Source: an uncultured virus (IMG/VR IMGVR_UViG_3300038314_001147) (Duplodnaviria; Heunggongvirae; Uroviricota; Caudoviricetes). From it: DNA of 64,000 nt. Position 1 is the stretch's first letter. Every line of letters begins with the position of its first letter. A program made the position numbers and the translations under genes. Below are positions 1-64,000 of this stretch, piece by piece. The stretch is from positions 1 through 64,000 of IMG/VR virus record IMGVR_UViG_3300038314_001147, one strand, 5' to 3'. The notes beneath the pieces are model-generated. The model had not been told where the DNA came from. It was given only the letters and a program-made list of their open reading frames with translations, and ran no database searches.

Positions 1-2
1 GA

Positions 3-431
3 TATTGGAGTAGATTTGTTAGTTTTTATTATAAAAGAAACAATGTAGATGATGTACTAAATTTAAAAAGTTATAAAACTTCTTTTAATTCTTTTAAGGA
101 ATTATTAAATATGAAACAAGAAAGAGAAGCTAAAAAGATGGCTAAAGATGTATTTACAGATTTTATGACTGCTGTAGCTGATGAAATGATTAATAATAAT
201 TATTTTGTTTTTCCAAGAAGAGGATTCGGTTATATGACTATATCTAATACCGCAAATCCAGAAAGAGAAGATTATATATATGATATAGATACGGGAGGTA
301 AAATATATTCACCTAGAATTAAAATATCTGAAGATGTTTTTACTACTCCAAAAAGAAATTATAAAGTAAGATTTAATCAAGTATTACGAAACAAAATGTA
401 TAATAATATAATAAATGGCAGGAAATACTAA
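3..431 (+). CDS. IHF/HU-like protein of the crAss tail module (5'-partial)
   Basis: Frame is open from position 3, upstream of the ATG at 111; helix then 'FPRRGFGYMTI' resembles the IHF/HU 'GFG' strand; lies directly before the tail tubular gene as in crAss-like phages. Confidence 0.5.
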   Translation, partial: YWSRFVSFYYKRNNVDDVLNLKSYKTSFNSFKELLNMKQEREAKKMAKDVFTDFMTAVADEMINNNYFVFPRRGFGYMTISNTANPEREDYIYDIDTGGKIYSPRIKISEDVFTTPKRNYKVRFNQVLRNKMYNNIINGRKY

Positions 432-1014
432 TTATTTAACAGCTAGAACAATAGCAAATAAAATTGCTAGGGACTATAAAGATACTACGTTTGAATTGGG
501 GGACGTAATGGAATGGTGTGCTGAAGCAGAAAAAAAGATAGGTCAATTCGAAGCGTTTGTAAGAATTAAAGCTAGCGGAACTGTTGTTAATAAAAAATTC
601 AAATTACCATGTGATGTATATCGCATATTAAGTGTTTACAATGGTAAATGTAAAGTTGATTATCAAAATGATGGTTGTTACTTAAATGTTCAAGATGATG
701 ACTATGTATTAACTTTAACTTATTTAGGATTCCCTACAGATCCTGATGGATTTCCTATAATTAAAAAAGGACATGAGGACGCTTGTTATTGGTACTGTAT
801 GCAAAAATTATTGTTTCCTGATTTTATGGTTGGGAGAATTGATATAAATAGATGGCAATACATACAACAAGAATGGGGAAAACAGTGGCAAAAAGCCAGA
901 GCTAATTATAGGGATATGAGTAGGAATGATATGGATGAGATAGCTATGATTGTTTGTAATATAATTCCTCATGTAAAATTAGCAAAAGATCTTGAATATA
1001 CTAAAGAATCCTAA
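415..1014 (+). CDS. Tail tubular/ring protein (P22 gp4-like, crAss type)
   Basis: 199 aa; 'KLPCDVYRI', 'YLGFPTDPDGFPII', 'ACYWYC'; position before the stabilisation protein. Confidence 0.7.
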   Translation: MAGNTNYLTARTIANKIARDYKDTTFELGDVMEWCAEAEKKIGQFEAFVRIKASGTVVNKKFKLPCDVYRILSVYNGKCKVDYQNDGCYLNVQDDDYVLTLTYLGFPTDPDGFPIIKKGHEDACYWYCMQKLLFPDFMVGRIDINRWQYIQQEWGKQWQKARANYRDMSRNDMDEIAMIVCNIIPHVKLAKDLEYTKES

Positions 1015-1016
1015 TT

Positions 1017-4000
1017 ATGGCTGGAGAGCAAGACAAAAAGCAGCCTATGCAACAGACAAAGGAATATTCTGTCAATGAATTTATTGGCGGTTTAGACTTT
1101 GATACTGCCTATTTAAAGGTAGGAAATAATAATCTTGTTGATTCTTTAAATATACGTCTTGTAGATGAAGATGGTCAAGGTCTTATAGTAACTAATATAA
1201 AAGGAAATGAAAAAAGATTTGAACTTACTTCTGGTTTTATTCCTCTTGGGTATTGTGAGTATAATGGGGTCGCTTTTATTTTTAGCCATAATCCCATTTC
1301 TACGATGGGAGAGATTGGTACTTTTCCTTCTCCTTGCTCTGCTTTTGAGGGTTGCTATATAGACACCACTGATCCAGAATGCTCAGCAGAAGAGAGATTT
1401 ACAAAAGGATTTACAGAAAGATATTCTCCATTAAAAAACTTTGTAGGATCCGTTAGTCCTATTACCGCAACTAATGCTGATAGAATAAGTTTTAGACATC
1501 AAGGATTTGCTTTTGATTGTGAACATCAAATTGAGGCTTTTGCAAGAATAGATTATGACAAAACTGTTAATCTATATTTTACAGATAACAATAACCCCAT
1601 AAGAAAGGTTAATTGTGGTTTTGATATAGAAGGAAGATGTATGCCTAGATTTTATGGTAATTCTAGCTTTCCAAATGAAATAGCTTTATTTTCTAATACA
1701 TGCTCAAGACCTATTATTACCTTAGGAAGTTTTGGAAATAGTGGAGAGCTTATGGCTGGGAATTGGATATTCTATTTTAAATACACTACAGAAGATTTAA
1801 ATTCTACGGATTGGATGGGAGAAAGTAGTATGGTTCAAATTTCTCCTGATGATGCAGCTACTGCGGGTGCACAAACTGATGGAGCTTCAGGAGAGCAATT
1901 AACTACTAGGTCTGTAACTCTTCTACTTTCTAATATAGATGTTAATTTTAAATATATTGAAGTTGGTTTTGTTTATTTTTATGAGGGAGTATGGCAATCT
2001 GGTAATATAGATAAATTATATGGTGTTGATTCCGGAGGAACTGCAAGTATTGAAATTAATGGTACAGAAGATAGAATCCCTATGGATGTTTCTGAATTAT
2101 TCGCTCAAAAACAATCATATGATGTAGCTAAAACAATATGTCAATTTGAAAATAGATTATTCGCAGCTAATTTAAGAGCTAACGAATTATTTGACGAATC
2201 CATGCCAAGGCTTGCAAAAGAAATAATGCCTAAATTTAATTCTAGTCGTACATTACCTGATCAGCCATTTACTTTAGGTATGGGGATAATGCCTGGAGCA
2301 GCCAATGCTGGAGAATATAAAGATCCTGCATTAGCTTACAATGGTGTAGGATATTTTAGAGGAGAAACATATGCTTTTGCAGTTGTTTATGTATTCTCAG
2401 ACGGAAAAGAATCACAAGCATTTCCAGTTAGAGGAATTGATGATTGGGGTGGTGCAGGAACTTACGCAAATGCTACTGGGGGTCCTTTTCAGGAAAATGA
2501 AGACGGTATATATAGATTTCCTAATGCAATAGTTGATGCTCCCTATATTGCAGGTCAAGTTAATTTAATGGGAATACAATTTAATGTAGGAAATTTCTTA
2601 AGCGAATATGCTCTATGTCCATGGATGCAACAAAATGTTTGTGGAATGTATTTTACAAGAGCTAAAAGAAATGAAAACTTAGAATTTCAAGGAGTAGCAA
2701 TACCAACTATAACTCCATCAGAAGGAGAACCTTCTTGTAGTTTTAAAGATCAGAAAAAACGATTAAGAGGATCTAACTCTATACCAATGTTTCAAAATAT
2801 AACACCCTTTTGGGCAGAAATTGAGTGTAGCTTATCTAAGAAAAAACCATTTTGGCTTTTAGGTAGTACAGATATGGTTTCTTCATGGGATAATAGTAGA
2901 TATGGAATCTATGGTATTGATCATTTTATAAAACACGATATGGGAGGTGGTAATAGATCTATTATGCCTATAGGAACTTCAACATGGACAACTGCAGATT
3001 CTAGTGGGTTTTGTTATAATAGATATTTATATGAGCAAAGTGGGATAGCTCCAGAACCTATACCTACATTCTTTCCTAAAAACTGCTATCATATAGAAGG
3101 ATGGGATAGTGTAACAAATAATGGATTTCAATCCATGTATAGTCAAGGAAAAGATCCTATTGGCGATAGCTGGTATTATGCTTATTCTGATTCTACTGTA
3201 GGTAAAATGAGATGGATGCATCAAAAAAATCTTGCATTCGGAACAACAGATTTTTATGGAATTGATAATTGTTCAACTCAAAATTTTTCAAGTAAAATTG
3301 TAAATGTATATAGAACTAATCCTGATCCTGCTGCAGGATTTACTATTACAAATTTATATCAACCTTCAAATGAAGAATATTATAAAATTGGTGATTTTAA
3401 TGATTTAACTGCTCCTACTTCAGCATTAATTGGAAATATAATACATTTTAGAGGTGATTGTTTCCTTCAGAGATACTATATGAAGCAATTATTTAATTCA
3501 GGAAAGAAATCACCAGATTCTGAAGAAGATGGTATTGATTGTAATAAGTGTGAAGGAGATTCAAATTATGCTGACATTACAGCTAAAAGAAAGTATGGAT
3601 TTGGATTAATGTTTAGTGTTGTTACAGAAAATTCTGTCAATTCTGCAATGAGACAAGTAGATGCAGAGATGAATTATTTTCCAGAATACGGGTTGGTTAA
3701 TCCTGCAGATTTTGCAATACGAGATTACGAAAAAGAATCTAGAGCATTAAATTATGGATATAATGAAACAGAAAGTGTAAAATCATATGTTGGATATGAT
3801 GATGCAATTCCTTTTGTAAATAAGGAATTTCCTACCAGAATCATATATAGTCGACCAAATGATCCTAATAGTTTTGGAGATGCATATACGATTGTAGATC
3901 CAGCTGCATTTAAAGATTTTGATTATAGATTAGGTCATATAAATAAAATACTAGATTTTAATTCTAGATTAATGTCAATTCAAGATACTGGAGTTAATTA

Positions 4001-5039
4001 TCATTTAGTTAATGAAAGAGCCATGCTTAGTCAACCTGATTCAGGATCGCTGTTATTAGGAGCTGGTAATGTTTTAGATAAAAAAGCTCATCCTATAACA
4101 GATATGTTGGGATCTCAACATCAATGGAGTATATGCAAGTCTGACAATGCATTATATGGAGTTGATTATAATAAAAGAAAAATATGGAGAATACAAGCTG
4201 GTCAAAAAGGAGGATTAGATACGATAAGTGATTCAGCTAATGCTAGAAGATGGATAACAGAAGTGTGTAATCAATATGGAGATATTTCTGATAGAAGTGC
4301 TACATTAGCAGATAATCCTATTTGTCAAGAAGGCATTCTTACTGCTTTTGATAAAAGAAACAATGAAATAATATTTACATTCCTATTTAATCCTGGTGGT
4401 AAAATTGTAACTGGACCTTGTGATGAGACTACTGATCCAGCTGTATCGAAAACATTAGTGTTTAATGAATGGATGGGTAGGTTTACGTCTGAAAGATCTT
4501 ATAAGCCTAATTTCTACATGACAATATCTGAAGACTTTTATAGTATAAATCCAGCTTTAATAACTCCAATTATACCAAATGTATCTGTAAGTAACTTCCA
4601 AACAGACTTTTATTTACATGACGTGGGGATAGATTCCAGTGGTAATGACAATTATTTGAAATTTTATGGTGTAAATAGTGAATTTTTCATTACTTTTGTA
4701 ATTAATCAAGCAGCGGAACTTGCTAAGGTATTTGATAATATAATGATAGCATCAAATGGAGAGGCTTTTAAATCTATAGAATATTTAACAGAAGACCAAG
4801 TTTCTTTACATTCTCCTTTTGTAGACCCAACAAAACCTTACATAAATCCAAGCTTTAGAGAGAATTATTGGAAATTGCCAGTTTCAAGAGCAACTTCCAT
4901 ACAGAGTACAGCTAATAATATATATAGTATTAATTCTAGAATGAGAGGAAAATATATGGTAATAAAACTTGTTGGTGATTCCCAAAAAATGCAGTACGTT
5001 AAATCAGTAATAACCGGATTAAGAAATTCAAAATCATAA
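1017..5039 (+). CDS. Tail stabilisation/muzzle protein (P22 gp10-like, crAss type)
   Basis: 1340 aa; 'GGLDFD..NIR..NIKGN', 'LYFTDNNNPIRK', 'NRLFAANL', 'GYFRGETYAF', 'GSQHQWS', C-terminal 'RMRGKY'. Confidence 0.8.
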   Translation: MAGEQDKKQPMQQTKEYSVNEFIGGLDFDTAYLKVGNNNLVDSLNIRLVDEDGQGLIVTNIKGNEKRFELTSGFIPLGYCEYNGVAFIFSHNPISTMGEIGTFPSPCSAFEGCYIDTTDPECSAEERFTKGFTERYSPLKNFVGSVSPITATNADRISFRHQGFAFDCEHQIEAFARIDYDKTVNLYFTDNNNPIRKVNCGFDIEGRCMPRFYGNSSFPNEIALFSNTCSRPIITLGSFGNSGELMAGNWIFYFKYTTEDLNSTDWMGESSMVQISPDDAATAGAQTDGASGEQLTTRSVTLLLSNIDVNFKYIEVGFVYFYEGVWQSGNIDKLYGVDSGGTASIEINGTEDRIPMDVSELFAQKQSYDVAKTICQFENRLFAANLRANELFDESMPRLAKEIMPKFNSSRTLPDQPFTLGMGIMPGAANAGEYKDPALAYNGVGYFRGETYAFAVVYVFSDGKESQAFPVRGIDDWGGAGTYANATGGPFQENEDGIYRFPNAIVDAPYIAGQVNLMGIQFNVGNFLSEYALCPWMQQNVCGMYFTRAKRNENLEFQGVAIPTITPSEGEPSCSFKDQKKRLRGSNSIPMFQNITPFWAEIECSLSKKKPFWLLGSTDMVSSWDNSRYGIYGIDHFIKHDMGGGNRSIMPIGTSTWTTADSSGFCYNRYLYEQSGIAPEPIPTFFPKNCYHIEGWDSVTNNGFQSMYSQGKDPIGDSWYYAYSDSTVGKMRWMHQKNLAFGTTDFYGIDNCSTQNFSSKIVNVYRTNPDPAAGFTITNLYQPSNEEYYKIGDFNDLTAPTSALIGNIIHFRGDCFLQRYYMKQLFNSGKKSPDSEEDGIDCNKCEGDSNYADITAKRKYGFGLMFSVVTENSVNSAMRQVDAEMNYFPEYGLVNPADFAIRDYEKESRALNYGYNETESVKSYVGYDDAIPFVNKEFPTRIIYSRPNDPNSFGDAYTIVDPAAFKDFDYRLGHINKILDFNSRLMSIQDTGVNYHLVNERAMLSQPDSGSLLLGAGNVLDKKAHPITDMLGSQHQWSICKSDNALYGVDYNKRKIWRIQAGQKGGLDTISDSANARRWITEVCNQYGDISDRSATLADNPICQEGILTAFDKRNNEIIFTFLFNPGGKIVTGPCDETTDPAVSKTLVFNEWMGRFTSERSYKPNFYMTISEDFYSINPALITPIIPNVSVSNFQTDFYLHDVGIDSSGNDNYLKFYGVNSEFFITFVINQAAELAKVFDNIMIASNGEAFKSIEYLTEDQVSLHSPFVDPTKPYINPSFRENYWKLPVSRATSIQSTANNIYSINSRMRGKYMVIKLVGDSQKMQYVKSVITGLRNSKS

Positions 5040-5042
5040 ATT

Positions 5043-7469
5043 ATGGCAGAATCATCAGGACCTCCTCAACCACCTAGAACAGTATCAAAGAGTTTAGAAA
5101 AAATACCTGTAGTTGGCAAGACATTAGGAACGGTAGCTAAATTTGCTGAAAATTTATATAATCTAGATGCTCAAAAGCAATGGGTTAAACATCAAGAAAA
5201 TCTTGAAGAAATGGCTGATATTGAAGCTAGAGCTGAAGAAGAGGCTTTAGCTAAGGCTGGTAGACAGGAATTTCAAGAGGCTTCTAATCAGGGTCAGATA
5301 TTTGCAAAGGCAGGTGGAGAAATCCCTTCTAATAATATTATGAGTATGTATTTAGAGAACAGGCAAGCAAAATTAGATGCTGGTGGACCTGTAGTTCCTG
5401 GTCAAGAAATTCTTGGAGAAAATAGAGAGGTTCCTGGAGCAGCTGGAAATGTTGTAAATGACAATGCCAATGTAGCTAATGTTTCTACTACTTCTGAGGA
5501 TGATGAAATAGATGATGTATTAGCGGCTAACAATGAAAGAGTGCAGGCTGAAAACAATCAAATAAGTGGAGGGAATATGGGTGGTGGAAGACGAACTTTA
5601 AATAACGTATGGGATATGGCATTACAAACAGGAACAGATTTAGCCGTTCAAGGAATGAATAAATTATCAAATCCAAAGAAAATGATAAAAGGAGCGAAAG
5701 GAGGAACAATAGCTGGTCCAGGATCAGGCACCTCTGACGATATACCTGCTAATTTACCACCAGGATCATTTGTTGTTCCAGCTGAAAATAATGAAATAGC
5801 GAAAATGTTAAGAACAAATTATCTTGCTCCAGGAGGAAAAACTGCTGATGTTGACGGTAGTGCAAACCCTGATCAAATGGTAAGTAATGGAGAGCATGTA
5901 TTTACTCCAGATGAAGCTAGTAAGTTAACAGCATTAGGTATAAATTTAGATGAATTAGCTCCTGATTCTGAATTTAAGTATAATGATGGTGGTTCTCAAC
6001 TTGCTGTTGAAGGAGGATTTTTGAAAAAATTTGGTGATTTCTTTAGACAGAAGAATCCAACTGGATGGACTAATAGGGATTATAATAAAATTAACAGATA
6101 TGAATTCAATCCTAGAGGAGATGTATTGGCTGAAGACCAACAAGCTCCTAGTATAGAAGATTGGTATCATGATACATCTGGTAGATATGAGGGTGATGGT
6201 ATTTATGACGAAGGAGAAAATTGGGGTAAAGGATTAGATGAAGGATTACAATATAATATAGATGAATATGAGGCGTATATTAAAGAGAATTATCCTGAAA
6301 CACATGAAGCTTATCATAAAGCTTACGATAAACCTGAACGACCTAAAAAGAGAGATTATAAAGATAATGAAGAATATGGAGAATATGATGATCAATGGAA
6401 AGATGAATTTATGTGGGCTATGGAAGATTATAGGGATAATATGGAAAAATATAAAACAGGTTCAAGTGAATTAGAAAATTATAGAGAAACTGTTTTAAAT
6501 GCATATCCAGATGATGATGGCACTCATGATGATGCGGGTGACGATGGAAATGATTTAAACTTCTTACAGAGATTATTTAAAGGTAAAAATAAACAAGGGG
6601 AAGAAGGAGATGTTGAAGGAGGAGAAGGGGGAGAAGGAGATGGTGGTCCTGGCGATAGATTTGATTCTGCATTAGATGCAAATAATAAAGCTTATAATGC
6701 TCTTACTATAGCTGATACTTTAATGAATGCTGGTTTATTCGCCTATAACACTAATTTAGGATACACTCCTTTTGAGTCAGAAAAACCAATGCCAAAAACA
6801 TATATTCCTAGTTTTTATGGTGCAAAAAATAAAATTGATCAAATGTTAGGTACAGCTAATTCTTTTCAAAAACATATGATGACATCTGATTTATCTTCTA
6901 ATATGTCCATTTTGAACAGTATGAATGTTAATAAGTTGCAAAATGCACGAACAATGTATGGTGATGTTTTAGATAAAATTGATACCTTTAAGCAGTCTGC
7001 GGTGCAAGAAGAAAACAAATTTAGAACTGCTAATGCTGATAGGGACTTTAAGACTAGATTCCTTAACAAACAACTAGAAGAACAGTTCAATAAAGACAAG
7101 GGATCAGCTCTATCAAAATCTCTTGATAATATTAAGAAAGGATGGGAAGAAAATATAAAAAATAAACAAAAAAATGAGGCAAGTAGATTAGCAATTGATA
7201 CTGTGAAAAACACACTTAAGCTTGGTAAGGCTGGTCAAGAATATCAAAAACTTATAGATATGCTTGGAGAACACTTCCCTCCAGAATGGATCGGAGAAGA
7301 TGGAATGACTAAATTTATGGAGAATTTTGGGACTATGGAACAAATGGACAGAATAAAAGAATTGAAAAAAGCAATGGAAGAAGCTGCAAATCCGGATAAT
7401 ATTGAAGTAGATCCAACTGAAATAAATATTAATGAAAATATAGAACAAAATGAAGAAATCATTGAGTGA
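5043..7469 (+). CDS. Probable internal virion (cargo/ejection) protein
   Basis: 808 aa, acidic low-complexity tracts, repeated xxGG motifs, 'GPGSGTSDDIPA..VSNGEHVF'; between tail and RNAP genes. Confidence 0.55.
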   Translation: MAESSGPPQPPRTVSKSLEKIPVVGKTLGTVAKFAENLYNLDAQKQWVKHQENLEEMADIEARAEEEALAKAGRQEFQEASNQGQIFAKAGGEIPSNNIMSMYLENRQAKLDAGGPVVPGQEILGENREVPGAAGNVVNDNANVANVSTTSEDDEIDDVLAANNERVQAENNQISGGNMGGGRRTLNNVWDMALQTGTDLAVQGMNKLSNPKKMIKGAKGGTIAGPGSGTSDDIPANLPPGSFVVPAENNEIAKMLRTNYLAPGGKTADVDGSANPDQMVSNGEHVFTPDEASKLTALGINLDELAPDSEFKYNDGGSQLAVEGGFLKKFGDFFRQKNPTGWTNRDYNKINRYEFNPRGDVLAEDQQAPSIEDWYHDTSGRYEGDGIYDEGENWGKGLDEGLQYNIDEYEAYIKENYPETHEAYHKAYDKPERPKKRDYKDNEEYGEYDDQWKDEFMWAMEDYRDNMEKYKTGSSELENYRETVLNAYPDDDGTHDDAGDDGNDLNFLQRLFKGKNKQGEEGDVEGGEGGEGDGGPGDRFDSALDANNKAYNALTIADTLMNAGLFAYNTNLGYTPFESEKPMPKTYIPSFYGAKNKIDQMLGTANSFQKHMMTSDLSSNMSILNSMNVNKLQNARTMYGDVLDKIDTFKQSAVQEENKFRTANADRDFKTRFLNKQLEEQFNKDKGSALSKSLDNIKKGWEENIKNKQKNEASRLAIDTVKNTLKLGKAGQEYQKLIDMLGEHFPPEWIGEDGMTKFMENFGTMEQMDRIKELKKAMEEAANPDNIEVDPTEININENIEQNEEIIE

Positions 7470-7779
7470 TGAGATCTTGTACGAAATTGAATTAGATATC
7501 CCACAAATTTCACTTCAAAAGGGTGAAACGATACAGGATCTATTTGAAAGAAAAGGTAATTATATATATAAAAGAGTAGTAGATGCTATCGGATTAGCAG
7601 CATACGAAGAATTTAATAGTGCTCAATTGTTTCAATTAGGAAAGGTTGACATTATTGAAGCTCCTAGAAAAAGATGGGCATTTGCTTTAGAAAATGCTCT
7701 TGAGTATTTAATAGAAGTTGAAGAATATGAATACTGTCAAAAAATAGTAAATTTAAAAAAATATTTAAAAATTAAATAA
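7450..7779 (+). CDS. Hypothetical protein with C-terminal UVR-like helical hairpin
   Basis: 'LENALEYLIEVEEYEYCQKIVNL'; overlaps both neighbours. Confidence 0.55.
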   Translation: MKKSLSDEILYEIELDIPQISLQKGETIQDLFERKGNYIYKRVVDAIGLAAYEEFNSAQLFQLGKVDIIEAPRKRWAFALENALEYLIEVEEYEYCQKIVNLKKYLKIK

Positions 7780-9713
7780 TGCCGTTAATATCAATGGGGA
7801 GAACCTCTAAGAGTTCTCCAATAATACCGCCAGGTGATCCTTTAGGTCCTTTTGAAACATTAGATCCTACAGATTTTATAAAGGGTCTTTTAGAACAGGA
7901 GCAAGTAAAACAAGGCACCAGGAAAGCTGTTCAAGCCTGGGATAAGCCAGGTATACCATCATTGACTGGAATGCCTATTGATGCTGCCTTTTTAGAACAA
8001 AAGCATGTAATGGCTATGAATCAAATAGAGTCAGGAATTAGGGAGGCTGGAGGTAATGCACAATATTATTTTAAAACACCTGAATTTAAAGAACTTCTTA
8101 AAGATGCTGCTTTAACTAGATCTACTTCTGGAAGAGGGTTTGGTCTTAGTAATTTTGATCAGAATCTAATGCGTGTTGAAAAAGAAAGATATGACACAAC
8201 AAGAACTATGGCTGCTCAAAAGCAAATAGGTCAAGAAGTAGCTCTAGATGATAATGGAGATCCTATTTTAGGACCAGACGGGAATCCTTTAACTATAGAT
8301 AATTTATTATCTCAGTATGCTGTAAACCCTAAATACTCTCCATTTATGGGAGGTGATAGAAATTGGAATATGGATATGACTACTCAATCAGAATCTAAAC
8401 AATTATTGGAGAATTATTTTAATAATATAAAAGCTTCTGGATCTGCATCTACTGATTTTGCTGAAGGTTCCCAATTTGGGATGCCTGGTGCTTTAATGAA
8501 AGTAGTAACATCATCTTCAGGAACAGGGAATAGAGTTAGAAAAATTAGAGATATGCTTCTTCAAAATCCTGGTGCATTAGGAGATAAAGTAGAAAAAGGA
8601 TTTGCTAGAGAATTTAATAATAGTTATTTTGATCCCGAAACTATGGTATCTGAAGACGGGACTTTTAATGAAGCTTATTATGCGGCTAAAGCTAACTATC
8701 TAGCAGAACAAGTTGTATTAACTGCTGAAGAATTTATTCATGGTCAAAGTTCTAGATCTGTAACTGCTCATAAAAATCCTACTGCAGGACCAAATGATAT
8801 TCAAGGAATGAATTATTTTAATGCTGCTATAACTGGGCAACAAACTCCAGGAACTCAAACTGTAACTCAGGTAGTTAATGCTAGAAATGTCAATACAGAT
8901 ATTAGTGCTGGATATAAACAAGAGAATATAGGCGACTATACATTTTATCCTATGACTGGTGATAATCCAGTAAATGATGCTATAAAAGTAATCAATGATA
9001 ATGCATCTGGCAGTGCAAATGGTATGGCTACTATTAGAGATATTACAGGTACTGATGAACAATTTGCTTATTATAAAATAGATGGCGTTACTAACTTTAT
9101 AGATTATAGAGAATTTGATTTTAACAATTATCCAATTATAAATATGAATGCTGTTGAGGAAAATACTACACCAGGTGTAGAAATGATAAAAGGCGGAAGA
9201 GGTAGTGAAGTTGGATATGGTAATTTTTCAGTTGGTCCTGACGGGAATGTTATAAGGCATACAGGTGCTCGTGGAGCTAATCAAGGCGTTATACAATACG
9301 CTCAAGTACAAGTTGCTGTTCCGAAAGATCAGGCAGATAGAATGATGGCTGTTTATTATGATGGACAAGTTGGTAAAAAAGCTACTTTTGGAGATAAAGA
9401 TTGGTTTACTGGTGAAGAAGTAAGAAAAGAATTTAGAGGCAGAGAAACTCCTTTTGAGACTATTGATGAATATAATTTTATGTGGGTAGGAGAGAAAGGT
9501 GCTGAAATGACTCAAATGGAGGGAGATATGGTAAAAATGACTTTATATGTTCCTGCTAATGAAGCTATGTTAAATTTAGGAACAAATCAAACAACACAAG
9601 AAAAAATTCAGGGTAGATACCAGGAAGGTGCTAATCAATTAAGAATGAATCAAGAACAACAATTATATGATGCTCTGAATAATTTAAATAACATTTATCA
9701 ACAACAAGAATAA
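7779..9713 (+). CDS. Probable virion cargo protein
   Basis: 644 aa, no catalytic motif seen, immediately precedes the polyprotein. Confidence 0.5.
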   Translation: MPLISMGRTSKSSPIIPPGDPLGPFETLDPTDFIKGLLEQEQVKQGTRKAVQAWDKPGIPSLTGMPIDAAFLEQKHVMAMNQIESGIREAGGNAQYYFKTPEFKELLKDAALTRSTSGRGFGLSNFDQNLMRVEKERYDTTRTMAAQKQIGQEVALDDNGDPILGPDGNPLTIDNLLSQYAVNPKYSPFMGGDRNWNMDMTTQSESKQLLENYFNNIKASGSASTDFAEGSQFGMPGALMKVVTSSSGTGNRVRKIRDMLLQNPGALGDKVEKGFAREFNNSYFDPETMVSEDGTFNEAYYAAKANYLAEQVVLTAEEFIHGQSSRSVTAHKNPTAGPNDIQGMNYFNAAITGQQTPGTQTVTQVVNARNVNTDISAGYKQENIGDYTFYPMTGDNPVNDAIKVINDNASGSANGMATIRDITGTDEQFAYYKIDGVTNFIDYREFDFNNYPIINMNAVEENTTPGVEMIKGGRGSEVGYGNFSVGPDGNVIRHTGARGANQGVIQYAQVQVAVPKDQADRMMAVYYDGQVGKKATFGDKDWFTGEEVRKEFRGRETPFETIDEYNFMWVGEKGAEMTQMEGDMVKMTLYVPANEAMLNLGTNQTTQEKIQGRYQEGANQLRMNQEQQLYDALNNLNNIYQQQE

Positions 9714-9714
9714 T

Positions 9715-12700
9715 ATGCCAATACCACAGAATTCATATGATTATCTAGGACTACAATTAAGTGGTTTAAATGATAATTCTATAGCTAAAGATGTAGGAGG
9801 AAAGGGATTTAATATTTTTTATCCTGACTTTGATACAGCTGAACAGCTATATGGAGAAAAGTTAAAAGGTGAGGGAATGTCTGATCAAGATTTTAAAGAG
9901 ATGTATAATATGGGTCAGATGGGATTTGCTCAATACGAACAGAATGTTTTTAAACATCAAGGTGAGGATAGAAATAGATATGGATGGACATCCGATTTAA
10001 ATGCTTTAGAAGGAATAAATAGAAATCATCCTTGGCAGGGCAATATAGATCCAGAGGCTAATCCTATGATTTCTCCAGATGGAAGAAGAATAATGACAGA
10101 TCAGGAATATGCTTCGACTCTAGGTTGGGTTGCCACTGAAGATGGGAAAAAAGTTGTTTCAGGTAATGAAGTTTTTCCAAATTATGGAGTATTTAATAGT
10201 GAGGGAGTTATGAAAGATAAGCTTCTAACAATGGTATATCCTGAAAATGAAGGTTATAATCCTAAGTTAGGTCAAGCACCTGGAAATCCTTATTTGAAAA
10301 TAACTAAACGTAATGAAGTATTAAAGAATACTGAGATCTTTAGTACTATGGGTCCTAAAGGAGCTCATTCAGATGGATGGTTAAGATCTTTATGGGATGG
10401 TACTATAGGAATGTTATATAAATCAATACCTTCTGCTGTCGGTACTACTATGGAGGCTGCGACTCCTATGATTGAATCTATACATGCTGGTCAAAAAATA
10501 GATGATTTATTTAATAATTCTCCAGGAACATGGAAGGGTGTAGCTAATGAATTACAAAATACCTCATCTTTATGGAAAAATCCTGGTAATTTTCAACAAG
10601 ATGAAGGATTTGGACAGAATTTATCTGCGACTTCATTTGCTATAGGATCTGGTATAGGATCTTTATTTCAACAATTTGCATCTTCACGTTTATTAGGATT
10701 AACTGGAATGAATCCTAAATTAAGAGGTAATATGGCTTCTTTATTATTTTCTGCTCAAGCTGGTGACGCTATCTACCAAGAAGGTAAGGAAAGTGGAGTA
10801 CCAGAAGATCAGTTGGCTGAATTATTTTTCTTATCTGCTTTCACTACACATTTAGTAGAGAGAGGTATAAGAATGAATAATAACTGGATAACTGATGGTG
10901 GTGCTATAATGGCTGTTAATAGAGATATAAGAGCTACTATTAAAAAAGAAATTAGTGAAGCATTGAAAATCTACGGTAAAAAGAGCTGGACTGAATTAAG
11001 TAAAGCGGAACAACAACAGGCTAGTAAAAGTATTATGAGAAAAATTGGTGACTTTACTGGTAAATATTGGAAAGGTGCCAATGAATATATGCAAAAAGGA
11101 ACTAGGTTATCTAATACTGTAGCCGCTTTTGCGGAAGAGGGTACTGAGGAACTTATAGAGCAGGTTTTAAATAATAGTTATGAAACTTTTACTGATTATT
11201 CTAATAAATTAGCAAATCCTGATTGGAGTCCTGGCAGTGGGTTATTTGGTGCTATTGATCCTAATAAAGGTGCATTTGAAAATCTTGTTGCTTATAATAC
11301 TACAGATGATAATAGAAGATTAACAGAGGGAACTTGGGAGTCTTTTATTGTTGGAGGTATCTCTGGTGGATTTATGGGATCATTTAGAGGTCCTGTTACT
11401 CACAGGGAACATTTAATGCAGGCTTATGTAGTTCAAGGAAAACAAAAAGAGTTTTTTGATGTACTAGAACAGATGAGAAAGAAAGGTGAATTAGGACCAA
11501 AAAATGTTGATATAGAAGGAAAACCTATGAATGCAGATAATCCTGAAGGCGTTTCTGCAAATGAATTTGTTTATAATCAAATGAAAGGTGAATTTGAAGC
11601 ATATAATAATGTGTGGAATGATTCTGGAATAGCTCAATGGTATAAAGCTTGGACTGCAAAAGATAAATTAAAGAAATCATTTTTAGGTATCAAATATGGA
11701 AGAGATAAGATAAAAGAAGCTACTCTTCACGCTATGTTTGTTGATAAATTAAAAAATGGAGGATTTGATGCTAAATTAGTTGCAGCTGATAACACTGTTC
11801 TAATGACAGCCTTAAGAGCAATGAAAGAAGTAACTGAACTTGAAGCTTCCAAACAAGAAGATGGTGCAAATATTGAAGCAATTGATAAAGAAATTGCAAC
11901 AAAACAACAATTTATAGAGAGTGTAAAAAGTGGTGACGAGTTCAAAAATATATATAAAAGAGCATATTTATTTCAAAGATTAAATTATGATCCATTTTTC
12001 CAATTACCATATGCTGATTTAGCGACTATTGCTGCTAATGGTACCCCTGAAAGAGTAGTTGATCAGATTAATCAGTCAGTAGAGAAGTATGTTCAATATA
12101 TGCAACAGCAAGCTCAGCAATGGGAACAACAAAGACAAGAAAAACTTCAATCAGATCAGGATTATTTAACAACTTTAGGTGCTCTTGATCTTCCTGGATT
12201 AAGCATTGAGAAACTTAGCGGTATAATTAATGCTACTTCTGAATATGGTGGAGATACTGAAACTATTAAAAATATAGCAAAAGGATTAACTGCCAGAATA
12301 GAACAGGCTATTGCAGACTTAAATAAGGATTTTACAGATAATGAATTAATACCAGAGGGATTAGAGTTAGAGCATCCTGTAGCGGAAGGGTTTAATCCAG
12401 ATGCCTTAAATTTACTTAATGATATAGTTGGAAATGAAGATTTAGCAGAAGATGAAAAAATTGTTTCTAAGGAAATGCTTGATAATATAAATAAAATTCA
12501 ATCATTAGAAGACGGTAGAAATAGTTTATGGGAATCCTCTGAAAAAGAACAACCTAAAAATCCTTTTGATCAAGATCCACAGAAAATAAAATTTGATGGA
12601 TACTTATCTCAGCTACAGGAAGACGAGGAAGGTAAGGTTACTAATGTACAAAATATTCTTGAAGTATTAGATTACTTTAAAGATAAACAAATAACAGATA

Positions 12701-15700
12701 TTGAAACAATAAATCAAATTAGTAATCTTTTAATGCAATTACAATATGTTAGATCATCTGCTAGAGCTAATGTGATGGTATATAATTATATGGAAGATGA
12801 AATATCTGGACTAACTGATAATAATAGATTATCTGATCAAGAATGGAATCAATTAGATGCCATGATTCAATCTGCTTTAGATTTAGGAGAATCAATTAAA
12901 GGGAAGTTTGCTACTAGAGAAATGATTGAGCATAATTATAAAGAACAATTTATTAAAGTTAATAAAAAATACCTAAAGGATATTTTCTCTAGATTGGATG
13001 CTATGGGATTAATGACAGATGAAGATAAAAGGGTATTTACTAGCGTTTTTGAAGATGCTGTAATAAAATATAATGACGCTAGAGAACCATTAGGAGAAAA
13101 TTTAAATCAAGAACAATTAGTTAGATTAAGTGAATTACAAAATGAAGTTATTAATGGTCTTGAGGCTGCGATGACTACAATAGGGAATGCATTAAGAAAA
13201 AATCCTGATAAAGCTCAGGAAATATTTAATCAACTTTTTGGATACTGGGATGGTGATAAATTTAAACCAGGTATATATTCTTACGCTACAGATAAAAAAA
13301 GAGATCATTGGCAAACATCATCATGGTATATGACTTCCTTAGGGACTATTGTTAACGATGATAATGGAGCAGCTTCATATGTTAATTTCCCTTTTATGAA
13401 TTCTAATAATTTGATCACTCAGGTAACTCAGGCAACTGAGGAAGAAAAATTTGAGAATGGTAATATGAAGAAATTTCATATAAACTTACACGCTTTTAGT
13501 AATTTATTTAATTTATTAAAACGTACGGATCGAGTTCAGCTTAATGAAGCTATAGCTGCTCATTTTAATTCATTTGCTGCTGATGAACTTGCTCCTTCTT
13601 TTGAACAAAAAGTTGTAATAGAGCAAGCTGTTTCTTTCTTAATGGATCAAAGTCGTGCTTATGTACCCAAAAGCAAAGAACAAAAATTATTCGACAATTT
13701 CTTAGTTATACAAGGAGCAGCTGGAACTGGTAAAAGTACTACTGTTTTAAGATCTATAATTTCAGTAGCTTCTAAATTGAAAAATTTAGATAAAAAGACA
13801 ATTGTGATATCTGTACCTTCTGCTCACCAATCTACAGATATGAGAAGAAGAGTGGCTGAGAAGTTTCCAAATTTAAATGTTCAGGTTATTGAAGAAGGAG
13901 AACTTGTTAATGGCGAGATTGGTGATAATGTTGCATTTGTAGTAGCTGACGAGGCTACCTTTTTAAGCCTTGATGATCTTAAGAAAATAAAGAAAAGTAA
14001 TCCTGATACTCCTATATTGTTAATGGGAGATGTTAGTCAAATGTCTGGAGACGGATCTTCTGTGGCTCCTGTAAATCAACATATATCTGAAGTAACAAAT
14101 CCTTTAACAGAAGTATTTAGAACAAATGTTTATCATATAAATAAAGTTCAATCTGCATTTAGATCTGTTTCAAATATATCAACCGAATATGTGGCTCCTG
14201 TATTGCCATTTGGTGAAGTTACTGCTGACAATAATATAGGCGTTAAATATATAGAAGATAAAGATGGTAGTGCTCAAATTATGGAAGTTATTGATGCTGC
14301 TAAAATAGATGATAATAATGTAACTATAATTGTTGGAAGTGAAGAATCTAGAAATACATTAATAGCTGAAATTAATAATATAGATGCAAATATTAATGCT
14401 AAAAAAATTGTAAAAACAATTATAAAAGGAGATAATAGTGCTCAAGGTCTCGAATTTGATAAAGTATTTGTTCGCATATCTACAACTGATATTCCTTATC
14501 AATGGAATAAAGCAATGTTAACAGCAACATCTAGAGCTAAATCATATCTTAATATTTTAGTTCCTGATGATATAAGATTACTTATGACTTCTGTTCCCAC
14601 CTCTAAGGTTGTTGAACAGATTACAGGACGTGGCGATGAGATTGTGGCTGATGAAGCAAATCAATTACAACAATATAAACAGAGAGCTGCCGCTAATAGT
14701 GCCGGTTTGTTAGAATATCTTAAAAATTTAGGATTTAATGTTACGGTACCTACAGAGACTGTAGATGACGGTCCTCAGGGCAATGAAGATCCTACAGAAG
14801 GGTCTAACCAGGAAAAGGTATATAGTGCCTTAATGAGGGTTAAAGAGAAAGAAGGTGATATTAAGAGAGATAATGACGATCAGCCTTATGCTGTTAAAAT
14901 TAATGCTGAAGGAGATTTATTTTTCCCAACAAGATCAAGTAATGCTATAAGTTCTGTTATGCCCACTAGACCAGCATCTGTTAAGGATTCTACTGCATCA
15001 AGAACTGTTGGTAATATAATACATAAACTTATTGAAAATTATGTAAATGGAACTGCTAGTGAGAGAACTCAAATATTAAAAAATCTAAAAGAACAAATAA
15101 CTAGAGTTAATGATAATCAAAAACATCCTATTAATTTAAATAAATCTCTTTATACTGGTATTATAGACGCTGTTAAGGCACAAACAGAAATGATAGATGC
15201 TGGCTTAAAAGCGGGAAGTATGTTTATTACTGAGCTGCCTATTGTTAATATGCAATTTGGATTAGGAGGTACTTTAGATTTAGTTGAAGTTAATAGATTT
15301 GGCAATGTAAGTATTATAGATATAAAAACAGCTAGACCAGGAGCTTTTGAAGCGAGAAAATATAAGTCTCCAATATTCAGTGGTGTTGGTCAAAAATGGA
15401 TGAAAAAACCTAAGGGATATGAAGAGAGTACTGGTCTTGTTTTACCTAATTTAGTTAATAGTAAAAAGAATAATGTTGGATTACAGCAATTTATTTATAG
15501 GAAAATGATGGAATCTGGAGAGCCTTTAATAGGTCTTCAACCTAATGTAGTTAGATCTATATGGATAAACTTCTCTAATATTAATGCACGAACTGGTGAA
15601 TATACTGGATCTGGTAAATTTTCATTTGCTCCAGATTATAAATATTCAGAAAGTGAATTAGATGCCTTAGAAGCATGGACTGATGCTATTATATGGAATA

Positions 15701-18700
15701 ATATAAATACTACAAATATACCTGTAACTGAAGGTCCTCCTGCAAGAGTAGACGTTAAAGATACTGAGACGGAGATAGTAGTTGATGACGACACAACTCC
15801 AGATGGTCCTATTATAAGAGGATATTTACCTATGCCTGAAGTGACTGGAGAGGAAATTATTGATAATCAACAACAAACTGATCCTACTGGAACAAAAGAT
15901 ATTATTAATTTTGATTCTATAGATAATCATAAAAATGGTAACTTAACCGCCATGTCAAGATCTTCTGTTACAGGAGGATCTAATAATCTTAATGAAAATC
16001 CACATAGAGCATTTAAGTTTTTTGCTTTAGAAACTCTTGTATATAGTGCTCTTAGAAATGGTAGAAATCCATCTTCACATACTACTAAATTAGTTTATTA
16101 TAAGAAAAAAGAATTATTTAGTGATGCTCAAGGAATGATGGTTGAATATGACAATGTACTGGCTGTTGAATTAAATCCTGGTGATCCTGGTGTTCAACAA
16201 ATGGTTAATTTCTTCCAGCAAAAAACTGGAATTACTCCAACTGCCGAAATGATGTTGTTAGGGACTGTTCCGAATATAGACAGACATACATATGAAGGAA
16301 ATCCTAATACAGTTCCAGCTTCTGTCGTTTTAGATGCATACAATGCAGATAAATTAGAATATAGAAAAATTGGATGGGATGGTGCTGGAGTTGACGGTAA
16401 ATATGATTTTGGACCTATACAAATAACAAATGTAACTCCAGGAAGAATATCTTTTACTAATTCTGCTAATGCAATAACTGTTGCTGACTTAAAGAGTAAG
16501 TTTGAAGGACAAGGAGTTAAATTTGGAAATATTGTAGTTCTTTATAATCCTCCAGGAAAAGAGGGTATAAGAGAATCTGGTTATTATCTTCCTGTAACTT
16601 ATGACGCTGGTTCTGTTTCTGGAAGAGCTCCTGTTAAACCTAAGACTACATTAATTAAATTAAAAACTAAAAAAATTGATGCTCTTGCTTACGGGAATGA
16701 ATTAGCTGAACAGATTGTAAATGATCCATTATATACAAACGATTATACATGGTGGTCTGATATATTAGATTACTGGAATGCTAATCCTTATACCTTTATA
16801 GACTTTAGTGATCCGTTAGCTCCTCAACTCAGGGGTAAATTAGGTAATTTTAATTATGGAGAAGGTCCTATCCTTTCAGTAAAAGAAGACGCTTCTAGTA
16901 CAAGAAATAAGAAAAGGGTTAGGCTTCATGTAAAGCTTCCTAATAATTTAACATCTAGTGAGGCTGGTAAATTCGTACAAGCTTTATTTAAGGAAGTAGG
17001 TCGTATGGTTCAAGAGGAAAATCTTACTCCAATGGGAGAAAGAATAGATGTTAAGTTTGTTGAAAATGCTAGAGCTGGTGACAATAGATCTGGATTAGAG
17101 GCTATTGATCAAGTTTCTGCATCTAATAATATGACTATAAATGTTGACCAGATATTTGATCCTCAAATAGTATTTAAAATGCCTTCAAAAGTCCGCAAGA
17201 AAGGTGGTAATCCTAATCCTAATGGCTCTAATGATGGACCTAATAATATGGATAATTTTAAACCAAAATTCAATATTAAAAGAATAACTAATGAAACTAG
17301 GATAACTTCTCAAGATGCTGAGGCTATTATAAGAAGAATTCTTGGAGATGAGTATTATGATACTCTCGTCCAGGAAGTTGGCAATATAACTACAGAAGAG
17401 GGGATGCAGGCTTTTGGTAGAGTGCAGAACGCTTTAATGACTTTAGAGAATATGGGTGGTATAGAATCTACTACATCTAGACATGAAGCAGTTCATATAT
17501 TAACTACACATGTTCTTTCTCCTTATCAACGAAAAAGACTTTTAGTAGACATTAAAAGAAAAATGGCGAAGTCTAGAAATATACCAGTTAATACTATAAC
17601 TGATATAATGGCTGAAGAATGGTTAGCAGATTATTATGGAAAAGCTTATGATACTACAACATTAAAAGGAGCTCTTAGGAGCTTTGTAGATTGGCTTTTG
17701 AGAGCTACAGGTCTTAATAATTATTTTTATGGAACTATTAATCAATTTATGTCTGATGCAGAATCTGGTCAATATTCGGATCAGGTAATGGAAGGTATAG
17801 TTTCCTATAAAGGACCTAGTTATAGTATGTATAATAAAAAGGGAGAAACAGTACAGCGTCCTGATTATTTAGTTAAAATATTTAAATTACCAACTTTAGT
17901 TGCTCAAATTCATAGAGATGTTATTGAAAAAGATTTAATATCTGAGTCTATTTTAAGTCCTACTGTTACTGGTTCTAATGCCGAAATAAAAGATGCTGTA
18001 AATATTATTAGTCTAAAATATAAATCTCTTGCCAATCAATACTTAGCAGAAGAGCAAACCTACAATATGAATGGCGTAGAAGTTCCTTTAAAAGGATTAA
18101 ATCCAGATCAAGCACTTTCTTTATTACAAGACGGGAATATTGAAACATGGAAAAAATGGGTTGTACTTCAGTTAACTAAAAAAGGACCTAAGGATTCATT
18201 ACCTATAATAGATAAATTTGTTAGACTAACATTCCCAGATTTTAAAAGAGATCGTAAGGACTCTAAAACGATACTTAATTTTGAAGGAAAAGAAATGTCT
18301 GATGAGGATATAACTAATTTTGAGTATCTTGAAGAACATGGAGAGTCTTCTATTCAAATGGAAAATGATCGTAAAAATCCATTAGACTCTTTAACTGATA
18401 TGACTAGATTGTGGTTAAACAATATAGATTATTATATTTATGAGACTTTAGGAGACGGTCAAAGAGTTGCTAGACCAGCTAATCCTTCCGATGAACATCA
18501 GTATATAAAACAAGATAATTTATGGGCTACTCTTATCCAATTGCAACAAAAAGCTAAATCTGGTGACGAAAGATATAGAGGGCTCCCAACTATGGAAGCA
18601 TTTAGATTAGTTCTTTTGGACGCTGCTAATAATTCAGGAGAGACGTATATGAAAAATATGTTATTCTCTGTATATGATAGAGTGTTCTTTATGCCCGGAG

Positions 18701-21700
18701 ACGAATCTATGGGAGGTGATGTTAATCCATTATCTAGCTCTGCAGATGGATTACTAATGTACTCTTTAATGGATATGGCTAAAAACCCTCAACGTATAGC
18801 GGCTGAAAATCCTGTTAATAAAAATGCAGTAGGTAATCCTATAAAAATAAAAGCATTAAATCAAGCAGATTTATTACATGCAATGGAATCATTATTTAGA
18901 TCTATAACTCAAAAAGACTATTTTAAAAGTTTTTATGATTATAGATTAAAAAGAACTACATCTGTTCCTATAAGAACTTCTTTTGCTGATAAAATATTAA
19001 AAGGATTTAAACAAAAGATATTAGGAAAATTATATACATTTGTTGAAGGAATGCCTGTGATGACTAAAGACTCTAGAGAAATGTTTTCTTCTCAGGTTCA
19101 GGTTCGTATGCTTATTGATGGTAAGCCAGCTAATTCAAATAGTTGGGTATTCGAAGATGAATTACCGAGACTACTTTCTGCTAAATCTGTTGTTTTAGAT
19201 AAAGATGGGAAAACTCCTAAATTCTATCATAAAGCTAAAGTTCAGCCAACATTCTCTAAAAAGAATGTTAAAGGAGGAACAGAAATATCTTTAAAGGGAA
19301 TGGGAAAGATATTTATGGTAACAAAAAATAATATATCATGGCATCCTGATATAACAAATATAAAAGTAGTTGCTAATATAATACTTAGAAAAGTAGGTCT
19401 TACTGGATCAGATATTCGATCCGGAACTATAAATGCTTATTTAGAATCTCAACCTATTGAAAATCTAAATAGTAGAAGTGGTCAATCTAAATTATCTAAT
19501 GTATCTCCAGAAGGGCTATCAAATGGATTGGGCTCTATTGTTATGGATTTAATGGATCCAGCTGGAGCAGCTACAGATGATTTAGCAAGAATGCTAGGAT
19601 CTGAAGATGAAGTATTTTTAGAAGAAACAGAAGCTATTCCAACAGCATTGGCTAATTTTCAGTTTTTACAAGAATTAGCAAGTGTAGAGTCTTTTTCTCG
19701 TGGAGATAACCAAAATTCTATTTACTATAATGTTAATAATGACCAAGTATACAGGTTAGTATTCGGTGGTAGAATCAATGATTTATTTGGGTTTGACGGA
19801 ACAACCGCTGACGCACAAGATGGTGCAATAAAGTTATTTCAAAGTAATCTTATTAGTTTATTAGTTTCTAATGGGGTACAAGTTAATCCTAATGCTAATA
19901 TATACGATCTGTTAAACATGGCACTAGAGAGTAATATACAAATACCCGTGATGCAAGAAACTCCATCTGGTCCTGCTATTCTTAATCCCTTCCTAGATCC
20001 GGATAGTCTATACAAAATTAAAGGTATTATATCTTATGATGGGGTTACTACTAGATATTTTGGTAAAAGATACGGTAAAATGACACCTGCAGAATTTTTA
20101 GACAATATGATAAATTCTGAATTTGTAGATAAGATATTAAAAAATACAAATCGTAATGCATATACAATGCCTGGATATACTCCTGGTGATAAAAAATCTC
20201 CTGAATTTTTCCAAATAGAACATGATAAAGAGGCTCCTTTAGTTATCGTAAAAGGAGATGCAGAGAATCAATCTGTAGAGTTAAATACTAATTTTGTTGC
20301 TGCTAAGATGGTTAGCTTATTTCAAAAGAAACGTAATCAAGCTACTAAAACTGTTAGAAAAGTTCATAGTGTTTTAAGAGAAGTAATGACTACTGGAGTA
20401 TTACGTTATTCTGTAAATGATCTTGGAGAGATGCCTTCTTTGCAAGATTCTATTTCTGATCCTAGAATTCTTGAAGAATGGATATCTGGTCTTAGTGAGA
20501 ATATGGTTAATCAAGAGGATTTAGATAAGCTTGTAGATATATTTAGAGCTTCTGAACTTATAATAAACAAAGATTATAAAGTTTATCCTGATGGAAGCTT
20601 ACATCTTGGTAATGATAGCATGACTCAAAATAAAAAAATGTGGGTAAAGGGTCAGGTTGTAGAAGCCCATGATCAATTCTATACTATTCAGAATTATGAT
20701 GATCTTATGGGATTATCTTCTCCGGCTGAACAATGGGCTTTTATACAAAATAAAAATAGAGGTATGTTGTTGAGGTTTATAAAATACTTATCTACAGCTA
20801 ACGGAGTAGGATTTCAGCGTAGTCAAGCATTTGAAGACACAACACCAGAATATGATGGCATGTATTATAGAACTGTTCCTACTGAAGATGGTACAGAAAC
20901 ACAATTTAATCCATGGATAGAATCTTATTATTATGGATGGATGATATTAAATAATAATCTTGAAGATATTATAGGAGGGTCTTCTGGTGATTTTAAAAGC
21001 ATAACAGATCTATTTAAAAGAATTTCATCTGAAAAGTCTCCGGGAGTAGTTGCTACTATAGGAAGGCGTGGCATGCCTGTTAAATCAGAAGTTGTTATTT
21101 TAGATGACAATCCCTTAAGAAATGATTTATTGATGCTATTAAATGATTCTAATCCTACATTAAATGCTGCTGAAGATTCATTAACAATGCAACTTCCTTT
21201 ATATACATTAGCGGCTCATCAAGGTTTAGGTGGTAGATTTGGTATGATGCAAAATCCTTATGGTCCCAATAAGCCTGTACATAAAGAATTAGATATAGCT
21301 ACAAATGAAGGTTTATTCTTTAAAACCGCTGGTATACCTCTTACTACTGAATTAATGAATAGATCTAGAAAGATTAGAGCTATAGTAGAAAAATCATTAT
21401 CTCATAAACCTTTTATGGAGGTTGACTCTATAGACCCTACTACACTTTGGGATAAATATTTAGAATTTGAAGAGCTATCGATTAACCAGGGTGGTAATCC
21501 GTGGGACCTATTAAGAGAATATGTTATATCTCAAGATACTCCTCAATTCGTTCAATGGAACAAAGGTACAAGTATTCATAAAACATATGTTGCTTATTTT
21601 ATATATAATTCTGGAGTTAAACAAGGGTCTAAAATGGTAAACAATTTGGAATATGGATTAACATCAGATGAAGGATTTCAAACTATTTCTGTAGACAATA

Positions 21701-24700
21701 GAGGAACTAGATGGCAATTGAATCCACACAAAGAAATTGAACGTGATGATTCCGCCATGTTTAAACAATTAGCTGCAGAGGTGATGGTAGGAGCTTCTAC
21801 TCAAGAACAATCTGAACGTATAAATAGATTAGTAACATCTCAAGCTGAATTGAATAAGTTAAACAGACAAGAAATAAGCCAGAAAATAGATGAAATGGGA
21901 GTAAGTGATTTTTTAAGAAATGAAGCTGAAAAATCAGCTGCTAGTCAAAATACTGAATTAGCTCAATTTCTTAGATTAATTGCAGATGATAACATATCTA
22001 TTCAAATTCCAGTTATTGCTACAAGAATTAAGAATGTATTAAGAAAATTATTTAATAAGGGGATTAAACCTAGAATGAAAGGATATTCAGCGGTACAAAT
22101 GCCGGGAACAATGATGGAAATTTTTGAAACTAATAACGGTGAAATCTTTACTTTAAAACAAGTTGAAAATATATTAGGAAGAAAGTTGGAAATAAATGAA
22201 GATATGGCAGCAGTTGCTAGTGAATTAGGTGTTGAATCGATTAATGCTAGAAATCTTAATCATCTTAAAATAATTATCGGAAAAAGAGATGTTTCAAATC
22301 CCGACTTGATTTCTTGGTCTGATCCAGAAAAGATAGTATTAGAAGCTATGGACCAACTTGGAGTTTCTGTTGAACAGTCAAGACAAAATTATTTAGCAGC
22401 CATTAGAGCGGCTATGGAAGCTGAGGATCATATAGTTAAAATAATTCCCCCTGAGGCTATAACACCTTTTGATGCAAATGATGCTCAAGCATTTGGATTT
22501 AATATAGAAGATTCAACTGCTTATACTTACTATAAAAATTGGGATGTTGCCGATATAATGACAATCAATTTTTCTGACGGAACTGCAGCTAGGTATGAAT
22601 CTATGGGTAATGATCCAGAACAAATAGAATCTGTTATTGCTGATATGGCAAGTAATGGGAATCCTATTAAAATTGATGATACTCTCGCATGGAAAGTATT
22701 AGTTAGTAGAACTCCTCAATTAGCTGAAGCAGACTACTCTGTACAATTATTATCATTAATGAATTTTTATAAATCATTTGATAATTATCTTCTTACAGTC
22801 ATGAATAGGGTACCTTCTTCCAATACAGCTACCGGGAATCAATATAGGATTATTTCTTTCGTACACGATAATGGGAACGTTGTTTGGCAATCTCCTAATA
22901 AAAACATTTTAGATGATTCCGATTATGATGTGGATGAGCAAAGAGTTTATACATCTCAAATAGGGGTAGAATCTGGATTTGATAATGAAGAAGGATTAAA
23001 AGAAATGATATTTAATTCTGTAAGATCATTCTATCAAGATCCTAATAATATTCAATTCTTCTATTCTCCGGTAAGCGTAGAACAAGACAGAAAAAGTGTT
23101 GAAGGTGCAAATGAAAGCCATAAGATTAAAGAAATCCTAAGAGACTTAGGTCATGAACCAGGAAGTGGTTTAAAATTAAATGATGTAACTAGTTCTGTAA
23201 TGGCGTATGAAGATATAATGGAAGGGAAATATACTGTAGGACCTTTTATCATGACCATTAAGGCTTATACTCATTTATATAATGCATATAAATCTGTAGA
23301 GGGATCCCATTTCAGATTGAATTTTATGGGGGAAGTATATAGTAGTTTTAGTAATGGACCTGCTGGAAATGGAAGAAGTGCTGATGGTGCTTATGTAATA
23401 GATTTATTAGCGGAATTGTCTCAATTAGCATTAGATAACGCTAATGAACTTGTTTTAGGTAAGATATTAGCTAATCCGAATACTGCTTATTTTATAGCAG
23501 GATTAGATATTGCAGGAGTTCCTAGAGAAAAAATTATTCAATTCTTACTGAATTCTACAGTTAGCGGAATGTTGCAAGAGCAGAAGAGGTCAACGTCTGT
23601 TCATAGAACTACAGTAGATTTACTTGAAAATATTGATGTAAGATCTGCAGATATTGAAGCAGGTAAGGTTATGGAGATTTTACAAAAACAATTTAACGAT
23701 GATTGGAGTTATTCTGGACTCAGAAAGTTTGCTCAACTATTAGATAGATTTGCTATACTAAATACTGATAGTGAGGAAAGGAAACAAAGATATATAGGAG
23801 ATAGAGGTACAGATCCTAATGAAGTGTCTAATGACCAGAAGACTCAAATGATTGTTTCAACAATGCCAGCTGTAAGAAGAAATTATGAAGGGAGAAATGT
23901 TGTTGAAGTTTTAATGCATCAAGAAGATTTTAGTTTTGACGGGTTATCTACCTCGCAACAAACAAATGCTATTCAGTTCGCTATAGACAATCTTATAATT
24001 ACAGAAATCTCTGATCCAGAGGCAATTAAAACTAACACTTTTGCATTAGCTTCTATTTATAGTGATTCTGGTCTCGCTGGAGTAGCAGCTTTAAGTGGAT
24101 TAGAAGGTTCAGAGGCGGCTGTTATTCTTGATCAAATACAAGTAGCCAAAACAATCGCTGCAGTAGAAACTATTCCAGCTCTTGAAATGTTAGAAGAGAT
24201 TGTTAAAAAAAGCTCCGTTACTGGTAGGGAGCCTAATTGGGAAAATATAAAAAATGCTCTTGAAAATAAACTTGAAGTATTAGCCTCCTTCAAAAAGATA
24301 ATTTTATTTGGAGAAGCTATAAAAAGAACAGCTTTAACATCTAATATAGATCAGGGTATTTCTAAGGGAGACTATGGGTCTTCTATGATGCTGCGTAATA
24401 TGGAAATATGGGCTAATCAACCTTTTGAATTTGATGATAATGGGGATTTAGTTGTAGTCTCTTCTACAGCTGTTCGTGATCCAGAATATTATTTTATGCA
24501 GAAAGCGTCTTCACTTGATGGTACTCCTAGAAAAACTGATAATGGAGCTGACTTATTATCTCTCTTAGATACATTTAGAGAAAATGAAACAATTATAAGA
24601 TCTTATGTTGATATTGGTTTGGTAATAGAAAACAATCCACATTTAAAAGATTTCATTGCATCTCTAGTTCAGTATAATCAAATTAACAATTCTGCATTTA

Positions 24701-27700
24701 AGGTAAATCAAATGAAGGATATAATTATGAGAACGATATTAGAGGATATAAATAAAGATTCATTAAGTGAAAGACAATTTGATAACTTAATGGGTAATTT
24801 ATCTTCTTATCTTATAGGTAAATATTTTAGTGGTCAAGCAGGAAAGGTTAATATGAGCTTCGAGTATGATAATAAAGGAGATCAAATAGGAGAAGTACTC
24901 TTAAATACTCCAGAAGGTAGACACGTATTCTTAGATCAATTTGCTGAAAGAGTTGCATATATAAAAAATAATTTAGATAAAAGTGAATTTAAAGAATTTT
25001 CTGGTAATCATTTCTTTAATAAATTACAAGTCCGACCTTCTAGATCTGGTGGATATCATTTAACTATAGATGGCTTAGGGAGAATGGATGTTAGAGAATT
25101 AGCCAAATTACAATATTCTTTAAGTAAAATTCCTGACACTGCCTTTGTACAAGGATTGTTTAATTATTCCATTATCCAAAGCGGATTCCAAATGGGACCT
25201 AATAATATAACAAGTTTATTTGATGAAAAATTATTTTATCCATTGTCTAATTTCCTTGAGGGGTTACATATGGACACAGAGAAGTTCACTTATCCAGAAA
25301 TAGAAAATGAATTCAAAACTCCATTCTTAGTGAAGAATCCAAATCTATTAGATAGATTAAAAGATGATGATCCTAATTATGAATTTGAAGCAGAGGAGGG
25401 TGCACTTCGTAGAGAATATACTGGGATTACTCATTCTGGAAGAATATTAATAACAGACGCACAAAATCCAAATATTCCACATGCTGAGTATGTTACCGCT
25501 TATCTTAAATTGCCATACATGAGAAGAGCTTCCTTATTTGTATTAAAACTTAATGATGAGGGCGTGGAATATACAATAATAAAAAATAAATATAGTAATA
25601 AGTCTATTCCGTTTAAGGATGATGCTATTGTACCAGTGGAAGATAGTGAGGGGACTGCAGTTGGAACTGGTATTACTTTTAATGTTCCTTATGATGTAAT
25701 GAAAAATATACAAAAAGGGAAACCTGATAGAATAGTATTAGCTGGAGGAAAAGTTTCTTATGGTAAGGGATGGATAGATGTATGGGCTACAGGATGGAAT
25801 AAGATTGTACAAATTAATACAGGTACTAATCCTACTAATAACATACTAGTACGTCCTCATCCTGATGATTTACTTTCTGTATATCTTGGCATTAATTCTA
25901 TTCAATCTAGAAGACTAGGTGCACGGAGTTTAGATCTATATATTAATAGACTATCAAAAGCATTCCCAGGATTAAAAGGTGTTATTAAAGTAGTAGGCGG
26001 CAAAGAGTTCCAAAGAATGTTTAGTAAAAATACTTTAGGATCTGTAAGTAATGGAATGATATATTTTAACAGAGATAAGGTAGCCTTAGATACTCCCGCT
26101 CACGAGTTAGGTCACATATGGTTAAGAGTTATTCAAAGGTTCCAGCCAGATGTCTATACTCAATTGCTTTCAAAAGCTTATAAATCACCTTTATATGGCG
26201 TTATTAAAAGTCAGCCAGAATATAGTAATCTAAGTGATGTTGATATTGCAGAAGAAGTTGTAGTAACCTCTTTAGGATTTAGAGTTTCAGAATCTAATTT
26301 TGGTAAATTGGTTTCAGAGATAAATGAAGATGGTACTGCATCTATGATAACTGAAATTAAATTATGGATAAGTGATTTTTGGGCTAGTGTTAAAAATGGA
26401 TTAAGAAGACTGTTTGGATTTAGAGCTAATCCATTTAGAGGATTAGATATAGAAAACTCTTCTTTGTATACTATAACTCAATCCATGGCTGATACTATGA
26501 TGAAAGGAGCTAAGGTTAGTAATATTACTCCCGCAGAATTCTTTGGCATAAAAGATACAAGGACTAGACTTTCTGTTACTTTAGGAAGTGCAACTGATAT
26601 AACTAATGATATATTAGGATTATCTTCAGAAGCTCAAGTATCTACTGACTTCCAAACTGTAAAAGATCAAATGAAGAAATCCATGTTAATGTCACAAAAT
26701 ATAAGCGGGGAGTTTGCTTTTGAGACTAATGGTGGTAAGAAATATGTATTACCAACTTTGACTGATGAAGCAGCTATAAATAATATGGTTAAAAAAATTA
26801 TTGATGAGCGGGGAGATTATGAAGGCAAGCTTCGTGAAAATATAGTTGCCTTTATAAGAACTAGTAATGCAGATTCATTACCCCCTTCTTTACAAAAACA
26901 TGCTGATCAGATTACTAAGCTAATAGGAGCAAGGGAAAGTGAAGAGGTATTATTATATCAAGATTTAAAAAGCCATGAGGATCCTGGCGTTAGAGCTCTT
27001 TATAATCCCGCTGTTGTTAGTCCTAGATTTAATCCTATTATGTCTGTTAGAAAAACAAATGAAGGTGGGGTGGTTGTTAATATGCATGATATAACTCCTG
27101 TATCTTTAAGAACTGTATATGGCTCTAAATTAGATAATTTCTCTACTTATCAAGAATCCTCTATATTAGACAGTAGCGTTGTTAAATTAACGAATACTGA
27201 AGCTGGTAAAAGAAAATTTGAATTACTCCTTGGTATAGCTGGAATGATTCAAAATAATCCAAATGTTAGGTTTAGAAGATTAGGTATCCATCAATTAACT
27301 ACTAATGATGTTGTTAGTGAGGGACTACATTTAGGGGAATACTCTAAGGAATTAAAACAAATAATAACTAATAAGGAATTTAAATCTAAGCTTAGTCCAG
27401 AGATGTTAGCTATATTAGAGAATGATAATATACTAAATCTTCAAAATTATAAACAAGCTTGGCTATCTCAGCTTACAGATTTTTATCAAGCAGAAAAAGA
27501 TAGAATGTATAAGATGGCTAAAGCCGAACCCGCTGCAGGAAAGAAAGGATCCAGGTATTCTAAAATGGGATTTGATCTTGCAGAAGCTGTAGATATTAAC
27601 GGTATGTTTGGAAAGGATATTGAAAGAGTAGTAAAATCTAGGATGGATCAAATGATGAAACAGTACGGAAATCAACTGGAAGGTCCTAATGGGCTATTAC

Positions 27701-30087
27701 AGGATGAAGAGTTTAGATTATTATCTAGAAGTCTTAGAATGATTAAAAATAGAGGAAGGAAATCAATTGCTTCTGATAGTACTGTAGATGTTAATTGGAT
27801 TAAAAAACAAATTGGTGGTAATTTTAATTTAGCTAATCCTATTGCTCAATGGTTTGTAAGAGAAATGAAAAGAGCTATGGATGTAATAGGCAATAGATTC
27901 TTTAGAGAATATAAAAAACCATTTGCTAAATTATTCTCTCCTGTTCAGAAATTTTACGAGAATAGTAATCCTTTCTCATTAGTATCAGAAAGAGTAAGAG
28001 ATACAAATTGGAAAATATTTGATGCTATGCTTATTAAGCAACAGGCAAAAGATGAAAATGGCGGTGAACACTTGGTCGACTTATATCAAATTTATCATTC
28101 TGGAGATCCTAGAACTGCAGCTGCCGTGTCATCGGGAAAAATTAATAGTGATCATGTTGCACTTGGAGATTTTATTGTAAAAACAATTAAAGATCAAATA
28201 GTAAAAAGTAGAATGAGAAAAGGTGAAACTCGTGAAGAAGCTGTTGCTTGGTATGACGGTAACTGGACTGATGGAATGTTACCTACTATGGCTAGACGTG
28301 CTGCTCAAAAAATATTTGGAGGAGATCTACAAGGCGGAATGTCAGATTGGTTAAAGGCTTATACTAATTCTAATGAATTATTTGAAAATGTTATAGAGAA
28401 AAAATCTGGATATGATCTAGGAGATATGTTTGCATGGCAAGCAGGATCTAGTACTTTAGGATCAGAGCAGAGACAAAAAATGTTAGGATTAAGGACTAAT
28501 GAAAGCGGAGAGCTTATAATGAGAGAGAATGGTCTTAAAGATAATCGTGGAATAGAAAAGAATCTTGAAGTAATTATGAATTATTTTGTAATGAATCAAA
28601 TAATGAAACAAGAGATGGATGATATCATGCCAGAGTATATGGCTTCAAAAACTTTACTATATAATTACGATAACTCTAAAGGATTAAAATATAAAAATAC
28701 AATTGATTATATTGACAAAACTACTGATTTCTTAATTAAACAGCAGCGACAAGGTATTGGGGTATCTGTTCCTTTACCTGGGAATAGATCAGTAGCTGTA
28801 GATAATATAGTTAATAATGCAAATGGATTAGTATCATTTGGAATTATGGGTGGTAATATATATGCGGATACAGTAAACTTTATGGCTAATGCCTTACAAG
28901 CAGCTTCTTTTGCATGGGGTCAAACATTAAATAAAGGATCTGAATTCTTTAATTGGAAAAACATTGCTGTAGCTGTAAAGGTTGCGACTACTAATCCTGA
29001 ATTAATGTGGAAGTTAATACGTCAATATCGTTTTGCACAAATGGACAATCAAGATTTAATTCATGCAAAATGGCTACAAAAATCACAAAAACATTTCGCT
29101 TTATTCCAATCAAATTGGTTATTTAGTTTAAATTTTGCTGGAGATTATATAAATAGAGCGATAGTTTTAATGGCTCAAATGGATAAAGATGGCGTTTTAA
29201 GTGCTTACAGTGTTGGAAAAGATGGGGAATTAATTTATGATGTAAAAAAAGATACTCGTGACGCAAAAGTTAAGAAAAAAATTAAAGATGAATTAGTAAG
29301 AGAAGGAGTTCAAGATGAAGATGAGCCATTACAAAGAGCTTATGATTCTAGGCTTCGTACTAGAGTAAAAACTATAGCCGATAAGTACATTACTGGTTCA
29401 TATGACCAAGATGTAAACAGGCTTTTAAATTCTCACGTTTTAGGTAAGATGTTTTCCATGTTTAAGAAGTATGCATTTGATAAAATAGAGAATACATTTC
29501 AAAGAGGTCAATGGAATGAAGCACTTGGAAACTACGTAATTACCGAAATTGACGATCCATTTGTCCCTGGAGATAAAAAAATGGAAGTTATTTGGCAAGA
29601 ACGCTTTGTAGAAGGAACAATTATGAGTATATTTGCAATGTTAAATGAAGCTAAAAGAATTACAGAATTATCTCCAGGTGAATTACACACAATCTGGACC
29701 GGTCAAGAACCCCAAAGAAAAGAGAATATAATAAGACTTGCTCACGATTTAATGTTGGTGACAGCAATAATTAAAGTGCTTCCATTCTTAGTTGGAGGAT
29801 TGGATGATGAAGAAGATTCTACAATGGAGCAATTTATGGATACAAGGCTTTGGAAGAGTGTTGAATTTGGATTTATGGATTTATTATATGGGACTAATCC
29901 TAATGAATATTTTAGAGCTTTAGCTGATCCTTTTGTAACGATTGTACAAATGGAAAGATATTTTCAATTTATACAATCTTGGTTCAGTGGAGAAAGTACT
30001 AAAATGCATAATGCTGCAAGAAAATCATTTGGAGCTTACAGAACTATATCTGACGTTCCTGAATATGTAAATATGTTTAAAAATTAA
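9715..30087 (+). CDS. Giant virion RNA polymerase polyprotein (helicase, nuclease, zincin and RNAP domains)
   Basis: 6790 aa; DYDVD at 22921-22935 preceded by 'NRVP'; Walker A GAAGTGKST 13714-13740; 'VADEA', 'GDVSQ', 'QGLEFD', 'TATSRAK'; 'GTLDLV..IIDIKT..QQFIY'; HEAVH 17482-17496; HELGH 26101-26115. Confidence 0.85.
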   Translation: MPIPQNSYDYLGLQLSGLNDNSIAKDVGGKGFNIFYPDFDTAEQLYGEKLKGEGMSDQDFKEMYNMGQMGFAQYEQNVFKHQGEDRNRYGWTSDLNALEGINRNHPWQGNIDPEANPMISPDGRRIMTDQEYASTLGWVATEDGKKVVSGNEVFPNYGVFNSEGVMKDKLLTMVYPENEGYNPKLGQAPGNPYLKITKRNEVLKNTEIFSTMGPKGAHSDGWLRSLWDGTIGMLYKSIPSAVGTTMEAATPMIESIHAGQKIDDLFNNSPGTWKGVANELQNTSSLWKNPGNFQQDEGFGQNLSATSFAIGSGIGSLFQQFASSRLLGLTGMNPKLRGNMASLLFSAQAGDAIYQEGKESGVPEDQLAELFFLSAFTTHLVERGIRMNNNWITDGGAIMAVNRDIRATIKKEISEALKIYGKKSWTELSKAEQQQASKSIMRKIGDFTGKYWKGANEYMQKGTRLSNTVAAFAEEGTEELIEQVLNNSYETFTDYSNKLANPDWSPGSGLFGAIDPNKGAFENLVAYNTTDDNRRLTEGTWESFIVGGISGGFMGSFRGPVTHREHLMQAYVVQGKQKEFFDVLEQMRKKGELGPKNVDIEGKPMNADNPEGVSANEFVYNQMKGEFEAYNNVWNDSGIAQWYKAWTAKDKLKKSFLGIKYGRDKIKEATLHAMFVDKLKNGGFDAKLVAADNTVLMTALRAMKEVTELEASKQEDGANIEAIDKEIATKQQFIESVKSGDEFKNIYKRAYLFQRLNYDPFFQLPYADLATIAANGTPERVVDQINQSVEKYVQYMQQQAQQWEQQRQEKLQSDQDYLTTLGALDLPGLSIEKLSGIINATSEYGGDTETIKNIAKGLTARIEQAIADLNKDFTDNELIPEGLELEHPVAEGFNPDALNLLNDIVGNEDLAEDEKIVSKEMLDNINKIQSLEDGRNSLWESSEKEQPKNPFDQDPQKIKFDGYLSQLQEDEEGKVTNVQNILEVLDYFKDKQITDIETINQISNLLMQLQYVRSSARANVMVYNYMEDEISGLTDNNRLSDQEWNQLDAMIQSALDLGESIKGKFATREMIEHNYKEQFIKVNKKYLKDIFSRLDAMGLMTDEDKRVFTSVFEDAVIKYNDAREPLGENLNQEQLVRLSELQNEVINGLEAAMTTIGNALRKNPDKAQEIFNQLFGYWDGDKFKPGIYSYATDKKRDHWQTSSWYMTSLGTIVNDDNGAASYVNFPFMNSNNLITQVTQATEEEKFENGNMKKFHINLHAFSNLFNLLKRTDRVQLNEAIAAHFNSFAADELAPSFEQKVVIEQAVSFLMDQSRAYVPKSKEQKLFDNFLVIQGAAGTGKSTTVLRSIISVASKLKNLDKKTIVISVPSAHQSTDMRRRVAEKFPNLNVQVIEEGELVNGEIGDNVAFVVADEATFLSLDDLKKIKKSNPDTPILLMGDVSQMSGDGSSVAPVNQHISEVTNPLTEVFRTNVYHINKVQSAFRSVSNISTEYVAPVLPFGEVTADNNIGVKYIEDKDGSAQIMEVIDAAKIDDNNVTIIVGSEESRNTLIAEINNIDANINAKKIVKTIIKGDNSAQGLEFDKVFVRISTTDIPYQWNKAMLTATSRAKSYLNILVPDDIRLLMTSVPTSKVVEQITGRGDEIVADEANQLQQYKQRAAANSAGLLEYLKNLGFNVTVPTETVDDGPQGNEDPTEGSNQEKVYSALMRVKEKEGDIKRDNDDQPYAVKINAEGDLFFPTRSSNAISSVMPTRPASVKDSTASRTVGNIIHKLIENYVNGTASERTQILKNLKEQITRVNDNQKHPINLNKSLYTGIIDAVKAQTEMIDAGLKAGSMFITELPIVNMQFGLGGTLDLVEVNRFGNVSIIDIKTARPGAFEARKYKSPIFSGVGQKWMKKPKGYEESTGLVLPNLVNSKKNNVGLQQFIYRKMMESGEPLIGLQPNVVRSIWINFSNINARTGEYTGSGKFSFAPDYKYSESELDALEAWTDAIIWNNINTTNIPVTEGPPARVDVKDTETEIVVDDDTTPDGPIIRGYLPMPEVTGEEIIDNQQQTDPTGTKDIINFDSIDNHKNGNLTAMSRSSVTGGSNNLNENPHRAFKFFALETLVYSALRNGRNPSSHTTKLVYYKKKELFSDAQGMMVEYDNVLAVELNPGDPGVQQMVNFFQQKTGITPTAEMMLLGTVPNIDRHTYEGNPNTVPASVVLDAYNADKLEYRKIGWDGAGVDGKYDFGPIQITNVTPGRISFTNSANAITVADLKSKFEGQGVKFGNIVVLYNPPGKEGIRESGYYLPVTYDAGSVSGRAPVKPKTTLIKLKTKKIDALAYGNELAEQIVNDPLYTNDYTWWSDILDYWNANPYTFIDFSDPLAPQLRGKLGNFNYGEGPILSVKEDASSTRNKKRVRLHVKLPNNLTSSEAGKFVQALFKEVGRMVQEENLTPMGERIDVKFVENARAGDNRSGLEAIDQVSASNNMTINVDQIFDPQIVFKMPSKVRKKGGNPNPNGSNDGPNNMDNFKPKFNIKRITNETRITSQDAEAIIRRILGDEYYDTLVQEVGNITTEEGMQAFGRVQNALMTLENMGGIESTTSRHEAVHILTTHVLSPYQRKRLLVDIKRKMAKSRNIPVNTITDIMAEEWLADYYGKAYDTTTLKGALRSFVDWLLRATGLNNYFYGTINQFMSDAESGQYSDQVMEGIVSYKGPSYSMYNKKGETVQRPDYLVKIFKLPTLVAQIHRDVIEKDLISESILSPTVTGSNAEIKDAVNIISLKYKSLANQYLAEEQTYNMNGVEVPLKGLNPDQALSLLQDGNIETWKKWVVLQLTKKGPKDSLPIIDKFVRLTFPDFKRDRKDSKTILNFEGKEMSDEDITNFEYLEEHGESSIQMENDRKNPLDSLTDMTRLWLNNIDYYIYETLGDGQRVARPANPSDEHQYIKQDNLWATLIQLQQKAKSGDERYRGLPTMEAFRLVLLDAANNSGETYMKNMLFSVYDRVFFMPGDESMGGDVNPLSSSADGLLMYSLMDMAKNPQRIAAENPVNKNAVGNPIKIKALNQADLLHAMESLFRSITQKDYFKSFYDYRLKRTTSVPIRTSFADKILKGFKQKILGKLYTFVEGMPVMTKDSREMFSSQVQVRMLIDGKPANSNSWVFEDELPRLLSAKSVVLDKDGKTPKFYHKAKVQPTFSKKNVKGGTEISLKGMGKIFMVTKNNISWHPDITNIKVVANIILRKVGLTGSDIRSGTINAYLESQPIENLNSRSGQSKLSNVSPEGLSNGLGSIVMDLMDPAGAATDDLARMLGSEDEVFLEETEAIPTALANFQFLQELASVESFSRGDNQNSIYYNVNNDQVYRLVFGGRINDLFGFDGTTADAQDGAIKLFQSNLISLLVSNGVQVNPNANIYDLLNMALESNIQIPVMQETPSGPAILNPFLDPDSLYKIKGIISYDGVTTRYFGKRYGKMTPAEFLDNMINSEFVDKILKNTNRNAYTMPGYTPGDKKSPEFFQIEHDKEAPLVIVKGDAENQSVELNTNFVAAKMVSLFQKKRNQATKTVRKVHSVLREVMTTGVLRYSVNDLGEMPSLQDSISDPRILEEWISGLSENMVNQEDLDKLVDIFRASELIINKDYKVYPDGSLHLGNDSMTQNKKMWVKGQVVEAHDQFYTIQNYDDLMGLSSPAEQWAFIQNKNRGMLLRFIKYLSTANGVGFQRSQAFEDTTPEYDGMYYRTVPTEDGTETQFNPWIESYYYGWMILNNNLEDIIGGSSGDFKSITDLFKRISSEKSPGVVATIGRRGMPVKSEVVILDDNPLRNDLLMLLNDSNPTLNAAEDSLTMQLPLYTLAAHQGLGGRFGMMQNPYGPNKPVHKELDIATNEGLFFKTAGIPLTTELMNRSRKIRAIVEKSLSHKPFMEVDSIDPTTLWDKYLEFEELSINQGGNPWDLLREYVISQDTPQFVQWNKGTSIHKTYVAYFIYNSGVKQGSKMVNNLEYGLTSDEGFQTISVDNRGTRWQLNPHKEIERDDSAMFKQLAAEVMVGASTQEQSERINRLVTSQAELNKLNRQEISQKIDEMGVSDFLRNEAEKSAASQNTELAQFLRLIADDNISIQIPVIATRIKNVLRKLFNKGIKPRMKGYSAVQMPGTMMEIFETNNGEIFTLKQVENILGRKLEINEDMAAVASELGVESINARNLNHLKIIIGKRDVSNPDLISWSDPEKIVLEAMDQLGVSVEQSRQNYLAAIRAAMEAEDHIVKIIPPEAITPFDANDAQAFGFNIEDSTAYTYYKNWDVADIMTINFSDGTAARYESMGNDPEQIESVIADMASNGNPIKIDDTLAWKVLVSRTPQLAEADYSVQLLSLMNFYKSFDNYLLTVMNRVPSSNTATGNQYRIISFVHDNGNVVWQSPNKNILDDSDYDVDEQRVYTSQIGVESGFDNEEGLKEMIFNSVRSFYQDPNNIQFFYSPVSVEQDRKSVEGANESHKIKEILRDLGHEPGSGLKLNDVTSSVMAYEDIMEGKYTVGPFIMTIKAYTHLYNAYKSVEGSHFRLNFMGEVYSSFSNGPAGNGRSADGAYVIDLLAELSQLALDNANELVLGKILANPNTAYFIAGLDIAGVPREKIIQFLLNSTVSGMLQEQKRSTSVHRTTVDLLENIDVRSADIEAGKVMEILQKQFNDDWSYSGLRKFAQLLDRFAILNTDSEERKQRYIGDRGTDPNEVSNDQKTQMIVSTMPAVRRNYEGRNVVEVLMHQEDFSFDGLSTSQQTNAIQFAIDNLIITEISDPEAIKTNTFALASIYSDSGLAGVAALSGLEGSEAAVILDQIQVAKTIAAVETIPALEMLEEIVKKSSVTGREPNWENIKNALENKLEVLASFKKIILFGEAIKRTALTSNIDQGISKGDYGSSMMLRNMEIWANQPFEFDDNGDLVVVSSTAVRDPEYYFMQKASSLDGTPRKTDNGADLLSLLDTFRENETIIRSYVDIGLVIENNPHLKDFIASLVQYNQINNSAFKVNQMKDIIMRTILEDINKDSLSERQFDNLMGNLSSYLIGKYFSGQAGKVNMSFEYDNKGDQIGEVLLNTPEGRHVFLDQFAERVAYIKNNLDKSEFKEFSGNHFFNKLQVRPSRSGGYHLTIDGLGRMDVRELAKLQYSLSKIPDTAFVQGLFNYSIIQSGFQMGPNNITSLFDEKLFYPLSNFLEGLHMDTEKFTYPEIENEFKTPFLVKNPNLLDRLKDDDPNYEFEAEEGALRREYTGITHSGRILITDAQNPNIPHAEYVTAYLKLPYMRRASLFVLKLNDEGVEYTIIKNKYSNKSIPFKDDAIVPVEDSEGTAVGTGITFNVPYDVMKNIQKGKPDRIVLAGGKVSYGKGWIDVWATGWNKIVQINTGTNPTNNILVRPHPDDLLSVYLGINSIQSRRLGARSLDLYINRLSKAFPGLKGVIKVVGGKEFQRMFSKNTLGSVSNGMIYFNRDKVALDTPAHELGHIWLRVIQRFQPDVYTQLLSKAYKSPLYGVIKSQPEYSNLSDVDIAEEVVVTSLGFRVSESNFGKLVSEINEDGTASMITEIKLWISDFWASVKNGLRRLFGFRANPFRGLDIENSSLYTITQSMADTMMKGAKVSNITPAEFFGIKDTRTRLSVTLGSATDITNDILGLSSEAQVSTDFQTVKDQMKKSMLMSQNISGEFAFETNGGKKYVLPTLTDEAAINNMVKKIIDERGDYEGKLRENIVAFIRTSNADSLPPSLQKHADQITKLIGARESEEVLLYQDLKSHEDPGVRALYNPAVVSPRFNPIMSVRKTNEGGVVVNMHDITPVSLRTVYGSKLDNFSTYQESSILDSSVVKLTNTEAGKRKFELLLGIAGMIQNNPNVRFRRLGIHQLTTNDVVSEGLHLGEYSKELKQIITNKEFKSKLSPEMLAILENDNILNLQNYKQAWLSQLTDFYQAEKDRMYKMAKAEPAAGKKGSRYSKMGFDLAEAVDINGMFGKDIERVVKSRMDQMMKQYGNQLEGPNGLLQDEEFRLLSRSLRMIKNRGRKSIASDSTVDVNWIKKQIGGNFNLANPIAQWFVREMKRAMDVIGNRFFREYKKPFAKLFSPVQKFYENSNPFSLVSERVRDTNWKIFDAMLIKQQAKDENGGEHLVDLYQIYHSGDPRTAAAVSSGKINSDHVALGDFIVKTIKDQIVKSRMRKGETREEAVAWYDGNWTDGMLPTMARRAAQKIFGGDLQGGMSDWLKAYTNSNELFENVIEKKSGYDLGDMFAWQAGSSTLGSEQRQKMLGLRTNESGELIMRENGLKDNRGIEKNLEVIMNYFVMNQIMKQEMDDIMPEYMASKTLLYNYDNSKGLKYKNTIDYIDKTTDFLIKQQRQGIGVSVPLPGNRSVAVDNIVNNANGLVSFGIMGGNIYADTVNFMANALQAASFAWGQTLNKGSEFFNWKNIAVAVKVATTNPELMWKLIRQYRFAQMDNQDLIHAKWLQKSQKHFALFQSNWLFSLNFAGDYINRAIVLMAQMDKDGVLSAYSVGKDGELIYDVKKDTRDAKVKKKIKDELVREGVQDEDEPLQRAYDSRLRTRVKTIADKYITGSYDQDVNRLLNSHVLGKMFSMFKKYAFDKIENTFQRGQWNEALGNYVITEIDDPFVPGDKKMEVIWQERFVEGTIMSIFAMLNEAKRITELSPGELHTIWTGQEPQRKENIIRLAHDLMLVTAIIKVLPFLVGGLDDEEDSTMEQFMDTRLWKSVEFGFMDLLYGTNPNEYFRALADPFVTIVQMERYFQFIQSWFSGESTKMHNAARKSFGAYRTISDVPEYVNMFKN

Positions 30088-30099
30088 AAATTAAAAATT

Positions 30100-33000
30100 A
30101 TGTCCACAGAATTATGTACTGACTTACGAATAGGGGAACTACCTGCAGAAGAGGCTGTCCAACCTATAGAATTTTCTCATTGTCATTCGGGATTATCTGA
30201 ATGTGCTGGAGANNNNNNNNNNGGATCTGCCAACACTACACAATTTACTCTAACTTTAAATAATACAACAAGTAAATACGCATTTTTTAATCCTTTGGAG
30301 TGTGGTGAAGGATGTGTCGAGATGGCTAGTTGGTATGCTTTTAAAGATATGATCTTTACTTCATCTGCTGCTACCTATTCACGACCTGAGTATGATCTAC
30401 AATTAATCGGAGAAGGATATGAATGTATATGTTTTGAAATATTTAGAGATGGTGTTTTACAAGATGGTAGTGAAACTTGGTATATAAATCCTACTTCTGC
30501 TCAAGATCTTGTATTCCAATTTGGAGTTACTGATTGTTGTGAGACAGACTTGGTTTATTTATGGATGAGCAATATAGTAGCTACACTAACGGTCGCTTTC
30601 TATTTCTGTGATACAGGAGGAGAAGAAGGATGCCAGGATTGCTGTTGTGTGGATATCCCTGTTAGTATAGATGTTTGTGCAGGTCCTAATACTAGTGATG
30701 GTAGTATAGGCTGGTATGATGATACAGCTGCAGCTATATTAGGTAATCCAACTTTAATTATAGATGGATCTGCAGGAGGGGTAATTACTAATACATATAC
30801 ATTTACCAATAATTTACCTTGTGATATACAGACTATATGTGCAGAATTAATCGCTCTAGATGGTGGATCTACTTTATCTAATCTAACATTAGCTGGCGTT
30901 ACAATTGGGACCGTATGTCCAACAACATTTAATCTGGCTGCTGGAGCTTCGACAGACTTTACAGTTACATGGGATACTGCAGGATCTAATGATCCTGGAA
31001 ATATAATGCTTCAAATTAACTATTGTAATATTCCAGTAGCAGATGCTTGTTGTACATCTGGTGTAGCTCATTGTGATAATGACACTTATTTTACATTAAA
31101 TTTTGAGGCAGCTCCTTCTCTTTGTGATGATTGCGACACTAATACTGTAACGATTACTCCAGAGACATGCAGTGGAGCCGATGATGGCATAGCTATGGTA
31201 GAGGTTGATACTGACTGTACACTACCTCTTGCTTCTATTACTTGGACCCCTGCACCTGCTTCGATTGCAGATAATTTAACTATTGGAACGTCTACTGCTA
31301 CTGGATTAACTGGAGGGGATACTTTTATAGTTGATATGGTAGATGATAATGGTTGTACATCTACAGTAACTTTTACAATACCAACTACAAGTGATATAGT
31401 CACAACGATTACACAAACAGACCTTTTATTATGTGCAGGAGATACTACCGATCTTGAAGCTACCCCTGTTGGAGGAACCCCTCCTTATACATATTCTTGG
31501 TCTCCTTCTGGTTCAACAACGTCTCAAGATCTTAACGTAGGAGCGGGTACTCATACCGTTACTGTAACAGATTCACAGGGCTGTAATACGGCAACTCCAT
31601 ATACTCTTGTTGCACCTGCAGCTATAGTAGTAAGTCTTACGGGAACAAATGTAAGTTGTAGTGGTGCAATGGATGGGTCAATAAGTACTGCTGTTTCCGG
31701 TGGAACTCCTGGATATACTTATTTATGGTCAAGTTCAACCTATGGTTCATTTACTAGTACTAATGCAAATATAAATAATTTAGCTCCGGGGATTTATACT
31801 GTTGTAGTTACTGATTCTGCAGAGAACGGTGGTTGTACAGGAACCAATTCTTATACAGTTACTGAAGGAACTGCTATTGTAGTAACGGGAGTTATAGTTA
31901 ATACAGATTGTATTGATGGAAGTACTGGTAGTATAACTCTTACTCCTAGTGGTGGAACAGGTCCGTATACTTACCTTTGGGACGATAGTAGTACTGCAAG
32001 TAGTATAACTAGTCAACCAGCCGGAACCTATTCTTGTATTGTAACGGATGCTAATGGTTGTGTGCATGGAGCTTCAGGAACTATAAATTATGATACCGTA
32101 ATAAACAATATTGCTGTTGTAACTGATGTTCTTTGTAATGGTGGTTCAACAGGAGCGATAGATATCACTCCCTCAGTAGGGGGAGCGTCACCTCCCGGTT
32201 CACCAACATTTACTTATTTATGGGATGATGCTGCTGCTTCTACAACACAAGATGTTACTGGTTTACCTATAGGAACCTATACTGTAGTTATTACAGAAAC
32301 AAGTGGTAGTGGCTGTGTAGCTTCTTTTCCTTATACAGTTGTTGAGTCTAGTGCTTTATCTATATCAGTTGTTAATTATAATGATAATTGCTTTAATGGT
32401 GGAGCTCTAGGAGATATTCTTGTATCTTGGACAGGAGGAACTAATCCTGTTGCAATTTCATGGGAACAAGATACAGGTGGTGGTTATGCTCCGTATACAG
32501 GTACCACTGCTCACATAACTGGATTGATAGCCGCTGATTATAGAGCTACTGCTACGGATGCAAATGGATGTACTGCTACAGTAATTCAAACAATAGATGA
32601 GCCTTCTGCAAATCTTTCATGTGGTTTATCGGCAACTATGCCAACCGCTCCAGGTGCTGCTGATGGATCAGTTGATATTGTTATTTCTGGAGGAACACCA
32701 CCTTATACATATAATCTAAGTACAGGTCATAGTGGAACAATTGCCCTCAGTGGTGGTACTGCTCATATTGGTGATTTAGTTTGTCAAAATGTTACATCTG
32801 GTGTAGCGGATTCATGTAATCAAACTGGTTCTTGTGCTGTAGAGGTTCAATGTGCAAACAATCCTGCAGGAGAGGGATGTTGCGGTGATAGAGATGCTAT
32901 AAATTATGATTGTGATTGTGCTGAGCCCTGTATAGATAATGACTGCTGTTTATATCGTGATCTTTTAGTTAATTGTGATTTTATTTGGAATGGAGGTGCA

Positions 33001-34299
33001 CTTGTAGATGATTGTATAACTGGTGAAGCGGAATTACAATGGAATGTTACGCCTATCTTCCCAGCTATAATTACATGTGAGGTAGCAGACTGTTGTGAAG
33101 AAAGTACTGAACCGTGGGATGAAGATGTAACATATGCTGAAGGAGCTCATGTCCATTATATAAGCGAAGGGAATAAATATATATCGATGGCAGATGCAAA
33201 TACAGGAAATGTTCCTGTAGATGAATTTGGGAACTATAATGCAGATTGGTGGGTTAAATGTTGTGATTGTGGTCAAGCAGTTACAGCAGAAACATGTTTT
33301 GGATTTGTTGAATTAAAAGCTCAACATGCTGATGGTTCTAGTTGGAATAAGATTTATACCACAATGCCAGAGGCTAATCCTGATTTTGATCCTTCATGGA
33401 CTAATATCGCTGCTGATGGAAGTGCTCCATCTGGACAACAATGGACTATTGAATATCCATATACTCCAGATAGCTTCCAACAAGGTGAAATTTGCTTTAG
33501 TGTAGACGTATGGAATTGTAGAGATAGTTATACATGTTGTGATATTTGTGCTACTGTGTGTAAAGATATTAAATTAGCACAAAAAGCCTGTGGAGAATGG
33601 GATGTTTATGATTTTACTCCAGCTATAGGATATAGCACTGCTTATCCTGTTGACGATTATATTGAATATAATAGATATACTGTTAATAATTATGACATGA
33701 CGTATACGTTTGTAAAAGATGTTGTAGTTGGATCTCCATTTACAGCTGAGCTTCCACGAGACGATGTATATATTGTTAAAATAGAAAGAATAATGAAAGC
33801 TATAGTTGGAGGAGCCGTTGCCACTCTATGGAATAATCCAAAATGGATAGTTATTTATGAATTGTGTAATTTAATAAAATGCTATAAGGCGGTAGTTCTA
33901 GATATGTTCTGTGATGACCCTTCTGAATGTCCTACTACATGTGGATCAGAAGTAGAAACAGCAAAAAGATATCATGCAAATAAATTAGTTTCTTTATGGT
34001 CTGCTTTAATAGCGTACATACAGAAAGATAGATTATCAAGTATAGGAATTAACTATGTAGATACTGATAGACAATTGTTAATCAGAAAAATCGGTAGAAT
34101 AATGTCAATATTAAATGCTGTTTCTTCTGAATGCAAACCGTGTACTTCAGACGGTCAAATTAAATTGAGTAATTTTACTTATGTAGATTCAACTATTTAT
34201 CCTACCACTAGTACAGGAGGAACGGTTGGAACTGGCGGACCTGATCCTTCTGTCGATGATGGAGGAGACAGTTCGTTTAACCCTAAATGTTGTGAATAA
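30100..34299 (+). CDS. Cys-rich SprB-repeat tail/adhesin protein with a CBM5/12-like module (spans a scaffold gap, so 5' end uncertain)
   Basis: Repeated 'GGTxPYTYxW...GTYxVxVTDxxGC' units; 'WDEDVTYAEGAHVHY..GNKY..GNVP..WW'. Confidence 0.65.
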   Translation: MSTELCTDLRIGELPAEEAVQPIEFSHCHSGLSECAGXXXXGSANTTQFTLTLNNTTSKYAFFNPLECGEGCVEMASWYAFKDMIFTSSAATYSRPEYDLQLIGEGYECICFEIFRDGVLQDGSETWYINPTSAQDLVFQFGVTDCCETDLVYLWMSNIVATLTVAFYFCDTGGEEGCQDCCCVDIPVSIDVCAGPNTSDGSIGWYDDTAAAILGNPTLIIDGSAGGVITNTYTFTNNLPCDIQTICAELIALDGGSTLSNLTLAGVTIGTVCPTTFNLAAGASTDFTVTWDTAGSNDPGNIMLQINYCNIPVADACCTSGVAHCDNDTYFTLNFEAAPSLCDDCDTNTVTITPETCSGADDGIAMVEVDTDCTLPLASITWTPAPASIADNLTIGTSTATGLTGGDTFIVDMVDDNGCTSTVTFTIPTTSDIVTTITQTDLLLCAGDTTDLEATPVGGTPPYTYSWSPSGSTTSQDLNVGAGTHTVTVTDSQGCNTATPYTLVAPAAIVVSLTGTNVSCSGAMDGSISTAVSGGTPGYTYLWSSSTYGSFTSTNANINNLAPGIYTVVVTDSAENGGCTGTNSYTVTEGTAIVVTGVIVNTDCIDGSTGSITLTPSGGTGPYTYLWDDSSTASSITSQPAGTYSCIVTDANGCVHGASGTINYDTVINNIAVVTDVLCNGGSTGAIDITPSVGGASPPGSPTFTYLWDDAAASTTQDVTGLPIGTYTVVITETSGSGCVASFPYTVVESSALSISVVNYNDNCFNGGALGDILVSWTGGTNPVAISWEQDTGGGYAPYTGTTAHITGLIAADYRATATDANGCTATVIQTIDEPSANLSCGLSATMPTAPGAADGSVDIVISGGTPPYTYNLSTGHSGTIALSGGTAHIGDLVCQNVTSGVADSCNQTGSCAVEVQCANNPAGEGCCGDRDAINYDCDCAEPCIDNDCCLYRDLLVNCDFIWNGGALVDDCITGEAELQWNVTPIFPAIITCEVADCCEESTEPWDEDVTYAEGAHVHYISEGNKYISMADANTGNVPVDEFGNYNADWWVKCCDCGQAVTAETCFGFVELKAQHADGSSWNKIYTTMPEANPDFDPSWTNIAADGSAPSGQQWTIEYPYTPDSFQQGEICFSVDVWNCRDSYTCCDICATVCKDIKLAQKACGEWDVYDFTPAIGYSTAYPVDDYIEYNRYTVNNYDMTYTFVKDVVVGSPFTAELPRDDVYIVKIERIMKAIVGGAVATLWNNPKWIVIYELCNLIKCYKAVVLDMFCDDPSECPTTCGSEVETAKRYHANKLVSLWSALIAYIQKDRLSSIGINYVDTDRQLLIRKIGRIMSILNAVSSECKPCTSDGQIKLSNFTYVDSTIYPTTSTGGTVGTGGPDPSVDDGGDSSFNPKCCE
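30213..30222. other. Assembly gap (10 N)
   Basis: Run of n in the sequence. Confidence 0.99.
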
Positions 34300-37200
34300 T
34301 GTACACTTGTAATCATACTAATTGTAATGGTTTTTATAATAATGTAACATTTTACTTAGAACCTGTAGGTGGAATATACATTAAGTCTATGTTTAAGATA
34401 GTTAATGGGTCCGATCCAAATAATCGTTATCAACAAGACTTTATTTTAAGATGTACTAACGCTGGTTCTCAAAACTGGTTTGGACAAAATAACAATTTAT
34501 CTCACACAGGAGCCGGTAATTCAAAGGCTATTGGGATATCTATGGGTATCGGAGGTGATATATTAGCTCAAACTTTAAATAGGGAACTTGCTCCTGGCGT
34601 AAATCCATGGGATACTGATCAGCCTGCTTTTGGAAATTATTTAAATGCTCTTGGAAACCCAACATATCGTGATGGTCTTCAGGGGGATTATTCCATGGCA
34701 AATGCAAATATTAATTTTTTAAAAGATTCAAATGCCTCTGTTGTAAATAGCGGAGCTAGCCTTAGTACAATTTGTGATAGATATACTGATCCTGAAGATG
34801 GAATTACACCATTTGGTGCAGCATTTAGACATTCTCCTTGGAGATATACAACTACAGGTGGGGGTGATGCCTCTCATCCAGGGCTTGTTACAACTTCTAT
34901 GGATCTTTATGGAGGGGGTACCCAGTATACTAACTTTATGCATTTTCATGATGAATCTAAGAAGTTTTATACTCATATATGGCAAGGAATAGCCTTTCCT
35001 GCGTCTTTAGAGCCTGGTCACGATAGAAACACTGGATATGCTGAAATGGGTGTTACTTTAGATCTTGGTCCTGAGTTAGATTTCAATTGGGGGGAAACTA
35101 TTGATTATTCAATTGATTGGGAGACTCATCCTATTGTAATTAAAGAGAAAAATCCAACGACAGGTTATCCTGATTTTGCTAATTTCGGATCGAGTAAAAT
35201 GTCTATGCTTACTACCGAATCATATCAGGATAATTGTTTTGGTACGTTTACTAATTGTATTGTTAACTTTACTGGGAGTTTCAAGGCTATGCCTGCATTT
35301 AACAATCAACCTGCTATAGCTTCTAATCCTAATAAAGTTGGTAGATATTATACAGGAGGTAGTTTTAGTGATACTCAATCACAGCTCACATGTAGATCTT
35401 TGATGTGGGCTCCATCTACACTTGCAGGAACTAATACAGCTGTAACTCAATCTGAAGAAACAGGGGGTCAGATAAATGCATTTTGGCAGCAACTTTTGAA
35501 GCCTGCCTGGATGACAGCAGGTACAGCTTATATGAATGCAACCTTTACAGCTGGTGTAGATCCTTATTATATACCAATGATGGAGCCTGGGCAACAAGTT
35601 TCAACATCACCATGGGGGTTAACTTCTTTTGGTAATCCATATAGTATAGATGAAAGATATTCATCGGCTATGCATTTTGTATGGGGATTGGTTACTCAAT
35701 CTCCTGAAGCTAAACAAAATGGACTAGCAGTTGCTACTTCATGTGCTGGCGTTAATACAGTATTTGCTACACAAAATTTTAGTGGTACTGGTTCATTTCC
35801 ATGTGTTAATGCTTTTGGAACTCCTGGAGTAGGTAATAATGGTGCAGTTTCTCCATGGAATACTACACAAAATAAAATAGGAAATGTAACTAGAATTGGT
35901 ATTCCTAATACTTCGACTACTGATTTTAATTCTTATATGCATATGCCCGGTGCTGCTTTAGCGGTTGACACTGTAACAAGCTATTCGTTTAAATTATATA
36001 ATACCTCTAAAGTATTTCACAATGAGCCATTTAAAATAGAATTAACTGACAATGGTGGGTCTATAGAATATTCAGTAGTATCAATAGACGCATGGGATTC
36101 AAACGGTAATGCTTATACATATGATGTTACAACTCATCCATCTAATTTCCCTATAGTTCCAGGCGGAGCACAAGGACCTCCATTTTATTTAAAAGAACAA
36201 ATAACTTATCCTACTGGCGGAATAAATAATCATGCAGTAGTACATATAGAAGCATTTCAAGATGGATCTACAACTTCTACAGCTACTCTTTGTTCTTTTC
36301 ATTTAGTTTATCCATGGACAACTGGAGCTCCTAATACACTTGCTCAATTAAAAACAGATTACTATGATCGTTTTGGTGTAGCACAAGGAGGAACTTTACC
36401 ATTAGGTGGTTATGAAAGATCTAATTTAGAAAGATCTTTAATAAGTATACAACAAACTGCTGAGCAAGGTGGTCAAGGTACATGTGCTGCATGTAGAAAT
36501 ACAGGTGGTGGTCCCGGTGTAGATATGGACAATTGGTTAGGGATGGTTACTTTTTCACCAACTGAAGTAGATGGTGTAGATGAACCAACTCAAGTGGTAG
36601 ATCTAGCTAATCCTTTATCTTTTGGTCAAGTTGGTACTAATACATCTGTAACTAAAGCTCTTTTCTATAAGTTCGATAAATGTCTGGATACTCAAAAGGT
36701 TATAATAGATGGAGTTGCTCAAGATGCTTTAGGACTTGCCTGTGATTATGGTTGTGCATGTTATGGAGAGGATTTTATTTACTTTGGAGGAACTTATTTT
36801 AATTCTCATGTGTATGGGTGTATGGATTGTCCAGGAAATGAAAACGCTGGGATTAAGCTAGATGCTTTAAATGGATCTTTCACATGGTTATATAGTAGCG
36901 GAACAGGATGTATTCCTTTAGATTTAGGCACTCAAGCTGCTTATCTTGGTCAGGATTATCTTTATATAAGAGTTGACGTAATGTTTTCACCTACGGCTGC
37001 TACAGTATGGAATGGTACAGGACCTTATGATATGTTTATTTCAGGAATTCTTCCTTTATTTACAGTTGATGTAACATGTGTCGCATTAGAAGAAAATTAT
37101 GAATGCTGTACAGAGGAAATAGCAATAACTGCTATGTTACCTGACCCTCCTATTGCTTGTAGTGAAGATTTAGCTGTTGTGTATGATGGCAGAAACTCTC

Positions 37201-39389
37201 CTTCTATAGTTGATTGTTCTAATTTTTATTATTTTGAAGATGTAATAATAAAAACTGATTCATTCGCTAATTGGACTGCTAATTGCATAGATACTGAGAG
37301 TCCAAATTTACCAGTACCTATATGTCATATAACTACGGAAGATTTATATACTCAGCATTTAGGAGTTTCAAATCATCAGGCGTGGAATTCTATTAATATA
37401 TCAAATCCAATTACAGAAACTGAAGATATATTAGTTCACATATGGCTTGAAGATAATAATAATTGTACTTGGTATTTTGATCCTGGTGCTACTTATACTG
37501 AAAATACTGATACTTCTGACTTTCAAACTTCTACAGGAATTTCAGATAGTACTTTTGTATTAAAGGATGCTGCAACTTTAGGTCATAGTTATATTAATTA
37601 TGTTTTATCTCCAGGTCAAAGTATCCCATCAACTGTTTATTATAATTCATGGTATGATGGTAATTGTGGAAATAATTTAAATTGTCACCCTGAAACTTAT
37701 TTTGGTGGTTCATATTGGAATATGTTTACTTTATATGGAGAAGTATACAATACTCTTATAAACCCTACTCCTCTAGCTTTAATAAATGCATATCCAAATA
37801 TATGGGCACCACCTGCAACAACTGTTGTGCCTACTATTAATTCAGGAGGGATGCCAGTTCCTCCAGCACAGCCAATTCCTCAAATAGGGAATAGTCCTTG
37901 CCAAGCTGTTTTACCATTTACTGGAATGGCACCCGCATGGTCAAATGGATGTACTCTTATAGGAGCTAAAGTTACAGCTGAAATATGTGATCCTTTTCAG
38001 TTTGCTGGAGCGATATCCGGACCGCATACTGATCAATTCTATATAGAATTTTGTGATCCAGCTACTGGACTTTGTACTACACCACAAATTGGAGATAGAT
38101 TCTTATCTAATTGCTGTACTGGAGGTCCTAATATTGGTCAAAAAACAGCATGGGAAGTTACATCTATACAGGGCACTGGACCTACTGAGGGTTGGCGTAC
38201 AAAGTATGAAGGATGTACTTTTAGTCTAGATTGGTGGGAATGTGATAATGGTACTTGTAATTCAGTACCAGCAGGTGCAGGCACGCCTCTTCCTCCATTT
38301 TATCAAACTCAAGCCGCTTGTGATGCAGCTTGTGTTGTGGGAGTGATGGAAAGTTGGGATTGTATTGATGGATCATGTGTTAAATATAACGATTTAAGTG
38401 GTGCATATCCAAATGAGTTCGCTTGTTTAAATTCACCTGAGTGTGATGTAAGTCCACCAGGTGGAGAGGGAATAGATTGCGTAACTGTAAAATGGGCAAT
38501 CAGTAAAGTAGTAGCTGGATCTTGGGAAATGTTAGACTGTGAACCAGTTAATGAAGAAGAAGAATTTTGCTGTCATGGAGAAGCAGAAATGTGTGTTCCT
38601 CTTAAATGTTGTGAATGTACTCCTGATTGTCCGTGTGAAGAAGGGCAAAATGGTCAAATAATACCCGATCCAACGCTTGGTGGAGGAGGTACTACTGGTG
38701 GGGGAACTGGCTGGGATATAGTAGATAATATTTGGTCACAAGCAGGATTGTTTGGAGCAGACACATTAAGTTGTTGCGGAAGACCTGTTGGCAATACTTG
38801 CTTTATTGATCAGATGGATAATCTTTTATATAATCTAATTAATACTGGAGAAGGAGAATCTGCTTTTACGGGCAAGACATGTAAATATGAAACTGTTAAT
38901 GATTTTGTTCATTTATGGACATATATGTTAATAATGGATTTTGAAACATATTGGGCACAACAATCAGCATTAGTTATAGCTCTCTGGAATGATTATATAG
39001 CTGGTACCACTGGTACAGTTAACGCTACTTTATGTGATGTACCTGAAATATCTGTAGTAACTGTCTTAGGTGGTTATGGATTATTAGGATATGATTATGA
39101 TGGAGATGGTATAAATGATGATAAAAAAACATGTATATATGATTACTTCAAATGTAAAGGCGTTGACATCCAACCATTACTTGAATGTCCTGGAGTATAT
39201 AGTGATGCAATGAGTCGAGCAGATGGAGACTTAGTAGGCGGAATAAATTATGAAATAACTTCATGGGAGATTACTGGCACAACAGATCCTAATGACGGTA
39301 TAAGTGAAATGTGTATAGAAGAGTGTTTAGCTCAACCTGTAGATCAGTGTGCTGATCCTGCAGTTTTAAATGTATTTATAGTTCAATAA
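34299..39389 (+). CDS. Large Cys/Gly/Thr-rich putative tail or structural protein
   Basis: 1696 aa; tandem 'WxCxxGxC...Y....AC' units near 38230-38445; 'DYDGDGIND' Ca-loop-like motif; TAATG coupling to upstream gene. Confidence 0.55.
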   Translation: MYTCNHTNCNGFYNNVTFYLEPVGGIYIKSMFKIVNGSDPNNRYQQDFILRCTNAGSQNWFGQNNNLSHTGAGNSKAIGISMGIGGDILAQTLNRELAPGVNPWDTDQPAFGNYLNALGNPTYRDGLQGDYSMANANINFLKDSNASVVNSGASLSTICDRYTDPEDGITPFGAAFRHSPWRYTTTGGGDASHPGLVTTSMDLYGGGTQYTNFMHFHDESKKFYTHIWQGIAFPASLEPGHDRNTGYAEMGVTLDLGPELDFNWGETIDYSIDWETHPIVIKEKNPTTGYPDFANFGSSKMSMLTTESYQDNCFGTFTNCIVNFTGSFKAMPAFNNQPAIASNPNKVGRYYTGGSFSDTQSQLTCRSLMWAPSTLAGTNTAVTQSEETGGQINAFWQQLLKPAWMTAGTAYMNATFTAGVDPYYIPMMEPGQQVSTSPWGLTSFGNPYSIDERYSSAMHFVWGLVTQSPEAKQNGLAVATSCAGVNTVFATQNFSGTGSFPCVNAFGTPGVGNNGAVSPWNTTQNKIGNVTRIGIPNTSTTDFNSYMHMPGAALAVDTVTSYSFKLYNTSKVFHNEPFKIELTDNGGSIEYSVVSIDAWDSNGNAYTYDVTTHPSNFPIVPGGAQGPPFYLKEQITYPTGGINNHAVVHIEAFQDGSTTSTATLCSFHLVYPWTTGAPNTLAQLKTDYYDRFGVAQGGTLPLGGYERSNLERSLISIQQTAEQGGQGTCAACRNTGGGPGVDMDNWLGMVTFSPTEVDGVDEPTQVVDLANPLSFGQVGTNTSVTKALFYKFDKCLDTQKVIIDGVAQDALGLACDYGCACYGEDFIYFGGTYFNSHVYGCMDCPGNENAGIKLDALNGSFTWLYSSGTGCIPLDLGTQAAYLGQDYLYIRVDVMFSPTAATVWNGTGPYDMFISGILPLFTVDVTCVALEENYECCTEEIAITAMLPDPPIACSEDLAVVYDGRNSPSIVDCSNFYYFEDVIIKTDSFANWTANCIDTESPNLPVPICHITTEDLYTQHLGVSNHQAWNSINISNPITETEDILVHIWLEDNNNCTWYFDPGATYTENTDTSDFQTSTGISDSTFVLKDAATLGHSYINYVLSPGQSIPSTVYYNSWYDGNCGNNLNCHPETYFGGSYWNMFTLYGEVYNTLINPTPLALINAYPNIWAPPATTVVPTINSGGMPVPPAQPIPQIGNSPCQAVLPFTGMAPAWSNGCTLIGAKVTAEICDPFQFAGAISGPHTDQFYIEFCDPATGLCTTPQIGDRFLSNCCTGGPNIGQKTAWEVTSIQGTGPTEGWRTKYEGCTFSLDWWECDNGTCNSVPAGAGTPLPPFYQTQAACDAACVVGVMESWDCIDGSCVKYNDLSGAYPNEFACLNSPECDVSPPGGEGIDCVTVKWAISKVVAGSWEMLDCEPVNEEEEFCCHGEAEMCVPLKCCECTPDCPCEEGQNGQIIPDPTLGGGGTTGGGTGWDIVDNIWSQAGLFGADTLSCCGRPVGNTCFIDQMDNLLYNLINTGEGESAFTGKTCKYETVNDFVHLWTYMLIMDFETYWAQQSALVIALWNDYIAGTTGTVNATLCDVPEISVVTVLGGYGLLGYDYDGDGINDDKKTCIYDYFKCKGVDIQPLLECPGVYSDAMSRADGDLVGGINYEITSWEITGTTDPNDGISEMCIEECLAQPVDQCADPAVLNVFIVQ

Positions 39390-39404
39390 TTAAAATAATA
39401 AAAA

Positions 39405-40598
39405 ATGGCAACTTGTAATCAAACACCACAATTTAATGCTTCTGACAGACATAGCAGAGGTTATTTCTTTATCAATACTGGAACCCCTGGTGTAAGGTTC
39501 TTACAGTATGATAAACCAACTGAGACTACCTTTTTGGAATTATTTCAGTCAGTAGGATTTATTAGTGATTGTAGAGATACTGCAAAAAAAGAAGAGCAGG
39601 GATTTGTAGTCTGTGCTAAGGATCCTCAATCAGAGGCTAGAGATAGCACTCCTGATAGTAATGGTTTTACTAAAGCAGTAATTCCTCATCAATTACCTAA
39701 TGTCTATCCAATGGATGGATCATGTGGGATAGCTGTAACAGAGGTCATTAATCCTCGTAATTGCTGTGATGGTACAGCAAAAGACTTTGAATTAGAAAAT
39801 ACCATGGTCGTTTCAGCTGCAAATTTAGACACTTGTGATAATCCATCTCCATTAGGCGTTATTCAGGCAGGTCCAGGATGTGAAGCTATTGTAACATTTG
39901 ATGCTACTTCAGTTTTTAACTGTGATGGTGTTGTTGTTCCCCCTGGACAAGTTACTGTTTGTTGTACTGATACTACAGCAGTATGTTTAAGTGAAGCATT
40001 TACTACAACTACTCCATGTTTTGTAGAAATTGAGCCTACTACCACAGATCCGTGTGAAATAGATATACGAGTTACGCCATTTCTCGTAGATGAAATTAGA
40101 CTATTTGCTGGTAATACATCTCAATTAGGATCAGGTCAGTATACAGACTGGTATTTGTGCGATGGTAATAACGGAACTATAGATCTGAGAGGGAAATATC
40201 CTATAGGCTTTGATGGTAATGTTTATAGTCCTATTGGTGGTACCTTGGGTAATCATGATGTATTATTAACTGAACACCAATGTGCACTTAGAGCCCACTC
40301 TCATGTTGTAACATTTAGTGGAACTGCTTCTACTACTAATAGTGGAGCTCATAAACATGATATTAGAAAGGGTAATGGTCATAGAGGAGGTGGATACGAT
40401 ATTGGTACACATAGATCTTCAGGATGGTATGGAGGTGCAGATGGTGCACATTCACATACTCTTGATATGTCTAGTATTAATGCACAAGCAACTCCTGTTG
40501 GTGTTTCTCCGGCTACTCAATCTTTTGATAATAGACCTGAATCTGTAATTGTAGCATTTATACAATATAAAGGTGCCGCTTTAGCTGCTTGTGTCTAA
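39405..40598 (+). CDS. Tail fibre protein with tail-collar-like domain and HxH repeats
   Basis: 'WYLCDGNNGTIDLRGKYPIG', 'AHSH', 'GAHKH', 'GAHSH', 'DNRP....FIQY'. Confidence 0.75.
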   Translation: MATCNQTPQFNASDRHSRGYFFINTGTPGVRFLQYDKPTETTFLELFQSVGFISDCRDTAKKEEQGFVVCAKDPQSEARDSTPDSNGFTKAVIPHQLPNVYPMDGSCGIAVTEVINPRNCCDGTAKDFELENTMVVSAANLDTCDNPSPLGVIQAGPGCEAIVTFDATSVFNCDGVVVPPGQVTVCCTDTTAVCLSEAFTTTTPCFVEIEPTTTDPCEIDIRVTPFLVDEIRLFAGNTSQLGSGQYTDWYLCDGNNGTIDLRGKYPIGFDGNVYSPIGGTLGNHDVLLTEHQCALRAHSHVVTFSGTASTTNSGAHKHDIRKGNGHRGGGYDIGTHRSSGWYGGADGAHSHTLDMSSINAQATPVGVSPATQSFDNRPESVIVAFIQYKGAALAACV

Positions 40599-40606
40599 AA
40601 AAGTAG

Positions 40607-40614
40607 TATATTTG
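40607..40614 (+). promoter_or_regulatory. Bacteroidota primary-sigma promoter -7 element
   Basis: TATATTTG (TAnnTTTG) in intergenic gap 12 nt before ATG 40627; TTG at 40589-40591. Confidence 0.6.
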
Positions 40615-40626
40615 TAAAAAAAAAAT

Positions 40627-40827
40627 ATGAAAATAAATGAAGAAAAATTAAGTTTAGATCTAGTAATGTGTTGTGGGAAGAAAAAATGTCCCCGTGTAAA
40701 TATACATCAAAAATTAGATAAAGTTATCTTAGGAGGGGAAAAAGAAGGGTATTCTTCCTGGGAAAAAGAACAATTTAAGATGCTTGTAAGAGAAGCAAAA
40801 AAGGGAACATTTGATGAGTACCTCTAA
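40627..40827 (+). CDS. Small hypothetical protein (CCGKKKCP motif)
   Basis: 66 aa after promoter, A-rich leader. Confidence 0.6.
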   Translation: MKINEEKLSLDLVMCCGKKKCPRVNIHQKLDKVILGGEKEGYSSWEKEQFKMLVREAKKGTFDEYL

Positions 40828-41419
40828 TAAAATAGAAATCCTCCCAGAAGTAACACTCCAGGACGATTTTTTATCAATAGAAGAATTTAAAAATCTTGAA
40901 GAGGAAGTTAAATATTTTCATTGGGAATATATGAATGGGACTTCTGGATTAGAAGACGAAAAGACTACTAAAGATTATCAATTTGTACATATGATATATT
41001 GTAATCATCACCCTGTAAATGATTCCTATCGACATATTTTCCCAATATTAAAAAAGATTGACCCTGAAATAGAAGCTTTAATTCGTATTAAAGCAAATCT
41101 ACATCCTAGACAATCAAAATTAAAAGAGCATGACTGGCATATTGATTGCGGTGTAGCTCTTCCCGGTCAAACAACTGCTGTTCTTTATTTAAATGACAGT
41201 GATGGTTATACTATGTTTGAAAGTGGAGACAAAATAGAAAGTAAGGCTAATAGATTTGTTGAGTTTCCTTCGTGGATGAATCATTTAGGTACAAATTGCA
41301 CTTGGGCAGGAGGATTGCTTAGGACACGAGTAATTTTAAATTTTAATTATATAAAAAATGGAGCAAAAGATACTGGATCATATACTAATGGAGTCTTGTC
41401 CAGACCCGCAATGCCATAG
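40811..41419 (+). CDS. 2OG-Fe(II) oxygenase
   Basis: HxD 'WHID', 'TAVLYLNDSDGYT', 'NRFVEFP', distal His 'NHLG', 'RVILNFNY'. Confidence 0.8.
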   Translation: MMSTSNKIEILPEVTLQDDFLSIEEFKNLEEEVKYFHWEYMNGTSGLEDEKTTKDYQFVHMIYCNHHPVNDSYRHIFPILKKIDPEIEALIRIKANLHPRQSKLKEHDWHIDCGVALPGQTTAVLYLNDSDGYTMFESGDKIESKANRFVEFPSWMNHLGTNCTWAGGLLRTRVILNFNYIKNGAKDTGSYTNGVLSRPAMP

Positions 41420-41543
41420 TAAATATTACTACGATACAGAAAGAAATCTATCTAATGAGCAGATTTTAAAAAAAAGAATTAAAGAACTAAAAGAAAAAAT
41501 AAAATGGCTAACAAAAGAATTAGACTCTCTCCTGAAGAGTTAA
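41358..41543 (+). CDS. Small hypothetical coiled-coil protein
   Basis: 61 aa bridging the oxygenase and phosphoesterase genes, overlapping both. Confidence 0.4.
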   Translation: MEQKILDHILMESCPDPQCHSKYYYDTERNLSNEQILKKRIKELKEKIKWLTKELDSLLKS

Positions 41544-42580
41544 ATATGGTATATGAACATAGAGGTGAGCAGTTAGAGAATTTTAATGGAAATACTGCTT
41601 TAGAAATACACTTAAAAGAACGAGGAATAGAAAAAAAAGATATTGTTAGTATTAAACACTGGCAAAATTTTAATGGAGAATTAAGATTCTCTATAGTTAC
41701 AAAAGAAAATCAACCTGATCAGTTAAAAATATATGACGATGTTCTTAAATTAATAGAAGAACGTGCACCCGTTTATAAAAAAATAAAATATACACAAGGT
41801 GATCATTTACTTGTTATTAATCCTGCTGATATACATATAGGGAAATATGCTCATGAACATGAGACTGGAGAGGGTTATAATAAGGAGATTGCCGTAGAAC
41901 GTGTTTTAGAAGGCGTTCAGGGCATTATTAATAAGTCTGAGGGGTTTACCATAGATAGAATACTATTTTGTATAGGAAACGATATTTTACATATCGATAA
42001 TGTATACAATACTACTACTAAAGGAACACATCAAGATGTAGATGGTAAGTGGTGGGAACATTATCAAGTCGCTTTGGACGTGTATGTTTTGTGTGTAGAA
42101 ATGTTAAGGGAAATTGCTCCGGTTGACTGTGTGCATAGCATGAGTAATCATGACTATCAAAGTGGATTTCACTTAGCACATGCGTTGAAGGCTTGGTTTA
42201 GGAACACTAAAGATGTTAGTGTTGATTGTGGAGTTGCTCATAGGAAGTATTATCGATATGGTGAAAACCTTATCGGATTAGAGCATGGGGACGGTGCGAA
42301 ATTAGATTCGCTTCCGTTGTTAATGGCTCAAGAAAAGCCAAAAGAGTGGGCAAGTACCAAACATAGATATTGGTACTTACATCATATCCATCATAAAATT
42401 AAACATAAATGGAGGGATGCTAAAGATTATATAGGCGTTACTATAGAATACATGAGATCTCCATCAGGAACAGACAGCTGGCATAGCAGAAAAGGTTTTA
42501 CTGGTATACCTAAGGCTGTAGAAGGATTCTTACATGATAAAAATAGTGGTCAAGTTGCTCGTTTTGTACATTACTTTTAA
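41504..42580 (+). CDS. Calcineurin-like metallophosphoesterase
   Basis: 'ADIHIG', 'GNDILH', 'SNHD', 'HGD', 'HHIHH'. Confidence 0.85.
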   Translation: MANKRIRLSPEELNMVYEHRGEQLENFNGNTALEIHLKERGIEKKDIVSIKHWQNFNGELRFSIVTKENQPDQLKIYDDVLKLIEERAPVYKKIKYTQGDHLLVINPADIHIGKYAHEHETGEGYNKEIAVERVLEGVQGIINKSEGFTIDRILFCIGNDILHIDNVYNTTTKGTHQDVDGKWWEHYQVALDVYVLCVEMLREIAPVDCVHSMSNHDYQSGFHLAHALKAWFRNTKDVSVDCGVAHRKYYRYGENLIGLEHGDGAKLDSLPLLMAQEKPKEWASTKHRYWYLHHIHHKIKHKWRDAKDYIGVTIEYMRSPSGTDSWHSRKGFTGIPKAVEGFLHDKNSGQVARFVHYF

Positions 42581-42591
42581 ATAAATAAATT

Positions 42592-42723
42592 ATGGGATTT
42601 GCTTTAGCATGGAACCAAGGAATTTTAATAGGGATTAATCATTATAATCCTGATGAAGAACATCCATTTCTTGAATTAAACATTCATCTTACTGTATTTA
42701 GGATTATTATACTGTTTCGTTAG
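42592..42723 (+). CDS. 43-aa hypothetical protein (not in ORF track)
   Basis: MGFALAWNQGILIGINHYNPDEEHPFLELNIHLTVFRIIILFR; A-rich leader; fills the gap to the convergent gene. Confidence 0.55.
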   Translation: MGFALAWNQGILIGINHYNPDEEHPFLELNIHLTVFRIIILFR

Positions 42724-44342
42724 TATAAAGCCTCTAAATATTCGTGTAATTGTAGCACCTCTGCTGCATCTAGCTCCTTATATGTAGCTACCATATGAGA
42801 CATACCTCCTGTTAATGGATTTGCAGTTCCGTTCTTAGCCATTACTTCATCTAATATAAATACAGGCAGAACAGGGTCTTGATCTACTTGTGCTACACCA
42901 TCAATATATAATGTAGCTATAAATGCGGGACTAACACATATTGTAATTGTATAAAGTGTATCTTCTGCAAGCTCTGCGGGGGTGTCTAATCCTAAATAAT
43001 CAGTTGCTCCTTCTGCTTTATAATCACATCTATTTTTACCGTGTAATCTAAAAAATGCAGAAGATGCAGTTGTATGTGAACACATAGTTAAATTTGTTGA
43101 GGTTGTTAGTCCTTCGAAAAATCCTCTAAATGTTATGCTATGCCCCATACCGCTAGACCCTAATGATATTCCTCCTCCTGCAGCTTGCATATTATCATTA
43201 ACGCCATATATATGCGTATTAGTCCATAAAGGCTGTCTAGTTGCTGAAGCTTGTGTGAATTCTGTTAAAGAAGCGTCTCTACTAAGCCAACTAGTAACTC
43301 TATCTGAAGCGTCTTTTGTAATTCCTACTTGTGAATCTAACCATAATGCTAAATCAGCACCAAATTCTAATGGAGTCCATGCCATTCTTGATGTTGAAGA
43401 TGTAGCAGCAGCCGGTGTTGGTGGAGAAATCATAGAATATGTTGTCCAAGCTCCAAATGCTCCATCACAATCACATTTAACTCTAACTCGTACTTGCATT
43501 ATCGAAAGAGGATCAATCCCTCCAAAAGAACCAAGAGTTGCACCACCACTCCATGTATCACATCCAGCTGAACTGTAGAACCAGGGATACAATCGCCATG
43601 AAGTTCCATCTTCTGTACTCATTCCACGCAAATTAGGACACATTATTGTTCCATTTGTATCATTATCTCTATCTGTTTCTGATGGATAAGCAGTAAAAGG
43701 ACCAGTTCCCATATTTGGATCATCATAACCTGAAGTTGCATCGCCAATATTAGTCCATGTAGGCATATAAACAGATTGATTTGGTTGATATATATCTATT
43801 TTATTGTAAACTACTCCACTTTGCCAAGCACCAGGAAATTCTCTATAAGCCAATTCTATTTCACAAAAATCCCATCCACATCCGTATCCTGCATTATCAT
43901 CTAAATTTACCGTTACAGCAAATTTATCAACACAATCAATATATCCCCATTCAAAGAAGGGAGTCATAATGCCCATGTCTTCTTCAACAATCGTATTGTT
44001 TATAGGGTATCCAGGATAAGTTTCTTGCATTTCTGCTAGTTCCTGCTGATCTCCATTAATTAATAAGCCAGGATTAATACAATTGTCAAAATAATATTTT
44101 GAGTTAAACCACCATGTAGCATATGTACAAGCTAACATAATATTTTGACGGATAGTTATTTGTCTTTGTTCAGGATTATCAGCATCTAAACTATTTTGTT
44201 TAGGATTTGCTATAAGAATAGCTTTAAGACATTCAATCCAGACATGTTCTCTAAGAGTCATTCCGGTTGTCGTGTTTGCAACTATTCCTCCAGAAGACAG
44301 GGATCCTAATAGTTCCGCTATATCATCAGGTACGTTTGGCAT
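42720..44342 (-). CDS. Putative structural protein with C-terminal LamG/ConA-like domain
   Basis: 'LALWLDS..GIT....VTSW', 'TLYIDGV', 'ELDAAEVLQLHEYL'. Confidence 0.6.
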   Translation of the reverse strand: MPNVPDDIAELLGSLSSGGIVANTTTGMTLREHVWIECLKAILIANPKQNSLDADNPEQRQITIRQNIMLACTYATWWFNSKYYFDNCINPGLLINGDQQELAEMQETYPGYPINNTIVEEDMGIMTPFFEWGYIDCVDKFAVTVNLDDNAGYGCGWDFCEIELAYREFPGAWQSGVVYNKIDIYQPNQSVYMPTWTNIGDATSGYDDPNMGTGPFTAYPSETDRDNDTNGTIMCPNLRGMSTEDGTSWRLYPWFYSSAGCDTWSGGATLGSFGGIDPLSIMQVRVRVKCDCDGAFGAWTTYSMISPPTPAAATSSTSRMAWTPLEFGADLALWLDSQVGITKDASDRVTSWLSRDASLTEFTQASATRQPLWTNTHIYGVNDNMQAAGGGISLGSSGMGHSITFRGFFEGLTTSTNLTMCSHTTASSAFFRLHGKNRCDYKAEGATDYLGLDTPAELAEDTLYTITICVSPAFIATLYIDGVAQVDQDPVLPVFILDEVMAKNGTANPLTGGMSHMVATYKELDAAEVLQLHEYLEALY

Positions 44343-44343
44343 A

Positions 44344-44631
44344 TTATGTTTCTAATTTTTTTTCATAATCATCGAGTGCTATATCTAATAAGATTAAATA
44401 ACCTGCTAGATCTTTTATTGTATCTTTAATCGATGGGTCTCTAACTCCTGCAGGGTTATTCTTTATACGCATAAGTTTATCATCTATTCTACTACATAGG
44501 CTATCAATAGGAATTTGTTTTGAAAATATTCCCGCTGGTTTAAGAGCTGAATCTCCGTAGTTTCTATTTTTCTGCAGTAGTAAGTCTCTGATCTCTTCGC
44601 ATTTCTGCTTTAATCTTGAAGGTGTATCCAT
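44344..44631 (-). CDS. DUF1599 / nucleotide-modification-associated domain 1 protein
   Basis: 'KNRNYGDSA', 'RIDDKLMRI', 'DTIKDLAGYLIL'. Confidence 0.8.
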   Translation of the reverse strand: MDTPSRLKQKCEEIRDLLLQKNRNYGDSALKPAGIFSKQIPIDSLCSRIDDKLMRIKNNPAGVRDPSIKDTIKDLAGYLILLDIALDDYEKKLET

Positions 44632-44635
44632 CTTG

Positions 44636-44643
44636 CAAATATA
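44636..44643 (-). promoter_or_regulatory. Bacteroidota primary-sigma promoter -7 element
   Basis: Minus strand reads TATATTTG-CAAG-ATG. Confidence 0.6.
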
Positions 44644-44655
44644 AGAAAATTATAG

Positions 44656-44844
44656 TTATCTTTTATGTTTTTCATTAAATCTTTTTGTTAGCTCTTTTCC
44701 AATGATTTTACTTATAGTGGATTTATTAAAGTTAAATTTCTCACCTATATTATGAATAGTATCTCCAGTTTGATAATAATAATCCATTATTTTCTTAATT
44801 TTATTATCATCTAATTCACTTATATTATTATATCTTCTTTTCAT
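44656..44844 (-). CDS. Small HTH protein
   Basis: 'TIHNIGEKFNFNKSTISKII'. Confidence 0.7.
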   Translation of the reverse strand: MKRRYNNISELDDNKIKKIMDYYYQTGDTIHNIGEKFNFNKSTISKIIGKELTKRFNEKHKR

Positions 44845-44990
44845 GACCTTGGTCCTGTATCTTGTGACAAGGCACCTGTTAACGTACCTCCTTCGTTTCT
44901 ATTAATTTCTTTTATTATTAAATCTCTTAATTCTTTTCTTATGTTTGAATTCTGTATCCACCTGTTTAACATTTCATCTATTTCTTTCAT
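44841..44990 (-). CDS. 49-aa hypothetical protein (not in ORF track)
   Basis: MKEIDEMLNRW...GPRS; ATGA overlaps at both ends. Confidence 0.55.
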   Translation of the reverse strand: MKEIDEMLNRWIQNSNIRKELRDLIIKEINRNEGGTLTGALSQDTGPRS

Positions 44991-45664
44991 TTTATTATTG
45001 TTTTGGCACAATATGCCTGGTTTATAATTTTTACTTCTTTTTTATAATAATTTTGTATTAAGTTAACAAAATCCCAAAATAATTTATAGAATAATGGATG
45101 CAACCATTGTGGTGACATTGTTATATTTAAATGTTCTATATTTTCTAAATCAATTGTGGGATTTTTAGTATTCATTGCAAAATTAAAATTTCTAGGTCTA
45201 CTAGTAATATCTATTTCTTTAAATTCATAAGAGTTTTTATTTGCTATCCAAGTATATTCTTTTATCAATCTATATTTATCTAAGTATAATATCCATGCTG
45301 ATGGAGTAGCCATATTTAAGTATTCTATAGTCCCTATATCTTGGTGAGAATAAAATATATCATGATGATGATCTATATTTATTATATTAAATGGATTTTT
45401 TTCATTTGCTAACACTTCTAATGGGTATAAGATACCATCGTGTGAAATTGTAAAAGAAATTTGTTCAAATTTAAGAAAATTTATTGACTCTTTGATGACA
45501 TTAGAAATATATTTTAAATTTTTTTTAGATATTTTAACATCTCTTTCATTAACGTTGTTAGCCATCCAGCTCATTTCACCTGGTACATAATATACAGTTT
45601 CTGTATTGTATAAATCAATACATGGTGACATAATAAAATCTAAATCTATAGTTAATATATTCAT
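44987..45664 (-). CDS. UPF0489-like (arginase/deacetylase-fold) protein
   Basis: 'ILTIDLDF', 'SHD', 'INIDHHHD', 'SPQW'; start moved to ATG 45664 (MNILTID). Confidence 0.6.
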   Translation of the reverse strand: MNILTIDLDFIMSPCIDLYNTETVYYVPGEMSWMANNVNERDVKISKKNLKYISNVIKESINFLKFEQISFTISHDGILYPLEVLANEKNPFNIINIDHHHDIFYSHQDIGTIEYLNMATPSAWILYLDKYRLIKEYTWIANKNSYEFKEIDITSRPRNFNFAMNTKNPTIDLENIEHLNITMSPQWLHPLFYKLFWDFVNLIQNYYKKEVKIINQAYCAKTIIK

Positions 45665-45687
45665 AATTAAAGTGTTATAGGCGAGGC

Positions 45688-45808
45688 GATAGGACCCCCC
45701 CATAACATGCGTTCTTTAACTCCCGCTGCGTATAAAAACACGGTTCGATTAATCCGTTAGTCGGGTACGCAGCAGGCATGCCTATCCATGTTTATTTCCA
45801 TCCGACTA
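45688..45808 (-). ncRNA. Candidate structured RNA, family unknown
   Basis: GC-rich intergenic island with nested stems GAUAGG/CCUAUC, CAUGC/GCAUG, CCUGCUGCGUA/UACGCAGCGGG, ACGG/CCGU. Confidence 0.5.
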
Positions 45809-45809
45809 T

Positions 45810-46124
45810 TTAATTTAAGCATCTTGATTTTCCACATCTTTGATATTTATTTATATCTAATATCTTTACTATCTTCGATTCAAATTGCTTTCTTTTGTAA
45901 TTTAAGTCTTTACATAATCTAGCTAAGACTAGACCGCAAGATTTAATTCTATCATCACTACCTTTTACAATTACCATGGTATGATGACCATTAGGTTCAT
46001 ATTTTCCATTTCTCATTCTTTTAGCTATAGTTATTTCAGCTAACCAAATAGTATATTCACATATTAAATTACCTCTACTTTCTTCGCTTTCGTGTACTCT
46101 GGACACGTTTGATTCATCGGACAT
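45810..46124 (-). CDS. Hypothetical protein (start uncertain)
   Basis: ORF in operon orientation. Confidence 0.5.
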   Translation of the reverse strand: MSDESNVSRVHESEESRGNLICEYTIWLAEITIAKRMRNGKYEPNGHHTMVIVKGSDDRIKSCGLVLARLCKDLNYKRKQFESKIVKILDINKYQRCGKSRCLN

Positions 46125-46834
46125 AATTTACAGTTTGAATAAGAAGGATTATAACCCCAATCATTTTTCTCATGATAAAGTATTTTATCTAAAGTTCTTC
46201 TTATAGATTCATCTAATTCCGCTTTATCCATATTTGTTATTTCCTTTCTTATAATTTTGTAAGAGGGATTTGGAGCGTAATCAAATACTAAGTAATAAAA
46301 TGGTAGCTGTTCTCCTGTCATTTGTTCATATAAATATGTATACATTACAGCTTGCGTATGATCCATATTATGTGGAAAATGCCAAGACCAATCTCCAAAT
46401 TCTTTATAAATACTACTAGTCAATTTAATGTCAACAATAGCCTTATCTACATCTCCTAATACATCATCATGTAGAGATGCTAGACAATCTAATGTGCCAT
46501 TTAATTCAAGATTATCATCAAACTTATATGTTAATACTGTCTGTGTATCTAATATTACCATATTATGAAGACCTAATGTTTTTTGAAAGTCTCTTACTTG
46601 TTTATCGACTCTTTGATGAGATGCACTTTTAGTTCCGTTTTTTAATAAAGGTAAATTATTAACAGATTGACCATGAGCTCCACTTCCAATTACTTGTGTT
46701 TCAAAGTATAATCCACGGAGCATAGCTATGGAAGGTTTAGAAGCATAATTTTTATCTATGTATACTTCTTTAATATATGTTGGGCAGTAGTCTTGTTTAA
46801 ATAACTTAATTAAGGTTTGTGAAATTTTATACAT
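46064..46834 (-). CDS. PD-(D/E)xK (Cas4/RecB-like) exonuclease
   Basis: 'GTLDCL', 'IVDIKLT', 'QAVMY', C-terminal 'CKLC....C'. Confidence 0.8.
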   Translation of the reverse strand: MYKISQTLIKLFKQDYCPTYIKEVYIDKNYASKPSIAMLRGLYFETQVIGSGAHGQSVNNLPLLKNGTKSASHQRVDKQVRDFQKTLGLHNMVILDTQTVLTYKFDDNLELNGTLDCLASLHDDVLGDVDKAIVDIKLTSSIYKEFGDWSWHFPHNMDHTQAVMYTYLYEQMTGEQLPFYYLVFDYAPNPSYKIIRKEITNMDKAELDESIRRTLDKILYHEKNDWGYNPSYSNCKLCPMNQTCPEYTKAKKVEVI

Positions 46835-47073
46835 TACAGTTCAATGGGCTTACATCCTATAAGTTTACACCATTCATGACATAACATTCCATAACTTTCT
46901 GTTATAGTTATATCTCTTCCGCCTATAAATACTACGGTTTCCTCTTCTGTAAATTTACATATAGCTTCTACTTTGTTTAAATCCAATAGTAGTTCTTCTT
47001 TTTCATCTATTTCTCTACCTATCTTCTGTGCTGTTCTTGGATCTCTGTATACTACCTGTGTTCTTATTATCAT
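46834..47073 (-). CDS. Hypothetical protein
   Basis: 79 aa, coupled to nuclease gene. Confidence 0.6.
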   Translation of the reverse strand: MIIRTQVVYRDPRTAQKIGREIDEKEELLLDLNKVEAICKFTEEETVVFIGGRDITITESYGMLCHEWCKLIGCKPIEL

Positions 47074-48025
47074 AATTGTATATTTTTATTAATAATTCTC
47101 TTGTACCAGTGGATGTGTCTTTAAAGAAATCTGATATATCTTTCCCTTCAAAATCTAATTCACTTAGTTTTATTTTTCTTATGCCATATTCTTTACTTAT
47201 AGCGTCTTCTGCCTCTTGCCCAGTCTTATCTATGTCGTAACATATAGCTATTTCAGTTGACAAAGTTAACAATTTTAAATGTAAATCTTCATAATATACT
47301 GCTTTTTCTGAACTTAAGGCAATTCCTCTGATACCAGTGTTGGAATATAAAGATAATACATCTTTTTGTCCTGCACAAATTATAACAATCTCTTGTTTTT
47401 CTGTTATTTGATTGATACCAAATATATCTGTGCTCTTAGTGTTACATACAAATTTATATTTTTTATTTGCAGTAAGAGGTCTATATAACTTTACACCATC
47501 ATCATCATAAATATATGCAAATATAGGATCAGTACTTGTTGATTGAAATGTAAATCCTCCTATTTTAAACCATTCTATTGCTTTTACTTTATACTCTTCT
47601 AGATATGATTTATGTATTCCAAATTGCATCCAATATAGTAATTCATGCTGTCTGAAATCTCTTGCTAAATATTCAATCTTCTTTCTTTTCTTGATATATA
47701 GTTTAGGGATCTTAATTTTCTTTTCTGGCATTGTAAAATCATCAAAATCTAATACATTAAAGTCATTAGCGACAATTTCTAATGCAGTTTTAAAGTCACA
47801 TCCAAATAATTGCATGACGAATTCAAAACAATCTCCTCTATCCCCCGCAAAATCCTTGTAATAAACGTTACCAGTTTCATTTCTGTAAATATTAAAAGAA
47901 GGATTTTTATCAACCCTTAGGGGAGACTTTATAGACTTTCCAAATCTGATATCTTCGTCAATATATCGATTGAAAATATCTATAGGTCTCACCCTGTTAA
48001 GGATTTTCTTTTTAAGATCATTCAT
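47015..48025 (-). CDS. dnaG: DNA primase (DnaG-like, TOPRIM)
   Basis: 'SPLRVDKNPSF', 'YKDF..GDCFEFV', 'KLYRP', 'GQKDVL', 'CYDID', 'KDISD'. Confidence 0.85.
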   Translation of the reverse strand: MNDLKKKILNRVRPIDIFNRYIDEDIRFGKSIKSPLRVDKNPSFNIYRNETGNVYYKDFAGDRGDCFEFVMQLFGCDFKTALEIVANDFNVLDFDDFTMPEKKIKIPKLYIKKRKKIEYLARDFRQHELLYWMQFGIHKSYLEEYKVKAIEWFKIGGFTFQSTSTDPIFAYIYDDDGVKLYRPLTANKKYKFVCNTKSTDIFGINQITEKQEIVIICAGQKDVLSLYSNTGIRGIALSSEKAVYYEDLHLKLLTLSTEIAICYDIDKTGQEAEDAISKEYGIRKIKLSELDFEGKDISDFFKDTSTGTRELLIKIYNYDNKNTGSIQRSKNSTEDR

Positions 48026-48464
48026 TAAGCTTAATGATTAACTCAGTTAATTCACCACTTATAGAGCATCTTTTTCCATATACAGTGAATTGTCCTGTTC
48101 TGTCTAATTCTCCGTGAACTTCTAATGCAATATCTATTTCCCATAGATCATGAGCCATAGCAATTCCTATTTTTTCAATAAAATCACTACTATCACCCAT
48201 ATCTAATTCATCACTAAATAAGTTTAACTGATTTTCTTTATGATTAATCTTATCATAAGTAGATTCATTAAAGTTATGTACATCATCGGATAGAAACGAA
48301 TCATCATTCAGTCGTTTTGGTATTTGAACTTTACTGTCTTCTCCTTTTACGGATTTTTCGAAGTTTTCAGCATCTTCGAGGTCTTTTTTAGAAAATTTTC
48401 CTAGTTTGTTTACGTTTTTTTTATTCATCTTCTGTGTTATTTTGTACAAATTGCATTCCATCAC
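48018..48464 (-). CDS. Hypothetical protein
   Basis: ORF in operon; true start probably internal (MNKKN). Confidence 0.55.
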   Translation of the reverse strand: MMECNLYKITQKMNKKNVNKLGKFSKKDLEDAENFEKSVKGEDSKVQIPKRLNDDSFLSDDVHNFNESTYDKINHKENQLNLFSDELDMGDSSDFIEKIGIAMAHDLWEIDIALEVHGELDRTGQFTVYGKRCSISGELTELIIKLNE

Positions 48465-49902
48465 TTATATATGCAGGATGGCTAAAATTATCATCGACAT
48501 AGCTATATATATAATCATCAAGTAATTTTGATTCCCTTTCATTTAATTGTTTTGGAGTTGCTAAATTCCCATTATAATAACAGCTTACATTTTTCATTCT
48601 AATAGATTTCTTTAAAGCATCACAAGCGGATATACTTTGACTTACACTCAATATAAATGAATGATCGTTATATGTATCCCATGAGTCTTCACAATCAGTT
48701 ATGATTAATGCGGGTAATCCTGCGTCCTTTGCATGTCTCATAACCTTATCTATGTCAGTTCCTCCAGCCACACGAATCATGTTAATGTCATTAGGTTTAA
48801 CGGGAGTAATTCTATTATTAAATACATAAGCTGTTTTTACCATATTCATTGAAATAAATTTTCTTGCAAGAGCTTTTGCTAATTGCAGACATGAAGCAGC
48901 ACCTTGATTACCTGATCGGTGATGGTGGTGATAACCACCACCATTCCAAACTGAAGCATCTACAGTATTACTATCCATTGATCCGCTAATATCAATATAT
49001 AAGTTGAAATAGAAATTCTTATAAATTGAATCAGCCATTGCGTTCATTATCAATGCAACATGTGAAAAGTCTTCATAGCTTGTAATGTCTAAAATTTCTT
49101 CAGCTTCAAATATACTCTCTTCCTTTTTCACTTGCTTACCTACGCTACTATGTTTAAATCTTCTAATAGATTGTTTAATAAAAGATTCTAATTGCTTTAA
49201 AGGAAATCCTGCGTCTAATTTACCTGAATCAATATATCTATCAATGTCTTCTGGTGAATAATCTCCAGCACTATTTTGACCACCTTCCATCCCCTCAACT
49301 TGTTGTAATTTTCCAATTTGTTCTTGAGCTTCAGTGGTACCTTCCTTAAGTGCAGACTTAATACTTTTTAAGAATTCTTGATATTCTTCACTATTTAAAA
49401 CATTTTGATCAGGCTTAGGAGCTAGTTTAGCTATATGAATTGGTTTAAGTCCTTTAGCTTTTCTTTTATTATCTAAATCCTTAGCTCTTTGCAGTTGTTT
49501 CATCCACTTAACCATTCTCTTGATTTCATTATTTCTTTTATTGTTTAATGATTTCCATCCTCTAGTTTTCTTTAACGTTGCGGATAAACTTCTAAGAATA
49601 TGAAGTGTTGCTAAATAACTATAGCCTAATCTACCTTCAGTTATTGTTTTCAATAAGTAATTTCCTGAGCCTGCTAATATTTTTTGCCACCACATCATAG
49701 ATGGAGGTATAACATATCTTAACTCTACATTGAAGTAATATTTAAATATGTCTCTAATCATAAAATCAGGTACGGATTTACCTATATCTTTGCGACTTTG
49801 TAAGTTCGCTACTAATTTGGACTCTATATACCAAGGTAGATCTGGTTGAGTAATATCTACCTTAGTATATATGCCCGGTACTACATTCGTTGAATTACGC
49901 AT
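48421..49902 (-). CDS. VWA (MIDAS) domain protein, ViaA-like MoxR partner
   Basis: DxSxS 'DISGSM', 'GGTDI', 'ITD'. Confidence 0.8.
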   Translation of the reverse strand: MRNSTNVVPGIYTKVDITQPDLPWYIESKLVANLQSRKDIGKSVPDFMIRDIFKYYFNVELRYVIPPSMMWWQKILAGSGNYLLKTITEGRLGYSYLATLHILRSLSATLKKTRGWKSLNNKRNNEIKRMVKWMKQLQRAKDLDNKRKAKGLKPIHIAKLAPKPDQNVLNSEEYQEFLKSIKSALKEGTTEAQEQIGKLQQVEGMEGGQNSAGDYSPEDIDRYIDSGKLDAGFPLKQLESFIKQSIRRFKHSSVGKQVKKEESIFEAEEILDITSYEDFSHVALIMNAMADSIYKNFYFNLYIDISGSMDSNTVDASVWNGGGYHHHHRSGNQGAASCLQLAKALARKFISMNMVKTAYVFNNRITPVKPNDINMIRVAGGTDIDKVMRHAKDAGLPALIITDCEDSWDTYNDHSFILSVSQSISACDALKKSIRMKNVSCYYNGNLATPKQLNERESKLLDDYIYSYVDDNFSHPAYISDGMQFVQNNTEDE

Positions 49903-51101
49903 TAAAAGTCGAGGTTTGTATTTTCTTCTGACTCGTCAAGTCGCTTTTTGTATTCATCTGAATGAGGAGTTATTGCAGGATCTTCTCCACAATCAAGATT
50001 CTTTATTGTCTCAATAGCTTCATTTCTTTCATCTTCTTCCTTTCTTATTTCCTCATTAGCTTCTTTAATAGATAGAAGTGCTTTACCAATAGTTTCATTT
50101 TGCATAATTATTTTTAAGAAATGAGATGTGGTCTCTTTAGTTTCATCATCGACTTCATTAGACATTTGAACAGCTGCTTCTTTTGCTTCTAATTCTTTAA
50201 CGCTCTCTAATAAAACTTCAGGATCTGTATCTTCATCCATGCACTCTAAATCCTTGTAAAGAGAATTAAATTCTAATACCGTTGGATGTTCTAATGAATT
50301 AGATACTTCAGTTATACAGTCTGGACATACCATAGTGGCAGCTTTCATAATTGCTTGAGCATCAGGGCATTTGAACACAAGTTTAATTCCTTTAACTAAT
50401 TTTGGAATATGAGCTAATGTTCTATCTGATACATTTTCATAAATAATTTCTACAAATTTATTTAATAATCCTTCGTTAATTTTACAGTTAGCGAAATCTT
50501 GTATCTGAGGAACATTAATTTTAAGAAGCGACTTTCCTTTTTGGTCGTAAAGTCCTTTCCACATGTCATTTATTTTATCTGCTCCAATTCTTTCTACTTT
50601 GTGTACAGCTACAAATCTATCCCAAAATGGTGAATCTTTTTCATCCTCTGGAATTTCATTACAGCTGGCTGCAAATAACTTCCAATGACATTTTTTAATT
50701 TCACCTCCATAGAATAGAGCTTTTTCCCTCATAACTGATAACAAAGTATTTCTTATCCCTGAGGATCCTTTATCTACTTCATTAATAAGAATATACTCTG
50801 CATCTGCAATTGGTGCATCGATTACATATTCTTTGTCTTCTAGTAGCTTCTTCATATCTACTCTTCCTGATATTTGAGAAGTTCTTGTACCTTCGTCTGT
50901 TTCGATAATAAATGATTTTGCTCTAACTCGCACTCTATCGTGATCAAACATAGCGGATGCATAATCTAAAAGAGCCTGGGTTTTGCCTACTCCAGGTTCT
51001 CCTAGTAATAAGATTGGCATTTTAATTGCTTCTGCAACTGCCAACATTCTGAACAATTCGTCCTTTGCTAAGAGATTTGTTTTAATGGTTCTTAAAATCA
51101 T
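49902..51101 (-). CDS. MoxR-family AAA+ ATPase (RavA-like)
   Basis: 'GEPGVGKT', 'LINEVDK', 'RNTLLSVMRE', 'ASCNEIP', 'FWDRF'. Confidence 0.8.
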   Translation of the reverse strand: MILRTIKTNLLAKDELFRMLAVAEAIKMPILLLGEPGVGKTQALLDYASAMFDHDRVRVRAKSFIIETDEGTRTSQISGRVDMKKLLEDKEYVIDAPIADAEYILINEVDKGSSGIRNTLLSVMREKALFYGGEIKKCHWKLFAASCNEIPEDEKDSPFWDRFVAVHKVERIGADKINDMWKGLYDQKGKSLLKINVPQIQDFANCKINEGLLNKFVEIIYENVSDRTLAHIPKLVKGIKLVFKCPDAQAIMKAATMVCPDCITEVSNSLEHPTVLEFNSLYKDLECMDEDTDPEVLLESVKELEAKEAAVQMSNEVDDETKETTSHFLKIIMQNETIGKALLSIKEANEEIRKEEDERNEAIETIKNLDCGEDPAITPHSDEYKKRLDESEENTNLDF

Positions 51102-51103
51102 AT

Positions 51104-51745
51104 CTAGAACGGAAGATCGTCTTCTTCGTCTTCTGAATCAGTTGGACTATTATCATGATCTTCAGCTTTCTTTTCTGTCACGACTGATCCATTTAATTCT
51201 TCAAACTTTAATAATTTATCTTTCTCATCATCGGTTAATTCACGGATGAGTTTATCTGGTTTAACAGAAAAACTATCATCATCAATAGCTCCGCAGTACC
51301 AGAATTCAGGCTGATCAACAACTTTCATTCTATCTATTCCATCCTTGTCTGTAAAAGAGTATAGAGATTGTCTATGTCTAACAGCAACTTGCAGATCCTG
51401 CCCAAGAAATTGTTTAACTTGGTTTATGACATCATTAATATCATTGCATTCTTGTAAGGTATATTTATATCCTTTAAATAAGAATTCAACGAATCTTTCT
51501 TTAGCAATTTCGCTTCCATTGCCATCCATTTTAAATGCAGCACTTACTGGTCTGTATTCATCTGATAAAGTCATTTGAATAATAACCATAGGCATTCCAT
51601 CTTTTTTGGAATCCTTATGCTCTACATTAGATAATGTTAATACCTGCTTTCCAGCCGGTACAATTGGGAGTTTTGCTTTATAGCCTCCCCTTTCTTGGAC
51701 GTTTTTTACCGTCTTTTTGATCAAATCTGAATTAAATAATCCCAT
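51104..51745 (-). CDS. Putative single-stranded DNA-binding protein
   Basis: Beta-rich core with acidic tail ending 'EEDDLPF'; near AAA_24 gene. Confidence 0.65.
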   Translation of the reverse strand: MGLFNSDLIKKTVKNVQERGGYKAKLPIVPAGKQVLTLSNVEHKDSKKDGMPMVIIQMTLSDEYRPVSAAFKMDGNGSEIAKERFVEFLFKGYKYTLQECNDINDVINQVKQFLGQDLQVAVRHRQSLYSFTDKDGIDRMKVVDQPEFWYCGAIDDDSFSVKPDKLIRELTDDEKDKLLKFEELNGSVVTEKKAEDHDNSPTDSEDEEDDLPF

Positions 51746-51779
51746 AATTTTTTCATTTTTTAATAATTAATAATTGTGT

Positions 51780-52166
51780 TTAAAATCCATCATATACTTT
51801 CTTCTCGAAAGTAAATTTTTCAATAGGTATATATATTTTCTTTTCAATACCTTGTGTTTTAAAGTGAAGAAACGATCCGTGTTCTAGAGCGTCTTTAGCA
51901 GTGATTCTATAAATTCCCTTTTCTGTGCGAATATTTATTGATCCGCTTAGTGCTTTAGCTAATGTATATGGTATAGACCATGCATTTGCTTTTCTATAGA
52001 TATGAATTTCTTCTTCGTCTTTAAAGTAACTTATTTTTCCATTAGAATGGTTAAGAATTTGTCCTATTCGTCTGGGATATTTATCCCTTTTTAGGTTCAA
52101 AAATACATTATTTTCTTTAATTGTCAAAGAGTTTCCATCATTATCTTTTGGAAATTTACGCATCAT
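51780..52166 (-). CDS. Hypothetical protein
   Basis: 128 aa in operon. Confidence 0.6.
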   Translation of the reverse strand: MMRKFPKDNDGNSLTIKENNVFLNLKRDKYPRRIGQILNHSNGKISYFKDEEEIHIYRKANAWSIPYTLAKALSGSINIRTEKGIYRITAKDALEHGSFLHFKTQGIEKKIYIPIEKFTFEKKVYDGF

Positions 52167-52809
52167 AATCCTCTATACTATTAATGACTATTTCCATATC
52201 ATTATCTATAACTATATCTTCAAACATTCCCATAGGAGATTTAGCTGGAACTACTCCATCTGTCTGAGTTCTAAACTTATACTGCACTTCTGTAGGTGAT
52301 AAGACTTTTGAAAATGAATGTAATACAATGTCAAATTCTTTTTCTATAACTCCTGACCATTCCTTTCCTTTCACCTTTAATGATACTACTCTATCTCCTC
52401 CATCGGGTCCTTCTAATATTTCTTCATGCCCAATGACTATGCAGTGTTTACCTGAATCATTTATTTTCTTTACTGAATCAAAGAATTTATATAGTGTTTC
52501 ATTATAATATGACCATACATCCCATCCTGACTTAATTATTCTAGCTTCTGCTAATAATGTATCAGTGAATGCAGAGAAACTATCTATAACAACTATTTTA
52601 CAGTTAGTTCCTTTTGCCATTTTATCTAAAGTATTCAACGTTTCTTTTACTGTTGTTGGTCTCACTTCCATTTTAAATAGATTAGCTGCTTTAAATGGTA
52701 ATTTTTTTCTTTCTGTATTTAGAATAGCTACATGTGCTGGATCTAAATTTCTGAGGCTTGTTGATTTGCCTCTACCTGATTGTCCTAAGACTAATATTGT
52801 CCTTGCCAT
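52156..52809 (-). CDS. AAA_24 / Sak4-like ATPase
   Basis: 'GQSGRGKSTS', 'VVIDS', 'IEKEFDIVL', 'AKSPMGMF'. Confidence 0.85.
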   Translation of the reverse strand: MARTILVLGQSGRGKSTSLRNLDPAHVAILNTERKKLPFKAANLFKMEVRPTTVKETLNTLDKMAKGTNCKIVVIDSFSAFTDTLLAEARIIKSGWDVWSYYNETLYKFFDSVKKINDSGKHCIVIGHEEILEGPDGGDRVVSLKVKGKEWSGVIEKEFDIVLHSFSKVLSPTEVQYKFRTQTDGVVPAKSPMGMFEDIVIDNDMEIVINSIEDYDA

Positions 52810-53342
52810 TAATTTAAATTATCATCTTGATTAATTAATTTATTCATTCTCCATTTTTCTGTAGCCTTTTCAAATACGTCTACTAAATAATCAATTAGAT
52901 CATCTTCATCGCAATCTTTGCTTATTTCAAATCCTTCTGCATGTATTCTTACATTATCATTCAGAGGGAAGGTTTCTATGGTATCCATCATGTAACCAAA
53001 TCCTCTTTCCGATGTATGCATATCCATAAAATCTCGTGCAAGTTGCTCGTCTTTGAATCTTAATCTGTCTATAACTGTTTCAAGGATACGGTGTTCAGGT
53101 GCGGCATTTGCAACATTTCTTTTAAATGAGTCTACAGCATCATATACTTGTCTCATTTCATTCATTGCTAGTTTTTCTAAGTTCATTTCAATAATGCATC
53201 CGAAGAGAGCAAGCATTGCTAATATTCTCTCTGTTTTTTCAGTCTTTTCATCAACTTGATCTAACTTCATAATTATTCTCATAATTGCCTTTCTTGCCCA
53301 ATTTTGGGCTTCTTTGTTTACTTCTCTAAATTTTCCTCTCAT
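52809..53342 (-). CDS. Hypothetical protein
   Basis: 177 aa, coupled overlaps. Confidence 0.6.
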   Translation of the reverse strand: MRGKFREVNKEAQNWARKAIMRIIMKLDQVDEKTEKTERILAMLALFGCIIEMNLEKLAMNEMRQVYDAVDSFKRNVANAAPEHRILETVIDRLRFKDEQLARDFMDMHTSERGFGYMMDTIETFPLNDNVRIHAEGFEISKDCDEDDLIDYLVDVFEKATEKWRMNKLINQDDNLN

Positions 53343-53581
53343 TTCTTTCTAATTTTAGTTATTAAATAATTTACGAATGCTTGTTTATTGAAATAAATGT
53401 TACCGAACTTTGGTATTCTTATATCTTCTCCTTTCTTTATCATCTCCATTATGTTATTCATTCCTAACATTAGGATCTGATGGACTTGTTTTATACTAAG
53501 TCCATATTTTTTAGCTAGATCTTTTTCAAAATCTTTTACTTTTTTCTTTTTAAACATTATTGTCTTTCTTCGAAATAGCAA
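53339..53581 (-). CDS. HU/IHF-like DNA-binding protein
   Basis: 'LAKKYGLS', 'GEDIRIPKFGNI'. Confidence 0.75.
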   Translation of the reverse strand: MLFRRKTIMFKKKKVKDFEKDLAKKYGLSIKQVHQILMLGMNNIMEMIKKGEDIRIPKFGNIYFNKQAFVNYLITKIRKK

Positions 53582-54867
53582 TATTTTATATCATGATTCA
53601 TTACTATTATTTCGGTTGGTCCTGATCTATTTGCAGCTACATCTACCATAAACATTTGTTTTAGTTCGTCATATGTACCATTCTTCTTTGCTTCATCCAT
53701 TAAATCATTATAATTGTCTGGTCTATGCAATAATAATACTTGATTTGCAAAGTCAACTATTCTGCTGCTTCCCCTAATGTGTGATAACTTAGGTTGATAT
53801 CCATTTTCTTTATTAAAATACCCTTCGCTTTCCTTTGTTAGGTGATGAACTACAAATATTGTTCCTTCTGTTTTATCTCTACATGCTTTTAATAACCGTG
53901 AGACATCATCATCAAACGCTAAGCCTTCGGTATGAGGTGTAATTAATCCTAGATTATCTATTACACATATGCAATGTTTATTTTCATTTACCTCTTTGAA
54001 TTGTTCAAATTTAGCTACAATATTATATATATCTACTGGTTTATCAACAAATTCTATTGGGTAATTATTAAAGAAAGCAATAGATCCCTCTATTTGTGAT
54101 AATGTACCTGGGTCTATTCCTCCTCCTTTGCCTAGTAAGGCGTTGTCTGTGACCTTAAATCGTCTACTGATGAAGCAACGTATCATTTCATCAGAAAGCA
54201 TCTCTAAGCTAAACCATAATATAGCTACATTTTCATTGTATTCAATAGTTCTATCCATTAAGTCTACCATCCATCTTGATTTTCCTATTTTCTTTTGAGA
54301 TGCTACTACTATTAATTTACTTTTTGAGATCCCTACTACATTATCAAATAAACAGTTTCCTGTCTCAAGCATTGGACGTACATTACCTTCTTGTAAATCT
54401 TGTAATACACCAAGAGTATTTCTAAATGCACTTTGAAATGTTAGTGAGGGAGTATCATCCGAACTTAAGTTTCTCAATTGATTATTGATCTGATGAATCA
54501 CTTCATCTGCAGAATACGCACCTAAATTTGAATTGATACTCTTAGATATTCTTAATAGAGCTTTCTTTTTAAACTGTTCTTCCAGGAAGTATAAATGGTA
54601 TTTCCATTGATCCTCATCATCATAATCTGTAGTAACTAACTCCCTAAAGTCCTCTATTAACTCGTCATTGTTTGAGAATGATAAAACATCTTCTACTGTA
54701 CTGTAACATATATCTTCTTTTTCCGTATATATATTTACAAAACATTCCCAATATAATTTAGTTCTATTATCTGTAAATATTTCAGAATTTTTTACTCTCT
54801 CGAAGCAGTGTAGGAAGCAATTCTTGTTTTTAAAACAGTTTTTAATTATATTCGCTTCATAATTCAT
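53557..54867 (-). CDS. dnaB: DnaB-like replicative helicase
   Basis: 'KIGKS', 'FSLEM', 'VIDNLGL', 'PKLSHIRGSSRI', 'NRSGP'. Confidence 0.85.
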   Translation of the reverse strand: MNYEANIIKNCFKNKNCFLHCFERVKNSEIFTDNRTKLYWECFVNIYTEKEDICYSTVEDVLSFSNNDELIEDFRELVTTDYDDEDQWKYHLYFLEEQFKKKALLRISKSINSNLGAYSADEVIHQINNQLRNLSSDDTPSLTFQSAFRNTLGVLQDLQEGNVRPMLETGNCLFDNVVGISKSKLIVVASQKKIGKSRWMVDLMDRTIEYNENVAILWFSLEMLSDEMIRCFISRRFKVTDNALLGKGGGIDPGTLSQIEGSIAFFNNYPIEFVDKPVDIYNIVAKFEQFKEVNENKHCICVIDNLGLITPHTEGLAFDDDVSRLLKACRDKTEGTIFVVHHLTKESEGYFNKENGYQPKLSHIRGSSRIVDFANQVLLLHRPDNYNDLMDEAKKNGTYDELKQMFMVDVAANRSGPTEIIVMNHDIKYCYFEERQ

Positions 54868-55234
54868 AGTCTTCGTCTTTATTTCTTTTTAATCTATCAA
54901 GCCATGTATCTTTAATATCCTGGATATTATATTTATTATTATAATCCTTTGCTTTGATCCAGGATAACATACTCTTTATGAACTTGTTCTCTCTATTTTC
55001 ATCTGAACATTCTGTTAGATAACTTTCCCATTGCTCATATATATATTGAGCTTCTAATGGCTTGTCTTCTTCATTAGGTAGATAAGCTACATGATATCTC
55101 ATTTCCATAAAAGTTTTGCTGGAGTTTCCTTTCGGAAATAGATTAAAATACTTCATAAATTCTTTCTTGTCACATTTCTTTAATCTTACCGATCTTCCAG
55201 GTCCGAGTGTTACTTCTAGTTCTTTATCTCTCAC
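54857..55234 (-). CDS. Hypothetical protein, possibly replication initiator/helicase-loader-like
   Basis: 'YFNLFPK', 'FIKSMLSWI'; directly upstream of dnaB. Confidence 0.4.
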   Translation of the reverse strand: MRDKELEVTLGPGRSVRLKKCDKKEFMKYFNLFPKGNSSKTFMEMRYHVAYLPNEEDKPLEAQYIYEQWESYLTECSDENRENKFIKSMLSWIKAKDYNNKYNIQDIKDTWLDRLKRNKDEDYEL

Positions 55235-55484
55235 CTTTTTCTTTAAAATTCTTTCTTATTATATCTGTAATATGAAATAAAAACTTGGGGTACCAATTGG
55301 ATAATTCTTCTATATATATTAATTCAGTTTCACCATCAAATCCTTTTTTATTTAAGTTAGTGGTGTATGTTTGATGTATATTTATGGTAGGATATGCATC
55401 TTCTTCTGATTCATATAGCTCAGGTAATACAATTACAAATACGTTTCTTGTAACTACCTTTATAAAATTCTTTACTGGTATCAT
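55224..55484 (-). CDS. Hypothetical protein
   Basis: 86 aa in operon. Confidence 0.55.
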   Translation of the reverse strand: MIPVKNFIKVVTRNVFVIVLPELYESEEDAYPTINIHQTYTTNLNKKGFDGETELIYIEELSNWYPKFLFHITDIIRKNFKEKGER

Positions 55485-55503
55485 AGAGCAATATTACGAA
55501 ATT

Positions 55504-55845
55504 TTAGTGAGAAAGTAACTCGATTTCTAAATTAATTCCTAACCTGGCTGTACAAAATCTTTTGCTTCCTAACATCAGGCGATGTCCTCCGGTTATCTCC
55601 CATCCAATTATCTTAGCTAAGTTATTGAATATCAATACTCTATAGTCTTCTTTTAATGTTCCTAAGCTCCATTCTTGATTGTTATATAGTGCATAAACTT
55701 GAAGTCCTTTTAAGAATATTAATTTAACATTTTGTCGATTTTGAGACATTAATTTTAACATTTGCTGCCTGCCTCCGGTCTCATTTGATATACTGACACC
55801 TCTTATTTTGGTGTATATTTTATTTTCCTGTTCAACGTATGGCAT
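55504..55845 (-). CDS. HIRAN-like domain protein
   Basis: 'YTKIRGVS..RQ', 'LGTL', 'ITGG..LGINLEI'; start set at MPYVEQ after A-rich leader. Confidence 0.55.
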   Translation of the reverse strand: MPYVEQENKIYTKIRGVSISNETGGRQQMLKLMSQNRQNVKLIFLKGLQVYALYNNQEWSLGTLKEDYRVLIFNNLAKIIGWEITGGHRLMLGSKRFCTARLGINLEIELLSH

Positions 55846-55867
55846 AATTTTTATTTTAATTTTAAAG

Positions 55868-55952
55868 GGTAGAAGAAAGAGGTCCTTTTGCATGCATGGC
55901 TCATCGAGTCTGCACCATGATTGCCCTAGTATTCGGATCCTCCCTATCTACC
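55868..55952 (-). ncRNA. Candidate long irregular RNA hairpin
   Basis: GGUAGA/UCUACC, GGGAGG/CCUCUU, UCC/GGA, GCA/UGC, CAUGG/CCAUG nested. Confidence 0.45.
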
Positions 55953-56063
55953 TTGTCCTCTATATTTCTTTTTGTATGCATTTTGAGATCTAGATGCATT
56001 TTTGGAATGTTTACCTGGTCTTTTCTTTCTTTTATTCCATCTAAATGTGGCTACGTTTTTCAT
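55944..56063 (-). CDS. 39-aa basic microprotein ending YRGQGR (not in ORF track)
   Basis: MKNVATFRWNKRKKRPGKHSKNASRSQNAYKKKYRGQGR; ATGA overlap with upstream gene. Confidence 0.7.
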   Translation of the reverse strand: MKNVATFRWNKRKKRPGKHSKNASRSQNAYKKKYRGQGR

Positions 56064-56356
56064 TTAATTTGTCTATTATCACATACTAAAGCATCGCCTA
56101 CTATAGGGTCATCAGCTCCATATTTATACATGATAGTTGCATGAGCATTTGTCATCATCCATGACATCTCATTTAATTTTCCCTCTTCATCTATAACCAT
56201 AGTTCTGTCATCATGAGTCTTTACTAATTCTATCATTTTACAATTTAGTAATTTATATAACTCATTTAGTGTAAAGTTCTTGCCATTTCTAGGCTTAACT
56301 GTTTCTGTTGTGCCATTTACTTTTATTAATTCGGCAGGTTCTGGTTTTTTTCCCAT
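56060..56356 (-). CDS. DUF3846-like protein
   Basis: 'FTLNELYKLL', 'MVIDEEGKL', 'NAHAT', 'IVGDALV'. Confidence 0.7.
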   Translation of the reverse strand: MGKKPEPAELIKVNGTTETVKPRNGKNFTLNELYKLLNCKMIELVKTHDDRTMVIDEEGKLNEMSWMMTNAHATIMYKYGADDPIVGDALVCDNRQIK

Positions 56357-56703
56357 GTTGTTTGATTTAGTTTATAAAGTTCCCAATCTTCTTCTTTTAT
56401 TCTTTGACTAATATCTCTTCTATCAAATGTTAATAGATCTCCCCATTCTTTATCTAAGAATACTGGATCTACTCTTAATTTTCCTTGGTATAAATCTCCT
56501 TCGGTTCTTGTAATTTCTATCCACATATGTTCTTTAACTACTTCATCTACTACTTTGTTCCATTCAGGAGTTACATCTATGCCTACTTTTACCATATCTC
56601 CTACTTTGATGACAGTTTCTTTGTTAGCTTCTTGCCATAACTTTGTTCTTTCGTCACCACAGCATTGACAAATGAACTCTATATTATCATTTGGATCATT
56701 CAT
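56326..56703 (-). CDS. DUF2314-like hypothetical protein
   Basis: 'EHMWIEI', 'YQGKLRVDP'. Confidence 0.5.
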   Translation of the reverse strand: MNDPNDNIEFICQCCGDERTKLWQEANKETVIKVGDMVKVGIDVTPEWNKVVDEVVKEHMWIEITRTEGDLYQGKLRVDPVFLDKEWGDLLTFDRRDISQRIKEEDWELYKLNQTTWEKNQNLPN

Positions 56704-56827
56704 ATTTTAAAAAATTTCCCCGTCCCTCACTCATTTCAGCTTCAAAATGAAAAGCTGCCTTAGGTGCTTGAATTCTTCGCTCGTCTTCGACTTCGCTCTG
56801 AATGTCAACCACGCCCAGGCTGCTCTA

Positions 56828-57091
56828 TCATTTTTCGCTTTCAATTTCGTTCGGACCCAGGATGACGGGTTTCTTTGGTCCTTTCATCTTGATATTGAAT
56901 CCGTTGGACTTAAAATCAACCACGCATTTATAGTTCTTTATACTATACTTTCTTGCATAATAATGAATGCATTTCTTTAACCCATACTCATTCATCTCTC
57001 TTCCAGGTATATTCAGCTTGACTGACATAGTTCCAGAAGTATATGTTGCTATATAGTTTTTATCTTCGAAGTTATTTTTTTCTTTTTGCAT
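56828..57091 (-). CDS. Hypothetical protein
   Basis: 87 aa in operon. Confidence 0.5.
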   Translation of the reverse strand: MQKEKNNFEDKNYIATYTSGTMSVKLNIPGREMNEYGLKKCIHYYARKYSIKNYKCVVDFKSNGFNIKMKGPKKPVILGPNEIESEK

Positions 57092-57644
57092 CTCTCTTTA
57101 TATTTTTAGCGATCGTTTTCTTCAATTCTCTTCTTTGTTTTCTATTGACTGCTGTCATAATTGGCTTCGCATATAATTGAGTATTTTTATCATCATGCAT
57201 AAAATCTATTTCTCTTGCATATTTATTAGATATTTTATCAAAGCCTTTTTCTCCACCAAAATAGTTTACTATTACCCATTTTCTATTTTCTCTTATAGTT
57301 ACTGTAGCCATAGTTAACCCATTTCTATTAGTGTTTACAAATGTTTCGAAGTTTGTAAGATCTGATTTTATCAATGGACCCATATGATATCCATTCTTTT
57401 CAGTAATTAATGAGTATCTAAATGTTCCTTGTCCTTGATCTACTACTTCATTAACTCTTTTACCTTCTATATCTAGATTTCTTTGAGAATATCCACATCT
57501 CATACAGAATTCAAATAATTCTTCGTTATCTCTTTCATCATGAATTAGTCCCTCTTTCATCTTACACTTAGGACATTTTAGATATGTTACGTTTTTCCTT
57601 ATTACTTTATCTTCTACGACTTTACTTTTTTTATTCTCTGGCAT
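57072..57644 (-). CDS. Zn-ribbon hypothetical protein
   Basis: 'CPKC'...'CMRCG'. Confidence 0.6.
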   Translation of the reverse strand: MPENKKSKVVEDKVIRKNVTYLKCPKCKMKEGLIHDERDNEELFEFCMRCGYSQRNLDIEGKRVNEVVDQGQGTFRYSLITEKNGYHMGPLIKSDLTNFETFVNTNRNGLTMATVTIRENRKWVIVNYFGGEKGFDKISNKYAREIDFMHDDKNTQLYAKPIMTAVNRKQRRELKKTIAKNIKRDAKRKK

Positions 57645-58290
57645 TTTCTTTTTTATTTTTACAATTAAACAATTTACCTATAAACCTTCCTTTGAAACTA
57701 TAATCTTCTTCATTTGTATATTCAGTTGATAATGAATCAATTTTATTTAACCATCGTTTCTCATCATCATTAACTATTTCATAAACATTATGTATTATTC
57801 TATCTTCCGATTCACAACACATTTGTAGTATTTCTAACCTATGACTTGGTGGTAATTTAGATGGTCTTATATATTCTTTCTTTTCATGATCCATCATTTT
57901 TTCTGAAGGCACATGCGATAGAGTCTTTGATCTTGCTAATTCTTTAAACAATTTATCATCTGGATTATTAAGAGCCATATATGCTTCAGTAGCAAAGAAC
58001 ATTGCTGAGGGTTTCCCCTTCTCTATAGCATTCATTATGATTTGTTCAGCCACATCTTTACCTACATCATCTGTAAAGCATTCTGCAATTGGTAGTGGCA
58101 TTATAGCATAATGATCATGTTTATCAAAATTTGGTGGCATTAAAAACACGCATGTTACTGGCATTGAGTCCATGTTAAATTCTTCTAACTTTTTAAACCC
58201 CTCTATTGTGCTGGTTATCATGTCTTTATAAAATGTATCAAACACTTTATTAAAGTCATCCTTCTTTTTAAAATTTCTTTTATTCTCCAT
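57631..58290 (-). CDS. Hypothetical protein
   Basis: 219 aa, A-rich leader. Confidence 0.65.
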   Translation of the reverse strand: MENKRNFKKKDDFNKVFDTFYKDMITSTIEGFKKLEEFNMDSMPVTCVFLMPPNFDKHDHYAIMPLPIAECFTDDVGKDVAEQIIMNAIEKGKPSAMFFATEAYMALNNPDDKLFKELARSKTLSHVPSEKMMDHEKKEYIRPSKLPPSHRLEILQMCCESEDRIIHNVYEIVNDDEKRWLNKIDSLSTEYTNEEDYSFKGRFIGKLFNCKNKKENARE

Positions 58291-58350
58291 ATTATTATTT
58301 TACTATTAACTATTTCAATTTCGTGACTGCCTCCATTCCTTTGCCTTCTT

Positions 58351-58385
58351 AAAAATCCATACCGTGAGACACGGTATGAATTTTT
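58351..58385 (-). terminator. Intrinsic terminator-like hairpin (possibly bidirectional)
   Basis: CATACCGTG-3 nt-CACGGTATG perfect 9-bp stem flanked by A5/T5. Confidence 0.6.
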
Positions 58386-58487
58386 CATCAGTCATCAGTC
58401 ATTTCGGTGGACTTGGGGAGTCACTCATTTTCATCCTTCGGAATATAAAAACAGAAAGAACATAATATCATCATAGTTTTAAATCTA

Positions 58488-58676
58488 TTACTTTATATTC
58501 TTTCTGTTTTTGAGTATGCCTGAGTTCTTTAAAGTCTCCTTAGAGACCACAAGTCTTGGTCGTGCCTTGTGCCCAGGGTCAATAAATGAGCGTTTTAATT
58601 CACCCACTGTAGTTCGTCTTACTTGTTTAGATTCTTTAAACTCTTTAATGAAGTTGTCAATTAATTTTCTTTCCAT
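58488..58676 (-). CDS. Hypothetical protein (62 aa, MERKL start)
   Basis: ATG-started part of the 58488..58793 ORF. Confidence 0.5.
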   Translation of the reverse strand: MERKLIDNFIKEFKESKQVRRTTVGELKRSFIDPGHKARPRLVVSKETLKNSGILKNRKNIK

Positions 58677-58812
58677 TTTGAATAATTTGATAGTAGTTAA
58701 ATTCTCGTGCTCTATCTTCGGAGCTGGCGGTGTCTTTTGGAATAACTTTAAGCAATGTAATTTTCTTGTCTGTCTCCAAACTTTGTACAACAATAAATTT
58801 AAATCGTCTCAT
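58657..58812 (-). CDS. 51-aa hypothetical protein (not in ORF track)
   Basis: MRRFKFIVVQSLETDKK...; overlaps both neighbours. Confidence 0.4.
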   Translation of the reverse strand: MRRFKFIVVQSLETDKKITLLKVIPKDTASSEDRAREFNYYQIIQNGKKIN

Positions 58813-59002
58813 CTTCTAAAAACTTTTGTATTTCTTCTAATTGTTCTGTATTACATACCTCTTCATCTAGTCCATTCTCTAGATATTCTTTGTGTCTTCT
58901 ATCTTCTAACTCATAGTCTTCTACTGGTTCTTTATTCTTCTTCTTTAGTCCCAGTATGATTCTTTCTAATGCTTCTTTAAACTGTTGATTAGTTAATCTC
59001 AT
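58799..59002 (-). CDS. Hypothetical protein
   Basis: 67 aa, A-rich leader. Confidence 0.6.
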   Translation of the reverse strand: MRLTNQQFKEALERIILGLKKKNKEPVEDYELEDRRHKEYLENGLDEEVCNTEQLEEIQKFLEDETI

Positions 59003-59023
59003 AATTCTATTTTTAAAAATAAA

Positions 59024-59384
59024 GAGGACAACAAAGGAAGGCTAGAATTTAAGAAAACTAACCTCCTTTGCCGAGTCTAAACGGAGATTCCTCACTAAAA
59101 ACAAGTTATGTATTACGATTACGACTGTTTAGACATTTTTATTTAAAGAGAGAGAATAAGACATTTATAGCTTTACAGCGTATTTTTATTCATCACTTAA
59201 GATATTAAAAATTCAATGTCTTATCATCACTCTTATAATGAGGATCAAGCACTTAGAGGTGTTTGTGCTGACCATGACATTACCTAATGTTTGACCAGCA
59301 CACTAAATGCCTGATCCTTTAAAAAGCTGATCTCAATTGTATTGTTTCTTTCCTATACGCTGTCGCAATACCTGACTCAACTTT
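59024..59384 (-). ncRNA. Array of four long irregular RNA hairpins
   Basis: Stems at 59024-59093, 59146-59234, 59241-59318, 59323-59384; most mismatches in three of them become G-U on the minus strand. Confidence 0.6.
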
Positions 59385-59412
59385 GGTTCTTTAACACCAG
59401 ATTACTACTATA

Positions 59413-59772
59413 TTACCTCTTTCCATGATTCTTTAGGTTAGTTAGTTGATCTGGTGATAGTTCAAACTTTGCATGATATAGTACTGTTGGATCAGTTGTA
59501 ATATCTTCAATTACATCAATACCATATTTATCTGTAATATCTTTAAGTATATCAGTTGTATCCACTAATTCTTTATCATTCTGTTCTACACTTACATGTG
59601 TAATTCCATCTTTCTTCTTCTCATGAACACATACTACACCTGTTGGTAATTCTATTCTTTTCTGTTTCTTAGATGCTGCTGATATTATCATTTCTTTTGC
59701 AATAAAATAAGCTAGTGATAATGTGCCTGCGGTTACAAATAAAGCTACGATTACTATTATGTACTTTTCCAT
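59413..59772 (-). CDS. Membrane-anchored hypothetical protein
   Basis: N-terminal hydrophobic helix. Confidence 0.65.
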   Translation of the reverse strand: MEKYIIVIVALFVTAGTLSLAYFIAKEMIISAASKKQKRIELPTGVVCVHEKKKDGITHVSVEQNDKELVDTTDILKDITDKYGIDVIEDITTDPTVLYHAKFELSPDQLTNLKNHGKR

Positions 59773-59773
59773 G

Positions 59774-59947
59774 TTAAAATTCTTTTGATTTATTAATAAT
59801 TACACTCTTGTTATCTTCTAATTCCTTAAGTCTTTTAGTCATAGTCCCCAATATTTCTTGAATCAGTATTAGAGACTTAGCTATTCCTTTCATGCTTTCA
59901 GCAATTGCTTCAACATGTTGATATTGTTCTTTCTCGTATCTATTCAT
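59774..59947 (-). CDS. Small coiled-coil protein
   Basis: MNRYEKEQ start, ATGA-coupled to upstream micro-ORF. Confidence 0.55.
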   Translation of the reverse strand: MNRYEKEQYQHVEAIAESMKGIAKSLILIQEILGTMTKRLKELEDNKSVIINKSKEF

Positions 59948-60018
59948 GAGTTGTATTCTTTTAAGCATTTATAGATGTATATCATCCATTCATTGTATCC
60001 TTCTCTTGTATATCTCAT
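59944..60018 (-). CDS. 24-aa micro-ORF
   Basis: MRYTREGYNEWMIYIYKCLKEYNS; ATGA overlaps at both ends. Confidence 0.45.
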   Translation of the reverse strand: MRYTREGYNEWMIYIYKCLKEYNS

Positions 60019-60143
60019 CTATAACTCATTGAGCTCTTAAACTTCTTCTTACCATCACATCCTTTGTAATAGTTACTGCTTGCACATGAGCCTAATAATA
60101 GTCCCATTGCTAATAAGATTGTTAAAATTCTTAATTTCTTCAT
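60015..60143 (-). CDS. 42-aa lipoprotein (not in ORF track)
   Basis: MKKLRILTILLAMGLLLGS-C lipobox. Confidence 0.7.
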   Translation of the reverse strand: MKKLRILTILLAMGLLLGSCASSNYYKGCDGKKKFKSSMSYR

Positions 60144-60232
60144 TATTTTTCTTTTTCATAAGATGAAGGTGACAACACCCATGCGAGTGCTGCCACCGTT
60201 AATAGTTTAATTATCACTACTTCTGTAATCAT
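60143..60232 (-). CDS. 29-aa hydrophobic micro-ORF
   Basis: MITEVVIIKLLTVAALAWVLSPSSYEKEK; TAATG coupling to the lipoprotein. Confidence 0.45.
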   Translation of the reverse strand: MITEVVIIKLLTVAALAWVLSPSSYEKEK

Positions 60233-61172
60233 GTGTAATGTTTGGGTCTGCTGTAATTCTACCAATCGAGATGGTAGATAGAGCACGTTCGCTCCATCTA
60301 TACACATCACGATCAGTTCTGAATATGTAACCACCCACATCTATCACACCTTTTTCAACACAGTCGTTGACACTGAACCAATAACTCTTATTAGTCCAGT
60401 TCTCAACAATGTGCGGTGTTTGAGCAGGTATAAAACTTTGTGCAAGTAAGAAATGTTCATTACCCATACTATCTTTTACTACGTCCATAATCACAACAAC
60501 ATGTCCAGGATATCCACCAATTGCTAGTAGATCACCAGGTTGAATTTCAGTTAACTCTATTTTCATTAAGTCATTGTGTACAATACTATAGCTATTAGCA
60601 TAATTATACATCTTTTCTAACTGCTTGTTAGTTGGCAATGCATCTTTATACTTATATACTTCCTTGTTTGAATGAACTGTAGCTAATTTGCCTCTGTTTA
60701 GTTGTGCATTTATATGCATTCTCATTGCAAAATCAGCACATTCTTGCCATCTTAATACTTCCATGTCTAAGACAAATGGAGCATCTTTGAGGTATGAACC
60801 ATAAGCATCAAATACTTCACGCTGTTGATAGTCATTACCATCAGCATGAAACCATCCTAATCCAAATGATTTAAAGTAATTACCATAATCATCTGTTGTT
60901 TTGGATAGATATCCATCCTCTAAGCCAATATCAGCTATTCTCTTTACTACCTTTGGATGATTAACTACATGATCAACTATCATTACATCACCAATATCAC
61001 CCACTAAATAGTGCTTCTCAGGCTCTTGAACTGTTGTATCATTACATCCTGCGGATGCTGTTAACATCCCAATCATGATCATAAATACTAATACACAAGC
61101 AACAACACTGCCACCTATGCATTGCATTAGATCCCTAACGGTTAAACCGTACTTACCTAACAATTTCTTCAT
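60207..61172 (-). CDS. DUF4846-like membrane/lipoprotein (papain/NlpC-P60-like Cys-His)
   Basis: 'QECAD', 'YANSYS', 'IQPGD', 'GGYPGHVV', 'LAQSFIPAQ'; hydrophobic N-terminus ending 'SAGC'. Confidence 0.7.
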   Translation of the reverse strand: MKKLLGKYGLTVRDLMQCIGGSVVACVLVFMIMIGMLTASAGCNDTTVQEPEKHYLVGDIGDVMIVDHVVNHPKVVKRIADIGLEDGYLSKTTDDYGNYFKSFGLGWFHADGNDYQQREVFDAYGSYLKDAPFVLDMEVLRWQECADFAMRMHINAQLNRGKLATVHSNKEVYKYKDALPTNKQLEKMYNYANSYSIVHNDLMKIELTEIQPGDLLAIGGYPGHVVVIMDVVKDSMGNEHFLLAQSFIPAQTPHIVENWTNKSYWFSVNDCVEKGVIDVGGYIFRTDRDVYRWSERALSTISIGRITADPNITHDYRSSDN

Positions 61173-61211
61173 TCTTTTGTTATTTTTAAATTAACACTCG
61201 TTGCAAAATTC

Positions 61212-61310
61212 TCTATATATAAATATATATATATATACTATATATAATACATAACATATAACATAGGGTTATAATATAGTATGGTATTATAATAGATAGA
61301 TATATATAAC
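61212..61310. repeat. TA-rich low-complexity tract
   Basis: (TA)n runs and ACATA(T)A repeats. Confidence 0.7.
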
Positions 61311-61409
61311 TGTTGTTACATCAATAAATAGTGTATAAGCATAAGGTTGCACAATAACAACCTCACGCTATAACACCATCCTAATAGGTCTTAATCTCTA
61401 CTTTTAAAG

Positions 61410-61444
61410 AAATAAAAATGAGGGTGCTATCATTTCACACCCTC
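61410..61444 (-). terminator. Intrinsic terminator after ORF 61451..61783
   Basis: GAGGGTGT-loop-GCACCCTC followed by ATTTTTATTT. Confidence 0.65.
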
Positions 61445-61450
61445 TTTACT

Positions 61451-61783
61451 CTAATGCTGCACCTTACTCACCTCACCATTAACTATCTCCACCTCTTGTC
61501 CATCATACGAATACATGTCATCTTCGAAGGATAAGATATCCTTTAGCTGATGTGCATAGCACCATTTGGTTGTAGCTTTTCCTAATTCACCATTATCATC
61601 TAATGTTGTAATCATGAATGTAGCTGTACCAACTGACTTATCCGCCTTCAACGTCCCGAATCTTAAGTTCTCTAAAATTCCACGAGCGTTGAACTCATGC
61701 CAAGCTGTTGAGAAGTCGAGCATTCTACCTTCACCGGCATCAAGCTTTTGCTTGCTTATTCGGCTGTTGTTTGTTCCTGCCAT
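61451..61783 (-). CDS. Hypothetical protein, first gene of the minus-strand block
   Basis: 110 aa with own terminator. Confidence 0.65.
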   Translation of the reverse strand: MAGTNNSRISKQKLDAGEGRMLDFSTAWHEFNARGILENLRFGTLKADKSVGTATFMITTLDDNGELGKATTKWCYAHQLKDILSFEDDMYSYDGQEVEIVNGEVSKVQH

Positions 61784-61885
61784 GTTTTCTCTTTTTGGTT
61801 AATATTCATTTTAACTGTGACGGAGTTGGGGGAGACGCTATAGAGTATGTTGCACGTTTATGCTTATAATTAAAAAAAAATTTTT

Positions 61886-61893
61886 TATCTTTG
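61886..61893 (+). promoter_or_regulatory. Bacteroidota primary-sigma promoter -7 element
   Basis: TATCTTTG-CCAA-ATG at the divergent strand switch. Confidence 0.65.
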
Positions 61894-61897
61894 CCAA

Positions 61898-62101
61898 ATG
61901 AAACATTACCAATACGTAAAAAGAGACCCTAACGGAAAGAGGCGATGGATAGTCAGATACCGGGGGGATGTTATAGAGGAGGTATACCTTGTCTATGATA
62001 GAAGTATGCATGAGGATGAAACTATGCTAACAGATCAGGAGTATATTAATTTAATGGAAGATTATCATGAGAATATTCATACCAGGGAACGTACCAAGTA
62101 G
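61898..62101 (+). CDS. Hypothetical protein
   Basis: 67 aa directly after promoter. Confidence 0.6.
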   Translation: MKHYQYVKRDPNGKRRWIVRYRGDVIEEVYLVYDRSMHEDETMLTDQEYINLMEDYHENIHTRERTK

Positions 62102-62444
62102 TAAGAATAGTAAGCGATGGACGGGTAAAATACTCATTCATTCAAAGACAACAATGAGATATATTAAAGAAAGTAAAGAATTTTATGTAAAATATAAAAA
62201 TAAATTCATATCTTTGCTCAATGAAAGCAACCAACAGAAGCCCTATAGGGTGTCTTTTAAGTTCGTTAGAGGGTCTAAACACAAGTTTGACTATGTGAAC
62301 CCCTTACAGACTGTTCAAGACCTTATGGTGAAGAATGGTTGGTTGGATGATGATAACTGTGAAGAATTGATTCCAGTGTTTGAAGTTTACGAGTATAACA
62401 AAGAAAACCCAGGAGTATATATAAAAATATTAAAAGATGAGTAA
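62067..62444 (+). CDS. RusA-like Holliday junction resolvase
   Basis: 'IPGNVPSSKN', 'FDYVN..QTVQDLM..G.LDDDN'. Confidence 0.75.
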   Translation: MRIFIPGNVPSSKNSKRWTGKILIHSKTTMRYIKESKEFYVKYKNKFISLLNESNQQKPYRVSFKFVRGSKHKFDYVNPLQTVQDLMVKNGWLDDDNCEELIPVFEVYEYNKENPGVYIKILKDE

Positions 62445-62718
62445 ACCAATAGATAAAAACAAGTACTGGATAAAAACAGGTACTGATGTTGCACATAAAG
62501 ACTACCCGAATAGAAAGATGGTAGTAGAGAAAATAGTTAAGACAAGAAAAGAAAAGATATCAGAGACAGGTGAGAAATACACCAAAACCTTCATCGTGGG
62601 AGTCAATTGTCATTGGATGACTGATGACGGATCCTATGGTCGAGGACAATTCTTAACAACGGAATTGATGCCTTTTGATCTTGCGATTGAGGAATTCGCT
62701 AATGAGCCAAAGAGATAA
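62437..62718 (+). CDS. DUF2158/YodC-like small protein
   Basis: 'GTDVAHK..KMVV', 'CHW', 'FLTTEL'. Confidence 0.55.
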   Translation: MSKPIDKNKYWIKTGTDVAHKDYPNRKMVVEKIVKTRKEKISETGEKYTKTFIVGVNCHWMTDDGSYGRGQFLTTELMPFDLAIEEFANEPKR

Positions 62719-63215
62719 TGTTCGAATTTCATAATGGAATAGTAACAATGTCTCCGGAGGCTGAGGGAATACCTGAATTCGCAGCTTTGAAAAGGAGGAA
62801 GAGTTTCGAAAAGATTATTGCATACTTATTTTTCGTTTACGGAAAAAAGTCGCCATATGCGAATCTTTTCGAATATGATAGAAAGTTAATAGTATCTACT
62901 GACAGGCTGGGAGACCCGCAAGAATACAAAAGAATAGAAGAACAAAAAGGAGTAACACAAGCAGTAGAAAAATATTTAAAATTACAACTAACACCAAAAG
63001 AACAGCTTTTAGCTGGAGTAAAAAGAAAAATTGAGGAGTATTTAAAGTTTTGGGATAGCACCCATATAGACGAAGAAAATTACAAAATAGTATCAGACAG
63101 TTTAGACGGAGCAAATAAACTTCTCAAGTTGCAAAAGGAAATAGAACTACAAGTCAATGAAGAGGCTACAGAAACAAAAATAGTTGGTGGAGGTAAGACA
63201 AATTTATTTGAATAA
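62718..63215 (+). CDS. Helical hypothetical protein
   Basis: 165 aa; 'YLFFVY..KSPY', C-terminal 'GGGK..LFE'. Confidence 0.6.
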   Translation: MFEFHNGIVTMSPEAEGIPEFAALKRRKSFEKIIAYLFFVYGKKSPYANLFEYDRKLIVSTDRLGDPQEYKRIEEQKGVTQAVEKYLKLQLTPKEQLLAGVKRKIEEYLKFWDSTHIDEENYKIVSDSLDGANKLLKLQKEIELQVNEEATETKIVGGGKTNLFE

Positions 63216-63403
63216 TGGATTATAATAATATACCAGATATAAGATGGGAAACGTCACACACTTTAGGTGAGAATGTTGATACCGTGATTGAGTTTACCGA
63301 AGAAATAAAAAGAGAACTCAATATAGCAGAAGAATTAGAGCTTTGTACTCTTGCTATTAAAATACTTAATAACCTTAAAATTAAAAAAAAAGATGGGAAT
63401 TAG
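63215..63403 (+). CDS. Hypothetical protein
   Basis: 62 aa, TAATG coupling. Confidence 0.55.
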   Translation: MDYNNIPDIRWETSHTLGENVDTVIEFTEEIKRELNIAEELELCTLAIKILNNLKIKKKDGN

Positions 63404-63737
63404 TTTAAATGGATCACGAATTGGAATTTTTAGCAATTCCAAACCCCTCCCTCAAACAGGAGGAGCAGGAAAGTTTTTTGGACCAACCAAAGGTGGCTTT
63501 TATACCCCACAAGGATTTTCTTCAGTAATGCTTTCAGCACGACCTTATGCTATTCATGTATATAATGCTCTTAGTGAAGAATATGAATGGCAGTCTGCTG
63601 AACCTTGCTGTATCGCACCTCCTACTACTGGAGAAGGATACGATGACAACCAAACTGGATTTAACTATAACGGTGGTGGATCAGGTTTTGGATCTGGCAA
63701 GCATAGTACTGGTGAGCTGAAACCTTGTTGTGGCTAA
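63393..63737 (+). CDS. Gly-rich hypothetical protein
   Basis: ATG start MGISLNG within the 63351..63737 ORF. Confidence 0.55.
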   Translation: MGISLNGSRIGIFSNSKPLPQTGGAGKFFGPTKGGFYTPQGFSSVMLSARPYAIHVYNALSEEYEWQSAEPCCIAPPTTGEGYDDNQTGFNYNGGGSGFGSGKHSTGELKPCCG

Positions 63738-64000
63738 TGGCTAGGGCATCTAAACATGATGAACTTATAAAGCTATTAGAAAATATTAAAGATAATCTTC
63801 CTAACGGGGAGATAGTCTTTCTGAAAAAAAGAGTGCTCAATATAGAAAAACGCCAGGAAACTATGTGCGGAAGAATAAAAGAAATACATGAGTTTACATC
63901 ATCAGCTAATGGGCTGGCGGGAGATATACGAAATCTGAAAGGATTTAAATCGAGGGTTAACAAAATGTTTACCGGTATGTATATATTTATTGCAGGAATA
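63737..64000 (+). CDS. Coiled-coil protein with start of a hydrophobic segment, possibly holin-like (3'-partial)
   Basis: MARASKHDELIK...MFTGMYIFIAGI, open to the window end. Confidence 0.55.
   Translation, partial: MARASKHDELIKLLENIKDNLPNGEIVFLKKRVLNIEKRQETMCGRIKEIHEFTSSANGLAGDIRNLKGFKSRVNKMFTGMYIFIAGI

What the first reader, a model, noticed from the sequence alone, without database searches (positions are those of the whole stretch)
9715..30087. 6790-aa single-chain ejectosome/virion RNA polymerase
Seen: one 20.4-kb ORF with an N-terminal 'EEGTEELIEQ' ejection-like region, helicase, nuclease, zincin, RNAP (NRVP...DYDVD), second zincin and a hydrophobic C-terminal region. Known: crAss-like phages package an RNAP with a DxDxD loop (phi14:2 gp66, roughly a third of this length), usually as one of several large genes. 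Inference: several cargo genes are fused here and may be cut apart after synthesis.
Basis: partly seen in the sequence, partly recalled or inferred. Interest (0 to 1): 0.75.

Follow-up and report, generated by a model that had tools for sequence, protein, structure and literature searches.

The report
Giant fused crAss-type virion polymerase
This 20-kb gene of a marine crAss-like phage is real: it joins the RNA polymerase that such phages pack and inject, its two usual partner proteins and a DNA helicase into one 6,790-residue chain, a known design in a helicase-bearing form that is common in uncultured relatives.

Summary
The ORF (9715-30087, +, 6,790 aa, 763 kDa) is real. Contigs from other samples tile it, and a 6,917-aa relative aligns end to end at 37%. 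It lies in a complete 82.8-kb phage whose terminase groups with environmental phages beside the named Crassvirales families.

Order in the chain: conserved N block, SF1B helicase, PD-(D/E)XK nuclease, zincin 1, two-barrel RNA polymerase (best PDB match phi14:2 gp66, 6VR4, E 1e-15), zincin 2, C block. This is the gp67-gp66-gp65 (gp47-gp50-gp49) block in one gene. Fusion, possible cleavage, sizes up to ~6,000 aa and an embedded nuclease are already in print. Eighteen full-length 5.9-6.9k-aa relatives share the layout; one frame is longer (7,505 codons).

'Single-chain ejectosome' is overstated: the genes in the channel-cargo positions stay separate. Cleavage is untested, and zincins persist where the genes are already split. 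The distinctive part is the intact helicase upstream of the polymerase (31 of 31 long members). It plausibly supplies the single-stranded template that gp66 prefers. Two RefSeq Suoliviridae carry a different helicase downstream. No structure prediction was obtained. Verdict: new variant of a known kind.

The parts
9715..30087 (+). Giant ORF, 6,790 aa: fused virion RNA polymerase block (gp67/gp47-like + gp66/gp50-like + gp65/gp49-like) with helicase and nuclease
10624..11574 (+). Conserved N block (aa 304-620) with EEGTEELIEQ at aa 474; function not shown
   Evidence: Present in all 18 full-length members; matches cr4_1 gp26 N-terminus, E 1.9e-26 in a small local search; no match to crAss001 gp45/gp46; Atlas hits are unnamed viral clusters
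13675..14607 (+). SF1B (Dda/RecD/Pif1-like) helicase, aa 1321-1631, motifs I-VI present
   Evidence: Pfam; motifs in 31 of 31 long members; profile matches Dda 3upu E 1e-11, RecD 1w36 E 1e-8, Pif1
14986..15564 (+). PD-(D/E)XK (RecB/Cas4-like) nuclease, about aa 1758-1950, directly behind the helicase
   Evidence: Pfam PDDEXK_1 over cut-off; catalytic pattern kept in P0002; same pattern behind the helicase in 6 proteins, P0001 included
17287..17799 (+). Zincin 1 (HEAVH aa 2590, downstream EE); ends the gp47-like part. First natural boundary estimated at aa 2770-2880
   Evidence: Profile matches crAss001 gp47 C-terminus, E 1.3e-17 local; HExxH in 14 of 18 full-length members
20833..23694 (+). 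Two-barrel RNA polymerase core, aa 3707-4660; R4365, P4367 and D4403/D4405/D4407 invariant
   Evidence: hhalign to gp66 probability 99.25, E 5.6e-20, 635 columns; PDB top hit 6VR4, E 1.4e-15; invariant columns
25891..26382 (+). Zincin 2 (HELGH aa 5463, downstream EE); begins the gp65-like part. Second natural boundary estimated at aa 5200-5345
   Evidence: HExxH in 17 of 18 full-length members; L023/L028 are split about 120 aa upstream of it; gp65 HEIMH at 245
26530..30084 (+). C block (aa 5606-6790), gp65/gp49-like, the most conserved part; one hydrophobic segment at aa 6679-6697 (29749-29805)
   Evidence: Profile matches gp65 E 1.5e-20 and gp49 E 2.3e-10 local; aligns with the separate 1,491-aa gene of L028, E 2e-25
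415..5039 (+). Context: crAss tail ring protein 1 (415-1014) and muzzle protein (1017-5039)
   Evidence: Pfam CrAss_Ring_1 E 1.3e-25, crAss_MUZ E 5.9e-66
5043..9713 (+). Context: three separate genes (808, 109, 644 aa) in the position of cargo proteins C1/C2; not fused to the giant; homology to gp45/gp46 not shown
   Evidence: no Pfam match; no phmmer match to gp45/gp46 or gp68-70 and no hydrophobic peak

Best explanation
The gene is the whole virion RNA polymerase block of a crAss-like phage in one chain. SHOWN by sequence: one frame; homology of its three parts, in order, to gp47-, gp66/gp50- and gp65/gp49-type proteins; intact polymerase, helicase, nuclease and zincin motifs. INFERRED from phi14:2 and crAss001: it is made late, packed in the head, pushed out partly unfolded ahead of the DNA into a Bacteroidota host, and transcribes the early/replication genes, which here lie on the opposite strand (about 42.7-61.8 kb). 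INFERRED here: the SF1B helicase arrives with the polymerase and unwinds or tracks along the incoming DNA, giving the polymerase the single-stranded template that gp66 needs in vitro. The nuclease is an optional add-on acting on host DNA or DNA ends. The zincins serve maturation or activation. I put about 45% on a cut at one or both natural boundaries, 40% on the chain staying whole, 15% on other processing.
For: Polymerase homology. Colinearity with the split blocks of phi14:2, crAss001, cr4_1 and L023/L028. Position behind ring, muzzle and two cargo-sized genes, as in crAss001 and phi14:2. Mass 763 kDa against 694 kDa for gp47+gp49+gp50. Helicase in 29 of 29 representatives with at least 2,200 aa upstream of the polymerase core, and in 16 of 16 IMG/VR loci that reach far enough. 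A different SF1 helicase sits behind the polymerase in cr118_1 gp14 and cr50_1 gp059, so the pairing recurs. gp66 transcribes single-stranded or denatured DNA well and duplex DNA poorly, and its relative QDE-1 needs a helicase (10.1101/2020.03.07.982082). The genome has its own DnaB-like helicase elsewhere.
Against: No fold was predicted, so the double-psi barrels rest on profile matches (16% identity to gp66). A narrower profile (A3) and the single sequence missed 6VR4. phi14:2 and crAss001 transcribe early genes with no helicase in this block, so the helicase is not needed for this polymerase type. Packaging, ejection, host and any coupling of helicase and polymerase are untested for this phage. 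The helicase tree is a quick one and its N-terminal set was gathered with a profile built from that set.
Confidence: 0.68

Rival explanations
1. Strict polyprotein: the chain is only a precursor, cut by its own zincins into gp67-, gp66- and gp65-like proteins that then work as in phi14:2; the fusion fixes stoichiometry and packaging.
For: Proposed in print for fused forms. Both zincins sit beside the natural gene boundaries. All 18 full-length members keep at least one HExxH. An R/K/S-Y/F-S/A/E motif follows zincin 1 in 10 of 23 members against 2.4 expected. Phage P1 DdrB is processed before packaging (PMC5512222).
Against: Zincins persist where the genes are already separate (gp65, gp47, cr4_1 gp26 and gp27). 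Zincin 1 is absent from 4 of 18 full-length members. The motif was chosen after seeing the alignment and is missing in P0002. The boundary regions are among the least conserved between P0001 and P0002 (27% against 37%). N4 virion polymerase has a HExxH domain and is packaged uncut.
Confidence: 0.4
2. Uncut tethered machine, as for N4: the N or C block stays at the membrane or channel, the enzymes hang into the cytoplasm, and helicase plus polymerase pull the genome in; the zincins are structural, regulatory or act on host targets.
For: N4 vRNAP is one multi-domain chain whose HExxH-bearing C-terminal domain inhibits the polymerase (PMC13434306). One conserved hydrophobic segment near the C end. 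Fusion state varies freely, one to three genes, with the same order.
Against: Only 9 of 18 members have that hydrophobic peak. Split relatives work without covalent tethering. 6,790 aa is nearly twice N4's chain and must pass a tail with constrictions under 50 A.
Confidence: 0.35
3. Helicase and nuclease are passengers for counter-defence or DNA-end processing (a RecD-like motor followed by a RecB-like nuclease), delivered early by riding on the polymerase block and not coupled to transcription.
For: The block is a known landing place for add-on domains: ART-PolyVal, NADAR and PDDEXK in named genomes; PDDEXK in these proteins is noted in print. Helicase-nuclease tandem in 6 proteins. The genome also encodes a Sak4-like annealing protein and exonucleases.
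Against: The helicase is constant (31 of 31) while the nuclease pattern was found in only 6; a passenger would be expected to vary more.
Confidence: 0.3
4. Assembly artefact: separate genes joined by a chimeric contig or lost stops.
For: No single listed contig spans the gene; one X4 joint (13518 to 18990, 23 letters on the short side) and one compensating +1/-1 pair in a 43-base X3 contig were listed.
Against: Overlapping gap-free contigs from other samples, mostly synonymous variants, an end-to-end 37% homologue found as 6,917 aa in 8 of the 13 members of its cluster, and 16 further full-length relatives.
Confidence: 0.01

Closest known systems
Cellulophaga phage phi14:2 gp67-gp66-gp65 (gp66 = virion RNAP, PDB 6VR4)
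   Same: Homologous two-barrel polymerase core with DxDxD; zincin 2 and C block match gp65; same order and same place behind the muzzle gene.
   Different: Three genes (1,797 + 2,180 + 1,421 aa) against one; no helicase or nuclease found there; no match to gp67 was obtained, so that equivalence is positional.
Bacteroides phage crAss001 gp47, gp50, gp49 (RNAP-associated cargo)
   Same: Zincin 1 matches the gp47 C-terminus, the core matches gp50, the C block matches gp49; similar total mass.
   Different: Three genes, gp50 and gp49 on the other strand; no helicase; no zincin 2 motif in gp49.
Suoliviridae cr4_1 gp26+gp27, cr118_1 gp14, cr50_1 gp059 (RefSeq)
   Same: N block + zincin 1 + polymerase already fused (4,491-4,946 aa); split at the same second boundary; cr118_1 and cr50_1 carry an intact SF1 helicase in the polymerase chain; cr4_1 gp27 has a weak nuclease match.
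   Different: Two genes; their helicase lies behind the polymerase and falls with stand-alone Dda-like helicases in a quick tree.
Coliphage N4 virion RNA polymerase (gp50) and phage polyvalent proteins
   Same: Works like it: giant packaged and ejected polymerase chain with zincin (MPTase) domains and variable add-ons.
   Different: N4's polymerase is T7-like, not two-barrel; about half the length. No polymerase homology is claimed.

Membership tests
crAss-type virion RNA polymerase (gp66 family) | DxDxD catalytic loop in homologous context | tested here: met
   D4403/D4405/D4407, R4365 and P4367 invariant in 27 sequences; aligned to gp66 DFDID
crAss-type virion RNA polymerase (gp66 family) | Sequence homology across both barrel regions of gp66 | tested here: met
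   hhalign 635 columns, gp66 874-1685, probability 99.25; 6VR4 is the only PDB hit under E 0.01; missed by a narrower profile
crAss-type virion RNA polymerase (gp66 family) | Two double-psi beta-barrels in a 3D model | not testable with these tools
crAss-type virion RNA polymerase (gp66 family) | Packaged in the virion; transcribes early genes | not testable with these tools
   Inferred from gene position and homologues only
crAss RNAP cargo block (gp67-66-65 / gp47-50-49) | Parts homologous to the flanking proteins, in order | tested here: met
   Zincin 1 to gp47; zincin 2 and C block to gp65, gp49, cr4_1 gp27; N block to cr4_1 gp26. gp67 itself unmatched
Order Crassvirales | crAss-type capsid, ring, muzzle, portal and terminase genes | tested here: met
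   Pfam Crass_capsid E 1e-31, rings 1, 2, 3/4, crAss_MUZ, P22-like portal; terminase best hits are Crassvirales at about 30%
Order Crassvirales | Terminase falls inside one of the four named families | tested here: not met
   Quick tree of 21 rows: own + G001-G005 form one branch (SH-aLRT 96) apart from the named families and Fpv3 (98); root on one long branch; zeta and epsilon groups not included
Order Crassvirales | PolA or PolB in the replication module (usual outside the epsilon group) | tested here: not met
   PF00136 and PF00476 found nothing in the 99%-complete genome; divergent phage PolB types were not searched
SF1B helicase (Dda/RecD/Pif1) | Motifs I, II, III, IV, V, VI | tested here: met
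Zincin metallopeptidase (MPTase) | HExxH plus downstream glutamate | tested here: met
   Both copies in P0001; activity and substrate untested
Self-cleaving polyprotein | Conserved cleavage sites at the boundaries and processed products | tested here: inconclusive
   Weak post-hoc motif after zincin 1 (10 of 23); none seen at the second boundary
Ejectosome channel proteins (crAss C1/C2, gp45/gp46) | Homology to gp45/gp46 within the giant | tested here: not met
   No Pfam crAss_CARG1/CARGO2 match and no profile match; distant homology is not excluded

The most novel reading that the evidence does not exclude
An environmental sister lineage of the named crAss families is marked by a helicase built in upstream of its virion polymerase. 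The whole 0.7-0.8 MDa chain is ejected uncut and works as a coupled motor: the SF1B helicase (here followed by a nuclease that could remove one strand) makes the single-stranded template and draws the genome in while the two-barrel polymerase transcribes it. That would give a phage version of the QDE-1/QDE-3 polymerase-helicase pair and a testable answer to how these polymerases start on duplex DNA.
Probability: 0.25. Interest if true: 0.65.

Novelty: new variant of a known kind. Interest (0 to 1): 0.32.

Why it matters
How crAss-type virion polymerases open duplex DNA, and whether fused blocks are cut, are both open. This lineage offers a natural construct with the helicase in the same chain, and natural one-, two- and three-gene forms that mark where to cut it for expression. 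The gene itself is not exceptional: size, fusion, zincins and nuclease are described, and many uncultured relatives look alike.

Tried and rejected
Single-sequence searches of the giant against the PDB (first 5,000 aa) and named phages found nothing; the C-terminal third found only a zincin 2 match in Gundel_1 gp074, a shared domain and not an orthologue. Profile A3 missed 6VR4. NCBIfam gave only sub-cut-off RecD/AddB hints. The ESM Atlas gave no usable hit for aa 2050-2480 and only unnamed clusters for the N block, one with LPD22 on 12% of members. A search for shorter proteins with the helicase-nuclease part found none; this does not prove there are no split forms. Locus searches with P0054, P0038, part of P0055 and the own core found no relatives, so the ends of the two-part proteins P0037, P0055, P0038, P0028, P0014 and P0018 were judged from repeated lengths and long contigs, not from DNA. 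P0033 looked like a stand-alone polymerase but is a fragment of a 5,241-aa member. 13 of the 30 motif matches were unrelated genes and were dropped. No convincing repeated promoter motif in 55.4-62.1 kb. The helicase tree's careful search did not finish; cr3_1 and Fpv3 helicases were left out.

Full report
Observation. The frame 9715-30087 (+) is one ORF of 6,790 aa, 763 kDa, without cysteine. It starts one base after the stop of the gene before it. The window is the first 64 kb of an 82,832-base contig with a 99-base end repeat, rated 99% complete.

Not an artefact. I laid 4 of the 21 listed runs, all marine metagenomes, on 9900-29899. X2-X4 are other samples of the study that may be the source; X5 is another study and gave only short pieces. 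X3 contigs tile 9900-17243, 17229-20790 and 20763-28251 without gaps, X4 pieces bridge both overlaps, and X2 and X4 pieces reach 29230. No single listed contig spans the gene. One short-sided joint and one compensating indel pair in a 43-base contig were listed. Of the 40 variants shown (110 more not shown), 33 are at third positions, 34 are synonymous and none is a stop. P0002, 6,917 aa, aligns end to end at 37%; 8 of the 13 members of its cluster have that length.

The phage. Ring, muzzle, capsid and portal genes are crAss-type. The terminase is about 30% identical to named Crassvirales, best to Suoliviridae. In a quick tree of 21 terminases, this phage and five IMG/VR genomes with the same giant form one branch (96) apart from all four named families and Fpv3 (98); the root rests on one long branch and zeta/epsilon were not included. 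So it is crAss-like in the wide sense and outside the named families. Primase, DnaB-like helicase, AAA ATPase and Sak4 genes lie on the minus strand; no PolA or PolB was found. A Bacteroidota host is inferred from SprB repeats in the next gene and a homologue, P0055, on a 4.8-Mb Hymenobacter siberiensis contig.

Anatomy. Profiles built from relatives give the order: N block (304-620), helicase (1321-1631), nuclease (about 1758-1950), zincin 1 (2525-2695), polymerase core (3707-4660), zincin 2 (5393-5556), C block (5606-6790). The core aligns to phi14:2 gp66 over 635 columns (probability 99.25), and a 27-sequence profile finds 6VR4 as the only PDB hit under E 0.01 (E 1.4e-15). The single sequence and an 11-sequence profile missed it. 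No fold was predicted. Zincin 1 matches the end of crAss001 gp47; zincin 2 and the C block match gp65; the C block also matches gp49; the N block matches cr4_1 gp26 (small local searches). gp67 gave no match, so that equivalence is by position. The helicase profile matches Dda, RecD and Pif1 structures.

How common. A search of the core region found 60 representatives. Sixteen of them, plus P0002 and this protein, are full-length chains of 5,920-6,924 aa with the same order. All 29 representatives with at least 2,200 aa upstream of the core carry the helicase; with P0001 and P0002, 31 of 31 keep Walker A and B. Of 30 motif matches in IMG/VR, 17 are in this family (about 10 distinct lineages): 15 run through to the C block, 2 near-identical ones are split just before zincin 2, and all 16 that reach far enough upstream have the helicase. 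One open frame is 7,505 codons, longer than this one. Six further proteins end 797-1,037 aa after the DxDxD, with repeated lengths or long contigs, and look like natural two-part forms. The boundaries map to about aa 2770-2880 and 5200-5345.

Named genomes. Of 16 named records searched with the helicase profile, 2 have a match inside the polymerase gene: cr118_1 gp14 (4,946 aa, RefSeq 'exonuclease V') and cr50_1 gp059 (4,774 aa, 'DNA helicase'). There it lies behind the polymerase, with motifs intact. A quick tree puts the 39 upstream helicases on one side of a long branch (100) and these two with 5 stand-alone helicases on the other. This suggests two captures but does not prove it. phi14:2 and crAss001 have none. 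Nuclease, ART and NADAR add-ons occur in named blocks.

Literature. [quoted passage not shown] PMC10136315 (passages): polymerase genes 'up to ~6000 aa', a hallmark. 10.1101/2020.07.20.212944 (passages): PDDEXK domains occur in the large transcription proteins; environmental phages outgroup the gut groups. PMC7886860 (passages and a term search of 7 supplements, one scanned file not searched). PMC10172136 (passages): gp45 and gp46 are the proposed channel proteins; gp47, gp49 and gp50 are polymerase-associated. PMC5512222 and PMC13434306 (passages): N4 polymerase has a HExxH domain and is packaged uncut; P1 DdrB is cut. 10.1101/2021.06.01.446427 (passages): this module is swapped by recombination. 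Six searches showed no paper on a helicase in this block. Yutin et al. 2018 was not held, and figures and bioRxiv supplements were not visible, so it may be drawn there.

Mechanism. The best reading is a late-made, packaged, partly unfolded and ejected polymerase block that transcribes the opposite-strand early genes, with a helicase delivered in the same chain to open or track the incoming DNA. Homology and motifs are shown; packaging, ejection and coupling are inferred. On cleavage the evidence is split. For: both zincins flank natural boundaries, all 18 full-length members keep one, and a weak motif follows zincin 1 (10 of 23 against 2.4 expected, chosen after the fact). Against: zincins persist in split genomes, 4 of 18 lack zincin 1, and N4 is not cut. 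'Single-chain ejectosome' is not supported, because three separate genes occupy the C1/C2 positions and no part of the giant matched gp45 or gp46.

Earlier notes. A word search, run after this reading was formed, returned 17 findings of this scan with the same theme; the 8 shown agree. They are unchecked AI notes and are not used as support.

Verdict. Real, correctly recognised as a crAss-type virion polymerase fusion, and one member of a widespread environmental family. New variant of a known kind; interest 0.32.

Noticed in passing
window 30100-40598 (+): Three genes behind the giant (1,399 aa with five SprB repeats and a Hoc-like match, 1,696 aa unassigned, 397 aa tail-fibre-like) have higher GC (0.35-0.38 against 0.32) and reversed AT skew: looks like an imported receptor-binding module.
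   Followed up: no
G000 whole genome: No PolA or PolB found although primase, DnaB-like helicase, AAA ATPase and Sak4 are present; minus-strand ORFs 42720-44342 (540 aa) and 48421-49902 (493 aa) have no family match.
   Followed up: partly
L004:17785-19719 (G000 80785-82722): 645-aa protein at the end of the structural module with a C-terminal SET-domain match over the Pfam cut-off (E 7e-6).
   Followed up: no
P0055 (WP_216726103.1): 5,628-aa member with helicase, zincin 1 and polymerase on a 4.8-Mb Hymenobacter siberiensis contig: possibly an integrated crAss-like element. Its surroundings could not be fetched.
   Followed up: partly
G001:C1 (L027, L039): Open frame of 7,505 codons, the longest seen here, with extra large genes (1,293, 1,644, 1,018 aa) between muzzle and giant.
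   Followed up: no
window 9715-30087: No cysteine in 6,790 aa; P0002 also has none and most members have 0-2.
   Followed up: no
window 15862-17154 (aa 2050-2480) and aa 2700-3600: Regions conserved with P0002 (about 30-43%) but without any family or Atlas match.
   Followed up: partly
L002:27486-34724 (crAss001 gp50): gp50, not gp49, carries DFDVD and matches the gp66 core; a passage of PMC10172136 calls the solved structure a homologue of gp49.
   Followed up: partly
L038:18138-29003 (cr116_1); L037:863-18981 (cr131_1): In these named genomes the polymerase core itself is split around the DxDxD region by an inserted gene, probably an intron.
   Followed up: no
window 40811-42580 (+): A gene matching the PHROG 'DNA endonuclease V' family (weakly 2OG-Fe(II) oxygenase) and a DNA-repair exonuclease gene close the plus-strand block.
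   Followed up: no
window 58342-58394, 58447-58511, 59141-59239, 61215-61321: Short inverted repeats and an AT-rich stretch in the early-gene and divergent region; no significance test was run.
   Followed up: no

Follow-up and report, generated by a model that had tools for sequence, protein, structure and literature searches.

The 410-nt gap between the stop of a 119-aa gene (59413) and the ATG of a 67-aa gene (59002) carries a structure that is real, selected-looking and modular. The best explanation for it is a hypervariable untranslated part of an early polycistronic transcript, built of independent stem-loops, and cis-acting processing and stabilising of that transcript is the best reading of what these stems do, to which we give somewhat less than an even chance. 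The position of the gap, its fold, the independence of its modules and the difference of a whole module in one sibling contig were directly observed. Coordinates refer to the window, the whole stretch of DNA analysed (64,000 bases), which comprises bases 1-64000 of a single record of 82,832 bases.

The first 55 bases of this record recur at 82733, so that the genome appears circular and complete, and the completeness estimate for the 82.8 kb record was 99%. The capsid protein displayed a match of about 24% to those of crAss-like phages (30 records), and a Crassvirus muzzle protein is encoded in the genome. Marine metagenomes were the best holders, with five runs from two studies containing at least half of the words of the sequence, one of these runs being possibly its own source. 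A metagenome scan for the gap gave at least one locus, on the TARA contig L014, which agreed with the phage at 4337/4338 bases and was identical across the whole gap. Among the 21 runs listed as holders of the sequence none was an RNA data set, which is evidence neither for nor against expression. The gap (59003-59412) is located at the head of the minus-strand early/replication arm, flanked by a co-oriented run of genes; from 61783, this minus-strand run consists of small genes without name followed by DnaB, Sak4-like, primase and exonuclease genes. Of the genes scanned in the replication arm (42720-52809), none was recognised as a DNA polymerase; a 540-aa and a 493-aa gene there are nameless. 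In phage phi14:2, the corresponding module belongs to the early class and is transcribed by the virion polymerase (bioRxiv 10.1101/2020.03.07.982082). Two genes of the present phage are relevant to the mechanism considered below:

9715-30087, plus strand: 6790-aa protein with SF1 helicase and PD-(D/E)XK domains and a candidate virion-RNAP motif
52156-52809, replication arm: Sak4-like gene

The candidate catalytic motif lies at residue 4403 of the 6790-aa protein, with a spacing like that of phi14:2. Alignment with phi14:2 gp66 did not cover the motif, other searches with the protein gave no matches, and since whole-protein similarity to gp66 was negligible despite the similar spacing, we only infer the virion polymerase. 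A-rich start regions are linked with Bacteroidota genes, and from these regions and the taxon we infer a Bacteroidota host. On the plus strand, at the head of the late arm, two -7 promoter-like sites with similar contexts were observed (61886-61893 and 62209-62216); they follow the Bacteroidota promoter type. This -7 pattern was not enriched (91 matches vs. 87.7 expected) and had no matches in the gap.

The first-pass annotation had described a gap of roughly 410 nt without a sizeable ORF, and this was borne out: the longest minus-strand ORF in the 410 nt has 20 codons, the plus strand contains one 46-codon ORF starting with TTG, and no small peptide (ORFs up to 20 codons) was supported. Folding was compared with shuffled sequences on each strand, as that annotation had proposed, and an excess was obtained on both, stronger on the minus strand (-113.8 kcal/mol, z -7.74) than on the plus strand (-89.9 kcal/mol, z -4.01); on neither strand did any of 100 shuffles fold as well. 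When the genome was divided into 410-nt tiles phased on the gap itself, the gap ranked first among 200 sense-strand tiles (z -7.3; median -0.7). Modules paired internally, with at most about 1.3 bp expected between modules. The fold excess of the minus strand and its self-contained modules uphold the claim that the structure on this strand is real. The modules and the two flanking genes are as follows:

59413..59772, minus strand: upstream gene, 119 aa, hydrophobic N-terminus, no family
59323..59384, minus strand: H1, 62-nt hairpin of 8+4+6 bp with a 21-nt loop; weak
59241..59318, minus strand: H2, 78-nt hairpin, 16-bp stem, 7-nt 3' bulge and 11-bp stem
59146..59234, minus strand: H3, 89-nt module, 5+2+11-bp closing stem and AU-rich branched interior
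59075..59134, minus strand: H4, 8-bp closing stem and weakly folded 44-nt interior with a 6-nt tandem repeat
59029..59073, minus strand: H5, 45-nt hairpin of 10+6 bp, three of them G-U
58799..59002, minus strand: downstream gene of 67 aa without family, acidic in its C-terminal half and with an A/T-rich start region

Module bounds were set after looking at the folds, and each module was scored against 200 shuffles. The five modules fill 334 of the 356 nt of 59384-59029, the linkers between them being of 4, 6, 11 and 1 nt. H2 (z -7.4), H3 (z -4.7) and H5 (z -5.7) were significant singly, with 0/200 shuffles as good for each, whereas H1 (z -2.0; 6/200) and H4 (z -0.9; 32/200) were not. The tandem array of the first-pass annotation was therefore recovered, with five modules in place of the four hairpins reported; the helices that it quoted are present on the minus strand (16 bp, 7-nt bulge and 11 bp in H2; 10+6 bp in H5), and its range of 62-89 nt for the stems does not hold for the quoted H5, the five lengths being 62, 78, 89, 60 and 45 nt. 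H1 starts 28 nt past the stop of the 119-aa gene and has an A-tract on its 5' side and a U-run at its 3' end. A 5-codon mini-ORF (ATG 59136, with an A-rich leader) enters the 5' arm of H4, and H5 is followed by a pyrimidine-rich tail. H2 contains 27 near-coaxial bp with a one-sided bulge, and its apex, a 1x2 loop followed by a 5-bp stem with a tetraloop, brings the total to 32 bp; its four mismatches are all G-U, with no A-C, and Lfoldz, run on both strands, placed it first among the non-redundant local folds of the genome (z -7.58).

Four bases of the 7-nt bulge of H2 are complementary to its apical tetraloop, a feature noticed after the fact, the chance of a random 4-mer matching a 7-nt bulge being 2.5%. 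Loop and bulge are too distant to pair within one molecule, and an intermolecular kiss is possible; through this complementarity H2 could oligomerise head-to-tail.

Symmetric mismatches were counted on folds built from Watson-Crick pairs only. Read on the minus strand, the five stems of the gap presented seven G-U, one A-C and four other mismatches. The first-pass annotation held that mismatches resolve as G-U only on the minus strand; the bias was reproduced, and its exclusivity was not, given the one A-C and four other mismatches. The 7:1 ratio gave p=0.035 for an expectation of 50:50, 0.07 for one based on composition and 0.13 relative to the genome control (33:20 G-U to A-C in 160 windows), and the 12 early-arm elements pooled reached 12:1 (p=0.019 vs. 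the genome control). The G-T bias identifies the minus strand as the one that folds; alone, it fits RNA and single-stranded DNA alike, and with DNA parameters four of the five gap stems also folded better on the minus strand.

Two further claims, that the hairpins are neither ordinary terminators nor CRISPR, both stood. The gap has no canonical terminator: none of the four sites of the terminator scan fell inside it, and only H1 ends in a U-run. The hairpins have no motif or direct repeat in common and, lacking a repeat, are not CRISPR-like; no repeat family was found in the gap among the matches listed or by k-mer comparison, and Rfam CRISPR-repeat families gave 0 matches in 55.0-62.5 kb.

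Natural variation was followed over 55700-61200 in four runs (X5, X7, X9 and X12), the 13 runs with a small share being represented by X9 and X12 only. X5 and X9 yielded near-identical fragments and X12 short unrelated pieces only, whereas X7 gave a sibling, one contig of 6095 nt with 161 substitutions in 3817 aligned bases (about 96% identity). The sibling evidence consists of this one contig at a depth of 2.4, and the pair of sequences does not give the direction of change. A separate protein record (P0006) is longer by two residues at the place of a six-base insertion in X7, which argues for a real sibling lineage. The sibling skips 59140-59237 (98 nt; joint from 59139 to 59238), a stretch that includes H3 entire and ends in a linker on each side; of 313 placements of a deletion of this length, 7 would have both ends outside stems, in a count that took the modules as slightly wider. 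At 59028|59029, where H5 has its last base, the sibling contains 82 extra bases, about 5% of positions lying as near a stem end as this joint. Outside the gap, it skips 55858-56066 (209 nt), where a 39-aa gene and its hairpin are gone together, and 36 nt, in frame, inside the 119-aa gene; the latter gene varies in length among relatives, as seen in this skip and in a 134-aa homolog. The absence of exactly H3, the extra piece and the joint absence of gene and hairpin indicated that hairpins turn over as modules. Palindromes are prone to deletion, and the exact loss of H3 is for that reason no proof of function. H4 plus H5 (59029-59139) differed by one substitution in 111 nt vs. 4.6 expected (p=0.058), apart from a 1-nt gap at 59106 in the H4 loop, and H1, H2 and the gene end (59238-59514), a stretch without joints, by nine substitutions and four gaps in 277 nt vs. 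11.4 substitutions expected. As to the cassette-like character attributed to the array, the loss of a whole module and the extra piece at a module edge are in its favour; for the proposed decoys or sponges, no target, mimic or homolog was found.

Stems similar to those of the gap occur after other early gene blocks, at 61.4, 60.2, 58.5, 56.8 and 55.9 kb. The companion elements considered were:

61328..61444, minus strand: terminator-shaped hairpin past the first early gene (z -4.1), followed by a G-U-rich 9+13-bp hairpin, the 61.35 kb element (z -5.2)
60168..60197, minus strand: 13-bp terminator-like hairpin after the DUF4846 gene (z -6.4)
58447..58511, minus strand: AU-rich stem of 19 bp that overlaps the following gene block at its end (z -5.5)
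58326..58425, minus strand: stem-closed element with a 16-bp inner hairpin, preceding the 219-aa gene (z -3.0)
56754..56825, minus strand: long bulged G+C-rich hairpin between two genes (z -3.1; -5.4 by Lfoldz)
55858..56066, minus strand: unit of a 39-aa basic gene and the 55.9 kb hairpin, flanked on each side by a short A/T-rich repeat

Elements at 45.7, 55.9 and 61.35 kb had been grouped with the gap as one system. Folding was strong for the one at 61.35 kb (z -5.2), moderate at 55.9 kb (-1.7; -3.7 by Lfoldz) and weak at 45.7 kb (-1.7); the grouping itself found no support, no motif being shared with the gap. Comparison of 12 intergenic pieces revealed no common motif beyond isolated 9-15-mers, and no repeated promoter cassette is therefore evident in this phage. 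Of the nine tiles with the best folding, five fall in 58.2-61.5 kb, including one within the DUF4846 gene. As these strong tiles include a coding gene, folding is a property of the transcript head, and the extra folding over 58.2-61.5 kb points partly to a transcript-wide cause. In a density control, 57.5-60 kb contained five folds with z<-4 per 2.5 kb, a number equalled by two late-region bins, which speaks against a unique hotspot. Some other features of this head were recorded. The 3' part of the 321-aa DUF4846 gene (60232-60433, minus strand) holds two long strong hairpins (z -6.0 and -5.5), another hairpin is found near the 5' end of this gene (61076-61133), and between the gene and the 61.35 kb hairpin there is an AT-only, TA-repeat-rich stretch (61215-61310), a possible melting region or origin. 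In the apical part of the 56754-56825 hairpin (minus strand), CGAAG occurs three times.

Rfam 15 gave 0 matches in the window at gathering score, and at E<=10 there were five chance matches in 55.0-62.5 kb, all far below gathering; ARAGORN detected no tRNA or tmRNA in the window, and known ribozymes, riboswitches and phage ncRNA motifs of Rfam were likewise absent from it. GenBank phages contained no homolog of the gap, or short chance pieces only, and scans of IMG/VR proteins with the 219-aa, 119-aa, DnaB and 110-aa queries retrieved no relative carrying it; the proteins flanking the gap have very few relatives. A genome scan of GTDB with the 219-aa protein retrieved no such relative either. 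The arm pattern of H2 was found in 0 viral contigs and in 32 places in genomes, about the chance estimate and with unrelated interiors, and the three matches each to the arm patterns of H5 and H3 were all unrelated on inspection. A search of the phage itself for antisense targets gave nothing beyond scattered 14-mers that contain one mismatch. No paper on hairpin arrays in crAss-like early regions was found in the literature searched, most subscription journals lying outside it. A capsid scan recovered 10 loci, and RusA, sought in five of these 10 records, was matched in two.

One long relative record (G001, 63 kb) has different early genes; neither it nor phi14:2 has a sequence match to the gap. 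The opener of the early arm (61451-61783, minus strand, here; L015:11442-11744, plus strand, in G001) is in both phages a gene of 100-110 aa with a terminator-shaped hairpin directly 3'. The two opener proteins gave no tblastn match to each other, and the 110-aa opener family, which is not named in Pfam, includes a few distant members. G001 also carries a tRNA-like element at L015:12230-12335 (acceptor-like stem, D-like arm, T-arm and extra arm; z -2.6), negative by ARAGORN and at Rfam gathering score, and two long imperfect hairpins with TAAC...GTTA bounds after small genes (L015:19442-19503 and 19813-19903). The latter resemble Bacteroidota cassette ends; the strict attC pattern had no match to either.

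According to the preferred reading, transcription of the early arm on the minus strand would include the gap and would probably depend, as in phi14:2, on a virion RNA polymerase that is injected; host RNase III would cut the long bulged helices, above all H2, and the stems at the new ends would protect the upstream and downstream gene blocks, as at T7-type early sites, with short stable hairpin RNAs released as by-products. The gain and loss of modules and gene-plus-hairpin units would result from recombination at the short A/T-rich linkers, with the Sak4-like annealing protein as a candidate for this step. The typical E. coli RNase III substrate has two helical turns, and bulges restrict cleavage to one strand, leaving protective 3' hairpins (PMC1540722). 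The duplex of H2 and its one-sided bulge fit the substrate description in PMC1540722, and its shape may be called RNase III-substrate-like. Only H2 clearly attains the two-turn duplex length, H1 and H3 are borderline (18 bp, interrupted), and H4 and H5 are shorter. An RNase III domain is present in the Bacteroides control genome and absent from the phage. A literature search on the specificity of Bacteroidota RNase III turned up nothing, and the host here is assigned by taxon only. The tandem gene-less layout is the main difficulty for processing and the main support for small RNAs as its rival: one processing site suffices, so that five stems without genes between them exceed the needs of punctuation. 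Also against processing, the sibling lost gene and hairpin at 55.9 kb jointly, leaving no orphan stem.

The modules may instead be cargo, small-RNA cassettes without genes that are cut out of the early transcript and act in trans as protein sponges, decoys for RNA-sensing defences or antisense regulators, with a turnover like that of accessory anti-defence genes; we regard this, the main rival, as rather unlikely. It accommodates a gap without sizeable ORF and with linkers of merely 1-11 nt, gene-less pieces that differ as units in the sibling, an H2 that keeps 32 bp with mismatches only of the G-U type, and the single substitution in the 111 nt of H4 and H5. A precedent exists in the abundant stable early intergenic transcripts of phi14:2 (bioRxiv 10.1101/2020.03.07.982082), although one of these regions holds an ordinary tmRNA. 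Against this reading, no target, mimic or homolog emerged from Rfam, GenBank phages or the arm-pattern scans (0, 3, 3 and 32 matches, unrelated), the modules have no common binding motif, and H1, H2 and the gene end are not clearly conserved. That they are gene-less small RNAs, mutually unrelated, cut from one transcript and gained and lost like accessory anti-defence genes is, in this full form, slightly more doubtful still. Partial terminators or an attenuator that steps down read-through, with the 5-codon ORF entering H4 as a leader, seem improbable. The A-tract before H1 and the U-run after it, the pyrimidine-rich tail of H5 and the terminator-shaped hairpins elsewhere in the arm speak for this reading, as does the A-rich start region of the mini-ORF, like that of real genes. 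H2 and H3 have no U-tracts, however, and with 0/4 scan sites in the gap termination or attenuation fits H1 only; the 82 extra bases of the sibling part H5 from its pyrimidine tail and, inter-module pairing being negligible, no alternative fold was seen.

At the DNA level, single-stranded hairpins might serve as attC-like recombination sites, as virion-polymerase promoters or in replication, a proposal that we consider very improbable. The module-wise gain and loss resembles cassette exchange, and G-T wobble is one-stranded in DNA too, as reflected in the DNA-parameter folds mentioned above. No tyrosine recombinase was detected, however (PF00589 in 0/1 genome vs. 14/14 controls); no module is bounded by attC cores, and the sole strict attC match in 55.5-62 kb lies mostly within the upstream gene. 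If a promoter hairpin formed on the template strand, the bias should be towards the plus strand, contrary to what was seen, and there is no common promoter motif. Least probable of all, and hardly to be expected, are neutral leftovers, inverted duplications or decayed gene ends now functionless. The non-significant H1 and H4, an H3 that is dispensable in the sibling and the fact that no distant conservation was found agree with such an origin; it leaves H2 unexplained and is contradicted by the first rank of the gap among 200 tiles, by the four mismatches of H2, all G-U, and by the 12:1 ratio of the early arm.

T7 RNase III sites stand singly between genes, and phage decoy RNAs such as pseudo-ToxI repeats and RNA anti-CRISPRs imitate a repeat or an antitoxin of the host and can be recognised by their sequence. 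The gap resembles T7 R1.1-type early sites, which lie between early cistrons as long helices, imperfect and interrupted by a bulge or internal loop, have no repeat among them and are cut by a host enzyme; the same is proposed here, where cleavage is predicted only. It departs from them in its five abutting stems with no gene between, in the variation of these units among strains and in a host of a different phylum. With decoy RNAs it shares the idea of a phage non-coding RNA directed against defence, whereas no such repeat or mimicry was found here. PeSLs, the promoter-early stem-loop cassettes of the T4-type phages RB49/phi1, are stem-loops of a hypervariable early region by which close relatives differ in whole modules (PMC2839356), and the same modular difference was observed here, as three joints at module edges in one sibling contig. 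PeSLs have a repeated promoter and terminator and recombine with each other (PMC2839356), whereas the stems of the gap share no sequence or promoter. By analogy, the likeliest model for its mode of action is given by the early RNase III sites of T7, and its variation is like that of PeSL regions. Judged from its sequence, it would be placed among neither PeSLs, CRISPR, attC sites nor terminators by the tests applied, and it has no Rfam family.

The nearest counterparts by position are the phi14:2 regions g004-g005 and g005-g006, likewise of a marine crAss-like phage, gene-free, near the head of the early arm and in the sense of the early genes (bioRxiv 10.1101/2020.03.07.982082). They have no sequence similarity to the gap, and that study shows them to be abundant RNAs, whereas an RNA from the gap is predicted only. 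The g005-g006 region contains a tmRNA by ARAGORN (NC_021806.1, L016, 4031-4500), which Rfam placed just below gathering (E 7.6e-16, 46 bits vs. 47) and which is absent among the annotated features shown; the window of the present genome has no tmRNA. The early head of phi14:2 is not unusually hairpin-dense, in contrast with this gap. In phi14:2, the early promoters have no common motif and the abundant early non-coding RNAs have no assigned function (bioRxiv 10.1101/2020.03.07.982082).

These results bear on the early transcripts of crAss-like phages and the way in which they are started, cut and stabilised, and the gap offers for this purpose short, sharply bounded modules together with a natural variant without one of them. 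If the modules are processing stems, they would extend the T7 pattern, modestly, to phages of the Crassvirales-like kind; if they are functional small RNAs, they would form a fast-turning RNA layer in the accessory content of phages, missed by protein and Rfam annotation.
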